Origin: an uncultured virus (IMG/VR IMGVR_UViG_3300010346_002377)
Taxonomy: Duplodnaviria > Heunggongvirae > Uroviricota > Caudoviricetes
Reading direction: 5' to 3' (one strand)
Virus record (IMG/VR): IMGVR_UViG_3300010346_002377
Length of the DNA stretch: 64,000 bases
Shown here: in pieces, positions 1 through 64,000 of the stretch
How the letters are laid out: each line of letters starts with the position of its first letter
Position numbering within the stretch: the stretch's first letter is position 1
The notes under the pieces: model-generated
Databases searched by the model: none
What the model was told of the DNA's origin: nothing
The model's input: the letters and a program-made list of their open reading frames with translations, nothing else
Made by a program: the position numbers and the translations under genes

Positions 1-222
1 AGATGGCAGGCGGGAACATGGGAATGGTTGCGGAAGGGCCAGCAGTCGAAGCCCGTCGGATGCCTCGACGGGTCGAAGGGCGACCATTTCAAGGTTTCTC
101 CGTTGAATAAGTGGCGACCGCGCAAGGGGGAGCGATTCTTTGTCATGGTGTCCGGTCATGCGCGGACGGCCAGCCGAACGGTGATGGAGAGGAGCAATGT
201 CGCGGAGGTCGTTTGGCCATGA
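1..222 (+). CDS. Partial CDS (5' truncated), hypothetical protein
   Basis: Frame 1 is open from base 1 (RWQAGTWEWLRKGQQSK...ERSNVAEVVWP*). Its TGA overlaps the ATG of the next gene (ATGA at 219-222). Confidence 0.6.
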   Translation, partial: RWQAGTWEWLRKGQQSKPVGCLDGSKGDHFKVSPLNKWRPRKGERFFVMVSGHARTASRTVMERSNVAEVVWP

Positions 223-911
223 CCATTGAGATCGAACCCATTTACGCGGCGGTTGTCTTCGCGGTCGGCGGCGGCATCCTAGCCGCCGTCAAATGGCTGT
301 CTACGGAGACGACGAAGCAAGGGCTGAAAGCGGTGAAGAGGAAGGTTTACCACGCGATAAAAGACGAAGTTTGCTTGGGCGCGGAGGCGCTGGAAGTTGT
401 CAATTTGCTCCGCGACGACATCAAGAAAATCCTCTCACAGTTCTCTCCGAATGGCGGCAGCACGATCAAGGACGCAGTGGTGAGGCTGGAGAACGCCGTC
501 GCGTCAATTCGCGGCGAGGTGCGCCATCTCCGGGCCAGCGCCGAAATGGCAAGCGATGCCGCCGGAGCTTTCCTTTGGCGGGCGGAACCGGACGGAAGGG
601 TCATGTGGGTCAGCAAGGCGATCAAGGAGCAGCTTGGCTACGTCAATGACACCTCCTATTTGGGATGGGCGTGGCTCAACATGGTTCACCCCAGCGACCG
701 CGAGAGGGTGCGGGAGCGGTGGGAGGAGTCGGTGAGGGACCGCTGCGAGGCCCAAGACGAATACCGCGTTGTCTCGACGGACGGGCTGGCGCTGCATGTC
801 CAGAGCTTCGCCCGCCCGGTTTTCGTGGACGGCAGGCTCGACGGGTGGCAGGGGCGGCACAGTATCACGAAGATCGAGAACCCGCTTGGCAAGGACTTGA
901 CGGAAGAATGA
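219..911 (+). CDS. Membrane protein: N-terminal TM, holin-like coiled-coil stalk and C-terminal PAS/PAC domain
   Basis: ATGA-coupled start at 219. TM segment IYAAVVFAVGGGILAAV, PNGGSTIKDAV motif, and PAS_3-like signature W..DGRVMWVS...LGY...LGWAWLNMVHPSDRERVRERW...EYRVVSTDG. Confidence 0.8.
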   Translation: MTIEIEPIYAAVVFAVGGGILAAVKWLSTETTKQGLKAVKRKVYHAIKDEVCLGAEALEVVNLLRDDIKKILSQFSPNGGSTIKDAVVRLENAVASIRGEVRHLRASAEMASDAAGAFLWRAEPDGRVMWVSKAIKEQLGYVNDTSYLGWAWLNMVHPSDRERVRERWEESVRDRCEAQDEYRVVSTDGLALHVQSFARPVFVDGRLDGWQGRHSITKIENPLGKDLTEE

Positions 912-1531
912 ACCCGATTCTCATCGCCGTAATCGGGATCCTGCGCCGCAAGGCGATCAAATGGGCGAAGGAAAAAGCGATGTCGTCGGCCACGCCGCGC
1001 GGCGAGTGGCTTGGCAAGTACCAGATAATGACGCCCGTTTCCGGCTTGGCCGGCCTGCAGGCGGGCTTCGCGGCCAGCACCCAATGCTGTCTGGTCGTCA
1101 ACGACCCGGACGACCCGCGCCGGTGGCGGCATTTCGAGTCCGGGTACGAATACATGGCGGACACTCCAATCGTTTCCGACGGTGGATCGACGCCAAAGTG
1201 GTTGCGAAAGCCAGTGAAGGAATGGGCCGACCTTGAGCCATTTGGGAAGTTCGTCGACGACTTCATTCTCCACGATGCGGGCTACAAGGAAAAGGGCGTT
1301 TGGATGCGGACTTCCGCCGACGCCGAATGGCTTTGGCTCCCGCTCAATCGCGGCCAGATCGACGCGCTGTTCCGCGACACTATGCGGACGAACGGCCGCA
1401 AGGGCGAAATCTTCGCCATCTGGCGCGCTGTCCGCAGGTTCGGCGCCGCGGCCTGGAGAAACCACCGGCGCCGGGAGCGCGAGAACCGCTCCACGACGCC
1501 TCCGCATATTTTGAGGCCCCCGGGCGCTTGA
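908..1531 (+). CDS. DUF1353-family protein
   Basis: ATGA-coupled start at 908. Motifs SDGGSTP, LHDAGY, RGQIDALFRDTM and IWRAVRRFGAAAW fit the DUF1353 pattern. Confidence 0.7.
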   Translation: MNPILIAVIGILRRKAIKWAKEKAMSSATPRGEWLGKYQIMTPVSGLAGLQAGFAASTQCCLVVNDPDDPRRWRHFESGYEYMADTPIVSDGGSTPKWLRKPVKEWADLEPFGKFVDDFILHDAGYKEKGVWMRTSADAEWLWLPLNRGQIDALFRDTMRTNGRKGEIFAIWRAVRRFGAAAWRNHRRRERENRSTTPPHILRPPGA

Positions 1532-1555
1532 CTGGCGGCGGGTAGATGGTAGGAT
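1528..1555 (+). promoter_or_regulatory. Sigma70-like promoter
   Basis: TTGACT-N16-TAGGAT with extended -10 TG, upstream of RBS GAGGAG and the ATG at 1587. Confidence 0.55.
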
Positions 1556-1586
1556 ACAAAGTTGCCGGGGTACTCTCGGAGAGGAG

Positions 1587-1832
1587 ATGCGAATGAAAAA
1601 AGGGTTGACCATTGGAATCATCGGGGTTGGCGTCGCCATGGCGGCGCTCGCGCAATCGTACGGGCCCACGTCGCCGGCCGACAGCTGGCTGGCTCGCCAG
1701 ATTTTGGACCTGCAAACCCGGATGGCCGCCGTTGAATCAGTCGCGTCCGCCGCGATCGCGTCGCCCAGTCCGACCACGCCGGACGGGGCGCTGTATTGGA
1801 TCGACGGCGCCCTCGTCGCTTCGCCATACTAG
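1587..1832 (+). CDS. Small exported protein with short coiled coil
   Basis: Strong RBS, signal-peptide-like N-terminus MRMKKGLTIGIIGVGVAMAALA-Q, heptad stretch ILDLQTRMAAVE. Confidence 0.65.
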   Translation: MRMKKGLTIGIIGVGVAMAALAQSYGPTSPADSWLARQILDLQTRMAAVESVASAAIASPSPTTPDGALYWIDGALVASPY

Positions 1833-1854
1833 CCGCCCGCGAAAGGAGACCGTC

Positions 1855-2142
1855 GTGGATGCCAGCATGCCCGTGCCGGCCCAGGTTGCCGACTACCTGG
1901 GTCGCCATTTGACGCCCCCTGCGATTGTCCCGTCCCCCGGAGGGGCCGGCATCGTCGTTTCCCCCGCCCGGTTCGAGTTCCCCGGGGCGCACGCCAAGAG
2001 TCGCGAGCGGCTAGCCCGCGCGGCCGCGGCCGCTTCCGGAATCGTACCGGACCCGGACCAGCTTACCGCGGACGCCGTTGCCATGCTGCAGCAGGCGAAC
2101 GCCGAGGCCGAGCCCGGCGGCCCGCCGGGGGCCCAGGGATGA
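1855..2142 (+). CDS. Hypothetical protein
   Basis: RBS AAGGAG before GTG at 1855; stop overlaps the next ATG. Confidence 0.55.
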   Translation: MDASMPVPAQVADYLGRHLTPPAIVPSPGGAGIVVSPARFEFPGAHAKSRERLARAAAAASGIVPDPDQLTADAVAMLQQANAEAEPGGPPGAQG

Positions 2143-2420
2143 CCCGCTTCCCGGAGACCTCGGAGGCGTTCCTCGCCGCCGTCGACGAGGCGCGCAAGAT
2201 ATTTTTCGCGGAATACGGCGACTCCGCAAACTCGGTTATCGTCTCCCGCGAACTGTTCCAGCGCATCCCAGACCACGCCCGCCTCGCCGTCGTCGCGGAG
2301 GACGGCGAGTTGCGCGTCCGGGGCCTGGCGCTTTTGTTCGCGGACATCCCGGGGCACCCGTTTTGCGTGGCGATCGTCCACGACCCTTTCCACGCGTGCG
2401 AGCGTTGCGGGAGCTTGTAG
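2139..2420 (+). CDS. Hypothetical protein with C-terminal CxxC
   Basis: ATGA overlap, GC3-rich codons, ends 3 nt before terL. Confidence 0.55.
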   Translation: MTRFPETSEAFLAAVDEARKIFFAEYGDSANSVIVSRELFQRIPDHARLAVVAEDGELRVRGLALLFADIPGHPFCVAIVHDPFHACERCGSL

Positions 2421-2423
2421 CCC

Positions 2424-4262
2424 GTGGCCAACATAAGCAAGTTCCGCAACTTCCACGGCATCACGTTCAACAAGGACGTTAGCGATTCGTTCGCGCATCT
2501 CGTTCTGTGGCAGCGCCATAAAGAAGAACCCTTCTGCCACGCCAACTTCATTTCTGGGTCCCCGCACGAGCACTTTCTCGCCGCCGTCCGGTCTCTGTTC
2601 ACCCGTTCGCAGGTAGGCATCCACCCGTGGTTCGAGCGAATGGCGGTTGCCTACACGAACGAGCCCGTCGTGATTATGATGGGGGCCGCGTCGTCCAGCA
2701 AGTCATTCTTCGCCGGCGTGGCCGTCCTGCTCGACTACATCGCGTCGTTCGCTGCGACGGAGATGCCCGACGGCACCAGCTCCGAGCCCGGCAGCCTGTA
2801 CGCAAACATGGTGTCGACGACCAAGGAGACGCTGCTCAAGCGCAGCCTGGCGTCGTCCATCGAGTGTCTCGGCTACCTCCGTTCGCACCCTGATTTTTTT
2901 GTCCCGTTCCGGTTCATCAGCCAGAAGTGCGCGATCGTGCCGGACACCGGGAGCGGCGACATCGACGTAGCCAGCGTGAAGTCCCGCATCGACGGTATCG
3001 CGATCTCCGAGGGCAGCGCCATCGACGCCAAGGGCGCGGTCATCGGCGTCCACTTGCCCCGGGTACGCTCCGTCGCGGACGAGCTGGAGAACATGGGCAC
3101 GAAGGCCCAGGTGTTCCTCGACGCCCAGGACAACTTGATGGCGGGTACGCAGGACTACAAACGGCTCATACTTTTTAACCCACAAGCCGAGGGCGCCCCA
3201 GGTTCCAAGCTGGCCGAGCCGCCCGGCGGATACAGATCCATCACGCTGGACACGGACGAGTGGCGCAACAAGGCCGGCGAGCTCGTGCTCCGGTTCGACG
3301 GCCACAAGTCTCCCGGGCGAAAGCACCCGACCGTGTACCCCTACTTGCCGAACGACGCGTTCTTCAAGAAGGTGCTCGCCCGCAACGGCGGCAACGCCGA
3401 CTCGCCCGGCTACATGAGCTTCGTGCGGGCGTTCCCGCCGCCCAGCGACGGCCACGACACCGTGCTTACGCGGGAAATGATCGGGCAGTGGGGCATGGAC
3501 CGGCTTGTGCAGTGGGAGTCCCGCGCCACGGCCTTCGCGGCGCTCGACCCCGCGTTCACGTCCGGCGGCAACGACTGCAAGATGGTTCGGGGCTACGTCG
3601 GGCGCGAGTTGAACTCGCACCGCGTCGTGATCGCGTTCGACCCGGAGACCTACACGGTCCCCATCTACGCGTCTTCCCCGATCCCTGTGTTGCAGCAGAT
3701 CGGCGAGGGCGTCAAGAAGAAGCTGCACGAGTGGGACATTCCGATCACGCACTTCGCCTGCGACGACAGCGGCACCCAGAACGTGGCCGACCATCTGGAA
3801 ATTTTGCTGGGGCGCGGCCTGTACCGGTGCAATTACTCCGCCCGGCCCCCGAAGGTGCAGATCGGGACGGCCCCGGAGGCCACCGCCGACAAGAAGTACC
3901 GGAACACGGTCACGTTCTTGTACTACAGCGTGAACGAGTTCGGGCAGTTCGGCCAGATCCGCGGGCTCCCGGCGCAGGCCGTCGAGGAGTTTTGCGGGCG
4001 GCGCCTCGACGAGCGGCTGAAGGGGACGCTGACCGTGGAGACGAAGACGCAGTACAAGGCCCGGATGAAGGACGGAGAGTCCCCCGACACGGCCGATTGC
4101 TGCGCGATGCTCGTCGGGATGGTACGCGACCGGTTTGGGTTCCAGCCCGGCAGCGACCATTGGGGCATGGAGTTCTTCGGCGACGACTATCCCGGGGCGT
4201 TCAACCCGCCCGACATGCGGGCCATAAACAATCTGGAGTGTTTGGACGGGCGGTACTGTTGA
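2424..4262 (+). CDS. terL: Terminase large subunit
   Basis: Walker A-like GAASSSKS, Walker B-like RSVADELE, RNase H-like nuclease motifs AALDPAFTSGGND, DDSG and SPDTAD; lies upstream of portal/capsid genes. Confidence 0.9.
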   Translation: MANISKFRNFHGITFNKDVSDSFAHLVLWQRHKEEPFCHANFISGSPHEHFLAAVRSLFTRSQVGIHPWFERMAVAYTNEPVVIMMGAASSSKSFFAGVAVLLDYIASFAATEMPDGTSSEPGSLYANMVSTTKETLLKRSLASSIECLGYLRSHPDFFVPFRFISQKCAIVPDTGSGDIDVASVKSRIDGIAISEGSAIDAKGAVIGVHLPRVRSVADELENMGTKAQVFLDAQDNLMAGTQDYKRLILFNPQAEGAPGSKLAEPPGGYRSITLDTDEWRNKAGELVLRFDGHKSPGRKHPTVYPYLPNDAFFKKVLARNGGNADSPGYMSFVRAFPPPSDGHDTVLTREMIGQWGMDRLVQWESRATAFAALDPAFTSGGNDCKMVRGYVGRELNSHRVVIAFDPETYTVPIYASSPIPVLQQIGEGVKKKLHEWDIPITHFACDDSGTQNVADHLEILLGRGLYRCNYSARPPKVQIGTAPEATADKKYRNTVTFLYYSVNEFGQFGQIRGLPAQAVEEFCGRRLDERLKGTLTVETKTQYKARMKDGESPDTADCCAMLVGMVRDRFGFQPGSDHWGMEFFGDDYPGAFNPPDMRAINNLECLDGRYC

Positions 4263-4287
4263 CGGGCCGCGCGGCCTGTGCGATATT
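4259..4287 (+). promoter_or_regulatory. Possible sigma70-like promoter
   Basis: TTGACG-N17-GATATT with extended TG. Confidence 0.4.
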
Positions 4288-4338
4288 GTTTTGATGGAAC
4301 GCGGGGTTGTCCTGCGGACCCCAAGGAGACCCCGAAAA

Positions 4339-4674
4339 ATGAAGCAAGACTCGATCATCGAAGCCTATAAGAACGTCGTCGAGGCGTTCAACAACGTGGA
4401 CGCCCGCGTCCGCGACATGACCAACCTGCTCCCGGACGCCCCAGTCGAGGGCGACGAGAAGCCCGGGAAGATGGTCACGCCCGACATGAACAAGTGTTTG
4501 TACATCGGCGCCACGTATCTCGAGGACGCCCGGCTGCGGATCAACGCCGTGTTCACCGAGATGCTCCGGTACAGCGAAGAGTTTGTGGAGCAGCAGCTTG
4601 CGGAGCAGGCGGCCGGCGCCGCGGCCCCCGCCGACCCGGCCCCCAACTTCAAGCCGCAGGACGCGCAGCCGTGA
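4339..4674 (+). CDS. Hypothetical helical protein
   Basis: RBS AAGGAG at 4323, ATG at 4339, GC3-rich codons. Confidence 0.65.
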   Translation: MKQDSIIEAYKNVVEAFNNVDARVRDMTNLLPDAPVEGDEKPGKMVTPDMNKCLYIGATYLEDARLRINAVFTEMLRYSEEFVEQQLAEQAAGAAAPADPAPNFKPQDAQP

Positions 4675-4931
4675 AGTCGCAGAAGCTGCAACGGGGAATG
4701 ACGACGCCGCGGGTGATGGACGCGTACACCGGCGAGGACATCAAGTACACGAAGGCCGGCGACTTCTGGATCGCGTCGACGTCGCTGTGGACGTCGCGCC
4801 CGTTCAATTTCCTCGACGACCTGAAGTACGCGCTCAGCTATTCGATGGGGGTCCCCCCGCGATATAACAAGCCGGGCATCGAGGTGACCCGCAACGAAGG
4901 CGAGCGCCCGAAAGGCGCCGAAGAGGAGTAA
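4671..4931 (+). CDS. Hypothetical protein
   Basis: GTGA overlap with the previous stop; TAATG overlap with the next gene. Confidence 0.55.
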   Translation: MKSQKLQRGMTTPRVMDAYTGEDIKYTKAGDFWIASTSLWTSRPFNFLDDLKYALSYSMGVPPRYNKPGIEVTRNEGERPKGAEEE

Positions 4932-6337
4932 TGGATATGAAGAAGTGGTTTGTTTTCGCGTTGTTTGTTCCGATGCTTGCCTTTGGGCAGGGCCGCATCC
5001 AGGCGTTTTCCGTGAACGTGGAGACAAACCACCTTTCCCACGTCGTCATGGGCACCGACTCGCTGCACCGGACCAACCTGGTTTCCAGGTATCAGTTCTC
5101 GGTGCAGCATCTCGCCGAGGCGCTTGACGCCCGGTGGGGGCAGGCCGAGTACGACTGGGGGTTCTCCACCAACGGGTGGACGGTTTTGCTCCCGTCGAAC
5201 GGCACGGCCCAGGCCACGCTCAATTTCATCGACGCCGAGATGGGGACGGCCCGCGTGAACATGACGAACCTGCTGAACGCGCAGGGCGCGATCAACACGA
5301 ACTTCACGAACCTGTCCAACGCGTTTGTGAGCCTGCAGGGCACGATCAACACGAACGCGGCGCTGTCGTCCTCCAACGCAGCCATCGCGAACTGGAACCA
5401 GGGGAACATCAGCAACCTCGTCGGGCAGGTGCTCCACAACGTGTACCGCTCTTTCACCAACATCCCCGGAATGTCGACCAACCCCGCCTACACCAACGTG
5501 GCCTCGACGAACTTCGGGTGGAGCTACTCGTGGAAGCCGGAAGGCGAGGACTTCGAGTCGAACGATTTCGACGTCGCGATCGGGTTCGTAGACCTCGCCT
5601 CCGCGTTTACGGGATACTCGGACGGACAGCTGGCTCCGGTTTCCAACCTGCTTGGCGCCGTCACGTTCGACGGTGCCTATTTGTCGCACTGGGGATACTC
5701 CGGGTTCGGCACGCGGACCTTCTACACCAACGTCTATACGAACACGGCGTCCTACGATTTACTGTTCCCGGCCGACGCGGGGGTTTCGAGCGGCAGCTAC
5801 GCGACCGCGGTCGGCGCGCTTTCGCTGGTTCCAGCCGCCGACCCGAACTTCGTTCGCGGCGTACGCATTACCGCCCCTGGGCGATATTATCTCTCGTGCG
5901 GCGCCGAGTTCTCGGATCTTTCTCCGATTGCCAGCGGAACAAACGATGTTTTGGAGGGCAGTGGGTATCTGAAGTTCCAGGCGTTTGATGGATTCTCAAC
6001 CCCTATCAATTTCTGGCGCGGGGTCGGCCGGCTGCCGAAGCCTTCCGCCGGGTGGGTCCCCGCCGACCTCGGAGGCGCCGCCGCGAGCGCGGGGCCCGAC
6101 GGTGCGTATTCGGTGTTGGCCAACTTCTCGGACATGTTTCTTGTGTCCGAAGTGAACGGGGCCTCCGTGTCGGCGACCAATCCGCTCGAAATCAGGGTCC
6201 AGCTTACATACACCGAGTCGGCCGACGTCGGCGCCGTGCCGTCGGCCTTGATGATCCGGGGGCTCTACCTGACGATTGTGCGCACCGCCACGTGGGGCGG
6301 CGACGGCGGTGGCGGTGGTGGCGGAGGTTCGCGATGA
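4931..6337 (+). CDS. Signal-peptide-bearing, Thr-Asn-rich fibre/spike-like protein
   Basis: MKKWFVFALFVPMLAFG-Q signal, Asn-rich coiled stalk, C-terminal beta-rich domain with C1q/TNF-like pattern VRITAPGRYYLSCGAEF, poly-Gly tail. Confidence 0.6.
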   Translation: MDMKKWFVFALFVPMLAFGQGRIQAFSVNVETNHLSHVVMGTDSLHRTNLVSRYQFSVQHLAEALDARWGQAEYDWGFSTNGWTVLLPSNGTAQATLNFIDAEMGTARVNMTNLLNAQGAINTNFTNLSNAFVSLQGTINTNAALSSSNAAIANWNQGNISNLVGQVLHNVYRSFTNIPGMSTNPAYTNVASTNFGWSYSWKPEGEDFESNDFDVAIGFVDLASAFTGYSDGQLAPVSNLLGAVTFDGAYLSHWGYSGFGTRTFYTNVYTNTASYDLLFPADAGVSSGSYATAVGALSLVPAADPNFVRGVRITAPGRYYLSCGAEFSDLSPIASGTNDVLEGSGYLKFQAFDGFSTPINFWRGVGRLPKPSAGWVPADLGGAAASAGPDGAYSVLANFSDMFLVSEVNGASVSATNPLEIRVQLTYTESADVGAVPSALMIRGLYLTIVRTATWGGDGGGGGGGGSR

Positions 6338-6612
6338 AGAAGTTTGTTTTCGGCCTTGTTTTCTCCGTTCTGGTTTCCAGCGGGTTCGCGCTTACGTCGG
6401 ACCAGGTGTTCGCTTATCTGGTGGACCGCGGCCAAAACCCGTACTACCTGCACTCCGTCGGCCTGTTCGAGCTGTACATGGGCGACGACGGGGTCCGGGT
6501 CGTCGCGTGGCGCGTCCCGGGCGTGGCCCAGCCGACAGCCGAAGACTTCCTGCCGGAAGCGGATGCCGCCGCCCGCGTCCTGCGGTACAAGCTGGAGCGG
6601 GCCCGCAAGTGA
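6334..6612 (+). CDS. XkdW-like (tail-fibre chaperone-like) protein with signal peptide
   Basis: ATGA start at 6334. Signal MKKFVFGLVFSVLVSSGFA, then FELYMGDDGVRVVAWRVPGVAQPTAED resembling the XkdW L.DDG.G..I..W...QPT pattern. Confidence 0.5.
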   Translation: MKKFVFGLVFSVLVSSGFALTSDQVFAYLVDRGQNPYYLHSVGLFELYMGDDGVRVVAWRVPGVAQPTAEDFLPEADAAARVLRYKLERARK

Positions 6613-7193
6613 CGAAGGAGTTCAAGCTGTCCTACGCGGTCCCGCCCACCCGGCAGTTCTTCTACCAGGTGCCCGGCGGGCCGTACGTCGAAACGGCGTG
6701 CGACTGGGGCCTGCTTGAGTCCGAGGTCCGCCGCAGGTGCGAGGCCGCAGGAGTCGTTCCGCCGGAGCCGCTTCGCGCCTTGATGGAAGACTACATGTGC
6801 GACCATCTGCCGCCCGGGTTTTGCACCGGCGGAGAGCCTTCGAAACCAATGATTTCTTTTTCGGCCGTCCTGGAGTCCACCGATAAAATTGTTAAGCGCG
6901 CAAGCGCAACAGGCGGGTTTGGACGCTCGCTGGCCGACCGAATTGATTCTCGCGCGAACGCGTGCATGGCGTGCAAGTCCCACTCGATGGGGCTGTGCCT
7001 GACGTGCAACGGCCTGTTGGCCCACTATGCCCCGTACCTGCGCGACCGGCAGACCGCGTACGACCGTACGCTCCGGGTGTGCACGGCCACGATGGCCGCC
7101 GTTCCGCTTTTGCTGCACGTGGACGCCGCGGCGATGCCCGACGCGGCGTACCCCGATGGGTGCTGGGTATCGAAGGAGCGCGGCCATGTCTGA
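6609..7193 (+). CDS. Cys-rich hypothetical protein preceding the portal
   Basis: GTGA overlap; motifs CMAC, CLTC and PDGCW. Confidence 0.65.
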   Translation: MTKEFKLSYAVPPTRQFFYQVPGGPYVETACDWGLLESEVRRRCEAAGVVPPEPLRALMEDYMCDHLPPGFCTGGEPSKPMISFSAVLESTDKIVKRASATGGFGRSLADRIDSRANACMACKSHSMGLCLTCNGLLAHYAPYLRDRQTAYDRTLRVCTATMAAVPLLLHVDAAAMPDAAYPDGCWVSKERGHV

Positions 7194-9588
7194 GTCCCAA
7201 ACGATCGAGTCCACGCACGAAGTCCAGACGGCCACCTCCGCCGGGCGGCCGGTCGCCGACCGCATAACGACGATCGAGGCGGCCCGCGCCATCTACGCGA
7301 AGCTGCGCGAAAAGAGCTTCGAGGACGCCGAGCGCCGGCTGCGGATCAAGGGCCAGATCGACGGGCGCCCACCGTACAACCCGGCGAAGCTAAAGGAGCT
7401 TGGGCTCGGGTACCTGACCAACGTCAACTTCCTCGAGCTTCGGGCGATGCTCGACGACCGCGCGGCTCGCCGGTTCAGCTCCTACTTCGAGGTCCCGGAG
7501 CTTATCCAGGCCAAGCAGGTTGCCAACGTCGACCCCGCGTCCGACGCGCCAAACTACGGAATGGTTGTCGCCGAGGAGTTCACGAAGTTGCTCAAGGAAG
7601 ACTGGGAAGGCTTCGCCCCTCTGATGGACTTGGTCGGCCGCGAGGCCGACGAGTACGGGTTTGGCGTGGCCATGTTCCCGGACGAGTGGGACTGGCGGCC
7701 CGAAGAGCGGCACGTCTCCAACTTCTTCCCCGACCCGAACGCGAAGGTCGACCTCACCAAGATGTCGATGTTTTGCTACAACGGGACCTTCAAGCCGACG
7801 GAGCTTTTTGAGCGGATCTCTGACCCGGCCCTGGCCGCCCAGGCAGGGTGGAACGTCCCCGCCGTCCGCAAGCTGCTGGTACGGCTGTTCGTGAAGAAAG
7901 AAAACGCGCACGACCCGTTTGGCCAGCAGCACGGCAACCCGTGGGAAGAGATCGAGCAGCGGTTCCGCAACAACGACACGACCGTCCAGATCGAGGAGCT
8001 CCGCGACATAGAGGTTGTTCACCTCGTGTACGCGCAGGTCGACGACGGCGAAGTCGGGCACAAGATTTTCTCGCGCGCCGAGGGCGAGAAGGACGAGTTT
8101 CTTTTCGAGGCCCCTCGCCGGTACAAGTCGATGCGCAACGCCCTGTGGTGCCTTCCGTTCAACTACGGCGACGGCTACCTCCGGTCGTGCCGCGGCATCG
8201 CGTCCTATATTGAGCAGCACTGCGATTTGTCGAACCGGTATCTCGGGTCGGCGTTCGACGCCGGCCGCACGGCCAGCACGCTTCTCGTGCAGCCAACCAA
8301 CCCCGCCGGCTACGACCGGCTGCAGATCGTGCGCCAGGGCATTCTTACGGTCGTCGACCATCGCCTGACCATCCAGCAGTCCAGTTTCCAGCCCCGCATC
8401 AACGACCTAATCGCCCTGCGCCGCGTCAGCTCGGAGCTGATGCAGAACAACACCCGCGAGCTGAAGGACATGCCGGAGGACCCCAGCTTCAACCCCCAGC
8501 CGAAGACGGCCGAGGAGGTGCGCGAGCTGTCCAGCCGGTTCGCCCGCGGCGAGCAGTCCCAGACCGTGTTCTACGCCGCCCAGCTGCAGAAGCTGTACCG
8601 CGAGATTTTCCGCCGCCTGACGAACCCCGAGTACCTGCTGTCGAACGTCGACCGGCCCGGCCTCGGGCTGGCGCTTGGGTTCGCCATCCGCTGCGTGGAG
8701 CGCGGCGTGCCCCTCGAGCTGCTGCTCGACTACGACCAATGGCGCATTTTGGCCGTGAAGCCGATCGGCGGGGGATCCCCGCAGGCCCGCAACTCCGCGC
8801 TGATGGACATGATGCAGCTGCGCGGCGAGGCCGACGAGAAGGGCCGCCGAGAGATCCTTCGCGACTACGCGGCTTCCCGGGTCGGCTACGACTATGTCGA
8901 CCGCTACTTCCCGCCCAAGACGCGCGACTCGATCTCGACGAACGAGCACAGCATCGCGTCCCTCGAAACCAGCGACTTCTACTCGGGGGCGCAGGGCGTC
9001 GTCGGGTCCGACCAGAACCACGTCATCCATTTCACCGTGCACGCGCAGCCCGTCCAGCAGGTCGCCCAGGCGATCGAGGAACAGGGCATCGAGGCCATCG
9101 ACCCGCAGCGGGCCATTCCGTTGCTGTCGGCCGCCCTGCCCCACATGGAGCAGCACCTCCAGTACCTGCAGCGCGAGCCCACGAGGAAGGATTTCGTGCG
9201 GCAGGGCGTCGAGGTTCTCAAGGGCGGCGTGAAGGCGCTCGACGAGTGCAAGCGGGCCGTCGAGAAGATGCAGGAAGCGCAGGCCAAGCTCGAGCAGGAG
9301 CAGGCCGAGAAGCTGGGCCAGGCCGAGCAGCGCGCGTTCACCGCCGAACAGCAGTTGGAACTCGCGAAGGCGCAGATGAAGCAGGAAGTCGAAGTCCAAA
9401 AGCAGGCGTCGCTAAACGCGATGCGGGCCATGAAGACCCAAGACCAGATGCGCATCAACGCCGACCGGGCCGCAAGCGACATTCGCCTCAAGAGCGAGCG
9501 GCAGGCCGCCGAGCTCGAGCTCATGCGCCGGAAGACCGAAGCGGAGGTCGAGGCGAAGCGCGCCAAAACCAAATCTCCGGGCGAGTAG
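7186..9588 (+). CDS. Portal protein (about 800 aa) with long C-terminal coiled coil
   Basis: RBS AAGGAG and ATG at 7186. Position between terminase and scaffold/capsid, KTAEEV portal-like motif, Q/E/K-rich C-terminal helix reminiscent of the P22-type portal barrel. Confidence 0.8.
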   Translation: MSESQTIESTHEVQTATSAGRPVADRITTIEAARAIYAKLREKSFEDAERRLRIKGQIDGRPPYNPAKLKELGLGYLTNVNFLELRAMLDDRAARRFSSYFEVPELIQAKQVANVDPASDAPNYGMVVAEEFTKLLKEDWEGFAPLMDLVGREADEYGFGVAMFPDEWDWRPEERHVSNFFPDPNAKVDLTKMSMFCYNGTFKPTELFERISDPALAAQAGWNVPAVRKLLVRLFVKKENAHDPFGQQHGNPWEEIEQRFRNNDTTVQIEELRDIEVVHLVYAQVDDGEVGHKIFSRAEGEKDEFLFEAPRRYKSMRNALWCLPFNYGDGYLRSCRGIASYIEQHCDLSNRYLGSAFDAGRTASTLLVQPTNPAGYDRLQIVRQGILTVVDHRLTIQQSSFQPRINDLIALRRVSSELMQNNTRELKDMPEDPSFNPQPKTAEEVRELSSRFARGEQSQTVFYAAQLQKLYREIFRRLTNPEYLLSNVDRPGLGLALGFAIRCVERGVPLELLLDYDQWRILAVKPIGGGSPQARNSALMDMMQLRGEADEKGRREILRDYAASRVGYDYVDRYFPPKTRDSISTNEHSIASLETSDFYSGAQGVVGSDQNHVIHFTVHAQPVQQVAQAIEEQGIEAIDPQRAIPLLSAALPHMEQHLQYLQREPTRKDFVRQGVEVLKGGVKALDECKRAVEKMQEAQAKLEQEQAEKLGQAEQRAFTAEQQLELAKAQMKQEVEVQKQASLNAMRAMKTQDQMRINADRAASDIRLKSERQAAELELMRRKTEAEVEAKRAKTKSPGE

Positions 9589-9612
9589 CCCGGGCAACCA
9601 GGAGACCATCAA

Positions 9613-10041
9613 ATGAAGAACATGCGGGAGATCGTCGCGTCGCTCGACGCGCTGAAAACCCTCGACGGACAACGCGCCTACCGGGAGTGGGCCATGGACC
9701 CTCGAACCGCGACGTACCTTACGCTCGTTGCGGACTTGCTGCAGCCGCCGCCCTTGTCGGAGGACCAGCTGTCGAAGACGCACGCCACGCTCAACGCCCT
9801 CGTTCGCAGGGAGCTGATCGAGTCGTTCGTCGACCTTGCTTTCCGGCTGGAGTCTGTCGATCTCGGCGGCGACTCCGCCGCACCCGATCCGGACTACGGG
9901 TCGGACGACGAACTTGCGCGAGTGCGCGAAGAAATTCGGGTGCTCACCCAGCGGGCTTCCGAGCGTGTAGCGATGCTGGACAAGCCGGTTCCCGCGCCGG
10001 CGTCAACGCCAAAGCGGAGAAAGAAGACAACCCATGAGTAA
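9613..10041 (+). CDS. Hypothetical head-morphogenesis protein
   Basis: RBS AGGAG; lies between portal and scaffold. Confidence 0.6.
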   Translation: MKNMREIVASLDALKTLDGQRAYREWAMDPRTATYLTLVADLLQPPPLSEDQLSKTHATLNALVRRELIESFVDLAFRLESVDLGGDSAAPDPDYGSDDELARVREEIRVLTQRASERVAMLDKPVPAPASTPKRRKKTTHE

Positions 10042-11233
10042 CGAAGAACCCCAGGAAGCCGGCGGAGTGGATGCCGCCATGCAGATGTTCGAGTCGATGG
10101 ACTCCGGAGGCGGGGCCCCGCTGGCCGCGTTCTCCCGTCCCGACTCGCAACCAAAACCGCAGCCGGAACAGCAGCCGGAACAGCAGCCGGAACAGCAGCC
10201 GGAACAGCAGCCGGCCGCCCCCGCTTCGGGAGGCCCCATGCTGGACCCGCCTGCATCGCCCCCGGGAGCGCAGCCCGTCGTGGACGTCCCCGACCACGTC
10301 GTCCGCAAGGGCGACAAGGCCATCGCGACGTGGAAGCAGCTCTACGCCGAGCTCGACTCGTACAAGTCGAAGGTCGTCGAGATCGAGCAGGACCGCGAGC
10401 TGAAGGACGCCCGCCTGCGCGAGCTCGAGGAGCAGCTCGGCAAGGCGCCGAAGGAAGCCGACCTCGAGGCCGCCCGCAAACGCGCGGCAGAGCTGGAGGA
10501 CGAGCTCGGCAAGATCGACGTCGCGCGGAGCCCTCGGTTCCAGGAGATGTACGAGAAACCGATTCGCGAGCTGTTCGGCAAGGTCGTCCAGCAATTTATG
10601 AAGGCCGGACATCCGCAGGAGCTCGCCGTGCAGAAGGCGCGGCTCGTGTTCAAGCCCGGCATGCAGGACCCGCAGGCCATCGCCCAGGTGCTCGAGGACG
10701 AATCGTCCCTCGTTGTCGGGGCGGTCAGCGCGCTCCTCGACGAGCGCGAGGTGCTCGCCCAGCGCCGCGAGGACGCCCTCGAAAACTGGCGGCAGGAGCA
10801 GGCCGCAGGAGCGGAAGACATGAAGCGCCGCGAGGCCGCAACAATCAGCGAACAGCTGAACAAGCACGCCGCCGCCGGGTTTGGCCGCGCCTTGAAGGAG
10901 GGCTCGTGGCTGTACAAGGAAGGCGTCGACGACAACTGGAACAACGGGGTGAAGGCCCGGAAGGACGCCGTCATGGGATTCATCCGCGGCGGCAAGCCGG
11001 ACGAGCTGGCCTACCTCGTGGCCGAGGGCGTCGCCGCTCCGACCTACCGGCAGCTGGCGAACAGGTACAAGGCCGAGGCGGACGACCTCCGCGACCAGCT
11101 TGCCCGGGTTGGCGGGAATCGTCCCGGCATCGGGTACAGTTCCGCGCCGCCGGCTGCGTCCGGCGCCGCCCCGCAGCAGCCGGCTCCGACCAGCTTCCGC
11201 GACGTGATCGACCGGGAGTGGTCCGACATGTAG
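10034..11233 (+). CDS. Capsid scaffolding protein
   Basis: Disordered Pro/Gln N-terminus, long charged coiled coils, short C-terminal helix, directly upstream of the MCP gene. Confidence 0.75.
   Translation: MSNEEPQEAGGVDAAMQMFESMDSGGGAPLAAFSRPDSQPKPQPEQQPEQQPEQQPEQQPAAPASGGPMLDPPASPPGAQPVVDVPDHVVRKGDKAIATWKQLYAELDSYKSKVVEIEQDRELKDARLRELEEQLGKAPKEADLEAARKRAAELEDELGKIDVARSPRFQEMYEKPIRELFGKVVQQFMKAGHPQELAVQKARLVFKPGMQDPQAIAQVLEDESSLVVGAVSALLDEREVLAQRREDALENWRQEQAAGAEDMKRREAATISEQLNKHAAAGFGRALKEGSWLYKEGVDDNWNNGVKARKDAVMGFIRGGKPDELAYLVAEGVAAPTYRQLANRYKAEADDLRDQLARVGGNRPGIGYSSAPPAASGAAPQQPAPTSFRDVIDREWSDM
10159..10214 (+). repeat. 12-bp tandem repeat (GCAGCCGGAACA x about 4.7) encoding QPEQ
   Basis: Exact tandem copies read directly from the sequence. 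Confidence 0.95.
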
Positions 11234-11250
11234 GCCGGCGCTTGCCGACG

Positions 11251-11276
11251 ACCCCCGGGTTCGCCCGGGGGTTTTT
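11251..11276 (+). terminator. Rho-independent terminator after the scaffold gene
   Basis: ACCCCCGGG-TTCG-CCCGGGGGT followed by TTTT. Confidence 0.85.
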
Positions 11277-11285
11277 CGTCTAGGC

Positions 11286-11314
11286 TTGACACAACTCGCC
11301 AACTCTGCTACCTT
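11286..11314 (+). promoter_or_regulatory. Sigma70-like promoter for the capsid operon
   Basis: TTGACA-N17-TACCTT with extended TG, directly after the terminator. Confidence 0.7.
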
Positions 11315-11467
11315 TGCGATAGATCGTAATTCCAGCAGTTGATCTAGCTGGCCAAAACCCCAGCGGCGGGGCAGACGCTGAACTCCGATTGCGTCGTCGG
11401 AAACAAACATGACGGTTCCTCGAGCGAGGGCTGTGATCTTTCAACCAATGACCCAAGGAGTAATCCA

Positions 11468-13114
11468 ATGTCCCATGTAGTTGCAATGCCGACTGTCGGC
11501 ACCACGGTAAACGAGCGCCTGCTCCAAGTCGACAACAAGCTCATCCGCATGGCCGAGCACATCGCCGACTTCCTCAAAGACGGCCAGAAGAAGCGCCCCC
11601 GCGCCTGGCGCGATCTCGTGAAGTACGGCTCGTTCGTTCCCTTCCAGGGCGAACAGCAAACCACGAACATTTTCCGAGGCTCCATCGGCGAGCAGTACGG
11701 CCTCGACGGCTGGCTGAAGGCCGAAGCCTCGCGGCGCGGAGTGAACGGCGGGGTCGCCGCGCACGACCGCGGCACCTATGCCCCGAAGACCTACGACTGG
11801 GCGATCGAGTCGCTCGGAATGCTGGGCCCCTTCACCCGCAGCTGGAAGTCCCCCACGGTCGCCGTGTACGACTTTATGACCGCGGACAAGGCCAAGGAAC
11901 AGTTCGCCATGATCCTGAAGGCCGGCGAGCAGGTCGTCTCCGACACCCGTGAAGTGTTCCAACGCGAAATGTACATGTACTTCGCCTCCAAGGCGGGTCG
12001 TTGCTTGATCGCGTCCGAAGGCTTCAACGAGTTCGTGGACAGCGCCGAAAACCGGTTCACCTTCGACCCGTTCTACGTCGACTCCGACGGCGACCAGGTC
12101 ATCATGATCCCGGCTTCGAAGCTCTCCAAGGTGTCGACGCTCAGCTGGAGCTGGCTCGACTTCCTGAAGAGCTGGCTGACGGAAGAGTGCCCCGACGCGG
12201 CCGTCGGAACGGATTCCGGAATGCCCGTGTTCGGCGCCATGCTCGACAAGAACGAGTTCGAGAAGATGGTCTACAACGACGCGAACCTGCGCGAAGATTT
12301 CCGCTTCGCCATGCCGCAGGCCCTGATCAAGGGCTTCGACATGAACTTCAAGGTGTACCGCGGCATCGCCCTGATGCACGACTCGGCCCAGCCCCGCTGG
12401 GACGTGAAGAGCATCAAGCCCGCGGCCACGGATCCCGCGACCCCGGTCGACATGGCCGTCTTGAAGCGCGTGGCGCCCCAGCGCCTCGGTCGCACGGTGG
12501 CCATCGGCCGCGTGCCCGAAGCCAACCCCGAGTATCTGAACGCCGAGTTCGGATTCATCGTGATGTACATCAAGGACGTGTACAGCGTCCTGGTGCCGCC
12601 GGTGATCACGAGCCTCGGTTCCGGGATGAACTTCGGTCCCGCGCCGGGATACAACGGCCAATGGACCTGGCTGAACATTCGCGATGCGGTCATCAACCCG
12701 CTGAACGAAATCGGCCACTTCTTCTGCCGGTTCGAGTACCGCCCGAAACCCGAAGAGAACGCGATGAACCCCATCGTGGTCCTCTACCGGCGCTGCCCGC
12801 ACACGGTGATCACGACCTGCGCCCTGGACACCAAGCTCGGTGCGCCCGCGCTGACCTCCGCCACCGCGGTGGAAAGCATCGCGATCGCCGACGGCGCGGA
12901 CACCTCGGCCACGTCCACCGCGTTCGCGGTGACCTTGTCCGAAACGGCGGCTCTGACGATGGGTCAGCCCGTCACGCTGACGGACGCCTCCTCGAACGCC
13001 TTCAGCGGCTACATCGCTTCGACGTCGGCCGCTCCGACGTACGTGGTGATGGGGGCCGAGGCGGTCTCGGCGTTCAACATCACGGACACCCCGGTCACGA
13101 TCGTCAAGGCATAA
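11468..13114 (+). CDS. Major capsid protein with C-terminal Thr/Ala-rich beta extension
   Basis: Follows the scaffold gene, has its own promoter and strong RBS AAGGAG, highly biased codons, 548 aa, followed by a strong hairpin. Confidence 0.8.
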   Translation: MSHVVAMPTVGTTVNERLLQVDNKLIRMAEHIADFLKDGQKKRPRAWRDLVKYGSFVPFQGEQQTTNIFRGSIGEQYGLDGWLKAEASRRGVNGGVAAHDRGTYAPKTYDWAIESLGMLGPFTRSWKSPTVAVYDFMTADKAKEQFAMILKAGEQVVSDTREVFQREMYMYFASKAGRCLIASEGFNEFVDSAENRFTFDPFYVDSDGDQVIMIPASKLSKVSTLSWSWLDFLKSWLTEECPDAAVGTDSGMPVFGAMLDKNEFEKMVYNDANLREDFRFAMPQALIKGFDMNFKVYRGIALMHDSAQPRWDVKSIKPAATDPATPVDMAVLKRVAPQRLGRTVAIGRVPEANPEYLNAEFGFIVMYIKDVYSVLVPPVITSLGSGMNFGPAPGYNGQWTWLNIRDAVINPLNEIGHFFCRFEYRPKPEENAMNPIVVLYRRCPHTVITTCALDTKLGAPALTSATAVESIAIADGADTSATSTAFAVTLSETAALTMGQPVTLTDASSNAFSGYIASTSAAPTYVVMGAEAVSAFNITDTPVTIVKA

Positions 13115-13120
13115 CCAATT

Positions 13121-13146
13121 CCCGGGGCCGGGCAACCGGCCCCGGG
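13121..13146 (+). other. 11-bp GC hairpin with GCAA tetraloop after MCP (mRNA stabiliser/processing site)
   Basis: CCCGGGGCCGG-GCAA-CCGGCCCCGGG with no U-tract. Confidence 0.7.
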
Positions 13147-13168
13147 GCAACCATAAGGAACACACATC

Positions 13169-13474
13169 ATGGCAGCGAAACTCATTCTTCTGGCGGTCGA
13201 AACCTGGAACTCCGGGACGGGCGCGACCACGGGCGCGGTCAAAGTCGCGGACATCGTCGACTACCGCACCTACGTCAACGACCACGGCGAAACGGTCAGC
13301 CTGATCGAAACGACCTCCGGGATGCTCCCGGCGATCGCGATCACGCAGAGCTACAGCGCGAACGTGGCCTCCCTTCCCGCGCCCGAGCACACGGCCGCGA
13401 ACGTCCCCACGGCCCACGCGACCCCGACGGTCGATCCGTTGGGCGACCAGTACCGCGGCTCCTCGTTCCCGTAG
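13169..13474 (+). CDS. Small virion protein (possible capsid decoration/auxiliary protein)
   Basis: RBS TAAGGA; lies between MCP and the terminator, so probably co-transcribed with MCP. Confidence 0.55.
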   Translation: MAAKLILLAVETWNSGTGATTGAVKVADIVDYRTYVNDHGETVSLIETTSGMLPAIAITQSYSANVASLPAPEHTAANVPTAHATPTVDPLGDQYRGSSFP

Positions 13475-13482
13475 TCCGCGAA

Positions 13483-13529
13483 GGAACCCGGGCGACCTGG
13501 TCCCCAGTCGCCCGGGGTCCGTTTTGTTT
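13483..13529 (+). terminator. Rho-independent terminator of the capsid operon
   Basis: CCCGGGCGAC...GTCGCCCGGG stem followed by GTTTTGTTT. Confidence 0.7.
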
Positions 13530-13596
13530 CTGGCGCTCGCCGGGTTGCCTCCGCGTGGTTGGTCTCCGCGCGCGCTTGCGCCCCCTGGCGAGCCCT

Positions 13597-13624
13597 TTGC
13601 ATTCGCGGGACGGACTGGTAGACT
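13597..13624 (+). promoter_or_regulatory. Sigma70-like promoter for the tail operon
   Basis: TTGCAT-N16-TAGACT with extended TG, ahead of RBS GAGAGGA and ATG 13649. Confidence 0.5.
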
Positions 13625-13648
13625 TGAACACCGAGAGGAACCGACGCT

Positions 13649-14359
13649 ATGAGAGGACCCGCATGCTACACGAACAGCTCCCCCGCCGAGGCGGAGGTTA
13701 CGATCAACGCGCCCGTCTACCAAATCGACGGCGCGACTTTTGGTTTTAGGAACGAGGCGTTCGAATACGCGGACTTGGTTCTCGCCGGCGCCGGCGTCGA
13801 CTGGCTCGCCCGGTTCGAGCTCGCGTATCCCCCGACCGACCCCGACTCCGTCGACGTGCGGCTCGGCGGAACGGCCAACCAGCGCCCCCTTATCGGCGGC
13901 CTCGACAAGGATTTCTCCGTCGACGGCAAAAACGTGTATCTATATTTTGCCCCCGCCGTTGGCGACGTCGTGTACGTCCGCTACGCCGCGGGCGTCGGCG
14001 ACGACGGCACGTCGCCGGACGGGACGGTCCCGGTCGGTACAATGTCCACCCGCGCCCTGAAAGACGGGGAGGCTGTGGACGACCCGTCCGCCGTCGACGT
14101 CGGCTACTGCCTCGCCGACGGATACTGCCGGTACTCCATCGCCCAGTATCCCGAGCTGTACGCGTTCGCCGCGGCGCACGGGCTCCTGGCGGAAGGCTCG
14201 CTTGCCACGGGCGCGACCTACGTCGTGCCGGTCGACCCGGACACGACGTTCGTGTTGAAGTATTTGATCCCGTACTCCTACGGAGAGCAGGGGCTGGACG
14301 ACGCCGGGCTCTTGTCCCCGCCCCGCAGCTCAACCCACCGCGTCCAGATCAAGGCGTAG
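13649..14359 (+). CDS. Tail protein with phage tail-collar domain
   Basis: VPVGTM...GYCLADGYCRYSIAQYPELYAF fits the tail-collar pattern (P.G.i...GwL.cdG....s...YP.Lf). Confidence 0.7.
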   Translation: MRGPACYTNSSPAEAEVTINAPVYQIDGATFGFRNEAFEYADLVLAGAGVDWLARFELAYPPTDPDSVDVRLGGTANQRPLIGGLDKDFSVDGKNVYLYFAPAVGDVVYVRYAAGVGDDGTSPDGTVPVGTMSTRALKDGEAVDDPSAVDVGYCLADGYCRYSIAQYPELYAFAAAHGLLAEGSLATGATYVVPVDPDTTFVLKYLIPYSYGEQGLDDAGLLSPPRSSTHRVQIKA

Positions 14360-14361
14360 CG

Positions 14362-14865
14362 GTGGGCCAGTTCGCGTCAACGCAGCGGGCGGAGATGCGC
14401 CGGAAGTTCGCGTTGGGCGAACAAGCCGACGCGCTCGAGCTCACGGCCGGGGAGCAGGCGGCGGCAATCGCCGGCCTGTCTTCCGGGCTGGCCGACGGCC
14501 TCGACCGCATCGGGGTCCTCGCAGGCCGCGCGGATGCCTCCGATGGGCGGCTCGCCGGCGCGGAGACGCGCCTGGACGGCGCGGAGACGCGCCTGGACGG
14601 CGCGGAGACGCGCCTGGACGGCGCCGAGTCCGGGTTGTCCGGGACGGGCGCCGCGCTGACGGCGCTCGCTTCGCGGGTTTCGCACGACAAATCCGATCTT
14701 CTGGCGGAGGTCGCCCGGCTGGACGGCCTGCTCCCGGAGCACCCGTTGCTTCCGGCGACTTTCGACGTCGTCGTCGCCGTTGACTTCGTCGGGTCGACGG
14801 TAACCAAGAAACGACTTTCGCTGGATACCAGGGGCCGCATAACCGCGATCGAGGACACAGTATGA
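14362..14865 (+). CDS. Coiled-coil tail fibre/stalk protein
   Basis: Heptad repeats (GAETRLD)x3 and C-terminal LDTRGRITAI fibre-like motif; ATGA overlap with the next gene. Confidence 0.6.
   Translation: MGQFASTQRAEMRRKFALGEQADALELTAGEQAAAIAGLSSGLADGLDRIGVLAGRADASDGRLAGAETRLDGAETRLDGAETRLDGAESGLSGTGAALTALASRVSHDKSDLLAEVARLDGLLPEHPLLPATFDVVVAVDFVGSTVTKKRLSLDTRGRITAIEDTV
14557..14624 (+). repeat. 21-bp tandem repeat (GGCGCGGAGACGCGCCTGGAC x3.2), one coiled-coil heptad per unit
   Basis: Exact copies start at 14557, 14578 and 14599. Confidence 0.95.
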
Positions 14866-17063
14866 GAATTTTCACCGCCTTCGTTTTTCTTGCCGCGGCC
14901 GCCGTTTCGCTCGGGCAGGGGCTTCGCTCCACCCCGTACGACCCGGTTACCCCGTACGACCACGTCGTCGAGCGCCGGCTGCGCGCGCTCGAAGGCGCCG
15001 CGGTTCCGGCCGCCCAGACGGGGCTTGTGTTGCGCGTGGAGACGAACACGGGCCAGTTCGCGACCTACACGCACCCCCGGAGCATCACGCTGGCGTCGTC
15101 CGGAGGCGTCCTGCGGGCGGTCACTTCTCCGTTCGCGGTCCCGACGAACGCCCACCCGACCGTGTGGTTCGAGCCTCCGTTGAACGCCGAAACCGACCCG
15201 GTCTTCACCAACTGGCTCGCCACCAGTCCCTCGCCGGTGTACGCCGAAACCGACCCGGTCTTCACCAACTGGCTCGCCACCAGTCCCTCGCCGGTGTACG
15301 CCGAAACCGACCCGGTCTTCACCAACTGGCTCGCCACCAGTCCCTCGCCGGTGTACGCCGAAACCGACCCGGTCTTCACCAACTGGCTCGCGGGCGCCCC
15401 GCTCGACCCCTACGTCCTCACGAACCATCTCGGGGAGGTGAGCATCGCCGGAGGGCTGTCGGTGTCCGGGGCCGGGATATGCGAGATAACCAACTACGTC
15501 GTGCGCTCCGTTGCCGTTTTCATGCCGCACGGGTCCGCCGTCGCCGGGGTCACGAACGGGGCGTTTTGGCGCCGGTCCGCGGGGGCGTGGCAGCCGGACG
15601 AGACGGTGTCGCTGCCGGCGGGGGCGCTGAAATACAGCCGTGGCGGCATGTGCGCCAGCGAGGACGGGGCGAATATCTACGCCCTTGTCGACATGGCGGA
15701 CATTCCCGGGGCCCCGGTCGACTCGAACGAGGTGTTCCGTCTTGGCGCTTCCGGGTGGGAGCCTGCCGGGTTGACCGGCATATTTGACAGCGTCGCGTGT
15801 TCTCTGGACGGGGAAACGCTGGTGGTCGCTCCGCTGAGCGGCTATTCTGGCGCGGGCACCACGTTGTGGTACCGCGCGCACTCCACGTCTGGCTGGGTTC
15901 GCAGCGAATCGCTTGGGCCGCCCCTCGCGCTTGTCCCGGACGGGTCGGGGGTCTACGCCGTCGACCAAGGCACCCGGGAGCTTTCGTTCCTGTCGCTTCC
16001 GGACGGCGCGGTCTCGGCTGTGGCCGGCGGCCCGCTTTCTCTTGGGTCCGTTTCTCGTGTCGCCGCGGGCTCGGATGGGCTGGTGTACGTCGGGACCTCG
16101 AACGGGTTTTGGCGGTACGAGGACGGGGCTTGGTCCGAGCTGCTCGCGCGCGACGTGCTCGGCGGGGACTCTTCGAATTCTTTTCGGGTGGAGGCGTTGG
16201 CCGTGGCCCCTTCCGGCGGGGTTGTTTGGGTTAGCGGGGGCCCGCTCGGCCCCACAATTTCTACGCGTGCGTACCGGGCCGTCGGCGGCGGGGCCTGGGC
16301 GCCGGTAATGCTTTATGGGTCCTCCATTGTCCCGTCGTCGTTTTGGAAAATCTCCCCGGACGGAAAATTTATGCTTGCGCACACGGCTGCCTCCTGCGGG
16401 GCCGACACGGGCGAGCGGCTTGTTGGGTTCGACGACCTTTCCGCCGGCCGGCTTAGCGTAACGGGGCCGCTCATCGTCGGGAACAACCACAACGTGGCCG
16501 ACGAATTGCACGCGTTTTGGATGTTTTCCCAGCGCTACGCGATAAAGAGCTACAACATCGCGAGCCCGTACGCCAAGTTTCATTCGACGAACTCCGCCGC
16601 CACCGTGTTTCCAACCACCTCGGCGTGGCACGCCGTGGAGTTCGACTTCTCGCCGGGCTCGGAAAACTTCGGGCCCATCGTGCTGACGAACGCCACCACC
16701 GTCGAGTTCGGGTTCTCCGGCCACGTCGAAATAAACGGGTGCCTGCGGGCGCAGTGGCGGGGGGCCGACAACACCACGGCGTGGCTCGCGTCGCGGATCG
16801 TGTACTCCACGAACGCGTGGGCCACGACCAACGAGGCCCGCTGCCTGCAGGCGTTCATTTCCCGCGCGCGCCAGGCCAACGAGCTCGCGACGCTCCCGTA
16901 CGCCGGCAGCCTGACGGTTACGAACGGGACGCAGATCCGGCTGGAGGCCAGCGTCAGCGCGACAAACATGGTGTTGTCGTTGAACCCGCTGTTCGCCAAC
17001 CCGGTAAAGGCGACCATAAACATATTCACGGCCGGTGCCGAGCCCCGCATGGGAGTTTGGTAA
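14862..17063 (+). CDS. Signal-peptide-bearing tail fibre/receptor-binding-like protein (ETDP repeats, beta-propeller-like centre, C1q-like tip)
   Basis: MRIFTAFVFLAAAAVSLG-Q signal, AETDPVFTNWLA repeats, repeated S/PDG blade turns with W-x-x ends, C-terminal beta-sandwich. Confidence 0.6.
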   Translation: MRIFTAFVFLAAAAVSLGQGLRSTPYDPVTPYDHVVERRLRALEGAAVPAAQTGLVLRVETNTGQFATYTHPRSITLASSGGVLRAVTSPFAVPTNAHPTVWFEPPLNAETDPVFTNWLATSPSPVYAETDPVFTNWLATSPSPVYAETDPVFTNWLATSPSPVYAETDPVFTNWLAGAPLDPYVLTNHLGEVSIAGGLSVSGAGICEITNYVVRSVAVFMPHGSAVAGVTNGAFWRRSAGAWQPDETVSLPAGALKYSRGGMCASEDGANIYALVDMADIPGAPVDSNEVFRLGASGWEPAGLTGIFDSVACSLDGETLVVAPLSGYSGAGTTLWYRAHSTSGWVRSESLGPPLALVPDGSGVYAVDQGTRELSFLSLPDGAVSAVAGGPLSLGSVSRVAAGSDGLVYVGTSNGFWRYEDGAWSELLARDVLGGDSSNSFRVEALAVAPSGGVVWVSGGPLGPTISTRAYRAVGGGAWAPVMLYGSSIVPSSFWKISPDGKFMLAHTAASCGADTGERLVGFDDLSAGRLSVTGPLIVGNNHNVADELHAFWMFSQRYAIKSYNIASPYAKFHSTNSAATVFPTTSAWHAVEFDFSPGSENFGPIVLTNATTVEFGFSGHVEINGCLRAQWRGADNTTAWLASRIVYSTNAWATTNEARCLQAFISRARQANELATLPYAGSLTVTNGTQIRLEASVSATNMVLSLNPLFANPVKATINIFTAGAEPRMGVW
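15184..15391 (+). repeat. 57-bp tandem repeat x3.6 encoding YAETDPVFTNWLATSPSPV
   Basis: Identical contiguous units start at 15184, 15241, 15298 and 15355 (last one partial), with no spacers. Confidence 0.95.
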
Positions 17064-18886
17064 TGGCCATTCACGAACCCTACACCGCGTCCGACGGCTA
17101 CTCCGGGTTTTCCATGTGCCACACGGGCATGGATCCCCTGCAGCTCAGCGGCGGCGCGTTCTCCCGCGGGATCAACGTCACCGTCCGCGGCGGCCTGCTG
17201 TCCACGCGCCCGGGTTTCGAGGACCTCGGCGTCCTCGGTTCCGGGGCGTTCCAGGGCGCGGCCGTCTACTCGCTCGAGGAAGCCGACCACCTCGTCTACG
17301 CGCTGAACGGGAAGATCTTCGTCCGCGACGCGTCCGGAAAAATCCACTCGATCGGCGGCTCCATGAAGGCGTCCGGTCCGGTCTACTTCGCGCAGGTTTT
17401 CAAATGGATGCTTTGCCAGGACGGCGAGAGCCGCCCGATCGTCGTGCAGGAGAGCGGGGGCGTTTTCTCCCGGTTCGAGCGCGACGTCGTTCTGGACCCC
17501 GGCGCCCCGGTGCCGAAGATTTGCCTTGTTCCCGGTACTGTCGGCGCCTACGCGCACGGCCGGTACCACTACGCCACGACGAAGATGCCGGACGTCAACC
17601 CGGCGCTCGAAGGCGGCAGCGGGTCCGCCTACACGAATCTCGACGTGCTCCCCGAGCTTCTCGAGGGCACCGGCCGCGCGAGCATCACGAGCTCCGACGT
17701 CCTCGACGTGCTGGAGCCCGAGGCCGTGTTCCGGCTGTCCGAGCACCGCGTGCTCAACGAAGGCGCGTCGCTCGGTCTGCCGGCCGAGCTTGGGTTCGTC
17801 CACGGCATGGGGGCCATGCGCGGCGCCGCCACGGGCACCGGCATCGGATCGCTGTTCGTGTTCTGCACCCGCGGCGTGGTCGCTTTCGAGTTCGGCAACC
17901 CCCGGGCGGAGTGGAAGAACGTCAATCTTTCCCAGGTCGCGTTCGTCGGCCCCGGCACGCGCAGCCCGCGCTCCGTGTTCAACGTCAACGACGACCTGTG
18001 GTACCTCGGCACCGAGGGCCACCTCCGGTCCGTGAACTACGACGGCGCCCAGCTTAGCGGCGGCTCGGCTTCGTCGGCGGCCCTGTTCAACGTCGTGAAG
18101 AGCATCGAGGCGAAGCGCTGGGTCGACCAGACGACGCCCGCCTGGCTCCCGCACGCGAGCGCGTGCGCCGCCGACAACCGGATCCATTGGGTCCTGGCCG
18201 ACGGCAAGGCGCTGGGGTCCATCGAGCTCGCCCAGGCGTACGATGCCAACCCGTCCGAGCAGCCGATCCTGCACGAGGGCATCTGGACCGGGTTCGACTT
18301 CCTGCAGGTCCTGTCCATCGGGAACCGCCTGCACGCCGTCGTTTCCGGGAAAGACGGCCCCCATCTTCTCCGTCTCGGCTCTCCCGACGGGTACGACCCC
18401 GGCGGAGTGGCCATCCGGTCCGAGCTCGTCACGCGCATGTTCCCGTTCGTCTACAACGAAGCCTCCTCGTTCCGCGAAGTGAAGCGGTTCGTGAGGTTCT
18501 CCGCCTTCTTCCAGGGCATCGACCGCCCGTGCCGCGTCGAGATCTCCTACCGCCCGGAGCACATGCTGTCGTGGACGCGCCTCGGCGGAGCGGCGTACAA
18601 CGTGCCGGCCAACACCCCCGGGCAGACCCGGATCCTTTCGCTCGCGCCCGACATGTCGGAGCTGGGGGCGTGCAACCCGGTGACCGGGGAGCCGCCGTGG
18701 ATGTTCCACGCCGCGCAGTTCCGCGTCGAATGGACCGGGCGGGCCACGATTGCGCGCCTTCTGGCGGACGCGTCGATCCAGGAAGACGTGCCGCGCCCCG
18801 CGTGCCAGGAAGACAACCCGGACGGGGTTTCGCTGCCCATTGCGGACGACGACGACTTCGCCTATACTGTTCCCATTGGAGACTAG
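17063..18886 (+). CDS. Tail nozzle/stabilisation protein (P22 gp10/T7 gp12-like)
   Basis: TAATG overlap start, N-terminal N.T.RGG.L.TRPGF pattern, about 607 aa beta-rich, located before the ejection-protein genes. Confidence 0.65.
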   Translation: MAIHEPYTASDGYSGFSMCHTGMDPLQLSGGAFSRGINVTVRGGLLSTRPGFEDLGVLGSGAFQGAAVYSLEEADHLVYALNGKIFVRDASGKIHSIGGSMKASGPVYFAQVFKWMLCQDGESRPIVVQESGGVFSRFERDVVLDPGAPVPKICLVPGTVGAYAHGRYHYATTKMPDVNPALEGGSGSAYTNLDVLPELLEGTGRASITSSDVLDVLEPEAVFRLSEHRVLNEGASLGLPAELGFVHGMGAMRGAATGTGIGSLFVFCTRGVVAFEFGNPRAEWKNVNLSQVAFVGPGTRSPRSVFNVNDDLWYLGTEGHLRSVNYDGAQLSGGSASSAALFNVVKSIEAKRWVDQTTPAWLPHASACAADNRIHWVLADGKALGSIELAQAYDANPSEQPILHEGIWTGFDFLQVLSIGNRLHAVVSGKDGPHLLRLGSPDGYDPGGVAIRSELVTRMFPFVYNEASSFREVKRFVRFSAFFQGIDRPCRVEISYRPEHMLSWTRLGGAAYNVPANTPGQTRILSLAPDMSELGACNPVTGEPPWMFHAAQFRVEWTGRATIARLLADASIQEDVPRPACQEDNPDGVSLPIADDDDFAYTVPIGD

Positions 18887-18890
18887 GCAG

Positions 18891-19967
18891 ATGGAACTCA
18901 TCACGCTCGGATCAATCACGCCCCTCGTCGGGCGGTTCATCGAAGGAGGGCAGGGCGCGTGCCGCCCCGACCTCGTCGCGGAGCGCGTAAGCGACGCCTG
19001 CGAGCGCCTGCTCGTCAAGTGCGACTCTCCGTACACGACCTGGAAATGCAGGATCCGGTGCGACCGCGGGCACTTCCCGCTGCCGCGCGAGATGGAGTCG
19101 ATCATCGCCTGCAACGTCGACAACGAGCCGTCCTACGTCAACCCGCAGACCTTCGAATTCATGGCGGCCGGGCCCGGAGAAATCGGGTCGTGGTCCGGCA
19201 CCGGCGAAAAGTCCCTCGAGGACGCCGGGGTGCATTGCACCATGTACGACCTGCCGGCCATCGAGTACCCCGCCGCCGACGCCGAAAAGATTTCCGAGTC
19301 CGCGTTCGACGCGCTCGGCTTGCGCATCGCCGCGTTCAGCCGCAGCCCCGACGACGTGGGCCGCAAGGTGTCCGTCTCCGGGCTCGACAACCTGAACGCC
19401 CCGCTTTCTTCCGCCGCCACCTCGTTCGCCCCGATGGAAGAGATTCCGATCAACGGGTGGCTCGGCGGCGTCGAAGGGTCCCTCGGCTGCCGGGTGGCCG
19501 CGCTGAAGAAGTCCGCCAATTTGTACCGCACCCTGACGGCGTTCGCGAAGACGAAGACGACCGGGCACGTCAGCCTGTACGCGATCGACGACGCCAGCGA
19601 GCGCATGTGGTTTCTCGCCAAGGCCCACCCCGACGACCAGCGCCCCGCGTGGCGGTGGTACAAGATCCGCAACCAGTCGGCCTACGGGTCGAACGTCCTC
19701 GTTTACGGCAAGGCGGCCGCCCTGCGGCTCACCCGCGGGACCGACGTGCTGCCCATCCAGAACCGCACGGCGGTCAAGCTGATGTGCCAGGCGATCGAGT
19801 ACGAGAACAAGGACCAGCTCAAGCAGGCCGTCGAGATGGAAGCGCAGGCGATGCGGGTGATGATGGAGGCCAAGGCCGACCACGACAACCGCGGCCACGT
19901 CGCCAACGTGATCGACATGGATTTGATGTGCAGCAACGCGGCCACCAACAGGTACTACAGCAGGTAG
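18891..19967 (+). CDS. Head-tail adaptor/tail tubular protein
   Basis: N-terminal helix ending VSDACERLL then FPLPREMESII, C-terminal helical hairpin; adjacent to the nozzle gene. Confidence 0.55.
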   Translation: MELITLGSITPLVGRFIEGGQGACRPDLVAERVSDACERLLVKCDSPYTTWKCRIRCDRGHFPLPREMESIIACNVDNEPSYVNPQTFEFMAAGPGEIGSWSGTGEKSLEDAGVHCTMYDLPAIEYPAADAEKISESAFDALGLRIAAFSRSPDDVGRKVSVSGLDNLNAPLSSAATSFAPMEEIPINGWLGGVEGSLGCRVAALKKSANLYRTLTAFAKTKTTGHVSLYAIDDASERMWFLAKAHPDDQRPAWRWYKIRNQSAYGSNVLVYGKAAALRLTRGTDVLPIQNRTAVKLMCQAIEYENKDQLKQAVEMEAQAMRVMMEAKADHDNRGHVANVIDMDLMCSNAATNRYYSR

Positions 19968-19970
19968 GCC

Positions 19971-21908
19971 ATGGGTCGCAAGTACACAGTTGAAGAGTTG
20001 AAGGCTCAGGACCCTGAGAAATGGACCGACGAGTACATCCAGGAATGGGGCAGCCGCAGCGGGAAAGTCGAAGGGATTGAGCGGGGGTCGTCCGGGCCGG
20101 AGGCGGCGGCAGCGGACCCGGCCTCTGGGACGAACCACGCAAAGGACACCCGGGGCAAAACCAAGTTTCAAGTGACCGGTAGCATGGTAGAGATCGGCCA
20201 GGTCTCCGCTGGTTTGTCTGGTGGCATTGGCAGGGTCCGCCCGAAGACCGAGGGTGCGGCAGTCTTGTATGATGATGCTACTGGGAAAATATATGAAACA
20301 ACGAAGTGGAAGGATCTTGACCGGAATCGGAACTATCTCGTAGACGCGCAGGGCCGAAGGCAGCGTATCGCCGGGTACGCAGCCGCGGGCGACGGGGGAG
20401 TTTATTCGATTCACAACAAGGCTAACCCCGGCACTCAGTGGGTGTTGGCCGGGTACAACGAAGAGGTTCCGGAAGCGGGTACCGAAGAGTTCCAGGAGTA
20501 TGTAGCGAAGAAGTTCGAGACGTCGGCAATGGCGCAGGCGATCGGCAACCGGGTCCGCGTGGGCGAGGACGGTAAAGTCGAGTATCCAAAAACCGAGCTG
20601 GGGCAGTACGCGACGATGTCGTCGGCCGACTGGATTAAAATGGGCCGCCCCGGAAAAGTCGGAAACTTTTCGATGCACAAGTACAAGGACTTGTCCGACG
20701 ACGACTTGCTGGCTCGCGGCGGGCTCCTTTTGCAGGACACGAAGGACCGGGCCCACGGCATCGAAAAAGCCATCAACAAGGTTGGAAAACTATGGGGGGA
20801 CAGCAACTTCGGGCATGAGCTGATGCGGGTGGCGACCGACATCGGGCGCATCCCGTTGCTAGGGGATTTGTCCGGGCTCAACTTGGTGGTGAGACCAATA
20901 AACGCGTACGAGTCTGCGCGCGACGCCGGCAAGTCCGCGCAGTCGGCGGCCAAAGAGGGCGCGAAGGCCGGGGTGGACGCCTTCATAGACACGCAGCTCG
21001 CCGCAGCCAAGTTAGCGGCGGCTGTTGCCACAACGGCTGCCACCGGAGGAGCCGGGGCTCCGCTTGCGATAGCGCTTATCGCCGGAGCCGCGGCCGGCGC
21101 GGCGACGGAGTACGCCGGGTCTATGGCGTCCAGCGCGAAGCAGCGCATGATCTTTGGGTCCGGGAACACAATGTACGGGGCCGCAGCCGGGGAGGACGCG
21201 CTTTCGGTTAAGAGCAGCCATCAGATGCAGAACCGCGCGGGCAAAGCGGCCGCCGTGGGGGCCATAACCGGGGCCGCCGGGCGCGCGGCCGCGTGGCTTA
21301 CGGGTCCCGGGGCCGGCGTGTTCACGAAAACGGGGGTCGGGCAGTCTCCGTTCGCCGGGTCCGGGGCGCTTGAGCTTTTCAAGGGCGGCAACATGCTAAA
21401 GGGGCTCAACATGCAGAGCATGTTTGGCGAGGGGGCGGTTGGGCGTTGGGCGGGGGCTGGGGTAAAAGGCGGGGCGTCTTACTTGGCGAGCAGGCATGTA
21501 ATGGGTGCGAGCAACAACGACCCGTTTATGTGGGCCGGGGTCGCTTCTGCTGCTTTTAACCCGGACAAGATCTACGATGGTGAGGCGATTTCAAAGGGTA
21601 ATGCTTACATAGCAAACGGCATGGGGGCTTTTGAGGCGTTCCGCGAAATTTCTGCGCAGACTCCGCTGTTGTCAGGGGTTTTTGGGCGCGGAACGCGGAC
21701 GCGCCGGCACATTGATTTTTTGATGTCAAAAGACCGTGAAACCCCGGTGGGGTTTTCCGAGGCGGTTCGCGACATGAAAGGTCTGTCGGTTACCGAGCTG
21801 ATGACCCGGCGAAACTTGAGTCGGTTTTCGCCCTACCAAAAGCTTGGAAACGGGGCGTTGGGGTGGCTCGACGACGAGCTCCCGCTCATAATGGACAAGG
21901 AGGCGTAG
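19971..21908 (+). CDS. Putative internal virion/ejection protein
   Basis: Ala/Gly-rich hydrophobic helix AAAVATTAATGGAGAPLAIALIAGAAAGA; follows the tail genes. Confidence 0.55.
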   Translation: MGRKYTVEELKAQDPEKWTDEYIQEWGSRSGKVEGIERGSSGPEAAAADPASGTNHAKDTRGKTKFQVTGSMVEIGQVSAGLSGGIGRVRPKTEGAAVLYDDATGKIYETTKWKDLDRNRNYLVDAQGRRQRIAGYAAAGDGGVYSIHNKANPGTQWVLAGYNEEVPEAGTEEFQEYVAKKFETSAMAQAIGNRVRVGEDGKVEYPKTELGQYATMSSADWIKMGRPGKVGNFSMHKYKDLSDDDLLARGGLLLQDTKDRAHGIEKAINKVGKLWGDSNFGHELMRVATDIGRIPLLGDLSGLNLVVRPINAYESARDAGKSAQSAAKEGAKAGVDAFIDTQLAAAKLAAAVATTAATGGAGAPLAIALIAGAAAGAATEYAGSMASSAKQRMIFGSGNTMYGAAAGEDALSVKSSHQMQNRAGKAAAVGAITGAAGRAAAWLTGPGAGVFTKTGVGQSPFAGSGALELFKGGNMLKGLNMQSMFGEGAVGRWAGAGVKGGASYLASRHVMGASNNDPFMWAGVASAAFNPDKIYDGEAISKGNAYIANGMGAFEAFREISAQTPLLSGVFGRGTRTRRHIDFLMSKDRETPVGFSEAVRDMKGLSVTELMTRRNLSRFSPYQKLGNGALGWLDDELPLIMDKEA

Positions 21909-21909
21909 G

Positions 21910-23415
21910 ATGTCTTGGTTGCAATCAGCAAGTTCTTTTGTAGGGTCGACTGTGGGGGCGGTGGTTTCTGGCGGGGTCAACCTGGCTGCGAACTTTTTGA
22001 CCGGGGTCGGCTCTGTTATGAACTACGGGTTTTCCGCGGCGGGGCTGAATGACCTCGGGCGGGGCATCGGCAACATCCTCACTCCCGGCGGGGCCCCGTA
22101 CACGCCCGGAACGAATGCGTCCCAGCAGCCCTTCAGCTGGCGGCCGATACCGAACGCGAGCCAGGACAACAACCTATACAATCCGTTTTCGTTTTCTGCG
22201 TTTGGGCAGAGTATGTTTGGGTTGGACACGGTGGGGCGGGGGTCGAGCGACCAAATTAAGCTAGCCGCCGCAGACCCCTCGCAAGCTTCGGGCTCAACAG
22301 ACCTAATAAATAACCAATCTAGCTCAGCTGGCACAGCGGACCCATCCGTAGCTCCCAAACCTCGAGCTGAATCCGACACGCGATCTGTGGGTGAAGATGT
22401 AGTCCCGCCGCCCAGCCAGCCCGACCTCAACCCCCGGACCTACGACGACTTTTTTGACGAAGAGCTTGGCGCAAGCGCGTTTTTTCCTGACCGCAAATGG
22501 TCGGCAGACCTTGTTGAAAGAGCAGACCAGACACTAGAATATAAGGACATTGCGCTGTCCGCGGCGGGGCGGGCGGCAGAGGGCGACGCTGCTCTGCAGG
22601 CTAGGCTTTTCCAAGTTGAGGGCAACTTGGCTTCGAAAGCACAGAACCTTGAAGCCGCAAGAATCGACTACGAAACCGCGAAGTTAGCTGTAGGTTCCCC
22701 CGGGCCCGGGGCGTCGGCCGACCCCGGCGCGCCCCGCGCGCTGGCTCAAGCAGAGCGCCGGCTGTCGGCGGCCCAAGCCGGGTTGAAAATGGCAGTTGAC
22801 GCCAACATTGGCTCAATCTTTTCCCCGGATAAAGCAAAACAGTCAAACGATGGAAAGATACTTGGGTTGAGCAGCCGCGCCGGGGACCTCAAACTAGTGA
22901 CCCCTGCGTTTGGTGCCAAGCAACCCGGCGATGACTTGGCCGGTAGAAAGCTCAACCAAGCAACTCGTTTGGTCGAGGAGGCTCGGCGGCTGAACGAAAC
23001 GGACGCTACTACGGCCTCGGGGTTGCTGCTCCAGGCAGAGGCCTTGCTTGAAGACGCGGAGGCGGCAAACGATGCCCTTGGCCGGTCCACTTACAAGGAT
23101 GGTTTTTGGGTCAAGAACCGGGTCACCGGCGAGCGGGTCGAAGTGGACTGGGCCGGGGTGACCTCGTGGCTGTCCATCGCGACCACCTTCGGGTTGACGC
23201 TGCTCCAGCAGGAAATGCAAAGCCGCGCGGATGAGAAGAACCGCCGGTATCAGGACAAGGTCAGGCAGGAAGAACGCGAGGAGCGGGCGCGGCTCCAGAC
23301 TGAGCGACTCAATGCCCAGCTGCAAGTGGCTGAGATTAACGCGGCGGGCAGCTCTCCGGCGGCGGTGGGCGCGTCGCGCACCCACACGATCGGCGGCGGG
23401 GTTCACTCGGCGTAA
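21910..23415 (+). CDS. Putative ejection (DNA pilot-like) protein
   Basis: Gly/Ser/Val-rich N-terminus, hydrophobic segment WAGVTSWLSIATTFGLTLL followed by a charged coiled coil. Confidence 0.55.
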   Translation: MSWLQSASSFVGSTVGAVVSGGVNLAANFLTGVGSVMNYGFSAAGLNDLGRGIGNILTPGGAPYTPGTNASQQPFSWRPIPNASQDNNLYNPFSFSAFGQSMFGLDTVGRGSSDQIKLAAADPSQASGSTDLINNQSSSAGTADPSVAPKPRAESDTRSVGEDVVPPPSQPDLNPRTYDDFFDEELGASAFFPDRKWSADLVERADQTLEYKDIALSAAGRAAEGDAALQARLFQVEGNLASKAQNLEAARIDYETAKLAVGSPGPGASADPGAPRALAQAERRLSAAQAGLKMAVDANIGSIFSPDKAKQSNDGKILGLSSRAGDLKLVTPAFGAKQPGDDLAGRKLNQATRLVEEARRLNETDATTASGLLLQAEALLEDAEAANDALGRSTYKDGFWVKNRVTGERVEVDWAGVTSWLSIATTFGLTLLQQEMQSRADEKNRRYQDKVRQEEREERARLQTERLNAQLQVAEINAAGSSPAAVGASRTHTIGGGVHSA

Positions 23416-23426
23416 GGGAGACGGCA

Positions 23427-24287
23427 ATGGCAGACTATGATAAATTGCTTGGTAAATATGGCGTGACCGCGGACCAGGTTCGCGGGATGTCGGATTCGCA
23501 GCTCGCTCCTTTCGCAAAGAAAGAAGGGTTTACCGTTTCACAGGTCCGCTCGTTTCTTGGGGCGGCGAGCGGCGCGGCTGCCCCGGTGGCGGCCTCGGCG
23601 GCCAAGTCAACCGTGCAAGCGGGGTTTGGTGGACTGAAACAGTGGGATGTGCTGAAAGACTTGGCAGTTGGGCCGGCAGACGTGTCAACGCTCCCTGGCA
23701 TGGAAATGCTTCCGCAAGATGAACTTGGGCACACTACCGAAGCCGTGGAGGGGGCGCTGGCCGATTTCCGCGGGTCCCTCGACAAGATGTCGGCGGCCAA
23801 CGAGTCCCTGTTGAAGGGCGAGATTCCCGCAGACGTGCGCGCTGCGGTGCGCAGGGCGGCCTCTGAAAACTCGATCCTCGCCGGGGTGCGTGGCCAGGCC
23901 GCCCGGGCGCTCAGTGCCCGGGACTTGGGGCTTACCTCAATGGACATACGGCAAAAGGGGATTGCGAACGAGGGAGTAATAGCAGAGGCAAAACAAGCAT
24001 ACGCGGCGGCGCACGAAAACATTCGGCAATACAATACTACGCGCAATGCTGCGCTGGCCGAGCTCAGCATAAAGGCGCGCCAGCAGAACCTGAGCGCGGT
24101 CGAGAGTGAGCGGATGCGGGTTGCCACTAACATAGAGTCCAATCTGAACATTATGAAACTAATCTCGGAAATGCGCATCCAGCAGCAAAGTCTGGCGACC
24201 CAGGCGGCATCTAATAAGATCGACCCCGTCAATGTGATTGCGTCCATGGATGACATGATTGCTCAATTTTCCGCGAAGCTTTATTAG
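23427..24287 (+). CDS. Putative ejection protein
   Basis: RBS AAGGGAG; helical Q/A-rich protein with LKGEIPADV...ARDLGLTSMD. Confidence 0.55.
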   Translation: MADYDKLLGKYGVTADQVRGMSDSQLAPFAKKEGFTVSQVRSFLGAASGAAAPVAASAAKSTVQAGFGGLKQWDVLKDLAVGPADVSTLPGMEMLPQDELGHTTEAVEGALADFRGSLDKMSAANESLLKGEIPADVRAAVRRAASENSILAGVRGQAARALSARDLGLTSMDIRQKGIANEGVIAEAKQAYAAAHENIRQYNTTRNAALAELSIKARQQNLSAVESERMRVATNIESNLNIMKLISEMRIQQQSLATQAASNKIDPVNVIASMDDMIAQFSAKLY

Positions 24288-24296
24288 GAGGAACCA

Positions 24297-26798
24297 ATGG
24301 CAGCGTACGACTCTACTCCCTACAGTGGCCCGGGCTACCCGAGTTTCGGGGCCCTGCACGACTCTATCCAGACCGGGCTCGCCGGGCTTGTGCAGGCCCA
24401 GACTGCCTCCCGTGCCCAAGAGGTGGCTGCTTGGGACGCCCGTACCACGCAGATCCGGGAAGACCGAAAGTTCGAGCTCGATTTGCAGACTACGTTGCTG
24501 AATGCGGCAAGCGAGCGCAGGAAGGAAGAGCGCGAGGCAGCCGAGCACTTGATCGAGCTGCAGCGACTGCAGCTCGAGCGGCAGCAGGCCGATTTGAAGC
24601 TTCAAGAAGCGCAGCTGAACCTCAATACAAAGCAGCGTCAGTTTAAGTTCGAAGAGGAGAACGGGCAGCAGGTAGCCACGATCAGCGCGATGACCGGGCC
24701 GGTCGAGCGGGAGCGGGCGTGGAGGGCGCTCGCCAAGCGCCCCGGGTTTAGCTTTGCCCCGGCGAAATGGCTGGAAGCCCGCGAAAAGGACGAGCAGCTT
24801 GCTTCGTCGACCTATGTGTTGCTTGAAGACGGTTCGTCTGTCTCGGCGGCCCGCGCGGCTGACATGGTAGACAGCGAGAACCGGCATGTGCGGGCGATGG
24901 GGCTGGCGGCGACTCGGGTCCTCGGAGGCAACCCGGAAAGCTTGCCGGGCTACGCGACCACGCTGGCCGGCGATATAAACAGGTACGCGGGCAAAATGAG
25001 CCGGTACTCAGCGGATGCCGCCCCCGCGATACGCGGGCAGCTAGACGCGGTGGGCCGAGACGCGGAAGCCCGGGAGCTGCTGGCCCGTGTAACGCCGGAG
25101 AACTTCCCAGACCAGGAGGAGCGCGAACGAGTCTATGCTGAGAGGCTTCGGCTCGCGCGGGCTGCCGGCGCCGAGGTCCGGCACGGGTACATCGAGCTGT
25201 CCCGTTACGGGTTGAGCAAAAAGAATTTCGAGGAGGAGTACCTTGGTGCCCCGAGGCAGGTCGGCGGGGACGCGGCGGCGAATTCTGCCGCGGTCGTTGG
25301 GGAAGTGATTACCGCCGTGCAGCGGATGCAAGAGAAGGTCGCCCAGGGGCGGCTTGACCCGGACTGGGCGACCGAGGCTGCGGCTACGGCCGGGGGGTGG
25401 CTCAGGGACTTCCAGAACACTGCCAAGCGCGTAGAGGCGCCCGGGGCCAATTTTTTCTCCGCGGACACGGCCGACGCAGTGGTGCACGGGCTGACGCCGC
25501 TGCTGCTCTCGGCTTCTTTGGATGGTACGCTGACCGGGGTCAACTCGCCGGCGGATATATTGGGGGATGAGGCCGTCCGCGCTTCAGCGTCCCGGGTCGC
25601 GGTGGACCGACACAACCAGCAGCTTTTGGAGGCTATGGCCCAGGGCGTGCCGGTTGACCTGGACCAGTTCCAGTTTGCTTCGGCGGATCCCAACAAGCCC
25701 GCGCTGACGTTTGCCGAGGCGGCGGCTCGGTACAATAGTCTTAAGTTGCAGAATCCGGAAGCCGGCACGCTGGACGCTCAGCACTTGAAGTACCTTGAAG
25801 AAACTGTCAAGCCGCACCTGGTGGAAATGCCTTCGGAAGCCGGCCCCGCCCCGGCAATGACCCCGGACGACGCGGTCGACACGCTGGAGGAGCGCGGGTT
25901 CGACGCTGCCGCTTTGGGGGTGCAAGCGTTGGCGCCCTTGGTGTATAAAGAAGCCATGCGACCGGGACGCCCGGGCGAGCTGTCGGGGCGGTGGTCGGTG
26001 CCCGGCTTCCGCGGACGGAGTGGCAGTCAGTCAATGACCGCTGCACAGGCGGAAGAGCGGGCGCTGTACATAATGGGTCGGTTTGAGGAAGCCGGCCGGG
26101 TGAACCCTTGGGCTAAGAGCAGCTTTGTGCAGGCGGCGGCTGATCGCGTGGTCGGGGCAGCGGGCACTGCGCGTGGGCTGGCCTGGCTGGTTGATGCCTC
26201 CGCTCGTGTGGTGTCTGCTCAGCTTCCGCCTCCGCTAAATTTGATGTTGCGGGCGGCGAACACCACGGCCGGGAAAACGATGCTTGGCTTGAGCGAGCCC
26301 GAGGCCGCGGACCCCAAGGCCTACGGGAGCTTCGCCACGCTGTCGGTCGCATCCGGCGCGGCCCTCGCGCTCGAGGGGGCCGCGGCGGCCGCTGCGGAGC
26401 TGCAGTCGGGCACAGACCTCAGGTGGCTGGCTCGGAGGCTTGTAACTTGGCAGGGGTTTGTGCAGGCGACGGAGTCGGTCGCGGACAGCAAATCGGTGGT
26501 TGGCGTCCGTAGGGCGGCGCTGGCGCTCGACGCGCTCCCGGCGGACGTGCGGAGACAGCTGGCGCAGCTGTACCGGGAGGAGTTCGAAGCCCCGGTCACC
26601 GGCAGCCAGATGGCCAAAGAGATCGAGCGCGCCGGAGGCGACTTTGAGCTCATAACCAGTTATCTGGCGGCGGTGGCTGGTCAACCTTCGGTGGGCGCGG
26701 AATCCCGGAAGCGTAGAAGACAGAAAGACGACGACAGGGTGCGCGCCTTGCGCAACACTGCGGCCGGCGCTCGCGACGACTCCGGCGCCCTCGACTAA
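24297..26798 (+). CDS. Putative ejection protein
   Basis: RBS AGGAGG; long N-terminal coiled coil, Ala-rich helical body. Confidence 0.55.
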   Translation: MAAYDSTPYSGPGYPSFGALHDSIQTGLAGLVQAQTASRAQEVAAWDARTTQIREDRKFELDLQTTLLNAASERRKEEREAAEHLIELQRLQLERQQADLKLQEAQLNLNTKQRQFKFEEENGQQVATISAMTGPVERERAWRALAKRPGFSFAPAKWLEAREKDEQLASSTYVLLEDGSSVSAARAADMVDSENRHVRAMGLAATRVLGGNPESLPGYATTLAGDINRYAGKMSRYSADAAPAIRGQLDAVGRDAEARELLARVTPENFPDQEERERVYAERLRLARAAGAEVRHGYIELSRYGLSKKNFEEEYLGAPRQVGGDAAANSAAVVGEVITAVQRMQEKVAQGRLDPDWATEAAATAGGWLRDFQNTAKRVEAPGANFFSADTADAVVHGLTPLLLSASLDGTLTGVNSPADILGDEAVRASASRVAVDRHNQQLLEAMAQGVPVDLDQFQFASADPNKPALTFAEAAARYNSLKLQNPEAGTLDAQHLKYLEETVKPHLVEMPSEAGPAPAMTPDDAVDTLEERGFDAAALGVQALAPLVYKEAMRPGRPGELSGRWSVPGFRGRSGSQSMTAAQAEERALYIMGRFEEAGRVNPWAKSSFVQAAADRVVGAAGTARGLAWLVDASARVVSAQLPPPLNLMLRAANTTAGKTMLGLSEPEAADPKAYGSFATLSVASGAALALEGAAAAAAELQSGTDLRWLARRLVTWQGFVQATESVADSKSVVGVRRAALALDALPADVRRQLAQLYREEFEAPVTGSQMAKEIERAGGDFELITSYLAAVAGQPSVGAESRKRRRQKDDDRVRALRNTAAGARDDSGALD

Positions 26799-26800
26799 CC

Positions 26801-26829
26801 TTGCGCCCAAGTCACCCAGCGACTATACT
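26801..26829 (+). promoter_or_regulatory. Sigma70-like promoter of the giant gene
   Basis: TTGCGC-N17-TATACT, then RBS AGGAGGAG and ATG 26855. Confidence 0.6.
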
Positions 26830-26854
26830 CCTAGGTGATCAGGAGGAGCTTTAG

Positions 26855-29800
26855 ATGTACGATTCGATCGAGTCCTTAGCAAGCGGGTTCAAGGCACAAA
26901 ATCCAGAGGCGGAAAACTGGGGCCCCAACACCACCTATTCGGCTTTGGTGTGGGTCAACCCGGAAACCAGGAACCTGGTGACCGGGTCCCCGGCTCCGAA
27001 GTATTCCAATCCCGACGAGTTTCTCCTTGGATACCGCGACGCCAACCGCGCCCGGTTTGCTTCTGCCCCGGATTCCGTCGTTCTCGACGACATGCGTACC
27101 CGCTTTCCCGTGCTGTACGACGCCTGGGGATATGGGAAGAAGGCGAAGGAGAACGAGTCCGCGCTCGTGCGGGAGGACGAAGAAACCCCGGAGGAGAAGC
27201 GGGCGAAGGAGTACGAGTCGATGTTTGGGCAGTGGTACGGCAAGCTGCCTACGCGCCCGCTCGACGAGTACGAGGCGGGCAAGCCGCTGCTGGAGCTCGG
27301 GAAGAAAAACTTGAAGGGCCGGGCGGGGTTCTTCGAGGGGCTCGCCGGGCAGCGCGCTTCGGACTGGGTCCCGTACGGGGAAATCGTTACTACCGTCGGA
27401 GACTTGGCCTCCATAACGGCCATCGGGAAGCGCATGCAGTCCGACCCGGAGTCGGTGTCCGACGAGGACACGATCAAGTTCAACTTGTTCATGCAGCGGT
27501 CGAAGCGGCTCGACGAAGGCGGGTGGAGGGCGCTGGCCGGCGACATTACGCGGACTAGCGCGATGCTCGGGCTTGAAACGCTGGCGACGTGCGGCGTCGG
27601 GGCCGCCGTCTCCATCCTCGGGCGCGTGTCGCAAGTCGGCGCCAAGGCCGGCGGCAAGGCGGCGCTCAAGGTGCTCGGCCGCGAGCTCCGGGAGGCCGGC
27701 GCGGATCTGGCGAAGAAAAAAGTGGCGGTCAAGCTGGCCCAGAAAGGCGTAGACTCCACAAAAAAGAAGGCGGCGGGGGGTCTGGCCGACGACGCCGCCT
27801 CCGCTGCGGCAAGCAATTTGGCAGCGGCGCAGGCCGACCTGGCCGCGGCCTCCGCGCGCATGTCCGCCCTGAAGGCCGCCGACGGGGCGGACACGTTTCT
27901 CGGGCGTCTGGCGGAACGGACGTGGTCGGAGCTGGCCGACGTCGGAATGGTGCCCACGAACTTGACCGGATTTTCGAAGTGGCTGAACGCGCACAAGGTC
28001 GGGGCGGCCGGCGTCAGGCAACTGGGGCAGATGGCGAGCGAGGCCGCGGCCGGGCTGCCCGGCGGCGCGCTGACCGCCGGGCTGGCCGGGCTCGGGGCGA
28101 TGGCGCTTCCGGCCGCCTTCCAGACCGGGACCAAAACGGCGATCGAGATGCTGGCTTCCGCCGCATCCGGCAACGAGCCTACGACTTCGGCCGCCGCGCG
28201 CTACCAGCTGCAGCGGATGTTCGAGGGCAAGGACGAGGGGCACGCGTTCGCCGCGGGGCTCGGCGACATGTTCATCGAGTATTGGTCCGAGTTCTCCGGC
28301 GGCGCCCTGATGGACATGATGGGCGCGGGGCTCGGCAAGCTGCCGCTGGTCGGCGGCGTGGGCCGTTCGCTGGCGAAGGCCGGCATCGCGGAACGAGTCG
28401 GAGCGGCCATGGTAAACACCCTTACGGAGGCGGCCCCGAAGGCGGCCGCCGCGGGGGTCAAGGACAAGATCGCGGCCACCATACTCCGCGTGGCGCGCAC
28501 TGGCTTCGCCACTGAGACCGGGAAGCTGGTGGACACTCCGTTCATGAGCTTCATGCGCGACGCCATGTACGACGGCGTGTTCGGCGAATGGCTGGAAGAA
28601 CGCTTCGGCGGGTTTTTGCGCGGCGTTACCGGGTTGCAGGGCGACGACCAGAAGTCGTATCTCGCAAACATCATGGAGCAAACGATGCCGGCGAACTCGG
28701 ACCAGGCGATCGCCGAGCTCGTTGCGTTTTCGTTGCCCGTTGGAGTCAACGCCGGCATGCGGCAAGCGTACCGCGTGTTCGAAAACGACAGCATGACGAA
28801 GAACTTCGAGGATGTCCAGAAGCGCGTCGTGCAGAACCTCGAGCTGATCCAAGAGGCGAGCCGGTCCGTGGAGGACAACCTGCTCAAGACGCACGTCGAG
28901 CAATCGGCCAAGGCGTTCAAAAAAACGCAGGAGGAAGAGCGCCAAGCCGAGCTCCGCGACGCGATGGCCAAAAAGCTGGCGTGGCTGGAAAACGAGAAAG
29001 CCAGCCGGGACGCTGGAAATGCTCCAGCGGCGGCGCCGGCGATGGCGGAAGACGCCGAAATTGTGGCCGCGCGCTCCGGGCTCGCCGCCGCGGAAAAGAC
29101 GCTGAACGACGCGGAGGCGGCCATCGACGCGGAGATGGAGCGTCTGCGTGAGGCCGGCGCGCCCCCGACCAGCGAGACCAAGACAAAGCTGGAAGCGGCC
29201 GCCGAGGCGGCGCGGGCCGAGATCGCTCGGCTGAACGCGGTGCTGGGGGCCGCGCCCGCCGCAACGCCGCTCACCGACGAAGCGCTGGACGCGGAAATAG
29301 AGTCCGCCAAGATCAACTTGTCCCGGTTCATCGTGCCCGGGGAAGGCGCGGCGCGGGCCGACGCGTCCCTCAAGGCGCGGAGCGAGCGCGACGAGAAGGT
29401 GGCGGCGGAGCGCGAATCCGCGAAAGTAAAGCGCGGGGCGTTCGGGCGCACCGTCGAATCGCTGGCTGGCCGAATCGGGCCGGAGTACAGCAAGTTCCGG
29501 GGGCTGCTCGACGGGCTCGTCGAGAGCGTGATGCGCGGGAAGTTTGGGTCCATCGTGACCAACGCGCCCGCCGAAGCGGTCGCGGAAGAGCTGAGGGCGG
29601 AGATCGAAAGGCGCGGAAAAGACGCAGGGCTCGACGTCACAAAAATACTGGAGCGGGTCACCCCCGAAACCGTGGCGCACTTGTCCGCGGCGTACACCGG
29701 GGCGGCGGCCCTCCGGAAAGAGGCCGACGCCATCCTGCGGCGCGGGGCCGCCCTGTCGGCGGAGCTCGGGGCCATCCGCGGCGTCCGCGGCATGGCGCTG

Positions 29801-32800
29801 TCCGTAGCCAATAGCATCTTGTCCCACACGATGGGGCTCAGCATCTACACCGCGGCGCAGTCGAAGGCGGCGGGGATCGGCGACCGGACAATGATTGGCC
29901 GCACGTTCGGCGAGCTGGCGGTGCGCACCGGGTTCGTCCCGGTGCTCGGAAACGAGCTGCACACCCTTCTGGTGGACAAAATTTCCGGCCTGCGCGACTC
30001 CGACGAATCCAGGGATGAGCGGATTGACCAATGGATAACGGAAGCGGCCGCGCGCGTGGCGGCCCACGCCATGCACAGCGCCCGGCTGTACAATTACGGA
30101 AGCGGACTCTCGGAGCGCGAGCGCCGGGTTCTCAAGGCCGGGCTGGACACCCTCGGCATGACCGACAAAACTCCGGACGACGTCGTCGGCGCGTTTCGAG
30201 CCGACATTGCGGAGTCGCGCGGAGCCCGCGTTTCGCAGGTCACCCCCGCGGCGCCCCGCGGATACGCTCCTGGTCAAGGCATGGACCCCAACATGCAGGT
30301 CCTCGTCGGGGTGCTGGCGCTCCTTCGCAACCTGTCACCGGCGACCATCGACCTCGACAACCCGGCGACGGTCGCGGCCGTCGACGCGATCGTCGCATTC
30401 TCGGCCGCCGCCAAGGCGACGGACGCGCGGGCCAAGCTGGTGGGCTCGCTCGCGTCCAAGCTGGCGCAAGTTCGCGGGAGAGACGCGGCGGAGCCGGTCG
30501 ACGTGGCGCGCGCCCAGCTGCTTTTCGCAGGAGTCTTTGCGCGGGCAACTTCCCGCCGGGCCACGCAGGAACTGTTCAGTTCTCCGACGGACGCCAAGGT
30601 GCTGTTGTCGGAGCTCGCCGCCATCTCCGCGGCGGTCCGCGATTCCGAACTGGAGGGGGCGCAGAAAGCCGCCGACGCGTTTCTGACCGTGTTCAATGTG
30701 TTTTCCCTGCACGGGGCGTCGCTTGGGCCGGTGTCGGACACGTTCCGTACAACGGGCGAGCCGGCCCCCGGCAACTTGGCCGACGCGATCGCTTCTTTGT
30801 ATATCGGCGAACCGTCGCAGGTCGGCTGGGAGCCTGGGCCCGAGGTGCTCTCGATCGCCGCCGCGAGCGGCGTCGACATCACGAACCGGGTGGCGGTCGC
30901 CGCGTTTGTGGCCAACGCCGCCAACGCGCTTCGCGTAGCGGAGGAGTCGCTCGCGGCAACCGTCGCGCCGGTTGTCGGGCGCACCCTGGAGGTGACCCGG
31001 AACGGCAAGTACGAGGAGGCCACCGTGCTGGAGGCAAACGACTACACGGTGAAAGTGAGGTTTGCCGACGGAACCGAGCGCGCTTTGGCGCGCACGGAGC
31101 TCGACGACCCAAGCTCCGTGCGCCCGGCCCCCGTGATCCGGAAGTTTGTGCTCGTGCCCGGCGTCAGGACGTACGTGGGCACGCGAAAAGCGATCGACGA
31201 GATGCTCGGAGGGCAGCAGTCGCGCGAGCTGGCCCCGCACATTTACGCGAGGGAAGACCGGGAGGAGAGCCCGGACGACATCTTTATGTTGCAGGAGGGC
31301 GCCGTAAACGACCCCGGCACGGGCGAAGTTCGGTTTTCCATTCTCGGGCACGGCGGGCTCGCCGGGCTCGCGGAAGACACCTTCGAAATTATATGGCGGC
31401 AGGCCAGCCCGCTGGACGACGGGATGGACATTCCGGCCGCCCTGCTGCCGTATTTTAAGACGATGCTCGAGGTGCTCGCCAGAGCGGCGCCCAATAAAAA
31501 GTCGGCCGGCGACTTCGCCAGAAAGTATTTGGAGACCGCGCTCGGAGAGCTGGAAGCCCCTGCCGGCTCCGAGGCCAACGCCCGCGGGCGCCGGTCGCTC
31601 TTCGAGTTTCTTATCAAGGCCGCCGTGCTGTACAAGGCCGACCACAATTTGGTGCGCGACCACGAAAACCGACCGTCGGTGTTCTCGCTGGCGGCGGAGG
31701 TGCACGCGGCCTATTCCGCGCTTGGCCTGTCGGAGGACGCCAAGAAAACCGAGGGGTCTGCCGCTACGTCGCAGGACCAGGCGGCGTTCATCAAAATAAT
31801 CCACGACGAGCTCAAAAAGCGTGGGCTTACGGACGCGCTGCTCGCGTCGCTCATGTACCGCGGGGCCGTGACCGAGTGGGTCGATTTGCCCGGCGCCGAG
31901 GGCGCCCGCGCCCGCAAGCAGGAGGCCGCGTCCAGCCGGCTTTCCCGCAAGAAGGAGCCAAAAACGTACGCCGGAGCCATCCCTTCCAAGATTCCGCCCG
32001 GGTCGCTGGCCGTGGTAAAAAACGACGACGGCTCCCTTCGCGTGGTGAAGACGGCGGCGGCCGGCGCCGTCGCGCGGTCCGGGGGCATCCGGACCGTCCC
32101 GTTGGAGCAATCCATTCCGGCCCCGACGGTCACGTCGTCCGGGGTCGTCGCGCACGGAGGCGCGGACGTCGGGCGGCGCGTGGCCCCGCTGGGCCCGACG
32201 GCGCGCGTCGCCCAGGTAGAGGAAGCAGGGCCGGTGCGCGATGCCGTGCTGGCTTACACCGAGGCCATGGACGCGCGCATAAAGTTTCTGAGCGAAACGA
32301 CCGTCAAACTTTTGGATGGCGCCGAGGCTACGCTTTACCAGCTGTTGCTTACTCGAAAAGGAAGGGACGCCGTGGCCGCGCTAGGTTTAACGGGGTCGCA
32401 CGAGTCCCTTGTGCAAGCGCTGACCAACCACACGGGGACCGCGCCAGAGGTTGTCGCTGGCTACAAGGACGTCGACGACGCGCTCGTCGCGGCGTGGGAC
32501 GCGCTGGAGCGGGCGGTAGCCGCGGCCAATTTGCCGTTCGGGTCCCCGTTTTCCGCGGTATACGGGAGCAACATGCACACGGACCCCGTGGTAAGGCCCG
32601 ACCAGGTCGTGGAGCCCTACACGGACCCCAAGACAAGCAAGCAGCGTTGGCGCGTGCGACCCGGAAAAATGTTTTCCTTCGTAACCGGGTACCTCGGCAA
32701 ATTTGCCGGCGGTGAATCGGTGCAGGACGTAAGGCGGCGTGGCGGCGCCGATGCCCTGCGGCTCAACACGGCCCTCGAATCCGGCGAAGTAGTCGGCGAG

Positions 32801-35800
32801 TTGGTCGCGGCGTTGCTGTCCGACCGCTCGGCCCCGATCCCCGGGAACGCGGCGCTGACGGCGCTGCGGGACGCGCTGTTCGAAGGCGCCCCCAGCAACG
32901 CGGTGGCGTCCGTCGAGCCTGTGCTCCGCGACGCCGGCGACGGTCCCGGGTTTGTGACAATGGTCGACCTTCTAATAACGTGGAAAGACACCGCCGGACA
33001 GAGCCGGTTTCGCCATGTCGAGATCAAGACGCGCGCCGCCCCGAAGGGCGCGAATCCGGCGGCCACGCAGACCAACTATTACTGGGAGACGCAGCCGAAT
33101 CACAAAATTTCGGAGCGGGACAAAAACATCCTGCAGACGTACATCACGCACAAGATGCTGACCGACCACGGCTTCGTCGGGGACTCTTACCTGCTCAACG
33201 TTGGCGTCCCGGGCGGGGCCGCCGACGCCGGCAAGCTGCTGGCGGCAAACATCAGCATATTGAACCCGGACAGAACCGGAGCCTCGACCGTTACGGCCGG
33301 CGACATCGCGCGAAGCGGGCTGTCCGCCGCGACCGTGCACGTGTCCGACTTGCTCCGCGATCAAAAAGAACGCGCGCTGCTGGAAAACATGCGAGCCGCG
33401 GTTCTTGCGTTGCTCCCACAGAGCGAGGCTCCCGCGGCGACCCCGCCTCCGAGCACGCCTCCGAGCACGCTTCCGAGCGCGGCTTCAATCCCCGCCACCG
33501 CGCCAGAGGCCCCGCCCTCCGAGCGCGAGGCCGTCGACGCGCGCGATAAGGCGGAGCTCGAGGCTCTCAAAAAGGCCGTTAAGGAGGAACTCGAAAAGTC
33601 TGCGACCGCGGCCGCGCTGGCCCGACATCTAGCAGACTTGGCGGCTACGGACGCCGCGGGCGCCGCACGTAGGGCCAACCCAGCCGACGAGTCGCTGGAT
33701 GCCGCTTATAGGGCGGCTATTCTAAAGGAGGACGCTTCCAAGGAAGAGTTCCTTAAAACGATTACGGAAAATACGGTGGCGGACGCGGTCGAGGCAATCC
33801 CGGCGGAATACGATTCGTTGATTGAAGACATGGCCGCCCCCGTAAGGGTGCTTGGCGGGCTTCGGGCGGCGGCGCCCTCCGCCATCGACAAGCTGTACAT
33901 GGCCGCCTACAAGAAGAAATTCACGGATGGGCGGACCATAGAGTTCGTGGCGCCCGGCACCGGGTTTCTCAACCCGCTACACGCCAGGGACGGTACCGGC
34001 CTTGTAGTCAAAGGTACTTATTCGTACCTCATTAAACAAAAAGACGGGACGATTTACAGAAAAGCGAGGGTGCTCGTCGAGGGCGGAGAGGCCCGCGAAA
34101 AAGAACTCACCGCCCTTTTCGCGAAGCCCGCGCCGGAGGCGGAGCCTTCCGAGGCGGAGAAGTCGCCTGCTCCCGCGGCGACCCCGCCTCCGAGCACGCC
34201 TCCGAGCACGCTTCAGAGCACGCCTCCGAGCACGCTTCCGACCCCGCCTCCGAGCCCCGGCTCCGATGATTTCGAAGGGTTCTACGACCCGCGCCTGCCA
34301 ACCAAATCCACGACCCCGGGGCCGGTTGTGGCCGTCGCGAGCGCGGAAGTTACGGAAGGAAGCAAGCTGGTGGTTGGCGGCGGCGACGAGCACCGGCTCG
34401 TGATGGAGGCGCTGCGGCGCGTCGTCGGATCGGACGACCAGAAAACTTCGAGCAAGAAGGCCGGCGCCCTGCTGGCGGCGCTAAGCGTCGGCTTTGCGCA
34501 GGCCGTTAGCTCCAAGAAAGCAAACAAAACCCACGTTCGTACGTTCTACACCGCTTACCTGGAAGCCGCGAAACTGGGTTCCGGAAGGCAGCCCGCCGGG
34601 CTGCCCGGCGTTGTTGCGGCGATGGCGGCGCGCCCCGTCGGCGAAAACCCCGAACTGGAGCGGGCCGTCGCAGAGCTGTCGGCACCGCTGGTAAGCATGC
34701 TCATGTCTCCGTTCTTCGCCCAAACGCGCAAGCGCGTGGGGCTGACCGAGACCGCCTTGTCGCTTCCGGAGGCGTTCGCGGCCGCGGCGCTGGCCCTGCG
34801 GTTGCACCGCTCGCCCGCCATGATGGCCCACGGAGCCGAGTATGCTCTGGCCGGCGCCGCCAAAACCGCCTCGGACGCGGACCGGGCCGCACTCAAAAAA
34901 ATCATTGATCTTGTGGGCGCGCTGGACAAAAACGCGGCGCTGGCGGAGGAGCTTGCGCGAGCCGCCGCGCTTTCGCGAATGCACGAGTTTATGGGAGCCC
35001 CGGCCGGCGGGCTGGCGGAGGTTGTCGGCGCAATGGAAGCCGCCGCTCCGGCGTCCATCGCCGACCTGGCCCAGGAAGTTACCGACACGTACGACGGCGA
35101 CAAGCGCGCCGTGGCCCTGGCGGAAGACAACCGGGACCAGGTGGAGCTGCTCGGGAGGCTGGTCGCCGGGGTTCTGCCGTCGGCCCTGGCGACTTCGGAC
35201 ACCCTGAACTACATGCTGTCCGACCGCGACGTGTACGATGCGTACGCGTACCAGGCGAACCTGCAGGCGTTGCAGGATCTCGAGAAGCAGCACGGCGCGG
35301 ACCTCGGAGCGGCCGGGTACCCGGCGCACCCGATGGCAGGCCGCGTTCGCCCGCTCAAGTTGGAGAAGTTCGAAAACGATTTCCTCGACGCGGCCGCGAT
35401 AGCCGGAATGTCCTACGCGCAGTTTGCCAAGTTGATGCACGCGGCCCGAGAGCGCCAGATACAGCTGCTGGAAATCGACATGGCGACGCTGGAGCTCGGT
35501 CCGGCGCGCGGGTCGGCCGGGCAGTCGGCCGACATGTACCGGGCGTTTGCGGCGTCGCTGCCGGCCGTGTTGCTGGCCCCGCGCACAGCGCAGGATTTCC
35601 ATAACGAGGCCGCCGCGATCGAGTTGTTCGCGAAAGCAGCGATCGGGAAAAGCAAGAGCGGAGTCGAGATGCCCCTCGGCGCGGTGTTCCCCCTGCTTAG
35701 CGGGTACGTCCGCGCCGAGCGCGCCCGGGCCGCCGGGCAGTCCCCGGCCGAGATGGCGGCCGACGACAAAGAGAGTTTCGACCGCGCGCTGGCCGCGGCA

Positions 35801-38800
35801 CCGAGACTCGTGGCGAAGGCGTTTTCCATAATGGTGGACGCGCTGAAGCTGGCCGGGGTGGATCGGACAAATCCAGAAATGTTTGGCCAGTTTGTAGCGT
35901 TGTCGGACGGAGGGACCGTAGGGAACCTGCCGGCGTCCAGCCGCGCGGCGATGGGCGCATACGCCGCGGGCATGCTGGACGCATGGGCAAAAGCGCACGA
36001 AGTCGCGAGCGTCGAAATGAAAAAAGCGAACGTGTCCAACGAGGCCGATCGCTACGCGGTCGGGGCGGCCGCGTTCGAGGCGGCGTTCGACCGGCTCGGC
36101 CGACCACGTCGAGACGAGCGCGCGCGTGGTCGCCGCCACCGGGCCGAATCGCTAATAGACGCCGCGTACGCCGGGCGCTACAGAAACGCGCACGTCGGAC
36201 ACAAGACGATCCCTACCGGAGTGGCCGTTCCCCCGGCGGCCGAGGCGCTGATGCGCAGCGGGGCCGTCCTCGACTTCTACCGGGTGGTATCCGCCAACAT
36301 CGGAGGCAGCGACCTCGGTGCAATCTCGATCAACGACCTGAGCGAGGCGCGGCTGAAGGACGCCATGGACGCCATCATAAGCAAAGCACGCCGGCTGGAC
36401 CCCGACGACGACTCGTCCCCCATGGTGCGCCTGGTCCCTATGCTTATGACCGACCGCTCCGCGCTGCTGGTGCTCGTGTTTCGCGAGGACGCGCTCAACG
36501 AGCGCGTGGCCGAAGTGGTGGCCGAGCTGACCCGGGAACTCGCGTCGGAGCCCGCCGGAGACCTGTACAACCAGATGAAGCGCGCGCTCGACGTGTACTC
36601 CGGAAGCACCTCGGACAAGCTGTTCGCGGCGGCGACCCTCATGGAAGCGGAGTCCACGTTCGGGAAAGCGGCGCTGCGCAGCTTGTTCTCCAATTCGGAA
36701 TACTTCAAGCGGTTCCGGCAGATCGTGTCGGGCGGGCGCCAGGTGCCAATGCTCAACACAAAAGAGCTGCCCGAAGGGATCATGCGGGTCTTGGCCGTTG
36801 GGAGCAAGGACCAGAAGGGGTTCAAGATCACCTGGGAACCGGAGTTCGACATTGGCAGCAGCGACTTCATCGGGGACGACTTAGACGGCGCGCTGATGCT
36901 GTTCGACGACGTGTTCTCGTTGATCGCCAGCGCGCTTGGCGAGGAGGGCGTGAGCTCGCTGAAAATAACGAACGTCGGATACCGCACGCTCGCCGCCGGG
37001 CACGCGCTGGGCGGCCGCGCCGTAATCACGCACATGAAGCCGATGGCCTTGAACCTGGACGAGTGGATAGAGACGGAGCGCGTGCGCAACAAGCATTCTT
37101 GCGGGAACCACGCATGGCCAAACTTCTATTCCATGTTCGCGGAAGCGTTCAAGGCCGCCCCGCAGTTCGAAGGGGTGCACGGGGTGGCGACCGGCGCCGT
37201 AAAGGTAGTGGCCGAAGGCACCGACGCAGAATCGAAAATACAGCGGCATGAGCTCCCGCTCATGTGGAATGGCAAGAAGGTCGCTACCGTTTCGTTCTAC
37301 GCGAGGGAAGCCATCGTGTTTGCGGAGACGTTCGCCCAGACCGCGTACATGGACAAGGAGTCGGAAGAGGCCGAGGACGAACTCAACAAGGGCACGATCG
37401 CCGCCCTGGCCGCCGCGCGCCCGGAGGTAGCCGCCGCGCTTGGCAACTGGCGCGCCCACCAGCAGCTGGCCGACAAGCTGCTGAGCGGGGCGGACGAGGC
37501 CGCTCGCGACGAAGCCGACACGATAAACGCGATCTCGGAATCGCTGGCCCTGTTCGACTTCGACGCGTTCCCGCAGTACGCAGAGCTGCTGCCGGCCGCG
37601 CACCCGTACCTGGAAAACATCTACCGCAACGTGCGGGTCAAAAAACTGGGGCGCCGGCTAACCCCGCAGATGAAGCGGGCCAAGGCCGTAATCATGGGCG
37701 ACCCGTACGGGTCGACCGGCGTCACCCCGACTATATTCGACGAGAAGGGCAACGTCGTGTCGGCGGCCACCTTCCGGTCAAACTCGAACAAATACTCCGG
37801 GCTGCAGGGGGCGATCCGCGTGCTGCGCGGGTTCCGCACCATCGCCGGAACGGAGCGCGACCTGTCCGATAGAGCCCTTCGCCGCAGGCTGGCCGCGGAG
37901 CTGCAGCTCGCGCTGGACATTTCGGAGGTGCCGAAGGACACGAAGTTGACGGAGTCGCAGATCGAGCAGATGAAGGGGCTCGACAAGTATTTTCGCGAAG
38001 AGTGGGGTGGGTCGCTGTCCTACCTTAAATCGCTCGCCGGACTGCGGGACCCGAGAAGCGGGCAAGTGGACGCCTCCGGGCTTGCGATGCGGCTCGACGA
38101 GCGCACCGGGGACATCCTCGTGTTCCCGACCGTTGGGTACATAAACCGCATTCCTACTTCGCCGTACGCGTCGCACGACGCCGCCTGGTACCTCGGGGCC
38201 GCCACCATGGTCGAGGGTTTCGAAATGGTGCGCGCGCAGGACGGGTCGGTTAAGAAGATGAAGCGCGCGGTCTCCGGGCGCAAGAACATCTCCATCATCC
38301 ACCCGGAAACGGCGCGGGTGTGGGGTTCGGACGTGGACGCGGACACGCTCAACATGACGTACATGGTTCCGCCGGGGCCCTGGGTGGGCGAAGCGGAGCT
38401 GCACAACTTGCCGGAAACCAGCGACCCGGCCGAGCTGCGCCGGCGCATGGCCTGGAACGCCTACTATTTTTCGTATCATTTGTATCGGGCTGCGCTGACG
38501 CAGCCGTGGGTGGCGATGGAAGGCCGCGGCTTGTTTGCCAACGTCGCCGACCATGTTGTCATCAAAGATTGGGGATCCTTGACCCCGGCGGCGGCGGGCC
38601 CCGGCGAGATCGGAGAGCAGGGCAAGCGGGCGCTGCACCCGTATTATGCGGTGCTGCCGGAAGTGGCGCTGCCTTTGGACGCAGTTGCCGGGCGGTCGGG
38701 CGGCCGAGGGCCTCTCGTGCTGGCGCAGGACATGGTTGCCGTGCTGTTGAACGAACTGCCGGAGGGCGGGCTGTTCAAGCAGGCCAGGGCCCCGTTCAAG

Positions 38801-41800
38801 ATAGAGCGTGGCGAAGTGGACCCGGATGCTCCCGCGGCCGTCGCCGGAGTCCCCCTCGCGCCGCTGCCCAAGCAGACCGATGCGGCGATCGCCGCCAAGT
38901 CTTCGTTGCTGGGCAACAGCACGAACGTCGTAATCGACATGCTGAAGATGGCGTTCCGCGGGCGCCTTGAGCTGGAAAGCCGCCCGTACGCGTTTGCTGC
39001 GTGGGTGCTGTCGAGCGAAATGGAGATGCCCCCGGGGCGCGAGGCGGAGCTTCGCGGCCGCGAGGACCCGGAGACCATCGCGGGCCTGCGCGCTGACAAG
39101 ACGACGGCGCTGCACACGCTGCAGGCGTGGTCTGACTTCTGGGAAACCGACCCCGGAGCCCTCTTGTACGCCGAGGCGATGGAGGCCGTGGACGCCGACA
39201 AGAGCCGGGCTGCGCGCCCGCGCATGTGGTCGGGAGAGTTCGGAATCAACGCGGCGCTGGTCGAAGCATACAAAAAGAGGCCCGGCGTGTCCGGAGAGGG
39301 GATGCTGGACAAGAAGAGCTCGGACTACCGCAAGTTTATGAACCTCACTCGCAACGTGCGGGCGCTGTTCAGGGCCGGCGAAGAGTTGTCGCGTATCGCA
39401 TCCATAATGAAGTTTGCGGTGAACCCGGCCGGCTACTCGGTTGGAAAGATTCTCTCGGCGTTGGCCGTGCGGGACGCCATGCTGGAATCGGCCGCCCTCG
39501 CCAAAGCCGAGAAGGTAGAAGGCGCGAAGCCGCCAGTCGATCCGTTCACGTACGTCGACGTTTCCCGCATGGTGGAGTCGCCGCTGTTCAAAGTCAACAG
39601 CGCCGCGATCGACAAGGCCGTCGCCGCGCTTAGGCAGAGCGGCGTGCTGTCGAACGAGCGGATATTCGGCTGGTTCCGAAACGAGCTTTCTACCGGAGGG
39701 TTGTCGACACGCGCGGCCGATGCCGTGCTTGCGGCGGCGCAGTCCTCGTTTTTGCAGGAAGCGCTGCTGAGCAGGCTCCCCGCCGAGCTGCAGGCATTTC
39801 TGACGAAAGCTGCCGACATCTACCGGTACGGGCACATCGCAGGCGCGTCGGCGACGGAGAACGACCCCGCGCCGGGGTACGGAGTAAACGACGGGGGCAG
39901 CGTAGACGACGGCCTCGTGGACGGGGTGTTCCCGGAAGCGCAGCTGCAGGTTGCGGTTGAGTTCAGCGCCCTGACGGAGCAGTCCGTGGGCGCCGACGAG
40001 GAGTCGTCCGACGAAGGGCCGGCGCAGGACGAAACGGCCGCGGATTTTGAAGCGTCGAAGCCGCGAAGGCCCGTCGGCTCCTCGGCCGTTACGCTCCGCC
40101 GCTTTGAGGCGCAGGACGTGGCCGGCGCGCTGAACGAGATCATGGTTGACAGCCTCGCGTCGCAGATGTCCATATTTTTCCAGGACCTGTTCGACAAAGC
40201 GCTGGAGAGCGGCGTTCGGTTGAGCAAGAAAAAAACGATGTTGCTGGCGACCGCGCTCGACGTCGTGGAGACGCACTGGTCGCGGATGCCGCGCCTGAAC
40301 AGCATCGACGACTCGAAGACTCGGTGGGCCTACGAGCGCACCGAGGAGAGGGACGCGTCCGTTGTAATGGCGCCGGCCATGTATCCGGCGATCCGCGCAA
40401 TCGGCGCGACAACCAGCACCGACGAAACGACGAGGCGCGCGGCCGAGCTGATTGAAGTCATCAAGCAGCTGGTCGACAGCGGCAAGCAGTCGTCCACGCT
40501 CGAGTTCAAGAACAATATCCTGCAGCTCCTCGTGCCCGCCCCGCTCGCCACCGCCAGGGCCGCCGGAGTCACAAAGCTCAACGAAGACGAGAGCAACGCG
40601 GACACATACAACCGCGTCAACGCGTTTGTCGGCGAGAGAGGCGGCCGCCTGTACGTCGCCGTGCAAACGCTAGGCTTCAGCATGGAGCTGAGCGGGGAAA
40701 AAATACTGGACATTATGGCCTACCTGACGGCCGGGCAGTTCGGGCGCCCCGCATTCAAGCACGGCGACCCGCTCCCGTATTTCCCCCGCGAGCACCACGA
40801 AAGCGTAGCCGCCGAATATCAGGCGGCCATCGCCGGGCTTTCCCAAGACTTCACCGAGCCGTTCATGGACTTCGTGAAGGCGTCCGTGACGCGCCGCCAT
40901 TCCCGCAGGGCGCCCGCCGCCAGGGTGGTGCAGGCGCTGGTCTCCGGCCGCCCGCTGTCGGGGGAAGGCGCTGCGCCTATTGCCAGCCCGGCAGACTCCG
41001 AAAAGATGCTCAAGCGCATACGCGAGCAAGAAGCCGCCGCGGCCGCCGTGCGCCTCGGTACCCCGGTGACCAGGTCAATGTCCGCCAACGTCGCCGATGT
41101 CGGCGGGACGGCGGGGCAGGCGCGGCTCGCCGCTTCGATGGATGCCGCCGTGCGCGCGCGCGACTTCGTGCGGGCGCGCCTGTTGTTCGATGAGTTCGTA
41201 GCCCTGACCGAAGGGCACCGGGACTCGGCGGCGCGCTCCTACGACTACAACAAAAACGCGAAAGCGCAAGAGCGTGCCGCGGAGTCGATGTTGTTTTATG
41301 CGAACAAATGGCTACGGGAAGAACTTATGCCGGCGGAGGCCGCCGAAGAGGCGGAGGCGCACCGGCGCGGGCGCGAGGCGGCCGCGGAAGCGTTCGGCAG
41401 AATCGTGGCGGGCGAGGCCCCGCTTGACGAGGGCACCCCGGGGGTGGTCTCGATTGACCGCGGGATCGCGAGGTTCGACCGGCTCGCCGACGAGGCCGGC
41501 GTGGATGCGCGCGGGCTTTCGCCGCTCGCGGCTTCGGCGGCCGCCCGGCTGTACGAGGCCGGCAACGGGAAAAAAGTGGAACCAATTTTGTTCCCGGCCA
41601 TAATCCGGGCCGCCCGGTCGACTCTCGACGGGGAGTGGGCCGCCTCGTCCAGGGACCTGTACGCGGTGTTCCGGGATCTGGGGCTCACCACGGAGTACAC
41701 CGACGCGGCGCAAAACCGCCTTTCCGGAATCGCGGTAAACCGGCTTCTGGACAGGGGGGCCTCGCGCTCCATGTCGAACTATTCCACGATCCTGTCGGGG

Positions 41801-44800
41801 CTGGCCCAATCCATCGCGAACGTGGGCGGCGCGGAATACTTCAACAAGGTGCAGCAGCTGCTCAACAACATGGACCACTCCATAAGCATCCTGGCCGCGG
41901 CCCACCTGGACCAGCTGGACACGCTGTTTGGGCAGGGCCCCGACCGTTCCATGGTGTACCCGCAGACGGACGTAGCCGGGCACACGCTGCGCAAAAAGCG
42001 CAAGAGCGGGCACGAGCTGTCCGAGCTGGAGCAAAACCAGGCGATCATCGCGCGCGCCGTCGTCATCGCCGAAGCGGAGGGCCGCGAAAAAACCTTGCCC
42101 TACAAGGACGAGACCGGCCGCGTTCGTTTTGCGCCGCTTGTCGCTTTTGGCAACCACGGTTTTATCCACACCACGCTGGAACAAATTGGCGGCTCGTCTG
42201 GCGCGATCGCCCGCAAAGTGCTGGACGCGAGCGTCTATGTCCGGCGCAGCGACCCGGAGGGCTCGACCACGTTCTTGTCGAAGGCCGCGGCAGCCAAAGA
42301 AGTGGCCGCGGCCATACGGAAGCTGTCGCCGACCGAAACCGCCGAGCTTCTGGGCGGCGTGGCCATAGCCAACCCGACCGCGCGAATGGCCGTGTTAACC
42401 ACCAAAATGTTTGGGGTCCTGTTTGTAAACGGGCAGGCCGGCATTCCGCAAATCAATCGCATAAGCGACAAGGGAGAAGTTCTGTCTCCGTTCCTCACGC
42501 TGGACTTCGCGCGGGACTACTTGGCGAAAAGCGAACTGTTCAAAACGCTTCGCGAGAAAGGCGGGCGGACCGACGCCGACCTCGACTTGGCCGCCCAGGC
42601 CAAGAAGCTGGTCGACTTCACTACCCGCATCCACGAAATGGTGTCGAGCTACGCCGCCGCCATACACCCCGGGACGCAGCGCCCGGTCGGGTTCGCTCGC
42701 GGGTACGTCCGCCACATGTTTGGCGGCTCCGGGTTCGAGGATGCCCTGCACGCGAAATGGCGCCGCATCGTCAACCAAGAGGCGCTCGTGCGGGGCGAAC
42801 GCTCCGGTGCGGGCTCCCGCCTGTCGGCGGCGGCGCTCGAGCCGGACTTGGCGGTGAAGTCGCCGGCCGACCCTTCGCAGATCGCGCTGTTCGATGATCT
42901 AGTGCGGGAGCTGGAAAAATTGACTGACACCGACTACGCGGACAAGTTCCGGGACGCGCGCAAGGACTGGGGCAAATACGACTACAACTTCCACATACAC
43001 AAGCTCGCCACCCGCATCGAGGTCGAGATCGCCGTCAACAACGCGAAAACCGGGCAGCTCTACGAACTTCGGCCAGACCGGGCGGCGCTCATCTATGGCT
43101 TGAAGAACTTCTTCCGGGAGAGCCCCGACGAAGGCAGGTCCCCGGTTGCCGGGGCGCGCACGTTCGCGTCGTACGCGGAAGCCCTGATGGCGTCGGGCGG
43201 AGAGTACGCCCCGCTTATCACGGACCCGGCGCGCCTGGCTGCGCAAGCGATCCGGGAGCTGGTGGACTACGTGGTGACTACGTCGCTGGCCGGGTTGGCG
43301 GTAGCGACGGTCGACGCGAGCGGGCTCCCGCTTATGCTGCCGGGGCTGTTGCCGGCGCGGGCGAGCGAAGACCCGAAGGAGCGCGGCCGCCCGGTTCTCA
43401 CCCCGATACCCCGGTGGGCGCTAAGGCGGCTGGCCGAGTACCTGTCGTACCGGGAGGGCGTCAAGCTGAACCCGGGGCAGCCGCTCGAAGAGCAAGTGCA
43501 GCGTTTGGTGACAAGCACAAAGGCGGGAGCCCACAACCAGTATGTTTCGCTCGACCACAACATGGCCGGCGTGGACCACCTCTACGTCCTAAAGGAGTCC
43601 AACGCGTCCCGCTATCTGGCCAAGCTGTTCCAGCGACCGGCGAAGATGATGTACGGGAACCCGGCAGGGTACCAGTACGATTTCCTGCACCAGGCGGCGG
43701 AAGTCAACGCCGTTCTGAAACAGATGGCCCTTGGGTGGAGCGTGTTTTTCGGCACCGCCGGCTTGGAGTCGGTGACGGCCGGCACCACGCTGTCGCCGCT
43801 GGGCAACATGGGACTGCCGCTCATGCCGTGGCAGCTGCACCAGTACAAGCTCATGTGGGAATTCGGAAAGAAAGTCCGAATGAACACTATCGAAGCCGCC
43901 GAGACGATGGCGGAGTTGACGCGCAGCGGGATGCGGCTGACGGAACAGGCTTCGACGGAGGGCGCGCACTCGGCGCTCGACCGGGTAATCGAGCGCGTCG
44001 CCATGCGCACCAGCGACCGGCACGGCGAGAAAGCCGGACGGGTCGCCCGCGGGGTGCTGAAGCACGCAACGGGCCGCTACGTGTCCGAGTGGCTCATGCG
44101 CGACTTCTTCGGAGGGCTGAAAACATGGGCCGCGATGAACGCCATGGACGAGCTGGCCTACAACCTGCCGACGCTCACGCGCTCGCAGATTGCGGCGGAG
44201 GTCGCCAACACGGTCAACAACGCGTTCGGCGGGCAGAATTTCACGCGCTACGCGTTCTTCACTCCGCGCATGATGCAGCTGCTTACGCTTGGGTTCTTCG
44301 CCGTCAACTGGACCGTGTCGGCGTGGAACGTGGCCGGAATGGGAGTGTTTACCGCGGCGCTGCTCGGCACGCGGTCCAACAACTACGAAGCAAAGTTCAT
44401 TTTCCGCAACTGGGCGGCCATGTATCTGTACGCGCTGATGCTGGTGCCGACGATAATGCAGGCCGCCATATATGGGCTTAGCCGGGCGCTCCCCGACCCG
44501 GACGACCCGGAAGAGCTGAAAGCGATGCAGGACGACCGGATGCTGGCGTGGAACAACGAGCACGGAAAAGGCGGGTTCTTCCCGTCGATCGACTACACGC
44601 CGCTTGCCCGCAGGCTTCGCACGCTGTTTGGCCAAGAGTACAAGGGCGCCCCGACGGGCAAGCGGCGAATCTACTTCCGGTTTGGCAAGCAAAGCTACGA
44701 AGTGCTGGACGGGTGGCTGCAAGACCCCGTAGCCACGGCGGGGCGCAAGTCGTCGATGCTCGTCAAGGTGGCCTGGGAACAGCTGTTCAACCACTCCCCG

Positions 44801-45427
44801 GGGTCCCCCGACTTCAAGCTGCCCTTCGACAGCGTAGGATTTTTGGCGGGGCTGGCCGGAAGCGACGTCGGCTTCCGCGGGTCGCGCATTGCTACTTTGC
44901 TGTCCAAGCTGCTTCCGATGTCCTTGTCGTCGATCGCGACGAACCCGGACGCAGGGGTGCTGGTGGCCCTGGTTGCGCCCGCGTCGAAGGGCATGAGCCA
45001 AACCCGGGCGATCCAGGCGGCGCAGGCGGCCCTGGAGGAGGCCGCGGAGCACAAGCCTGTAGGGAAGTTCCGCGGGCGCCCCGCGCAGCCAATAAACAAG
45101 CTGGCGGTGGCCTCGGCAGAAATGGACGCGGCCGCGCGCAACGGGTACGACGTGGACACGATCCTGACCTCGGCGTATGGGGCGGTAGCGCCCAAATACT
45201 ACGCCAAGTTCTACGAAGCCTACTTGTCCGGCGACACGGCGGCCTTGTCCGGCGCGGCGAAGGCGCTCGTGCGTCTCGGGGCCACGACGAAGGGGCTCGT
45301 TCAATCGACCGAAGGCCGGAATAAAAAAACCGGAAGGGGCAAGCTGACCGACGAGGAGAAGGCCGTGCTGGTCGAGGCGTTCAACAACGCGGTCCCTCCG
45401 CTCCTGCAGACTTTAACAAAGGAATAG
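26855..45427 (+). CDS. Giant (6,190 aa) polyvalent virion protein containing a putative two-barrel DNA-dependent RNA polymerase and a PD-(D/E)XK nuclease
   Basis: Uninterrupted 18.6-kb ORF with strong RBS. NRIPT (38144-38158) precedes GSDVDADTL (DxDxD at 38330-38344); upstream LDG, MKP and AVKV motifs; VDLL...VEIKT...LQTY nuclease motif at 32963-33142. Confidence 0.75.
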   Translation: MYDSIESLASGFKAQNPEAENWGPNTTYSALVWVNPETRNLVTGSPAPKYSNPDEFLLGYRDANRARFASAPDSVVLDDMRTRFPVLYDAWGYGKKAKENESALVREDEETPEEKRAKEYESMFGQWYGKLPTRPLDEYEAGKPLLELGKKNLKGRAGFFEGLAGQRASDWVPYGEIVTTVGDLASITAIGKRMQSDPESVSDEDTIKFNLFMQRSKRLDEGGWRALAGDITRTSAMLGLETLATCGVGAAVSILGRVSQVGAKAGGKAALKVLGRELREAGADLAKKKVAVKLAQKGVDSTKKKAAGGLADDAASAAASNLAAAQADLAAASARMSALKAADGADTFLGRLAERTWSELADVGMVPTNLTGFSKWLNAHKVGAAGVRQLGQMASEAAAGLPGGALTAGLAGLGAMALPAAFQTGTKTAIEMLASAASGNEPTTSAAARYQLQRMFEGKDEGHAFAAGLGDMFIEYWSEFSGGALMDMMGAGLGKLPLVGGVGRSLAKAGIAERVGAAMVNTLTEAAPKAAAAGVKDKIAATILRVARTGFATETGKLVDTPFMSFMRDAMYDGVFGEWLEERFGGFLRGVTGLQGDDQKSYLANIMEQTMPANSDQAIAELVAFSLPVGVNAGMRQAYRVFENDSMTKNFEDVQKRVVQNLELIQEASRSVEDNLLKTHVEQSAKAFKKTQEEERQAELRDAMAKKLAWLENEKASRDAGNAPAAAPAMAEDAEIVAARSGLAAAEKTLNDAEAAIDAEMERLREAGAPPTSETKTKLEAAAEAARAEIARLNAVLGAAPAATPLTDEALDAEIESAKINLSRFIVPGEGAARADASLKARSERDEKVAAERESAKVKRGAFGRTVESLAGRIGPEYSKFRGLLDGLVESVMRGKFGSIVTNAPAEAVAEELRAEIERRGKDAGLDVTKILERVTPETVAHLSAAYTGAAALRKEADAILRRGAALSAELGAIRGVRGMALSVANSILSHTMGLSIYTAAQSKAAGIGDRTMIGRTFGELAVRTGFVPVLGNELHTLLVDKISGLRDSDESRDERIDQWITEAAARVAAHAMHSARLYNYGSGLSERERRVLKAGLDTLGMTDKTPDDVVGAFRADIAESRGARVSQVTPAAPRGYAPGQGMDPNMQVLVGVLALLRNLSPATIDLDNPATVAAVDAIVAFSAAAKATDARAKLVGSLASKLAQVRGRDAAEPVDVARAQLLFAGVFARATSRRATQELFSSPTDAKVLLSELAAISAAVRDSELEGAQKAADAFLTVFNVFSLHGASLGPVSDTFRTTGEPAPGNLADAIASLYIGEPSQVGWEPGPEVLSIAAASGVDITNRVAVAAFVANAANALRVAEESLAATVAPVVGRTLEVTRNGKYEEATVLEANDYTVKVRFADGTERALARTELDDPSSVRPAPVIRKFVLVPGVRTYVGTRKAIDEMLGGQQSRELAPHIYAREDREESPDDIFMLQEGAVNDPGTGEVRFSILGHGGLAGLAEDTFEIIWRQASPLDDGMDIPAALLPYFKTMLEVLARAAPNKKSAGDFARKYLETALGELEAPAGSEANARGRRSLFEFLIKAAVLYKADHNLVRDHENRPSVFSLAAEVHAAYSALGLSEDAKKTEGSAATSQDQAAFIKIIHDELKKRGLTDALLASLMYRGAVTEWVDLPGAEGARARKQEAASSRLSRKKEPKTYAGAIPSKIPPGSLAVVKNDDGSLRVVKTAAAGAVARSGGIRTVPLEQSIPAPTVTSSGVVAHGGADVGRRVAPLGPTARVAQVEEAGPVRDAVLAYTEAMDARIKFLSETTVKLLDGAEATLYQLLLTRKGRDAVAALGLTGSHESLVQALTNHTGTAPEVVAGYKDVDDALVAAWDALERAVAAANLPFGSPFSAVYGSNMHTDPVVRPDQVVEPYTDPKTSKQRWRVRPGKMFSFVTGYLGKFAGGESVQDVRRRGGADALRLNTALESGEVVGELVAALLSDRSAPIPGNAALTALRDALFEGAPSNAVASVEPVLRDAGDGPGFVTMVDLLITWKDTAGQSRFRHVEIKTRAAPKGANPAATQTNYYWETQPNHKISERDKNILQTYITHKMLTDHGFVGDSYLLNVGVPGGAADAGKLLAANISILNPDRTGASTVTAGDIARSGLSAATVHVSDLLRDQKERALLENMRAAVLALLPQSEAPAATPPPSTPPSTLPSAASIPATAPEAPPSEREAVDARDKAELEALKKAVKEELEKSATAAALARHLADLAATDAAGAARRANPADESLDAAYRAAILKEDASKEEFLKTITENTVADAVEAIPAEYDSLIEDMAAPVRVLGGLRAAAPSAIDKLYMAAYKKKFTDGRTIEFVAPGTGFLNPLHARDGTGLVVKGTYSYLIKQKDGTIYRKARVLVEGGEAREKELTALFAKPAPEAEPSEAEKSPAPAATPPPSTPPSTLQSTPPSTLPTPPPSPGSDDFEGFYDPRLPTKSTTPGPVVAVASAEVTEGSKLVVGGGDEHRLVMEALRRVVGSDDQKTSSKKAGALLAALSVGFAQAVSSKKANKTHVRTFYTAYLEAAKLGSGRQPAGLPGVVAAMAARPVGENPELERAVAELSAPLVSMLMSPFFAQTRKRVGLTETALSLPEAFAAAALALRLHRSPAMMAHGAEYALAGAAKTASDADRAALKKIIDLVGALDKNAALAEELARAAALSRMHEFMGAPAGGLAEVVGAMEAAAPASIADLAQEVTDTYDGDKRAVALAEDNRDQVELLGRLVAGVLPSALATSDTLNYMLSDRDVYDAYAYQANLQALQDLEKQHGADLGAAGYPAHPMAGRVRPLKLEKFENDFLDAAAIAGMSYAQFAKLMHAARERQIQLLEIDMATLELGPARGSAGQSADMYRAFAASLPAVLLAPRTAQDFHNEAAAIELFAKAAIGKSKSGVEMPLGAVFPLLSGYVRAERARAAGQSPAEMAADDKESFDRALAAAPRLVAKAFSIMVDALKLAGVDRTNPEMFGQFVALSDGGTVGNLPASSRAAMGAYAAGMLDAWAKAHEVASVEMKKANVSNEADRYAVGAAAFEAAFDRLGRPRRDERARGRRHRAESLIDAAYAGRYRNAHVGHKTIPTGVAVPPAAEALMRSGAVLDFYRVVSANIGGSDLGAISINDLSEARLKDAMDAIISKARRLDPDDDSSPMVRLVPMLMTDRSALLVLVFREDALNERVAEVVAELTRELASEPAGDLYNQMKRALDVYSGSTSDKLFAAATLMEAESTFGKAALRSLFSNSEYFKRFRQIVSGGRQVPMLNTKELPEGIMRVLAVGSKDQKGFKITWEPEFDIGSSDFIGDDLDGALMLFDDVFSLIASALGEEGVSSLKITNVGYRTLAAGHALGGRAVITHMKPMALNLDEWIETERVRNKHSCGNHAWPNFYSMFAEAFKAAPQFEGVHGVATGAVKVVAEGTDAESKIQRHELPLMWNGKKVATVSFYAREAIVFAETFAQTAYMDKESEEAEDELNKGTIAALAAARPEVAAALGNWRAHQQLADKLLSGADEAARDEADTINAISESLALFDFDAFPQYAELLPAAHPYLENIYRNVRVKKLGRRLTPQMKRAKAVIMGDPYGSTGVTPTIFDEKGNVVSAATFRSNSNKYSGLQGAIRVLRGFRTIAGTERDLSDRALRRRLAAELQLALDISEVPKDTKLTESQIEQMKGLDKYFREEWGGSLSYLKSLAGLRDPRSGQVDASGLAMRLDERTGDILVFPTVGYINRIPTSPYASHDAAWYLGAATMVEGFEMVRAQDGSVKKMKRAVSGRKNISIIHPETARVWGSDVDADTLNMTYMVPPGPWVGEAELHNLPETSDPAELRRRMAWNAYYFSYHLYRAALTQPWVAMEGRGLFANVADHVVIKDWGSLTPAAAGPGEIGEQGKRALHPYYAVLPEVALPLDAVAGRSGGRGPLVLAQDMVAVLLNELPEGGLFKQARAPFKIERGEVDPDAPAAVAGVPLAPLPKQTDAAIAAKSSLLGNSTNVVIDMLKMAFRGRLELESRPYAFAAWVLSSEMEMPPGREAELRGREDPETIAGLRADKTTALHTLQAWSDFWETDPGALLYAEAMEAVDADKSRAARPRMWSGEFGINAALVEAYKKRPGVSGEGMLDKKSSDYRKFMNLTRNVRALFRAGEELSRIASIMKFAVNPAGYSVGKILSALAVRDAMLESAALAKAEKVEGAKPPVDPFTYVDVSRMVESPLFKVNSAAIDKAVAALRQSGVLSNERIFGWFRNELSTGGLSTRAADAVLAAAQSSFLQEALLSRLPAELQAFLTKAADIYRYGHIAGASATENDPAPGYGVNDGGSVDDGLVDGVFPEAQLQVAVEFSALTEQSVGADEESSDEGPAQDETAADFEASKPRRPVGSSAVTLRRFEAQDVAGALNEIMVDSLASQMSIFFQDLFDKALESGVRLSKKKTMLLATALDVVETHWSRMPRLNSIDDSKTRWAYERTEERDASVVMAPAMYPAIRAIGATTSTDETTRRAAELIEVIKQLVDSGKQSSTLEFKNNILQLLVPAPLATARAAGVTKLNEDESNADTYNRVNAFVGERGGRLYVAVQTLGFSMELSGEKILDIMAYLTAGQFGRPAFKHGDPLPYFPREHHESVAAEYQAAIAGLSQDFTEPFMDFVKASVTRRHSRRAPAARVVQALVSGRPLSGEGAAPIASPADSEKMLKRIREQEAAAAAVRLGTPVTRSMSANVADVGGTAGQARLAASMDAAVRARDFVRARLLFDEFVALTEGHRDSAARSYDYNKNAKAQERAAESMLFYANKWLREELMPAEAAEEAEAHRRGREAAAEAFGRIVAGEAPLDEGTPGVVSIDRGIARFDRLADEAGVDARGLSPLAASAAARLYEAGNGKKVEPILFPAIIRAARSTLDGEWAASSRDLYAVFRDLGLTTEYTDAAQNRLSGIAVNRLLDRGASRSMSNYSTILSGLAQSIANVGGAEYFNKVQQLLNNMDHSISILAAAHLDQLDTLFGQGPDRSMVYPQTDVAGHTLRKKRKSGHELSELEQNQAIIARAVVIAEAEGREKTLPYKDETGRVRFAPLVAFGNHGFIHTTLEQIGGSSGAIARKVLDASVYVRRSDPEGSTTFLSKAAAAKEVAAAIRKLSPTETAELLGGVAIANPTARMAVLTTKMFGVLFVNGQAGIPQINRISDKGEVLSPFLTLDFARDYLAKSELFKTLREKGGRTDADLDLAAQAKKLVDFTTRIHEMVSSYAAAIHPGTQRPVGFARGYVRHMFGGSGFEDALHAKWRRIVNQEALVRGERSGAGSRLSAAALEPDLAVKSPADPSQIALFDDLVRELEKLTDTDYADKFRDARKDWGKYDYNFHIHKLATRIEVEIAVNNAKTGQLYELRPDRAALIYGLKNFFRESPDEGRSPVAGARTFASYAEALMASGGEYAPLITDPARLAAQAIRELVDYVVTTSLAGLAVATVDASGLPLMLPGLLPARASEDPKERGRPVLTPIPRWALRRLAEYLSYREGVKLNPGQPLEEQVQRLVTSTKAGAHNQYVSLDHNMAGVDHLYVLKESNASRYLAKLFQRPAKMMYGNPAGYQYDFLHQAAEVNAVLKQMALGWSVFFGTAGLESVTAGTTLSPLGNMGLPLMPWQLHQYKLMWEFGKKVRMNTIEAAETMAELTRSGMRLTEQASTEGAHSALDRVIERVAMRTSDRHGEKAGRVARGVLKHATGRYVSEWLMRDFFGGLKTWAAMNAMDELAYNLPTLTRSQIAAEVANTVNNAFGGQNFTRYAFFTPRMMQLLTLGFFAVNWTVSAWNVAGMGVFTAALLGTRSNNYEAKFIFRNWAAMYLYALMLVPTIMQAAIYGLSRALPDPDDPEELKAMQDDRMLAWNNEHGKGGFFPSIDYTPLARRLRTLFGQEYKGAPTGKRRIYFRFGKQSYEVLDGWLQDPVATAGRKSSMLVKVAWEQLFNHSPGSPDFKLPFDSVGFLAGLAGSDVGFRGSRIATLLSKLLPMSLSSIATNPDAGVLVALVAPASKGMSQTRAIQAAQAALEEAAEHKPVGKFRGRPAQPINKLAVASAEMDAAARNGYDVDTILTSAYGAVAPKYYAKFYEAYLSGDTAALSGAAKALVRLGATTKGLVQSTEGRNKKTGRGKLTDEEKAVLVEAFNNAVPPLLQTLTKE
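33428..34214 (+). repeat. 46-bp exact direct repeat (33428-33473 and 34169-34214) with internal 12-bp units, encoding PAATPPPSTPPSTL linkers
   Basis: GCTCCCGCGGCGACCCCGCCTCCGAGCACGCCTCCGAGCACGCTTC is present twice. Confidence 0.9.
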
Positions 45428-45471
45428 CGCCCCGGCGACCGGGCGACCAGGCGACCTCCTGCGCCGATCGC

Positions 45472-45500
45472 TTGGCTCGCCGGGGACATTGTGTTAGGAT
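45472..45500 (+). promoter_or_regulatory. Sigma70-like promoter
   Basis: TTGGCT-N17-TAGGAT with extended TG, ahead of RBS AAGGA and ATG 45537. Confidence 0.5.
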
Positions 45501-45536
45501 GTTTGTTGCGGGCAGCCCGCGAAGAAAGGAAAAATC

Positions 45537-45842
45537 ATGATTGGGAAACTGGTGAAGAGAGCCGCTGTGTCGGCGGCGCAGGCGAAGTACGACAGGATCA
45601 AGGCGAAGAACGACGCGGCGGGGCGGCCGTCCGGCCCTCGCCCGGGCACGGTGTACAGCCCGAAGGGGCCGCAGACGCGCGGCCCAGAAGCCTCCCGCGG
45701 CGGGCTGGCGCAGTTCGGGACCCGGGCCATCGACCGAATGAACGACAACGCCGGCATGCTCCGCAGCTTCGCGAACAAAAAGCCCGGCCTGACGGGGCAA
45801 CGCAAGGCGCAGCTGAAGGCGCTGTACCGCGCGTCGAGGTAG
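45537..45842 (+). CDS. Small basic hypothetical protein
   Basis: RBS, GC3-rich codons, K/R-rich. Confidence 0.6.
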   Translation: MIGKLVKRAAVSAAQAKYDRIKAKNDAAGRPSGPRPGTVYSPKGPQTRGPEASRGGLAQFGTRAIDRMNDNAGMLRSFANKKPGLTGQRKAQLKALYRASR

Positions 45843-45845
45843 CCC

Positions 45846-46229
45846 GTGGCCTACGACCCCGCCATCCCGACGATCCGGCAGATGCCGGAAGCGAAGCTCG
45901 GGTCGATCCCCGGGTACCCGTCCGCGGGGTCGATGTACGAGCCCGACCGGGCGCCCTTGCTGAATCTCGGCACGGGCCCCCGGTTGCCTTCTCAACCGGT
46001 TCCCATGAACCGGGCCGCCGAGCCGTTCCTGGCCTCGTTTCGCAGCGTGTCGCAGCCGGCGATCGAGGAGGCGGCGAATCCGTGGGACGCGGCGGGCGCC
46101 GCGCTGGAGAAGGAGTGGAGGACGAAGTATCGCAACGCCGTGCCGGAGGTGGCGACGGAGGCGTTCCAACCGACGAGAAAAAAAATAACCCCGCCTCCCT
46201 CGAACCGAGGAAAGCGGGGCACCGGGTAA
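45846..46229 (+). CDS. Pro-rich hypothetical protein
   Basis: Starts 3 nt after the previous stop; last gene of the + arm. Confidence 0.5.
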   Translation: MAYDPAIPTIRQMPEAKLGSIPGYPSAGSMYEPDRAPLLNLGTGPRLPSQPVPMNRAAEPFLASFRSVSQPAIEEAANPWDAAGAALEKEWRTKYRNAVPEVATEAFQPTRKKITPPPSNRGKRGTG

Positions 46230-46238
46230 CCGGGTAGC

Positions 46239-46334
46239 CTAGCGGCCCTTCTTCGCGGGCATCTTCTTGGCGGCCTTCTTGGCGACGGGCTTCGCAGCCT
46301 TCTTCGCAACGGCCTTTTTCACGGGCTTCTTCAT
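46239..46334 (-). CDS. 31-aa Lys/Ala/Pro histone H1-like peptide (not in the ORF track)
   Basis: RBS AGGAGA, then MKKPVKKAVAKKAAKPVAKKAAKKMPAKKGR*. Confidence 0.7.
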   Translation of the reverse strand: MKKPVKKAVAKKAAKPVAKKAAKKMPAKKGR

Positions 46335-46409
46335 TGTGGATTTCTCCTGTTTGTGCTTTGGCCCGTCGTGCCCGGCGGACCTGGTTTGCTTCTTGCCGGG
46401 GCACCGGTG

Positions 46410-47060
46410 CTATTCTTCGGAATCCTCGTCGACGTCGATCGTCTGGAGCTCCGGGTTGACTTGCATGGGCCCGATCTTCTGGCGCTGGGCCGGGCCGGCG
46501 CCGAGGTTGAACGAGATCAGCGGGCGCTTGTTGTTGGCGGCCGCGGCCTTCGCCAGGGCCTCCACCATGGGCGCCTGCTGCTGGTTGCCGGACAGGCTGA
46601 CGGAGCGCGCGCCGACGGCGCTGGACTTCTCCAGCACCTCGGAGAGCGTACGCAGCGTACTGATCGACTTCTTCAGGTCCTCGCAGACGTTTTGGAAGTC
46701 GGGCGAGTCCGGGTCCTGCACCTTCTCCGCGAGCTTGCCTACGATGTCGACGAGCTTGTTGGAAATTTCAAGGTGCTTCTCGGCGGTGGGCACGCGGTTC
46801 TTCAGCAGGAAGTCGACGTACGCCGCCTGCTCCGCCCGCTGCGCCTCCGCGATCGCGGTCTTCTTCAACTCCACCAGCCCGAACTGCTTCAGCGCCAGCT
46901 TCACCACGGCCGTTGAAACGCCGATGTGCATGCCGATGTCCGTGATCGACATGTTCGTGTTCATGTAGTCGTGGGTCAGCTTCGTGACCGCGTCGACGGA
47001 CATGTCGAGCGGTTTCTCGGGCGTCTCGAAGTCGAACGGGACTGGAAGAGTCTCGGCCAT
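46410..47060 (-). CDS. HTH protein, probable terminase small subunit
   Basis: N-terminal HTH SITDIGMHIGVSTAVVKLAL, two long helices, C-terminal ISFNL strand and TIDV tail typical of TerS. Confidence 0.5.
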   Translation of the reverse strand: MAETLPVPFDFETPEKPLDMSVDAVTKLTHDYMNTNMSITDIGMHIGVSTAVVKLALKQFGLVELKKTAIAEAQRAEQAAYVDFLLKNRVPTAEKHLEISNKLVDIVGKLAEKVQDPDSPDFQNVCEDLKKSISTLRTLSEVLEKSSAVGARSVSLSGNQQQAPMVEALAKAAAANNKRPLISFNLGAGPAQRQKIGPMQVNPELQTIDVDEDSEE

Positions 47061-47063
47061 CGT

Positions 47064-47339
47064 CTAGCCCGCGGTGACCTTGTAGTCCGTGCGGGGCACG
47101 GCCGTGACCTTGCGAACCCCGACGTAGCGGACGAGCTGGTACTCGCCGGCGTCGAGGCGGCCCTCGCCCATCCACGCCTCGACCTCGTCGAGCGTCGTCA
47201 TCGTCTCGGGCGGCTGCGCGGGGACGAGCTCGAGCATTCCGTCTGGCTTGGCCCGGAGGATGCGGATCGGGGAGCTGCGGCGCCCGGCGCGGGGCTTGGC
47301 CTCGGCTGCGGCTTCTGCGGTTGCGGTTTCTTCGTTCAT
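47064..47339 (-). CDS. Hypothetical protein
   Basis: RBS AAGGAG before ATG 47339. Confidence 0.6.
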   Translation of the reverse strand: MNEETATAEAAAEAKPRAGRRSSPIRILRAKPDGMLELVPAQPPETMTTLDEVEAWMGEGRLDAGEYQLVRYVGVRKVTAVPRTDYKVTAG

Positions 47340-47391
47340 GTTTCTGGTCTCCTTGCGGCCGGGTTGTGCGGCCATTGTTCTGCTCATGTTA

Positions 47392-47697
47392 TCACGCGCC
47401 CGGAATTTGGCAAGCGGAGATTCCGCCTTTCCATCCGAGCTCGTCTTCCGTGCGGTAGTTGATCGCCGCGTGGAAATCTTCGTCCCCGTCGTCCACGCGA
47501 ATCGTGGACACCAGCGCGCGTCCGACGAACTCCGGCAGCGGCAGCGCGGCGTCGAAGGGGCGCGGCGCGTAGCTCTGCGTGCGGCTTCGCCAGCCGTCCG
47601 GGTCCATGATCGTCACGCCGAGCAGCGCTTCCCACCCGGAAGGCGGCAGCTCCAGCTTCAGCATCGCGTCGTATTTTTTTCTGGTCATCGAGGGCAT
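47392..47697 (-). CDS. Hypothetical protein
   Basis: RBS AAGGA; starts just after the primase-helicase stop. Confidence 0.55.
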   Translation of the reverse strand: MPSMTRKKYDAMLKLELPPSGWEALLGVTIMDPDGWRSRTQSYAPRPFDAALPLPEFVGRALVSTIRVDDGDEDFHAAINYRTEDELGWKGGISACQIPGA

Positions 47698-47701
47698 CGT
47701 T

Positions 47702-49945
47702 TTATCCTTGGGTTGCGGGTTTCGCTTCGTCCACGTCGAACGGGACTTCGTCGTTGTATTCCCCGAGCAGGTCGTACGGCATCGTCCACAGCGTCGAGTT
47801 CGTCTTCGCGTCCTTCCCCTGCGTCAGCGGTAGCAGCTTTCGGGCGTAGACGTGGCTCAGCTGGTAGCTGAGCGCCTTCACGTTCTTGAACTCCCGGACG
47901 AACGCGCCGTTGGCCTCGTTCAGGATGCTGTACAGCTCGGCCGTCGTCCCGCGCCACAGCTTGTGCTTGCGGTTCTCCGGGTCGGCGACCAGCAGCGACT
48001 TCATCACGCGGATCAGGAACTCGGACAGGATGCCCGGGGGCCCCTGTTGCAGCGCGGTCATCATCAGGTCGCGGTGGTGGAACGCGTCCAGCGTGAACCG
48101 GGTGCGCTCGGACAGCAGGTGCTCGGGGTAGGGCCAGTCCAGCAGAAACCGGGCGAACCACGGAAGCTCCTTGCGAAGCTGCTCCTTCATGTCCCGGCGG
48201 CGCCCGAACTTGAACAGGCGGTTCGACGTCTTGTACAGTGAGATCTTGTCCTTCGTGGAGATGTCCATGTTGGGCAGGATGCTCAGCGACTCGGAGTCCT
48301 CGTTGCACGACACGATCACGCGCCCGAACCAAGGGAGCTCGCCTTCCTTGCGGTACTTCTGCGCCGAGCGCAGCGTGGCGTTGGCGGCCAGCTTCTTCAG
48401 CTTGTTCGTCATCAGCGTGACCGTTTTGTAGTCGGCCGTGGCGGAGCCGTCGGCCACGAAGATCACGGGCGACGCCGTAAGGTCCGCCGTCCACTTGCTG
48501 TCTTCCACGAGGTACGACGAGCCATCCATGCACCCGCCCATCAGCGTTCCGAAGATGGCTTCCGTGAAGAACGATTTGCCGCGGTCCGGAGGTCCGGCGA
48601 GGTACACGACCAGCCCCGTCTCCGGGTTCAGGTTGACGCCGCACTCGTACGAGTGCTTCATCCACGCCATCAAATGGAGCAGCTGCCCCTGGGGGTCCTC
48701 GCCGTTGTCGTCCGTGAACAGGGTCGACATGAACTCGTGTATAAGGGGGAACCGCGCCGGCCCGTCGGACCACTCCATGTTTCGCCCGATATGCGGCATC
48801 GCGGCCATCGGCATCCGCGACCCCGTGTTCAAAAACCGCTTCCCATCGCTCATTTCGACTATCCCTTCCGCGTGGTGCAGGATGCTCCCGTACCCGCTAA
48901 CTCTGTTTAACCTGCGTATCTGTCCCTCGATCCGGTCGATTTCCGACTTGGTGTCGCCCTTCGCGATCTTCCCGGAGAAGTTCATGTTGCGAAGCTGCTG
49001 CGCGAACTCGTTCTCCTTCCAGGCCAGCCACTGCTTCGACTCCGGGTCCCGCATGATGAACCGGCTCTCTTCGTCGGAGTAGTACGTGTTGTTGTTGACC
49101 ACCTCGGTTTTGTTCGCGGCGAACTGCGCCACGAACTGCGACCCGAAGATTTTCTCCCACGACAGAAACGCCTGTTCGCCGGAGTACGCCATCATGCCGT
49201 CCTTGCGTACCTGCGCGCCCGTCGGGTTGTCCGCGGACGGATCCCAGAACCGGATTCCGCGGGCCCCCTCGACGAACGGACCGGACCACCGGTTGGGGTA
49301 CTTTTCCGCCACGGCTTCGGCGACGGCCTCCAGCGGTATCGCGAACTCGCGCGTGCCCTCCCACAGCTCGAGGTTCTTGGTGGCCTCCCACATCCAGAAT
49401 GAGATCAGGGAGTGCGGCAGCTTGCGCTTTCCCATCTCCACCCAGGGGTACCCCGCCGCATAGTATTGGGTCGTGTTTGCCAGCAGCCCGGAGTCCATGC
49501 CCTGCAGCCACTTGTTCAGCTTCAGCTCCTTGTGCAGCCGGGCCGTGAACGCGGTGAGCATCTTCTGGCTCCCGACCGGGATCGGCTTCTCGAACAGCCA
49601 ATACAGCTTCGCCCCTCCGCTGAAGGACACGGAGCCGTAGTTGGGAACGAACTCGCCCTCCGGGTTTTCGACGAGGCCGCGCAGCTGGTCCGTCGTGCAG
49701 TTCTTGTAGTCGTAGTCGACAATAAGACCGTGCATGAGCACCGGAGGGTTGTCCTTCGTGATGCGGACGTTCGGGCTCGTGCCCTCGAACAAGGACAGGA
49801 AGCTGTAGTCGGTGGCCAAATGCGCCACCCACTTCTTGTACGCGTCCTTCGTCGTGATGTGGTCCGGCACTTTCGCCGAAACCTCCCACGGCGCCTCTAT
49901 CAAATCGGCGGACTGCGCCGACATGTTTTTTAGCGAGAAAAACAC
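47702..49945 (-). CDS. Primase-helicase (AEP/PrimPol-like N-terminus with SF3/D5-like helicase)
   Basis: RBS AGGAGG before GTG 49945. LIVDYD and SFSGGAKLYW primase-like motifs; Walker A GPPDRGKS, B-like VIFVAD, sensor VSCNED. Confidence 0.8.
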   Translation of the reverse strand: MFFSLKNMSAQSADLIEAPWEVSAKVPDHITTKDAYKKWVAHLATDYSFLSLFEGTSPNVRITKDNPPVLMHGLIVDYDYKNCTTDQLRGLVENPEGEFVPNYGSVSFSGGAKLYWLFEKPIPVGSQKMLTAFTARLHKELKLNKWLQGMDSGLLANTTQYYAAGYPWVEMGKRKLPHSLISFWMWEATKNLELWEGTREFAIPLEAVAEAVAEKYPNRWSGPFVEGARGIRFWDPSADNPTGAQVRKDGMMAYSGEQAFLSWEKIFGSQFVAQFAANKTEVVNNNTYYSDEESRFIMRDPESKQWLAWKENEFAQQLRNMNFSGKIAKGDTKSEIDRIEGQIRRLNRVSGYGSILHHAEGIVEMSDGKRFLNTGSRMPMAAMPHIGRNMEWSDGPARFPLIHEFMSTLFTDDNGEDPQGQLLHLMAWMKHSYECGVNLNPETGLVVYLAGPPDRGKSFFTEAIFGTLMGGCMDGSSYLVEDSKWTADLTASPVIFVADGSATADYKTVTLMTNKLKKLAANATLRSAQKYRKEGELPWFGRVIVSCNEDSESLSILPNMDISTKDKISLYKTSNRLFKFGRRRDMKEQLRKELPWFARFLLDWPYPEHLLSERTRFTLDAFHHRDLMMTALQQGPPGILSEFLIRVMKSLLVADPENRKHKLWRGTTAELYSILNEANGAFVREFKNVKALSYQLSHVYARKLLPLTQGKDAKTNSTLWTMPYDLLGEYNDEVPFDVDEAKPATQG

Positions 49946-49956
49946 GGCGGTTCCTC

Positions 49957-51846
49957 CTACTTGGTGTACCGGTCGTGGACGCCCCATTCCGTTTCAAGCG
50001 GGCAGTCCCCCAGCCACGGGGACGACGTCGTCATCAGGCGGGAGATTTCCTCTCCGTACTCCTGCGCGTTCTTTTCCGGAACCTCCGCCACGACTTCGTC
50101 GTAGATCGTGAACACCACGCGGCAGTCGTCGAGCTCCTCGATCTTCGGCACGCAGTCCGACAGGACGTCGTACCCGGTCGCCTGCATGATGTTCTCCGTG
50201 ATGCGCCCGGCAAACAGGCGCTGGGCCTGCTCGCCATTCAGCATGCTGGCGTAGATGTCCGTGCGCGGCTTCCCGGTGTCGGGGTCTTCCGTCGTCTCGA
50301 AGTGCGGATCGAAGTACGTGATCCAGCGGCCCGATTTCAGCTGCACCCGGTGCGTCGCGTCGCCCTGCGTGGCGCTGTTCGTCAGGCACATCTGGTGCTT
50401 GAACCAGAACTGCGTGATGAGAGGCGACTTGTTGCGGAACGTGAAGATGGCCTCCCGGGCTTGTTTCTCCGTAGGCCGGTAGGCGCCGCCTGTCAGCACG
50501 GGCGCCTGTTGCATGAACCGCTTCCAGCCCATCTGGTACCCGGCCCCCAGCACGAGGGCCTTCACCATCGCGTAGGTCGCCGGGTCCGAGTGCTTCAGCC
50601 CCTTCGTGTTCTTGAGCCCGAGCAGCTGCGTGGCGCGGGCCTCGTAGATGTTGTAGCCCTCGCGGATCAGGTTTATGGTTTCCGTGTCGCCGGCGTACGC
50701 GAGCAACAACCGCGCCTCGACCTGCGAAAAGTCAGCGATGATGAACTTGTGCCCCTTGCGCGGAACGATCATGTGCCGCAGGTTCACGCCTTGCAGCTCG
50801 CCCTTCGGCAGGTTGTACAGGTTGAACTTCTCTCCGGAGTCGTCGTTGGAGCTGCGGCGCTTTGCCCCGGCCGTCAAGCGACCGCTGTGCGCCCCGAAGT
50901 AGACGGACTGGTACGGCGCCGTGCCGTCCGGCCGCGCGAGGGCGCGCAGCGTCTCGACCTTCTTGAGCAGGGTGTTCGCCTGCCGGTAGTCCCGGTATGC
51001 CCGCACCCACGGGAACTCGTCGGCGTACTTGGCGTAGAACTCCTGCGCCTTCTCGTCGCCCTTGGCGAGGCTGGCGGGCGCCTTGATCCCGACGGCGCGG
51101 GCCTGTCGCCTAAACGCGATCGGGGACAGCGGCTTGTCGTCCGGGTACCACGGGAGCGCCCGCTTGTTTTCGAACTCGGCCTTGGACAGCAGGTCGAACC
51201 CGGCCTCCACGAGTTCGGCGTCGGTGGCGAACCCGCGCCACGCGGCTTCCCGGTTCCATTCGCTGAACGCTTGCTCCTTTACGGGCCAGTCGGCCAGATG
51301 GTCGGATGCTACGCGCCGGCTCCAATGGGCGTCGACGCCGCCGGCGGCCACGATGCGCGGCCACGCGGGGTCCGCCTTCAGCTGTTCGCGGGTCTTGCCC
51401 TTGGCGTCGTGGCGGTACTCCTTCGACACGTTCTCCCCATACAGCTGCTTAACGGTGTTTTGCAGGGAGCGGTACACGCGGAGGTACGCGGCGAGGTCGG
51501 CGGTGCAGGCCCAGCGGGCCGGGTTGCAATCGGCCGGGATTATCCCGTCTTTCTGTGCCCGCCGCCAGACGAGCGCGTCGAACGAGGCGTTGTGGGCCAC
51601 GGCCAGCTTTCCGTCGAGCCGGTGCCATTCGGCGAAGTCGCGCGGGTCGCCGCACCATTCCCAGTCCGGGCCCTTGAACGCCACGAGGTACGGAGCGGTC
51701 TGCGGGTGGAACACGTAGGCGTACGGGTTCATTTCGCGCAGGGAAACTTCGTCGTCGTAATAGGTTTCGAAGTCCACCGCCACGCATTCGGCGATTTCTT
51801 TCGGGGAGTTCCACGCGGAACGGTCTACCTGGGTTTTTTGGATCAC
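49957..51846 (-). CDS. polA: Family A DNA polymerase with 3'-5' exonuclease
   Basis: Exo motifs VDFETY and AHNASFD; motif A ADFSQVEARLL, motif B KALVLGAGYQMG, ENIMQA, motif C IYDEV. Confidence 0.92.
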   Translation of the reverse strand: MIQKTQVDRSAWNSPKEIAECVAVDFETYYDDEVSLREMNPYAYVFHPQTAPYLVAFKGPDWEWCGDPRDFAEWHRLDGKLAVAHNASFDALVWRRAQKDGIIPADCNPARWACTADLAAYLRVYRSLQNTVKQLYGENVSKEYRHDAKGKTREQLKADPAWPRIVAAGGVDAHWSRRVASDHLADWPVKEQAFSEWNREAAWRGFATDAELVEAGFDLLSKAEFENKRALPWYPDDKPLSPIAFRRQARAVGIKAPASLAKGDEKAQEFYAKYADEFPWVRAYRDYRQANTLLKKVETLRALARPDGTAPYQSVYFGAHSGRLTAGAKRRSSNDDSGEKFNLYNLPKGELQGVNLRHMIVPRKGHKFIIADFSQVEARLLLAYAGDTETINLIREGYNIYEARATQLLGLKNTKGLKHSDPATYAMVKALVLGAGYQMGWKRFMQQAPVLTGGAYRPTEKQAREAIFTFRNKSPLITQFWFKHQMCLTNSATQGDATHRVQLKSGRWITYFDPHFETTEDPDTGKPRTDIYASMLNGEQAQRLFAGRITENIMQATGYDVLSDCVPKIEELDDCRVVFTIYDEVVAEVPEKNAQEYGEEISRLMTTSSPWLGDCPLETEWGVHDRYTK

Positions 51847-52013
51847 GTTTGCCTCCTTGGCATTTTTGGTTTACTGGCCCACCTTGGGCCAAAGTTGGGA
51901 GCCCCTCGCCGTGGACAACGCGGGACAGGCGAAACGGGAGTTTCGTATGACGCGTCGGCGAGGGGCAAAATTCATCGGCCTGTCCTTTCTGCGGTGTCCA
52001 ACCGTGTGCGCAC

Positions 52014-52040
52014 ATTATGCCAAGAGCTCGGCCCCGTCAA
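52014..52040 (-). promoter_or_regulatory. Possible promoter of the polymerase/primase operon
   Basis: Minus strand TTGACG-N15-CATAAT with extended TG; the spacer is short. Confidence 0.45.
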
Positions 52041-52090
52041 GGGCAATTTGAAAAAATTTTTCGGGCTCGCTCCCGCGAGCGGCGCGGGAG

Positions 52091-52128
52091 AAAAAAAAAG
52101 CCACCAAACGCTTGAGGCGTCTGGTGGC
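52091..52128 (-). terminator. Rho-independent terminator
   Basis: Minus strand GCCACCAGACGC-CTCAA-GCGTTTGGTGGC followed by T9. Confidence 0.85.
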
Positions 52129-52133
52129 CGCGG

Positions 52134-52430
52134 TTATTTGTTGAAACACTCTTCGGGAACGGCGTCGGCGCACCCGTCGCAAACGTACCCGGTTCCGATC
52201 TTTCGGGTGCCGGGCGCGTTGCATCGGATGCACTGTTTGCTGGTTGCCTTGGTTGTGAGGTCGGTTCCGCAAATCGGGCACCGGCTGAAGTTCAAGGCGT
52301 GTTCCCCGGGCTCCTGCTCGAACCGCAAAGAAGGTTCGAACGTGAGCCCGTGGATGCACTTGTCCGTTTCCTTGTGGAGCGAAACGGCGCTGCTCATCAG
52401 CGAGCGGGACAGCAACAATCGTTGGTCCAT
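52134..52430 (-). CDS. Small multi-CxxC zinc-finger protein
   Basis: CPIC, CIRC and CDGC motifs; ends directly before the terminator. Confidence 0.6.
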   Translation of the reverse strand: MDQRLLLSRSLMSSAVSLHKETDKCIHGLTFEPSLRFEQEPGEHALNFSRCPICGTDLTTKATSKQCIRCNAPGTRKIGTGYVCDGCADAVPEECFNK

Positions 52431-52445
52431 CGTGGGGTCCTTTCA

Positions 52446-52480
52446 AAAATGTCCCCGCCCCGGCCGAAGCCGGGACGGGG
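52446..52480 (-). terminator. Terminator-like hairpin after the SSB-like gene
   Basis: Minus strand CCCCGTCCCGGC-TTCG-GCCGGGGCGGGG then ACATTTT. Confidence 0.65.
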
Positions 52481-52497
52481 AGCTGTTCAACGACTAC

Positions 52498-53310
52498 CTA
52501 GCCGCCGAGCGTTTCGTACAGCGCCTTGATCTCCGCCTCGGTCTTCGTCGACGCGAGCCGCAGGGCCGGCACCATCGTGAAGTTCCCGGATTTCGGGAAG
52601 TGGCGGGTCTTGGTCGTCAGCGCGAACGTGGCCGCGGGCAGGCCCAGCATCCGGTGGGAGTAGCTGGAAGCCCGGTTGATCACCGGAGCGACTTCCTCGT
52701 ACGCCCACGTTTCGGCCAGCATCTTGGCCGGCGCGTACCACTTGCCGGCGATCGGCACGTAGTAGTAGCTCCGGTCCTCGATGCCTTGCGGCTCCTCAAG
52801 CAGCATCGCGAGCCAGACGGCCGGCTTGCAGTTCTGCTTCTTCGCCGGGTCGTCCCAATCGCTTGAGCCGCGGGGCGGCTTCTGCGTGATCAGGCCGGCC
52901 GCAATCGCCTCCTTCTCCGTCTGGAACTCGCGCGGGAACGTGTCCGGGGGCCAGGGGTACGGGAGGATCTCGCGCCAGCAGTCGGCCACCTTCAGGATGG
53001 TCACCATGACGGGCTCCTCGGCTTCGAACCCTCCGCCCTTCTTCGACGCGGGCGGCTCGTACAGGACAACCGTGTCGTCCAGAACGAGAGACCCCGCGGG
53101 GGCCACTTTGTCCTTCGCAAGTTTGCCGACTCCGTGGACGATTTTCACCGTCGGGGTGTTGTCCTTGATCGGCGTGCGGATCACCGTGTCGCCGGGACGG
53201 GCCAGTCCGGTTTCGGAAAGGCGGGCCACGGAGGTGGTCTCCGGAATGTCGGGGCGGTCGTCTCCGGGAATGAATTCGGAGGCCGGGTCGTCGTGTTTTA
53301 CGTCTGCCAT
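52498..53310 (-). CDS. Putative single-stranded DNA-binding/recombination protein
   Basis: Position in the replication module, own strong promoter and terminator, beta-rich with a C-terminal KSGNFTMVP strand. Function inferred from context only. Confidence 0.45.
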   Translation of the reverse strand: MADVKHDDPASEFIPGDDRPDIPETTSVARLSETGLARPGDTVIRTPIKDNTPTVKIVHGVGKLAKDKVAPAGSLVLDDTVVLYEPPASKKGGGFEAEEPVMVTILKVADCWREILPYPWPPDTFPREFQTEKEAIAAGLITQKPPRGSSDWDDPAKKQNCKPAVWLAMLLEEPQGIEDRSYYYVPIAGKWYAPAKMLAETWAYEEVAPVINRASSYSHRMLGLPAATFALTTKTRHFPKSGNFTMVPALRLASTKTEAEIKALYETLGG

Positions 53311-53475
53311 GTGCAGTTTTCTTTCTTGGTTTGCGTGTTTTTGTCTCGGTCAGTTCTCAACGCGCAGCCGGTCTCCCGGCGGCTCGCTCGGCCTGCCGAG
53401 GCAAAGAGCGCGCAAATCGCAACAATACGTGTCATGTTCCCAGTCATCACCTCCTTCGGGTGTTTGAAGGTTTGA

Positions 53476-53505
53476 ATTATACCAAACCGGATTTGTTTTA
53501 GTCAA
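53476..53505 (-). promoter_or_regulatory. Strong sigma70-like promoter
   Basis: Minus strand TTGACT-N18-TATAAT with extended TG. Confidence 0.7.
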
Positions 53506-53506
53506 C

Positions 53507-53932
53507 CTACTCTCCGTACCAAAACAGCGACGCGTACCACAGCAGAGCCTCGCGCTTCGCGTTGGACACCTTGAGCGGCGTCCACGGGAGGAACCAGTCC
53601 TGCCACTCGAGCACGGCGGTCTCCGGCTCGTTGTTGTCGTCGAGTCGGCCGACGATCCGAAACGCCGGGCCGCCTGTGCCGAGAAGAATTTCATACTCCT
53701 CCGGGTCCCCGCGTTCATCGGCCAGAGATCTCCAGCCGTCGCGCACCTGGATGGACAACGGCTCCTCGCGGATGCGGTCGACCAAGTCGCGCGAATCCGT
53801 GAACTCCTCGTTGTCGTAGACGAACGGCTCGCCGTCCTCCTGAAACTTCAGGTACAGCTTGTGCTGTTCCAGGATGGAGCTGGCAATTCCGTTCGCCTGC
53901 CTCCTTACCCTCGCTTTTTCGTTCTGCGGCAC
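53507..53932 (-). CDS. Phage hypothetical protein (YEILLGTGGPA...QDW motif)
   Basis: GGAGG before GTG 53932; EEYEILLGTGGPAFRIVGRLD...WQDWFLPW. Start position uncertain. Confidence 0.65.
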   Translation of the reverse strand: MPQNEKARVRRQANGIASSILEQHKLYLKFQEDGEPFVYDNEEFTDSRDLVDRIREEPLSIQVRDGWRSLADERGDPEEYEILLGTGGPAFRIVGRLDDNNEPETAVLEWQDWFLPWTPLKVSNAKREALLWYASLFWYGE

Positions 53933-54228
53933 GCGGTCCTCCGTTTCTTGTCGGCCATTTCGACCTGCGTCATTTCCTCGAGGGCCTCCACGGTGCCGCG
54001 CAACTTGATCCGCATGACGTCGTCGCGCAACATGGCGCGCGTTTCGGCGTTCGGAACCCGCGCCGCCAAGGCAAACAATTTCGTGATTTCGGCCTGCGTC
54101 GCGTGCCTTCCGTCGAAGGCGTCCCAGTCGATGCACGCCACTTCGACGCCTCTCGGATGGTACGCCAAATGCGCGCAACCTCCGGACACGCAGACGAGGA
54201 CGAACGGCTTTCTACTTTTCTTTTTCAT
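53905..54228 (-). CDS. Hypothetical protein (V.V.GG...GVEV..IDWD type)
   Basis: ATG 54228; motif VCVSGGCA...PRGVEVACIDWD. Confidence 0.55.
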   Translation of the reverse strand: MKKKSRKPFVLVCVSGGCAHLAYHPRGVEVACIDWDAFDGRHATQAEITKLFALAARVPNAETRAMLRDDVMRIKLRGTVEALEEMTQVEMADKKRRTACRRTKKRG

Positions 54229-54316
54229 TCTTCGCTTTCCGCTCCGCGAACGGGAGCCTTGTTGTTCCTTCTTTAATCGCCGTCTGCCAGTCACGGAAAC
54301 GCCGGGCCTCCGTCAT
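54212..54316 (-). CDS. 34-aa stand-alone copy of the DWQxAxxxGxTxLPF module
   Basis: ATGA-coupled start; MTEARRFRDWQTAIKEGTTRLPFAERKAKNEKEK is similar to the C-termini of 58710-59096 and 63756-64000. Confidence 0.45.
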   Translation of the reverse strand: MTEARRFRDWQTAIKEGTTRLPFAERKAKNEKEK

Positions 54317-54498
54317 TTTGTTTTGCCATGTTTCTTCTCCTTCTTCGCTTGCTTGATTTCTCCGTGCTCCAGGAACCCTCCTATCGGGGCGTCCCCGGAT
54401 TTGTGGAGCGCGTGCCACGCCCACAGCAGGTGGTCGAGCATAGCCTGCGCCGCCTTCTTGCTCGGGGCGTGGATCGTCAGGTTGATTGTTGCCTTCAT
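54313..54498 (-). CDS. Hypothetical protein
   Basis: ATGA overlaps at both ends; RBS GGAG. Confidence 0.55.
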   Translation of the reverse strand: MKATINLTIHAPSKKAAQAMLDHLLWAWHALHKSGDAPIGGFLEHGEIKQAKKEKKHGKTK

Positions 54499-54959
54499 TT
54501 CTGTTTCTCCAGTTTGTTCAATGCTTTCCTTGCCGCGGCGATTCCGCGGATGCTCTTCCTCAGTCGCTCCTTCTCCGCCGGCGGGATTGAGATCGTGTCC
54601 TCGTCGAGCGCCACGACGTAGCCCCCATCGTGCCCGGTGTCCACGACGAAAAAGTCACCGTCGAACCCGGCGAACGTGCTTGGCCCGTACCCGTTGCCGG
54701 CCGCGCTTTCTCCCTCGAACACGCAACCGCGCACCGCCGCGTCCGTGAGTTCGGTGGTCCATCCGTAGTTTGCTTCATAACAAACTCCGGTCAGCGTTTT
54801 GTCGGTCTCTTCCTCCGTTTCATCGAGACAGTTGGACAGGTCCCCGAAGATCTTGTTCCAGATTTTCATGTCTTCCTTGCGGACGCGAATCCGCAGCCAG
54901 CATCTATCGCCCATTGTCTGAAGCGTGAAAAGATGCGGGTTTGTTTTGTGGTCTATCAT
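54495..54959 (-). CDS. Hypothetical protein (MGDRC...EANYG type)
   Basis: RBS AAGGAG before ATG 54959; alternative start at 54914. Confidence 0.65.
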   Translation of the reverse strand: MIDHKTNPHLFTLQTMGDRCWLRIRVRKEDMKIWNKIFGDLSNCLDETEEETDKTLTGVCYEANYGWTTELTDAAVRGCVFEGESAAGNGYGPSTFAGFDGDFFVVDTGHDGGYVVALDEDTISIPPAEKERLRKSIRGIAAARKALNKLEKQK

Positions 54960-55075
54960 TTGTTCTCCTTGTTAAAAGTGGACCGGGTGCCGCGGCTACA
55001 AGAAACGCGCGATCGGCGCGGCCGGGCTGCGTTCAGCCCGCCCTATCCAGGTGCCCCGGTCCTAAAATGCAAGGC

Positions 55076-55104
55076 GGCCCCGCTCCTTTTCGGGGAACGG
55101 GGCC
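55076..55104 (-). terminator. GC hairpin, possible weak terminator
   Basis: GGCCCCGTTCC...GAAA...GGAGCGGGGCC on the minus strand just after the 55119 stop; poor U-tract. Confidence 0.4.
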
Positions 55105-55118
55105 GGCGTTGCGGGTTG

Positions 55119-55295
55119 TTATTTTGGTTTGAACTCTTCCTTGGCGAGCCGCACGATTTCGTCCAGCTCGGCGGCGCGGATCAACAGCTCCTCCGCCAGC
55201 AGGGCCCGCGTGTTCTCGTCGGCCGCTATGTTGCGATGGTGGTCGGCGCGGGCGAGGCACAGGGCCAAGAAGGCGGACAGGTCGTTTTTTGCCAT
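55119..55295 (-). CDS. Small helical hypothetical protein (58 aa)
   Basis: ATG 2 nt after the nuclease stop; MAKNDLSAFLALCLAR...EEFKPK*. Confidence 0.55.
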   Translation of the reverse strand: MAKNDLSAFLALCLARADHHRNIAADENTRALLAEELLIRAAELDEIVRLAKEEFKPK

Positions 55296-55297
55296 GC

Positions 55298-56419
55298 CTA
55301 CTTTGGTTCCTTGAGCAGCAGTTCGCTGCTCAGTTTGGCGCTGCGCTGCAGGAATCGCACGGGGCTGCCCCGCTTGACGAGGTCGCCGAGCGCGTCCTCC
55401 ACCGCCTGCCGAGCTTCGCGCTTCGTTCCGCCCGTCTCCGCCAGCTTCTCGGCCAGTTTCGACAGCCCCGGCTTGCCACAGCACGACAGGAAGTCCTCCA
55501 CGGACATCGCGCCGCGCAGCTTCTCGTAGACCGACAGCACGTCGTCGCCGGACACGTAGGCGTTGCCTTCCCGTTCCCGCCGGGAGTACCCGGGGACCTC
55601 GAGGCCGGACTCGAACACGCGCTGGGTAAGCAAGGGCTTGCGGGCCTCCGCGTACTTCACGAGCAGGTCGATCATGGCCAGGTTCTGGCTGATCTCCGTT
55701 TCCGTCAGCGTGTCCACGGGCGCCAGCAACGAGGCCACGGGGAACGTCAGGGCCGCCTCCGTCGCCGGGGCGACAATGGCAGTCTGGAACGCGGGGCAGC
55801 GGGCGCGATGGGCGCATTTGCCGCAAAGCAGATCGTGCGGCGTCGGCGGCGCGAACGGATCGTCGGCGCGCTTGATGACGGCGTCGATTTCCTTCATGCC
55901 GGCTTCGATGGAGTCGCGGGTGTAGACGTGGGTCTCCAGTTCTTCGGTGCGCGGGGCAACCAAGGCAACGAGGACTTCGTCTATATCCTTCGCCCAGCGC
56001 GCGAACACTGCGTCGGCGTAGGCCCGAAGCTGGAGACAATTCTCGGCGGTCGTGATTAGACCCAACCTGCCCAGTTTCCAATCGCCGGCGAGCGCGCGTC
56101 GCTTTGGAAACGCGAGACACACGAGGTCCGACGTTCCGCGGAGCCCGTAGCGGCACTCCAGCTTCAGCTCGGGCAGCCGGACGTAGCCGTCGGAGTCGCT
56201 TTGCCAGCCGAGCCACCCGACTTGGAGCGCGGACATGGCTTCCTGCGCGGTTTCGACGGCGCTCAGCTGCTCGCCTTCGAGCCCGTCGAATTCGCCGGTT
56301 TCAAGTCGGCCGTGCAGCATGGTGCCTTCTTCGGCGGCTTCGTTCGAAACGAATTCCTCGAAGGCAAATTTGGGGCAGAATTTCAGGTAGTCTAGTTTTG
56401 ATGGGCTGATTTTAGCCAT
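55298..56419 (-). CDS. PD-(D/E)XK exonuclease, Cas4/DUF2800-like
   Basis: ISPSKL..L.FCP, EGTMLH, GTSDLV, DWKLG, QLRAYA and the CGKCAHRARCP Cys cluster. Confidence 0.85.
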   Translation of the reverse strand: MAKISPSKLDYLKFCPKFAFEEFVSNEAAEEGTMLHGRLETGEFDGLEGEQLSAVETAQEAMSALQVGWLGWQSDSDGYVRLPELKLECRYGLRGTSDLVCLAFPKRRALAGDWKLGRLGLITTAENCLQLRAYADAVFARWAKDIDEVLVALVAPRTEELETHVYTRDSIEAGMKEIDAVIKRADDPFAPPTPHDLLCGKCAHRARCPAFQTAIVAPATEAALTFPVASLLAPVDTLTETEISQNLAMIDLLVKYAEARKPLLTQRVFESGLEVPGYSRREREGNAYVSGDDVLSVYEKLRGAMSVEDFLSCCGKPGLSKLAEKLAETGGTKREARQAVEDALGDLVKRGSPVRFLQRSAKLSSELLLKEPK

Positions 56420-56436
56420 TGGGTTTCCTTTGTTGG

Positions 56437-57774
56437 TTATTCTATTAGCTTCGACAGGTCCAGGTCGTCGTCCTGCAACGCCGACATGTTCGATATTTTT
56501 CCGGACAGAATCCGGAACACGCGTTCTTCGATCGGCACGCCGTCCAGCAGCACGATCCGGTTGATGGACGGCGTCTTGCTGTTGGCCCTATGTACCCGGC
56601 CGAGCAGCTGAACAAGTCCGACCGAAGTCAGCGGCAGGTTGTGGTAGGCGATGCGCGGGTGCCCCCCGTGCTCGTCGCCAAGGCTAAGCCCCACTCCGCC
56701 GGCGTCGATCGAAAGCGCGCAGAGGCGCGTCTCGTTCGACTGGAACCTGACGACATGGGCGTCCCGCTCCGCAGGCGTCTGGGTGCGGCCCTGCGGGTCG
56801 CTCCCGTACACCAGCGCAGGAGCGTGCGCCTTCATTTCGTCGGCGAACTGGAACAGCGGGGTGGTAAAGTTGAACGACACCACGACCGACATTCCTTCTT
56901 CCAGCGATTCTTCGACGAGCTCCTTCAGAACGGGCAGCTTCTCCGCCTCGATCCTCTGGCGCCAGCGGAGCATCCGAACCATCTCGTGTTTGGAAGCATC
57001 CGGGTTCTTCAGCTCTTCGGCCAGCGAAGCGTACGCGGCTTGCGTCGCTTTCCGGGCGGCGTCGCTCGGCGTGACGGGGTCCACGATGTTCTGCACCTTT
57101 GGGAAGCCGGGGACGTCCTCGCTGCGCAGGCGCACCCCGAAAGCGGGGAACAGCTGCGCGTTGATGCCCGCCATGATCTCGGTCGCGCGGCGCCCCTTGA
57201 CGAAGCGCCACGGGTGCCCGTTGATCGCCGGGTCGCGGAAGCACCCGTGTTCCCGGGCCCAGCTATAGAAATTCTTCCACGATACCAGCTCAGACAAATG
57301 GAGAAGGAGTCGCAGCTTCAACGGCGAGTCGGCGAGCGTCGCGCTCAAGCCGAGCACGTTTATCCCGCGCGCTTTCGCGTTGGCCGCCATGTACGCGTTC
57401 TGGCTTTCCAGGCCGCCGTGCCGGTGAATTTCGTCCACGATCAGCCAGTCGCCCGGTTCCAGCCCCGTCCATGTCCACACGTAGTTGCTCTTTTTCTCGA
57501 GCACTTTCGGCTGTCGGCCCGTGCGCAGCTTTTCCACGTTGTACGTGAATTTGGAAGACAGCCCCATCGCGGCCGCGGTCTTCGCCCAGGCAGACAAGGT
57601 TACCCGCGGGGCCAGTACGCCGAACGGCCGGTTCGCCCGCTTCATCAGCTCGAGGGCCATCACCGTCTTGCCGTAGCCCGTCGAGGCCGCCAGCAGCACG
57701 AGCGGTTTGTTCGCACGCACAAGCGTTTCCAGCGCCGGCATCGGCGCTTCCTGGTATGAGTGTAATTCTAACAT
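56437..57774 (-). CDS. SF2 (DExH/SNF2-like) helicase
   Basis: YQ motif, ASTGYGKT, VDEIH, LSAT, AGGVGLSL, QLLGRVHR. Confidence 0.88.
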   Translation of the reverse strand: MLELHSYQEAPMPALETLVRANKPLVLLAASTGYGKTVMALELMKRANRPFGVLAPRVTLSAWAKTAAAMGLSSKFTYNVEKLRTGRQPKVLEKKSNYVWTWTGLEPGDWLIVDEIHRHGGLESQNAYMAANAKARGINVLGLSATLADSPLKLRLLLHLSELVSWKNFYSWAREHGCFRDPAINGHPWRFVKGRRATEIMAGINAQLFPAFGVRLRSEDVPGFPKVQNIVDPVTPSDAARKATQAAYASLAEELKNPDASKHEMVRMLRWRQRIEAEKLPVLKELVEESLEEGMSVVVSFNFTTPLFQFADEMKAHAPALVYGSDPQGRTQTPAERDAHVVRFQSNETRLCALSIDAGGVGLSLGDEHGGHPRIAYHNLPLTSVGLVQLLGRVHRANSKTPSINRIVLLDGVPIEERVFRILSGKISNMSALQDDDLDLSKLIE

Positions 57775-58120
57775 GCAAAGCTCCTAAAATGGTGAAAGGT
57801 TTCAGTATCCGCACGTATTCGGCGAAGTCGGCGGGCGCATGAATTGCCCGCAACTTTGCCACGTCGGCGTGCAAAATGGGAGGAAGCCCGCGGAGCAATC
57901 TCCGGCGGGCTTCTTCTTTGTCTGGATCGTTGGGCATCGGGAACGCCTGTTCCCATAGCTTCGAGTAGGCTGGAGTTTGCAGCAGCGCAAAGTCTTCCAG
58001 CCCGTCCATCGTCCACTGCCTTGAGCGGCGCACGGAAGCCAGGGATTCGGCGAGCTGGTTCAGGTGGGAAAGCGCAACCAGTTTCCTGATCGCCCATATT
58101 GACAGCGGCGCATCTTGCAT
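57290..58120 (-). CDS. Hypothetical protein upstream of the helicase; its reading frame runs on into the helicase gene
   Basis: Plausible coding 58120-57775 (MQDAPLSIWAIRK...); no stop until 57290. Confidence 0.35.
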   Translation of the reverse strand: MQDAPLSIWAIRKLVALSHLNQLAESLASVRRSRQWTMDGLEDFALLQTPAYSKLWEQAFPMPNDPDKEEARRRLLRGLPPILHADVAKLRAIHAPADFAEYVRILKPFTILGALHVRITLIPGSADAGAGNACACEQTARAAGGLDGLRQDGDGPRADEAGEPAVRRTGPAGNLVCLGEDRGRDGAVFQIHVQRGKAAHGPTAESAREKEQLRVDMDGAGTGRLADRGRNSPARRPGKPERVHGGQRESARDKRARLERDARRLAVEAATPSPFV

Positions 58121-58250
58121 GTTGACCTTTCGGAATATGCCCGGATGCAACTACTTTTTCTGTTTGCCGTCAACCCCCTTGTTTTCGATTGCCCACCCCA
58201 ATTCGCCCGCGACGTATTCGACCGATTGATTTCAACGTAGCATCTGTCGC

Positions 58251-58493
58251 TCATTCGATCTCCTTCGTTTCGGTTTCCACGTCCAGCGTTTCCCACTTGT
58301 CCTCGGCGAGAAGCTCCCGCGCGCGCCGCTCCGCCCGGTCTTCGTCCCGCGCCGACACGCGGACCGCCTGCTTCTGGTCGCGCCAGAAGACGACCTCGTA
58401 TTCGGTTTCGCGCCCGTCGTCGTACGCGGCGGGACCGATGCAGGCGGGGCATGCCCCGCAGCACCGGTCGTCGCAGTTCGTCATTCGGTTCAC
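58251..58493 (-). CDS. Small protein, Cys-rich N-terminus with DpnD/PcfM-like module
   Basis: RBS AAGGAG, GTGA overlap; CCGACPAC then YEVVF....AVRVSARDEDRA. Confidence 0.55.
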   Translation of the reverse strand: MNRMTNCDDRCCGACPACIGPAAYDDGRETEYEVVFWRDQKQAVRVSARDEDRAERRARELLAEDKWETLDVETETKEIE

Positions 58494-58717
58494 GTGCACT
58501 CCTTCGCCCAGGCGAGAAAGTTCTCCGCGTTCTCGAACAGGCAGGACCATTCGTAGGCCCCGTTCCGCGAACACTTCGTCACGCGGATCTCCCCCGCCTG
58601 CGTCGCGTACGCGGCGAATCTTCCGTACTCCTTCCCGCGCGGGTCGGGCTTCTGCAGCCCGTAGTCGGGCGGGGCGAACCCGGCGCCGATGATCTTCATC
58701 GCGAGTTCGCTATCCAT
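58490..58717 (-). CDS. Hypothetical protein
   Basis: RBS AAGGAG; overlaps both neighbours. Confidence 0.6.
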   Translation of the reverse strand: MDSELAMKIIGAGFAPPDYGLQKPDPRGKEYGRFAAYATQAGEIRVTKCSRNGAYEWSCLFENAENFLAWAKECT

Positions 58718-59096
58718 TGTTTTTCTCCTTCTTCCACTCCTCGAACGGGAGCTTCGTCTCGCCGCGCTTTACGGCGGTCTGCCAGTCATTGTACTCAGAC
58801 CACTTGGCCTCCGTCACGGTCGGGTTTTCCGTGGGGCCGGTGATGGTCTTCACGGACTTGGCGCCGAGGACCCGGAGTTCGACATTTCGATAGTCGACGG
58901 AAACGGCGACAGCGGGCTCCATGTTGAAGCCCATGAGTCGTCCGCTTGGAGAGCGCCGGCCGTCCTTGGCCATGCGCTTCGCCATTTCTTCGGCGTAGCC
59001 GATGATCCAGTCGACGGCCTCCGAGCTGACCGTCTTCACACCTTCGCCCTTGGACAGGATGTCCTGCAGCAGGGCCCTGTTGATTTTTTTGCTCAT
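58710..59096 (-). CDS. Putative histone-fold protein with C-terminal Trp-rich module
   Basis: KINRALLQDILSKGEGVKTVSSEAVDWIIGYAEEMAKRMAK resembles alpha1-L1-alpha2 of prokaryotic histones; C-terminal WSEYNDWQTAVKRGETKLPFEEW. Confidence 0.5.
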   Translation of the reverse strand: MSKKINRALLQDILSKGEGVKTVSSEAVDWIIGYAEEMAKRMAKDGRRSPSGRLMGFNMEPAVAVSVDYRNVELRVLGAKSVKTITGPTENPTVTEAKWSEYNDWQTAVKRGETKLPFEEWKKEKNNG

Positions 59097-59097
59097 T

Positions 59098-59406
59098 TCA
59101 GTTCTCCAGGTCGATGTAGACGGGGCCGTGCTTGGCCTCTTCGCGGTACTCCGCCATCTTCTTCAACCAGCGCCGGAACGCGCGGTTGCCCGCGATGGAC
59201 AAGTCCTCGCCGTTCGAGAAGGTCTCGGCAGCGTGCTCGATGAAGGACTCGAAGTCCACCAGCGACCGGTTGTTGTCACCCCAGGTGAACGGGGCGCCCT
59301 CCGAGAACTGCGACCAGAACCAGGAGCCCCAGCTCCGGGGCACCAGGCTCGTCGCGGGAACGAACTCGCAGGTTTCAATCAGGTTTTGCAGCGTTTTCTT
59401 GCTCAT
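59098..59406 (-). CDS. Hypothetical protein
   Basis: RBS GAGG, ATGA overlap; FTWGDNNRSLV motif and YIDLEN end. Confidence 0.6.
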   Translation of the reverse strand: MSKKTLQNLIETCEFVPATSLVPRSWGSWFWSQFSEGAPFTWGDNNRSLVDFESFIEHAAETFSNGEDLSIAGNRAFRRWLKKMAEYREEAKHGPVYIDLEN

Positions 59407-59684
59407 TTCTTCCTCGCTTTCACGATCCAGCGGCGCAGGTCCGAAGTCCGTTTTCCGCAACCGGTGCAGCGGAACTTCAGCTTGCCGGCCGGACGCTGTC
59501 CGTCCCAGTCGACTTCCGTGTACCCGACCCAGTCGATCGAGCCGTCGGCGAACACGCCTTGTATTTGGGCTTCGCCCGGGATCAAGTCGTCCTCGACGAA
59601 GTCGTGCCCGCCGCAGCGCGGGCAGGCCACCTGGCCGTCGGCGCAGGAGAACTGCTCAGGCAACGACTTTTTGTTCTCGCTCAT
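59403..59684 (-). CDS. Zinc-ribbon protein
   Basis: RBS AGGAGG; CPRC...CTGC. Confidence 0.65.
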   Translation of the reverse strand: MSENKKSLPEQFSCADGQVACPRCGGHDFVEDDLIPGEAQIQGVFADGSIDWVGYTEVDWDGQRPAGKLKFRCTGCGKRTSDLRRWIVKARKK

Positions 59685-59724
59685 TCTTTTCCTCCTAGTA
59701 TTTCATGCGGTATCGCCATGTTGC

Positions 59725-59976
59725 TCATCCGAAGCTCCTTCTGGCCGCCCGCTCGTTGTCAAATAGCCGGCAGCCCCAATAATAGGCTTTGTCCTTTTCG
59801 ATGCGGAAGAAGCCAATTCCATACTCGGCTGGCTTTTCCCGCTCCAGCCGGTCCCGCAGGTTGGCTACCGCGTCGAGGAAGGTGGCGCCTTTCGCCGTCC
59901 CCAGTTTTCGCGCGGGGCCGCCCCCGCCGGTCGCGGCGAACCCCTCGGACCAAACCGTGAATTCTTTTTCGCTCAT
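59725..59976 (-). CDS. Small phage protein (WSEGFAATG...WGCRLFDNE..AR.SFG motif)
   Basis: RBS GAGGAG; ATGA overlap. Confidence 0.65.
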   Translation of the reverse strand: MSEKEFTVWSEGFAATGGGGPARKLGTAKGATFLDAVANLRDRLEREKPAEYGIGFFRIEKDKAYYWGCRLFDNERAARRSFG

Positions 59977-60269
59977 GTTTCTCCTCTCATCATTTTCAGC
60001 ATCCATTGCTTCGTCGCCGGCTTCCCGGTGTCCACGATTCGCTGCGCAATTCTCGCGCACGCCGTCTCCCAGTCCAGGGTGGCGCCTTCCCACGGGTTCG
60101 GGCCGCGCTTGAACTCGACCTCGCCCAGCGTCATCGCCGAGCAGGCGACGGCGACCGCCGTCTTGCTGTCGTCCATGTCCTTCGCTTCGTTCGGCAGCTC
60201 CATCGCGATGCGCGCGGCGTTGAGGGAGGAGCCGAACTCCCCCGCCCAGACCTGTTTTTCTCTCTTCAT
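59973..60269 (-). CDS. Hypothetical protein
   Basis: RBS AAGGAG; tightly packed with its neighbours. Confidence 0.6.
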   Translation of the reverse strand: MKREKQVWAGEFGSSLNAARIAMELPNEAKDMDDSKTAVAVACSAMTLGEVEFKRGPNPWEGATLDWETACARIAQRIVDTGKPATKQWMLKMMRGET

Positions 60270-60281
60270 TGTTGCTCTCCT

Positions 60282-60791
60282 TTAGCTGTGGCAGTCGACC
60301 ACGACCGCCACCCCGTTCGGATAAGTTTTCTTCAGCCATTCAAGCGGCGGAAGTTCCTTGTCGGCGAATCTCGCGGGGCCCTCCGTCCACGGCGCGTGGC
60401 GGTACCCGTCGAACCACCCGTGTCCTTCGCAGCAGACGTCGTGCACGTCGAGATGTTCCCCGGTCAGCTTGTCGACCGGCAGAATGTCCCCGGCGCGAAC
60501 GGCCCACCCCGTGGGCCACTTCAATCTTTTGCCGGTCCCTTCGCACGCGTTGCAGCCGTTGGCCACTTCGATGTCCGTCCTTTTTCCGGTCCCTCCGCAG
60601 TATTCGCACTCGACCAGGTTGTTTGGGTCTTTGTCCGGATCGTACCCGTCGAACAGTCCCGTCCAGCGGCCGCCGATCTGGTACCAGTCCCACTCTATGT
60701 TGCAGTACGGGGCCAGCAGTTTCTCTACGGCCTCCTCCACGGTATCCACGGTTTTGGGTTCATCGAATATCGCCAATATGCAGTAGTGCAT
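60282..60791 (-). CDS. WDWYxxGGRW-motif phage protein with inserted DnaJ-type zinc finger
   Basis: RBS AAGGAG; MHYCIL start, WDWYQIGGRW, two CxxCxGxG (CEYCGGTG, CNACEGTG), VVDCHS end. Confidence 0.7.
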   Translation of the reverse strand: MHYCILAIFDEPKTVDTVEEAVEKLLAPYCNIEWDWYQIGGRWTGLFDGYDPDKDPNNLVECEYCGGTGKRTDIEVANGCNACEGTGKRLKWPTGWAVRAGDILPVDKLTGEHLDVHDVCCEGHGWFDGYRHAPWTEGPARFADKELPPLEWLKKTYPNGVAVVVDCHS

Positions 60792-60808
60792 TTGTTGTTC
60801 TCCTTGTT

Positions 60809-61096
60809 TTATAGTTTCCACGTCGCGTCGGCGACGCACAGCCGGCGGCCCTCGAAGACCGCGATCACTTTCAGGTCCGAGCCCGGCGGGTCGCCGAACT
60901 CGCCCGACTCGTTTCCTTCGACGCACTGCTTGCGCGCCTGGTCGGCGGCCCGCGAGTACAGCGTCTCGTCGTCCGGCGCGTCGTTTTTCACGCGCACCCA
61001 TTGCACCGAGATGTCCGCGCCGTAGTCTTCGGTGCAGTATTCCGGGTACAGCAGGACGACCGTGTACCATTTGAACCCTTTGAACTTTGTTTTCAT
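60809..61096 (-). CDS. Small phage protein (YTVVLLYPEY motif)
   Basis: RBS GGAGG, ATGA overlap; YTVVLLYPEY...VIAVFEG. Confidence 0.6.
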   Translation of the reverse strand: MKTKFKGFKWYTVVLLYPEYCTEDYGADISVQWVRVKNDAPDDETLYSRAADQARKQCVEGNESGEFGDPPGSDLKVIAVFEGRRLCVADATWKL

Positions 61097-61254
61097 TCTT
61101 CCTCCAACGGAGCTTGCCGCCCCAATTTGTGTTTGATGTTCTTCTTGTACCAAGGGCAGTCCCCATGGTTGCGGCAGCTCTTGTCCACGGCCTTGGCGCC
61201 ACGGTAGGGCTTGCGCTTCTCTTTGCCGTGCTTGATGGCCTTGTCGAGACTCAT
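61093..61254 (-). CDS. 53-aa basic protein MSLDKAI...CRNHGDC (not in the ORF track)
   Basis: ATGA overlaps at both ends; MSLDKAIKHGKEKRKPYRGAKAVDKSCRNHGDCPWYKKNIKHKLGRQAPLEEE*. Confidence 0.7.
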   Translation of the reverse strand: MSLDKAIKHGKEKRKPYRGAKAVDKSCRNHGDCPWYKKNIKHKLGRQAPLEEE

Positions 61255-61490
61255 AGCACTCCGTGCGTTTCGATCTTGGACTCCGACGAGAACGCCCCGT
61301 CGACGATCAGCGTCTGGCTGTAGCCCGCTTGAAGGGCCGCCTCGCCTGCGCGGTCGACGGCCTCGTTCGCAAACACGAACCCCTTGAACAGGGCGAACGC
61401 CTGCTTGCGCGTCTTCGGCTTTTCGGTCGCCCAGAAGTAGTTTTCTCCCTCGGGGATGCGTCCTACGAAGGCCCAGTATTTCTTGTTCAC
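61251..61490 (-). CDS. Hypothetical protein
   Basis: GTGA overlap at the start and ATGA overlap at the end. Confidence 0.55.
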   Translation of the reverse strand: MNKKYWAFVGRIPEGENYFWATEKPKTRKQAFALFKGFVFANEAVDRAGEAALQAGYSQTLIVDGAFSSESKIETHGVL

Positions 61491-61777
61491 TCTTTCACCG
61501 CTTTCCTGCGTTTGATTCCTTCGTTCATTAACTCCCGGGCTGCATTTAACTCGGCTGCTTCCAATGAAGCCTTTAGCTCTGTCAGGCACGCCGGGCAGAA
61601 CGGGGAGCTGTGTACTCCCGTCGGACAGCCGAGAGTCTCGCATTTGTTCATGGTGACGATGGCGCCCTCCATGTTGCGAGATTCCCAGCCGTGCCAGCGG
61701 TCCACAAGCTCCAACAGTTCATGTAATGCACGGACCCGTCGGACGCCGGGGGCGTTTATATTTCTCAGTTTTAGCAT
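61487..61777 (-). CDS. Hypothetical Cys-containing protein
   Basis: RBS GGAGGT; CETLGC...FCPAC. Confidence 0.55.
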   Translation of the reverse strand: MLKLRNINAPGVRRVRALHELLELVDRWHGWESRNMEGAIVTMNKCETLGCPTGVHSSPFCPACLTELKASLEAAELNAARELMNEGIKRRKAVKE

Positions 61778-61846
61778 TGCAATACCTCCTCCAGATCGCC
61801 AAGCTGCTGCTCTAGCAGATCCGGGTCCAGCGTCCCGTCAGGACCG

Positions 61847-62251
61847 TCAAGCATGCAGTCGATGCGGATCGTTCCCAAGAGGCGCCCAGCGTGCCGGAGC
61901 CTGCGCTCCAGGTCGCGGGGAACCTCCGGCGGCATGAATTTTTCCAGCTTGCCGGGAGATCCCTGGACGTATGATCCGTTGGCGCGAAGCTCCCGGTCGA
62001 TTCGCGGCGTCCTCGTCGTCCGGGTCGCGGCCTTTCCAGCCGAAGTCTTCCGCCGCCTCGACCGCGCCCGCGTATTCCGAGTAGTCGCAGCAGACGGCAA
62101 CGGGGTCGTACTCCAGCTCCTCGCCGCAACTTTCCTCGAGTTCGGTCAGATACTCGTACAGGGCGCGGCGGCCTTGCCGACTGAAGTTCTCGCTTCTGCC
62201 GACCCGGTCGAACCCGTCCACGAAGTCGGACTCCGTTACGTTTTGTTTCAT
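61847..62251 (-). CDS. Phage protein (F.D.F...GR..NFS...AL.EYL...D.VA.CCDYSEY) with an apparently frameshifted tail
   Basis: RBS AAGGAG, ATG 62251; the sequence after DDEDAA (about 62005) looks out of frame. Confidence 0.6.
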   Translation of the reverse strand: MKQNVTESDFVDGFDRVGRSENFSRQGRRALYEYLTELEESCGEELEYDPVAVCCDYSEYAGAVEAAEDFGWKGRDPDDEDAANRPGASRQRIIRPGISRQAGKIHAAGGSPRPGAQAPARWAPLGNDPHRLHA

Positions 62252-63153
62252 GTCACTCCTTCTTTCTTTGCCAGTCTCTCGATCTCGTTGAACCCGATCC
62301 GATGGCACCCGGCCACGATGCCGTTCTTGTTCACGGCGTCGAGTTGGTAGCGGCCGACGGCGAAGGTCTCGCCGTTGCGCCGCCAGCCCTTTTTGCGCTT
62401 GGCCATCGCGAACCGGAACAGCCGGATCGCGTCGTCCCAAGGGATGACGGCGCCCTTGCTGGTGTCCACGGCGTCCGTTTTCGTCCCGTCGTACGCTACC
62501 GTGCGGCGCCGCAAGAACACCTTGGAGACGCCATGCGGAATACAAGCCCCCGGCTCGTTGTTCTGCCACGCCTCGATCTTCTCCGCGTTCTCCTTCAGCA
62601 GTTTGGCCTCGAGCCGCTTCAGGCGGGTGGCCTCCTGCTTCCGGATCTCGGCGGCGCGGGCCACCAGGTCGCCGAGCTCGACCTTCGGCATCTTGACCTT
62701 GAACCACTCCGCCAAGGTCTCGGCGTTGCGGACAAGGCGGTCCGCCTGGCTTGCCAGATAGTTCAAGATGTCGGGTTTTCGGGCCCGGCCCGCCTGCTCC
62801 ATTCGCTCGGCCGCCTTGGCCAACGAGGTTTTGATTTGCTCCCGGACCCACTTCTTGTCGGCCCGGCCCTTCGCGTCCTTCGGCACGATCCAGGACTCTC
62901 CGCAGTCGACGCCCCAGACCTCCACGGACGGCAGGTGGGAAACCGCCTGCCGCATGTAGCGCTGGTGCCGGCTCGTGGAGACGCTGTAGTCGATCGCGTT
63001 GAGCACGGCCAGGGTTCCGTCCTTCGTTTGGACAAGCTCCCCGATGGCCGTCGAGTAGCTGCGAAGCACGGGACCGGAGAAGGACAGGCTGCTGCCCGTC
63101 CCTTGGTTTTGGCTTTGGTGCGCCCAGAGATGGGCGAGTTCGCTATTCTTCAT
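62248..63153 (-). CDS. Early-type phage protein (SY.T.I...YSVSTSRHQ; C-terminal AGCHRI)
   Basis: ATG 63153; motifs AHLWAHQ, YSVSTSRHQ, TSKGAVIP and IVAGCHRI. Confidence 0.7.
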   Translation of the reverse strand: MKNSELAHLWAHQSQNQGTGSSLSFSGPVLRSYSTAIGELVQTKDGTLAVLNAIDYSVSTSRHQRYMRQAVSHLPSVEVWGVDCGESWIVPKDAKGRADKKWVREQIKTSLAKAAERMEQAGRARKPDILNYLASQADRLVRNAETLAEWFKVKMPKVELGDLVARAAEIRKQEATRLKRLEAKLLKENAEKIEAWQNNEPGACIPHGVSKVFLRRRTVAYDGTKTDAVDTSKGAVIPWDDAIRLFRFAMAKRKKGWRRNGETFAVGRYQLDAVNKNGIVAGCHRIGFNEIERLAKKEGVT

Positions 63154-63596
63154 GTTGGTCTCTTTCTTGGTTCGCTGACGTAGTCCTTTACCCAGTCCAG
63201 CACGCGCTGGCTTTTGGACGTAGGGCCCATGCAGCATTCGATCAGCAGTTCGTGGTTGCCGGAATGTCCGGCCGTCACAAGGTAGCCGTGAATGGTTTTC
63301 TTTCCGTTCCGGAAATGGAAGAATTGGTAGAGGATTGTCGGAATGTCCAAGTCCTCGATCCTCTTCCTCAGCCATCGCGGAAGATCCGGATAGACGTCCA
63401 GATCGGACTTGTTCAAGTACCCCGGCGGAAAATCCATTCCGTTGCACTTGGTTTCGGAGCGGGGCCGGATGCAGTTCGAAAACTGGCCCGGCCCCCATTG
63501 GTTTCCGGTTCCGAGGCAGACGCAGTATCGGTCGAAAGCTTTGTGTCCCGTCTCGATGCGCGCCTTGTTCGGGTGGATCCATTCAAGTTTTTTCAC
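63150..63596 (-). CDS. Hypothetical protein
   Basis: ATGA overlap with the downstream gene; coherent 148-aa ORF. Confidence 0.6.
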   Translation of the reverse strand: MKKLEWIHPNKARIETGHKAFDRYCVCLGTGNQWGPGQFSNCIRPRSETKCNGMDFPPGYLNKSDLDVYPDLPRWLRKRIEDLDIPTILYQFFHFRNGKKTIHGYLVTAGHSGNHELLIECCMGPTSKSQRVLDWVKDYVSEPRKRPT

Positions 63597-63759
63597 GGCG
63601 GGTCCTTTTGTCTTCCGTTTCTTCTTCCGTCATTCGCCGAAGCGCTTCCGCTTCGTGCTCCAGCCAGGTATGGAATCCCAGCAGGGTTAGGTCGCAGGCC
63701 ACGGCCTGCTTCCAGCGGGCCAGTTCGGCCTTGTAGTCTTCGTGGGTACTCATGTTCAT
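63583..63759 (-). CDS. Small protein with WxxAVxxxxTxLGFxxW module
   Basis: RBS GGAGG, ATGA overlap; RWKQAVACDLTLLGFHTW. Confidence 0.55.
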   Translation of the reverse strand: MNMSTHEDYKAELARWKQAVACDLTLLGFHTWLEHEAEALRRMTEEETEDKRTRREKT

Positions 63760-64000
63760 TTTCGTTGTTCCTCCCATTCCTTGAACGGCAGGCGCGTGGA
63801 TCCGGCTCGGACGGCGGCTTGCCAATCGTTATACTCGGACCAGGTCTCCTCGCTCCGCGCAACCTCTTCCACGGAGGGTTCCGCACGCGGTGCCATATAT
63901 TGGGCGCCGAGCGCGGCCGCTTTGGCTTCCGGAGAGCGGGGCCCCATGAGCCGGCCGCCGGGGGACTTGCGCCCCGTGGCGGCCAGGGTCTTCACGAGCT
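63756..64000 (-). CDS. Partial CDS, paralog of 58710-59096
   Basis: GRKSPGGRLMG versus GRRSPSGRLMG, and WSEYNDWQAAVRAGSTRLPFKEW versus WSEYNDWQTAVKRGETKLPFEEW; frame is open to the window edge. Confidence 0.7.
   Translation of the reverse strand, partial: LVKTLAATGRKSPGGRLMGPRSPEAKAAALGAQYMAPRAEPSVEEVARSEETWSEYNDWQAAVRAGSTRLPFKEWEEQRK

Follow-up and report, generated by a model that had tools for sequence, protein, structure and literature searches.

An uncultured high-GC wastewater phage possesses a gene for a protein of 6,190 amino acids, here called the giant, and this ORF is a real and conserved gene. The giant and its relatives form a new, orphan family of very large phage proteins, which is probably delivered with the virion and possibly bears a polymerase. 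On balance we tentatively prefer, at somewhat under even chances, the reading that it is a virion-packaged multi-module protein whose central module carries a catalytic barrel like that of cellular (two-barrel) RNA polymerases and serves early transcription. The polymerase idea draws on a beta-prime-type signature, on language-model look-alikes and on the location of the gene where the late block ends.

The giant gene is a single ORF located at 26,855-45,427 on the plus strand of the window, the whole stretch of 64,000 nucleotides analysed, and occupies 29% of the 64,367-bp virus record. It starts with ATG and encodes 6,190 amino acids plus the stop codon. A Shine-Dalgarno sequence, AGGAGG, was read at 26,841-26,846 (+), about 8 nt 5' of the ATG at 26,855. 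The GC content of the three codon positions (0.66/0.48/0.84) resembles that of other genuine genes in the window. The start, the AGGAGG and the codon-position GC agree with the one 18.6-kb ORF which a preliminary description, made from the sequence without database searches, had reported. Intact protein of 6,174-6,190 aa was found in five independent assemblies, which differ from each other by 4-21 substitutions and contain zero stop codons. Contigs of all four sequencing runs (4/4) covered 30 of the 30 bins of the gene; in run X4 these were contigs of 6,670 and 11,561 nt, with breaks solely at the linker repeats. Part of the gene was present in 20 of the 21 runs listed and at least half of it in eight, and the runs with the gene belong to 11 studies (2016 to 2025) of sludge, digesters and wastewater. 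Contigs across most of the gene were also seen in the RNA library X6; as DNA carry-over is possible, they have no value as evidence of expression.

Two Pro-rich PPST linkers are present in the protein, in agreement with the preliminary description. Linker 1 (33,416-33,496, +) is a 12-nt periodic repeat, and linker 2 (34,157-34,261, +) is near-identical to it; one assembly (P0005) misses 16 aa at linker 2. A variable cassette (33,548-34,137, +; about aa 2232-2427) is situated between the linkers and is not conserved in the relative P0003 described below. The substitutions among the assemblies concentrate in this cassette, and an in-frame form which skips 588 nt was found in runs X4 and X7. In X4, the skipping contig had a depth of 70 compared to 21.3 for the contig with the insert. 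The cassette may be dispensable cargo, gained or lost by recombination between the linkers. The fragmentation of assemblies at these Pro-rich repeats (33.44-34.23 kb) is the one observation that would suit an assembly chimera, or separate genes erroneously read through, a reading to which we give a negligible chance. The only variant joints there are the 588-nt skip and a 75-nt skip (X4), both multiples of 3, the codon-position GC is gene-like across the ORF as a whole, and the five concordant assemblies come from different sources. Since a 5,979-aa relative is collinear with the giant along its entire length, the ORF is not a chimera; together with the five assemblies and the complete coverage of the bins in all four runs, this rules out the misassembly which the preliminary description had named as the threat to its own reading.

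This relative, P0003, was identified from another metagenome by phmmer over 1.84 billion representatives (E 5e-92) and shows 24-41% identity to the giant, collinear end to end. In BLASTP, five collinear segments span aa 2-6190 except 2118-2704 and 4332-4612. The N-terminal conserved module (26,855-29,089, +; aa 1-745) shares 41% identity with P0003 and is followed by a poorly conserved region (29,090-30,934, +; aa 746-1360) with 24%. The central conserved module (34,964-39,850, +; aa 2704-4332) shows 26% identity, while the C-terminal conserved module (40,688-45,424, +; aa 4612-6190) shows 40%, rising to 64% across the last 411 aa. Five more metagenomic fragments (P0128-P0132) are 44-55% identical to the C-terminal module. 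Searches of IMG/VR, GTDB genomes and JGI metagenomes gave only an identical copy, L002, and a word-indexed search among proteins of 3,404-10,833 aa gave nothing beyond the giant's own cluster. When three parts of the giant were compared by tblastn with 50,697 GenBank phage records, two had no match and one had a single match at E 0.6; two neighbour proteins of the giant had no GenBank phage match either. These results support the earlier suggestion of a different lineage. A description of the family was not found in the literature; as a nameless family offers no search term, its absence from print is only weakly indicated by this.

Domain content was analyzed by cutting the giant into 15 overlapping 800-aa tiles, which were scanned against Pfam, PHROGs, NCBIfam and PADLOC. 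None of the 15 tiles matched Pfam or NCBIfam at the curated cut-off, PHROGs at E<=0.01 or PADLOC at E<=0.5, and a PDB sequence search with both halves of the giant gave no match at E<=1. In the N-terminal module, LPD14 matched aa 562-603 below threshold (E 0.041; 14.3 bits, where the cut-off is 27). Weak matches to purE/AIRC at aa 2523-2620 (E 0.007) lie in an Ala-rich stretch and were taken as noise.

At motif level, a beta-prime-like catalytic-barrel signature was recognised within the central module (38,138-38,365, +; aa 3762-3837), where NRIPT is followed by IIHPETARVWGSDVDADTLNMTYM. The layout NRxPT ... HP-5-W-2-DxDxD ... P is kept in P0003 and has the same spacing as in E. coli beta-prime. 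In the giant it reads NRIPT ... IIHPETARVWGSDVDAD ... VPP over aa 3764-3839, the VPP occupying aa 3837-3839 and ending at nt 38,371. The Asp loop is GSDVDAD in the giant (aa 3824-3830) and GSDNDAD in P0003, the one other full-length member, which makes D3826, D3828 and D3830 candidate metal ligands. Similarity to the E. coli enzyme was evaluated by a two-block test on the alignment of the two giants, using the beta-prime (rpoC) blocks LLNRAPTLHRLG and a 25-letter block; the test was designed post hoc, with the motif already seen. None of 3000 global column shuffles and two of 3000 local ones attained the chain score of 39.5, whose sites are at aa 3762 and 3813. The top score of the DFDGD block within the whole giant falls at the signature site, and the regular expression of the signature was found in none of 20,000 shuffles. 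In low-scoring HSPs of a BLASTP comparison with gp66 of Cellulophaga phage phi14:2, GSDVDAD lies opposite GSDFDID and RIPT opposite RIPN. With aa 3251-4450 as query in a feature search of the ESM Atlas, 23 of 30 matches fell into one set. In the top cluster of that set (score 0.91, Uroviricota), 76% of the members carry PF05183 RdRP; the recognition value (1457) is under the level where such scores are strong evidence. Readings of the Asp loop as a HAD phosphatase or as a pol-beta nucleotidyltransferase were rejected by eye, the motif spacing being a misfit in both.

Family-level tests for RNA polymerase were negative throughout. PF00623 and PF05183 had no match on the genome at E<=10 and none among the tiles, while PF00623 was positive in 14 of 14 control genomes. 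The giant scored no better than shuffles with an HMM of 120 crAss-like polymerases, and its tiles had no PHROG match to the crAss-like virion RNA polymerase family. In hhalign against the crAss-like family, the motif window reached P 0.03, merely the 6th-7th of 60 windows of the giant, and a wider region aligned at a different place (P 0.41). An ordered-motif test with 10 blocks gave 31.9 against a null mean of 31-32, a score reached in 126/300 and 165/300 shuffles. For the second barrel, the E. coli beta blocks scored best in the expected zone at GVHGVATGAVKV (aa 3434), with 10.5 against a null mean of maxima of 13.5, and no beta-like second barrel stood above the shuffles with these blocks. 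The T7-type single-subunit polymerase family was absent among the Pfam matches of the 15 tiles at E<=1. These negative tests speak for a rival reading, less likely than the polymerase one and in our estimate rather doubtful, in which the giant would be a virion or ejection ('internal') protein without polymerase activity, the GSDxDAD loop another metal or structural site, and the whole a channel, a plug or anti-defence cargo. DxDxD occurs three times in the giant, about the chance rate, which would also fit this reading. Against it, the only DxDxD conserved in P0003 (aa 3826) is the one with NRxPT and HP-5-aromatic at exact beta-prime spacing, a combination which the column shuffles hardly ever reached, and the Atlas search with the central module leads to the RdRP family. 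The RNAP motifs of the preliminary description therefore persist as a conserved beta-prime-like signature with shuffle support, but without support from profiles or folds.

Structure prediction gave little to set beside the motif. AlphaFold2 of aa 3131-4330 on a 2-row alignment had a mean pLDDT of 32.6 with no residue at 70 or above. The C-terminal module, modelled on a 9-row alignment, had a mean of 46 and was confident at aa 6099-6184 only, a terminal helical bundle (45,149-45,406, +) which is the sole modelled part with pLDDT 72-82. With this C-terminal model, Foldseek against BFVD matched A0A516MBM4_4, the unnamed fourth piece of a long viral protein, at E 1e-11 and 21% identity with a TM-score of merely 0.25; all the other matches had E>=0.02. 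As the model is too poor, no conclusion on the fold was drawn from these matches. The ESM Atlas look-alikes of the C-terminus were carriers of LPD38 or LPD39 (scores 0.92-0.93, fewer than 170 shared features). The Atlas and Foldseek look-alikes of this end are pieces of polyvalent or tape-measure proteins and include no enzymes, again as expected of an internal protein devoid of polymerase activity. Taken over all modules, the tiling which the preliminary description had recommended largely failed to recover its predicted domains: there was no match in Pfam, PHROGs, NCBIfam, PADLOC or PDB, and the models (mean pLDDT 33 and 46) were unusable or poor. At motif level its domains fared better, with the beta-prime-like signature, a D...ExK motif and an HExxH in the relative.

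The HExxH belongs to a zincin-like region (31,142-31,774, +; aa 1430-1640), delimited by alignment to P0003 and without a Pfam match. FEFLIK at aa 1583-1588 of the giant aligns with HELFH of P0003; HExxH is also present in P0133 and is missing in the giant, so the metal site is absent there. The degenerate zincin proposed earlier accordingly stands as a motif but not as a Pfam family. The same applies to the nuclease, a PD-(D/E)XK-like motif (32,942-33,040, +; D2038 ... E2056-I-K2058) which is conserved in P0003 as D2066 and E2088-L-K2090 but has no profile match. The putative Tudor/SH3-like segment of the preliminary description (30,980-31,129, +; aa 1376-1425) had no profile match. Its hydrophobic ends are found at the positions given, but they are weak, with Kyte-Doolittle 19-residue means of merely 1.5-1.63. 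The Ala/Gly-rich pair in the N-terminal module (aa 237-255 and 404-422) is not kept as hydrophobic in P0003 (0.75-1.26), whereas the C-terminal segment (44,414-44,470, +; aa 5854-5872, AAMYLYALMLVPTIMQAAI), with 1.63 in the giant and 1.45 in P0003, is the sole conserved hydrophobic helix.

In the genome, a plus-strand block (2,139-46,229) contains no replication genes and one tail-fibre hint, while the minus-strand block contains PolA, a primase-helicase, a Cas4-like nuclease and a helicase. On the strand devoid of replication genes, no large gene follows the giant, which marks the end of the late block. Upstream of it lies a gene of 833 aa, and downstream only two ORFs of 101 and 127 aa precede the strand switch. 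The libraries searched recognised no capsid, portal or terminase gene in the genome; no repeated promoter-like motif stood out and a tRNA scan found none. With no structural gene identified nearby by any library, the giant might be an intracellular protein outside the virion, either a scaffold or factory component or a late polymerase which stays in the cell. We consider this improbable, as the gene lies on the strand opposite to all recognised replication genes and adjoins the tail-fibre-like block, and as the giant phage polymerase fusions known from the accessible parts of the published accounts, like the giant protein of phage Burro, are all virion components.

Still less probable is that the phage has a long tail and that the giant is its tape measure protein, fused to a polymerase like gp96 of Thermus phage P23-45. 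The available part of the published account describes gp96 as a tape-measure-fused two-barrel virion RNA polymerase of 5,002 aa with metallopeptidase and membrane domains. Set beside that description, the giant is likewise a very long single chain with a DxDxD polymerase signature and with hydrophobic and metallopeptidase-type segments, and beyond these neither protein resembles known polymerases. The Ala-rich composition of the giant, the mostly helical low-confidence models and weak Foldseek rows to tape measure or minor tail proteins (E 0.19-0.5) would also suit such a protein. However, a tape-measure locus lies between tail chaperones and distal tail genes, and the neighbourhood of the giant does not fit: the upstream gene has 833 aa instead of a small chaperone pair, and the two short ORFs downstream leave no distal tail genes. 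No tile matched a tape-measure family in Pfam or PHROGs. The polymerase of gp96 is N-terminal in the same account and the protein measures a long tail, whereas the signature of the giant lies mid-chain.

Returning to the reading as a packaged polymerase-bearing protein, virion packaging and injection are probable, judged from where the gene lies, last in the late-strand block, and from analogy with N4 gp50, crAss-like gp66, P23-45 gp96 and the Burro giant. The phi14:2 gp66 is described, in the available part of its account, as a crAss-like virion RNA polymerase of 2,180 aa (PDB 6VR4). It is likewise a large single chain encoded last in the structural block, most of which has no recognisable domains, and it has a GSD-x-D-x-D loop after R-I-P, without the glycine of DFDGD. 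In contrast, no family relationship between the two was detectable, the HMM, hhalign and ordered-block tests being at noise level, and the giant is three times longer and belongs to a high-GC phage with a different replication module. Closer in genome plan are the Microbacterium podophages with giant genes of >13 kb (Akoni gp31, 4,487 aa; Burro gp27), for which the part of the published work at hand reports that the Burro giant protein (>4,400 aa) is virion-associated and probably processed. They share with the present phage a high-GC genome of 54-64 kb with 25-29% of it in one gene, a PolA, primase, helicase and Cas4-like block on the other strand, hardly recognisable capsid genes and an almost cysteine-free giant. 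Akoni gp31 also has a comparable motif, R-S-P ... SHDNDGD. However, its best BLASTP match to the giant has E 0.24, the PolA proteins are only 22.5% identical, and the Akoni gene opens its block beside the portal gene, while the present one stands last. In the part consulted of the survey of polyvalent proteins (Iyer et al. 2017, PMC5512222), N4 polymerases are fused to zincin peptidases. Coliphage N4 gp50 and polyvalent proteins, so described, resemble what is proposed for the giant, a packaged giant encoded near late genes with polymerase, zincin-type peptidase and other modules. The N4 polymerase differs in being T7-like and not two-barrel, a type absent among the Pfam matches of the giant at E<=1; of the polyvalent-protein domains, the giant shows only the sub-threshold LPD14, and its HExxH is lost.

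In the preferred reading, the giant would be ejected into the host along with the phage DNA. Its central module would provide the predicted two-barrel catalytic barrel for early transcription, with D3826, D3828 and D3830 binding the catalytic magnesium and a second, beta-like barrel lying upstream within the same module. The N- and C-terminal conserved modules may serve in packaging, tail passage and envelope crossing. By analogy with polyvalent phage proteins, the zincin-like region may be the remnant of a processing protease and the D...ExK region an accessory nuclease. A bolder form of this reading, which we hold to be distinctly less likely, is that an independent phage lineage carries its whole infection-starting machinery in one 680-kDa chain, with ends that cross the envelope, a two-barrel RNA polymerase in mid-chain, a nuclease, a self-processing protease now decayed and an exchangeable cargo cassette.

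Injected RNA polymerases allow phage transcription to start without the host enzyme and bear on the origin of single-chain cellular-type polymerases; the known examples are N4, crAss-like phages and P23-45. If the all-in-one reading is true, the giant would be the largest virion-delivered polymerase protein known, and injected cellular-type polymerases would have arisen separately a third or fourth time. With its 6,190 aa, it exceeds in length the giants published from Microbacterium phages, placed by their authors among the largest viral gene products. The family is widespread in wastewater and sludge, and no part of it was recognised by any annotation library searched. The variable cassette between the linkers illustrates how modules are exchanged in nature within a giant protein. 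If the polymerase reading is true, the giant would represent a new lineage with an unusual all-in-one architecture; if it is false, a conserved chain of 6,190 residues in which no domain is recognisable would still be a large unexplored piece of phage biology.

The 6,190-aa open reading frame (ORF) at 26855-45427 on the plus strand, referred to as the giant, makes up 29% of the genome. The viral record of 64,367 bp, of which the window spans bases 1-64000, is 96% complete according to CheckV, and GC is 61-69% all along the window. AGGAGG lies ~8 nt 5' of the ATG of the giant, and the codon-position GC of 0.66/0.48/0.84 matches the pattern of the window's other real genes. The protein is rich in alanine (16.2%) and possesses two cysteines in 6,190 residues; gp31 of phage Akoni (17984-31447 of its sequence record) has none in 4,487. 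Clustering at 90% identity grouped the giant with four other proteins, the five originating from JGI, ENA and MGnify assemblies; one is 6,174 aa long and the rest are 6,190 aa. Relative to the giant, the others show 4, 9, 9 and 21 substitutions and contain no stop codon. Parts of a 10-kb probe were present in 20 of the 21 public runs listed, and at least half of it in 8; the positive runs belong to 11 studies (2016 to 2025) that sampled activated sludge, anaerobic digesters and wastewater. Contigs from all four runs examined covered 30 of 30 bins of 26500-45800, one run being an RNA library in which presence is no proof of transcription. In run X4, contigs of 6,670 and 11,561 nt were broken only at the repeated linkers. 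The misassembled chimera considered in the preliminary description is therefore contradicted by five agreeing assemblies and full coverage in four of four runs, and the giant ORF is a real gene and no assembly artefact. Just upstream of 26798, contigs of X4 and of another run, X6, cease to match the window and carry an identical 30 unmatched letters, so the gene preceding the giant varies between populations.

A phmmer search with aa 3251-4450 against 1.84 billion representatives retrieved three proteins: the giant itself, a 73-aa fragment and a 5,979-aa protein on a 44-kb metagenomic contig (P0003; E 5e-92, 31% identity). BLASTP aligned the giant with P0003 in five collinear segments at aa 2-745 (41% identity), 731-1360 (24%), 1422-2118 (27%), 2704-4332 (26%) and 4612-6190 (40%), and the final 411 aa are 64% identical. 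Among shorter proteins, aa 5560-6190 matched five C-terminal fragments on short contigs, with 44-55% identity and alignment to the very end. P0133, a 1,797-aa protein on a 38-kb metagenome contig, matched the hydrophobic C-terminal stretch (aa 5787-5902, BLASTP E 9e-16); it has HEYFH near its N-terminus and no Pfam match, and may represent a shorter form of this architecture. No relatives of the giant were found in IMG/VR, GTDB genomes or 50,697 GenBank phage records.

Two near-identical Pro-rich linkers, 741 nt apart, are situated on the plus strand at 33416-33496 and 34157-34261, each a PPST-encoding repeat with a period of 12 nt. The sequence they enclose shows no conservation in P0003 and accounts for most amino-acid changes between the five assemblies, which concentrate at aa 2225-2477; one assembly lacks 16 aa of the second linker. 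In runs X4 and X7 an in-frame 588-nt joint from 33548 to 34137, the sides of which may be separated by other letters, skips this cassette, the depth in X4 being 70 for the skipping contig against 21.3 for the insert contig. The linker-flanked segment looks like cargo exchanged by recombination between the linkers.

On the basis of codon-position GC, the giant is the last large gene of a plus-strand block (2139-46229), which is followed by a minus-strand block (46410-63582) encoding a DUF5906 primase-helicase, PolA (PHROG E 4e-62), a PD-(D/E)XK/DUF2800 exonuclease and a ResIII/DEAD-type helicase. The sole hint in the plus-strand block is a tail-fibre match at 13649-14359 (E 5e-4). Neither Pfam nor PHROGs recognised a terminase, portal or capsid protein in its 2139-26798 part, even at E<=0.5-1, and tblastn of two proteins of the block gave no match in 50,697 phage records. 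We infer from position and precedent that the giant is probably a virion protein. Tandem repeats were also observed: four 57-nt units at 15177-15448 (19-aa repeats, three copies 98% identical) inside a 733-aa ORF (14862-17063) of the late block, and 12-nt repeats of the GCAGCCGGAACA type at 10147-10214 inside a 399-aa ORF (10034-11233). A PAS-fold ORF (PF08447, E 1e-11) lies at the left end of the record (111-911); in the crAss-like phage phi14:2, the structural genes likewise include one for a PAS-domain protein.

None of 15 tiles of the giant reached a curated cut-off in Pfam or NCBIfam, a PHROG match at E<=0.01 or a PADLOC match at E<=0.5, and PDB sequences gave no match at E<=1. The top Pfam row, at E 0.041, was the polyvalent-protein domain LPD14 (aa 562-603), whose 14.3 bits fall short of the cut-off of 27. 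Thus the profile libraries and PDB sequences did not recover the domains proposed in the preliminary description, but the beta-prime-like and D...ExK motifs remain. In the proposed degenerate zincin, an HExxH-type motif of P0003 (SLAHELFHKMAV) is aligned opposite SL-FEFLIKAAV of the giant, so a metal site would be lost in the giant and kept in its relative, but no profile matched this region in either protein. The proposed PD-(D/E)XK nuclease stands at motif level only, MVDLLITW ... RHVEIK of the giant pairing with MFDLVVSW ... VVELK of P0003. The segment proposed as Tudor/SH3-like (aa 1376-1425) matched no profile. Of the proposed hydrophobic ends, one C-terminal helix (aa 5854-5872) keeps its hydrophobicity in P0003 (Kyte-Doolittle 1.63 in the giant, 1.45 in P0003), but the N-terminal Ala/Gly stretches score 1.5-1.6 in the giant and 0.75-1.26 at the aligned P0003 columns. 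Pfam found nothing on the C-termini of both. ESM Atlas look-alikes of the C-terminal module carried LPD38 or LPD39 (scores 0.92-0.93, fewer than 170 shared features), which is a lead only. Its AlphaFold model from nine rows had a mean pLDDT of 46, with only a helical bundle (aa 6099-6184) at 72-82. Foldseek of this model against BFVD gave one match of E 1e-11 (21% identity, TM-score 0.25) to an unnamed entry that is the fourth part of a long viral protein, the model being too poor for a fold conclusion; other rows were weak and comprised polyvalent-protein, nuclease and tape-measure pieces.

The giant has three copies of DxDxD, and only that at aa 3826 (NRIPTSPYASHD ... ISIIHPETARVWGSDVDADTLNMTYMVPP) is kept in P0003, which reads NRVPTAPNASH ... 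AVHQAVATEWGSDNDADELRTTWMRPP at the aligned signature; the E. coli beta-prime counterpart begins NRAPTLHRLG. The spacing of H-P, five residues, an aromatic, two residues and DxDxD is identical in the giant and E. coli beta-prime. Two E. coli beta-prime blocks were scored on the giant/P0003 alignment, with global and local column shuffles as nulls. The best ordered pair (aa 3762 and 3813) scored 39.5 against null means of 15.1 (global) and 18.7 (local), a score attained in no global and two local shuffles out of 3000 each. The DFDGD block alone had its whole-protein best score at the aa 3813 site (attained in 6/3000 and 9/3000 shuffles), and a regex of the signature occurred in 0 of 20,000 shuffles; the block and regex tests are post hoc, devised once the motif had been seen. 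Independently of the block test, an Atlas feature search with aa 3251-4450 placed 23 of 30 matches in a set whose best cluster (Uroviricota, 0.91) carries PF05183 RdRP on 76% of members; the three highest matches were unnamed viral clusters (0.91-0.95), and the recognition value of 1457 makes this weak evidence by the tool's own scale. Altogether, statistical support is moderate for the beta-prime-like catalytic signature that the giant carries.

Family-level searches for the proposed RNAP, in contrast, were negative. A search of the genome with PF05183 and PF00623 yielded nothing at E<=10, and with HMMs of 120 crAss-like polymerases, those listed of 643 matches, the giant scored no better than its own shuffles. 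hhalign of the motif window with the crAss-like core aligned the correct motifs, but with P 0.032, and over a wider region aligned a different place (P 0.41). In a control with 60 windows of the giant, the motif window ranked 6th-7th against the crAss core and 1st-2nd against E. coli beta-prime, with 17.4 versus 17.1 at the next unrelated site. The ten best-conserved crAss blocks in order scored 31.9, the null means being 31.3 and 32.4 (attained in 126/300 and 165/300 shuffles), the catalytic block matching best at aa 3822. No second barrel was found with E. coli beta blocks, and AlphaFold2 of aa 3131-4330 from a two-row alignment (mean pLDDT 32.6) was too low for fold comparison. These profile, HMM, hhalign and ordered-block tests do not place the giant in any described polymerase family, and a real polymerase module is slightly more likely than not. 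The most likely reading, taken tentatively, is that the protein is multi-modular and delivered with the virion, its polymerase core being of a divergent two-barrel type. Less probable is a protein of the virion or of ejection that lacks polymerase activity; the remaining share is split between three further readings, an artefact, a tape-measure fusion and a protein that is not part of the virion.

Functionally, the closest proteins by analogy are the RNA polymerase gp66 of phi14:2, gp96 of Thermus phage P23-45 and gp50 of coliphage N4, and polyvalent proteins are the closest architectural theme. gp66 is described with "limited sequence similarity" and gp96 with "no detectable similarity" outside DFDGD, and the findings on the giant resemble these descriptions. 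Its nearest cultured analogue is a >13-kb gene of Microbacterium podophages. Akoni (54 kb, 60% GC) resembles the present phage in the type of its replication block. A 4,487-aa product of unknown function, which carries R-S-P ... SHDNDGD, accounts for 25% of the Akoni genome. The best BLASTP E value between the giants was 0.24, and identity between the PolA proteins is 22.5%. The giant protein of Burro is virion-associated and probably processed, its role being reported as unknown. The giant represents an orphan family of giant phage proteins that is new and occurs in wastewater systems.
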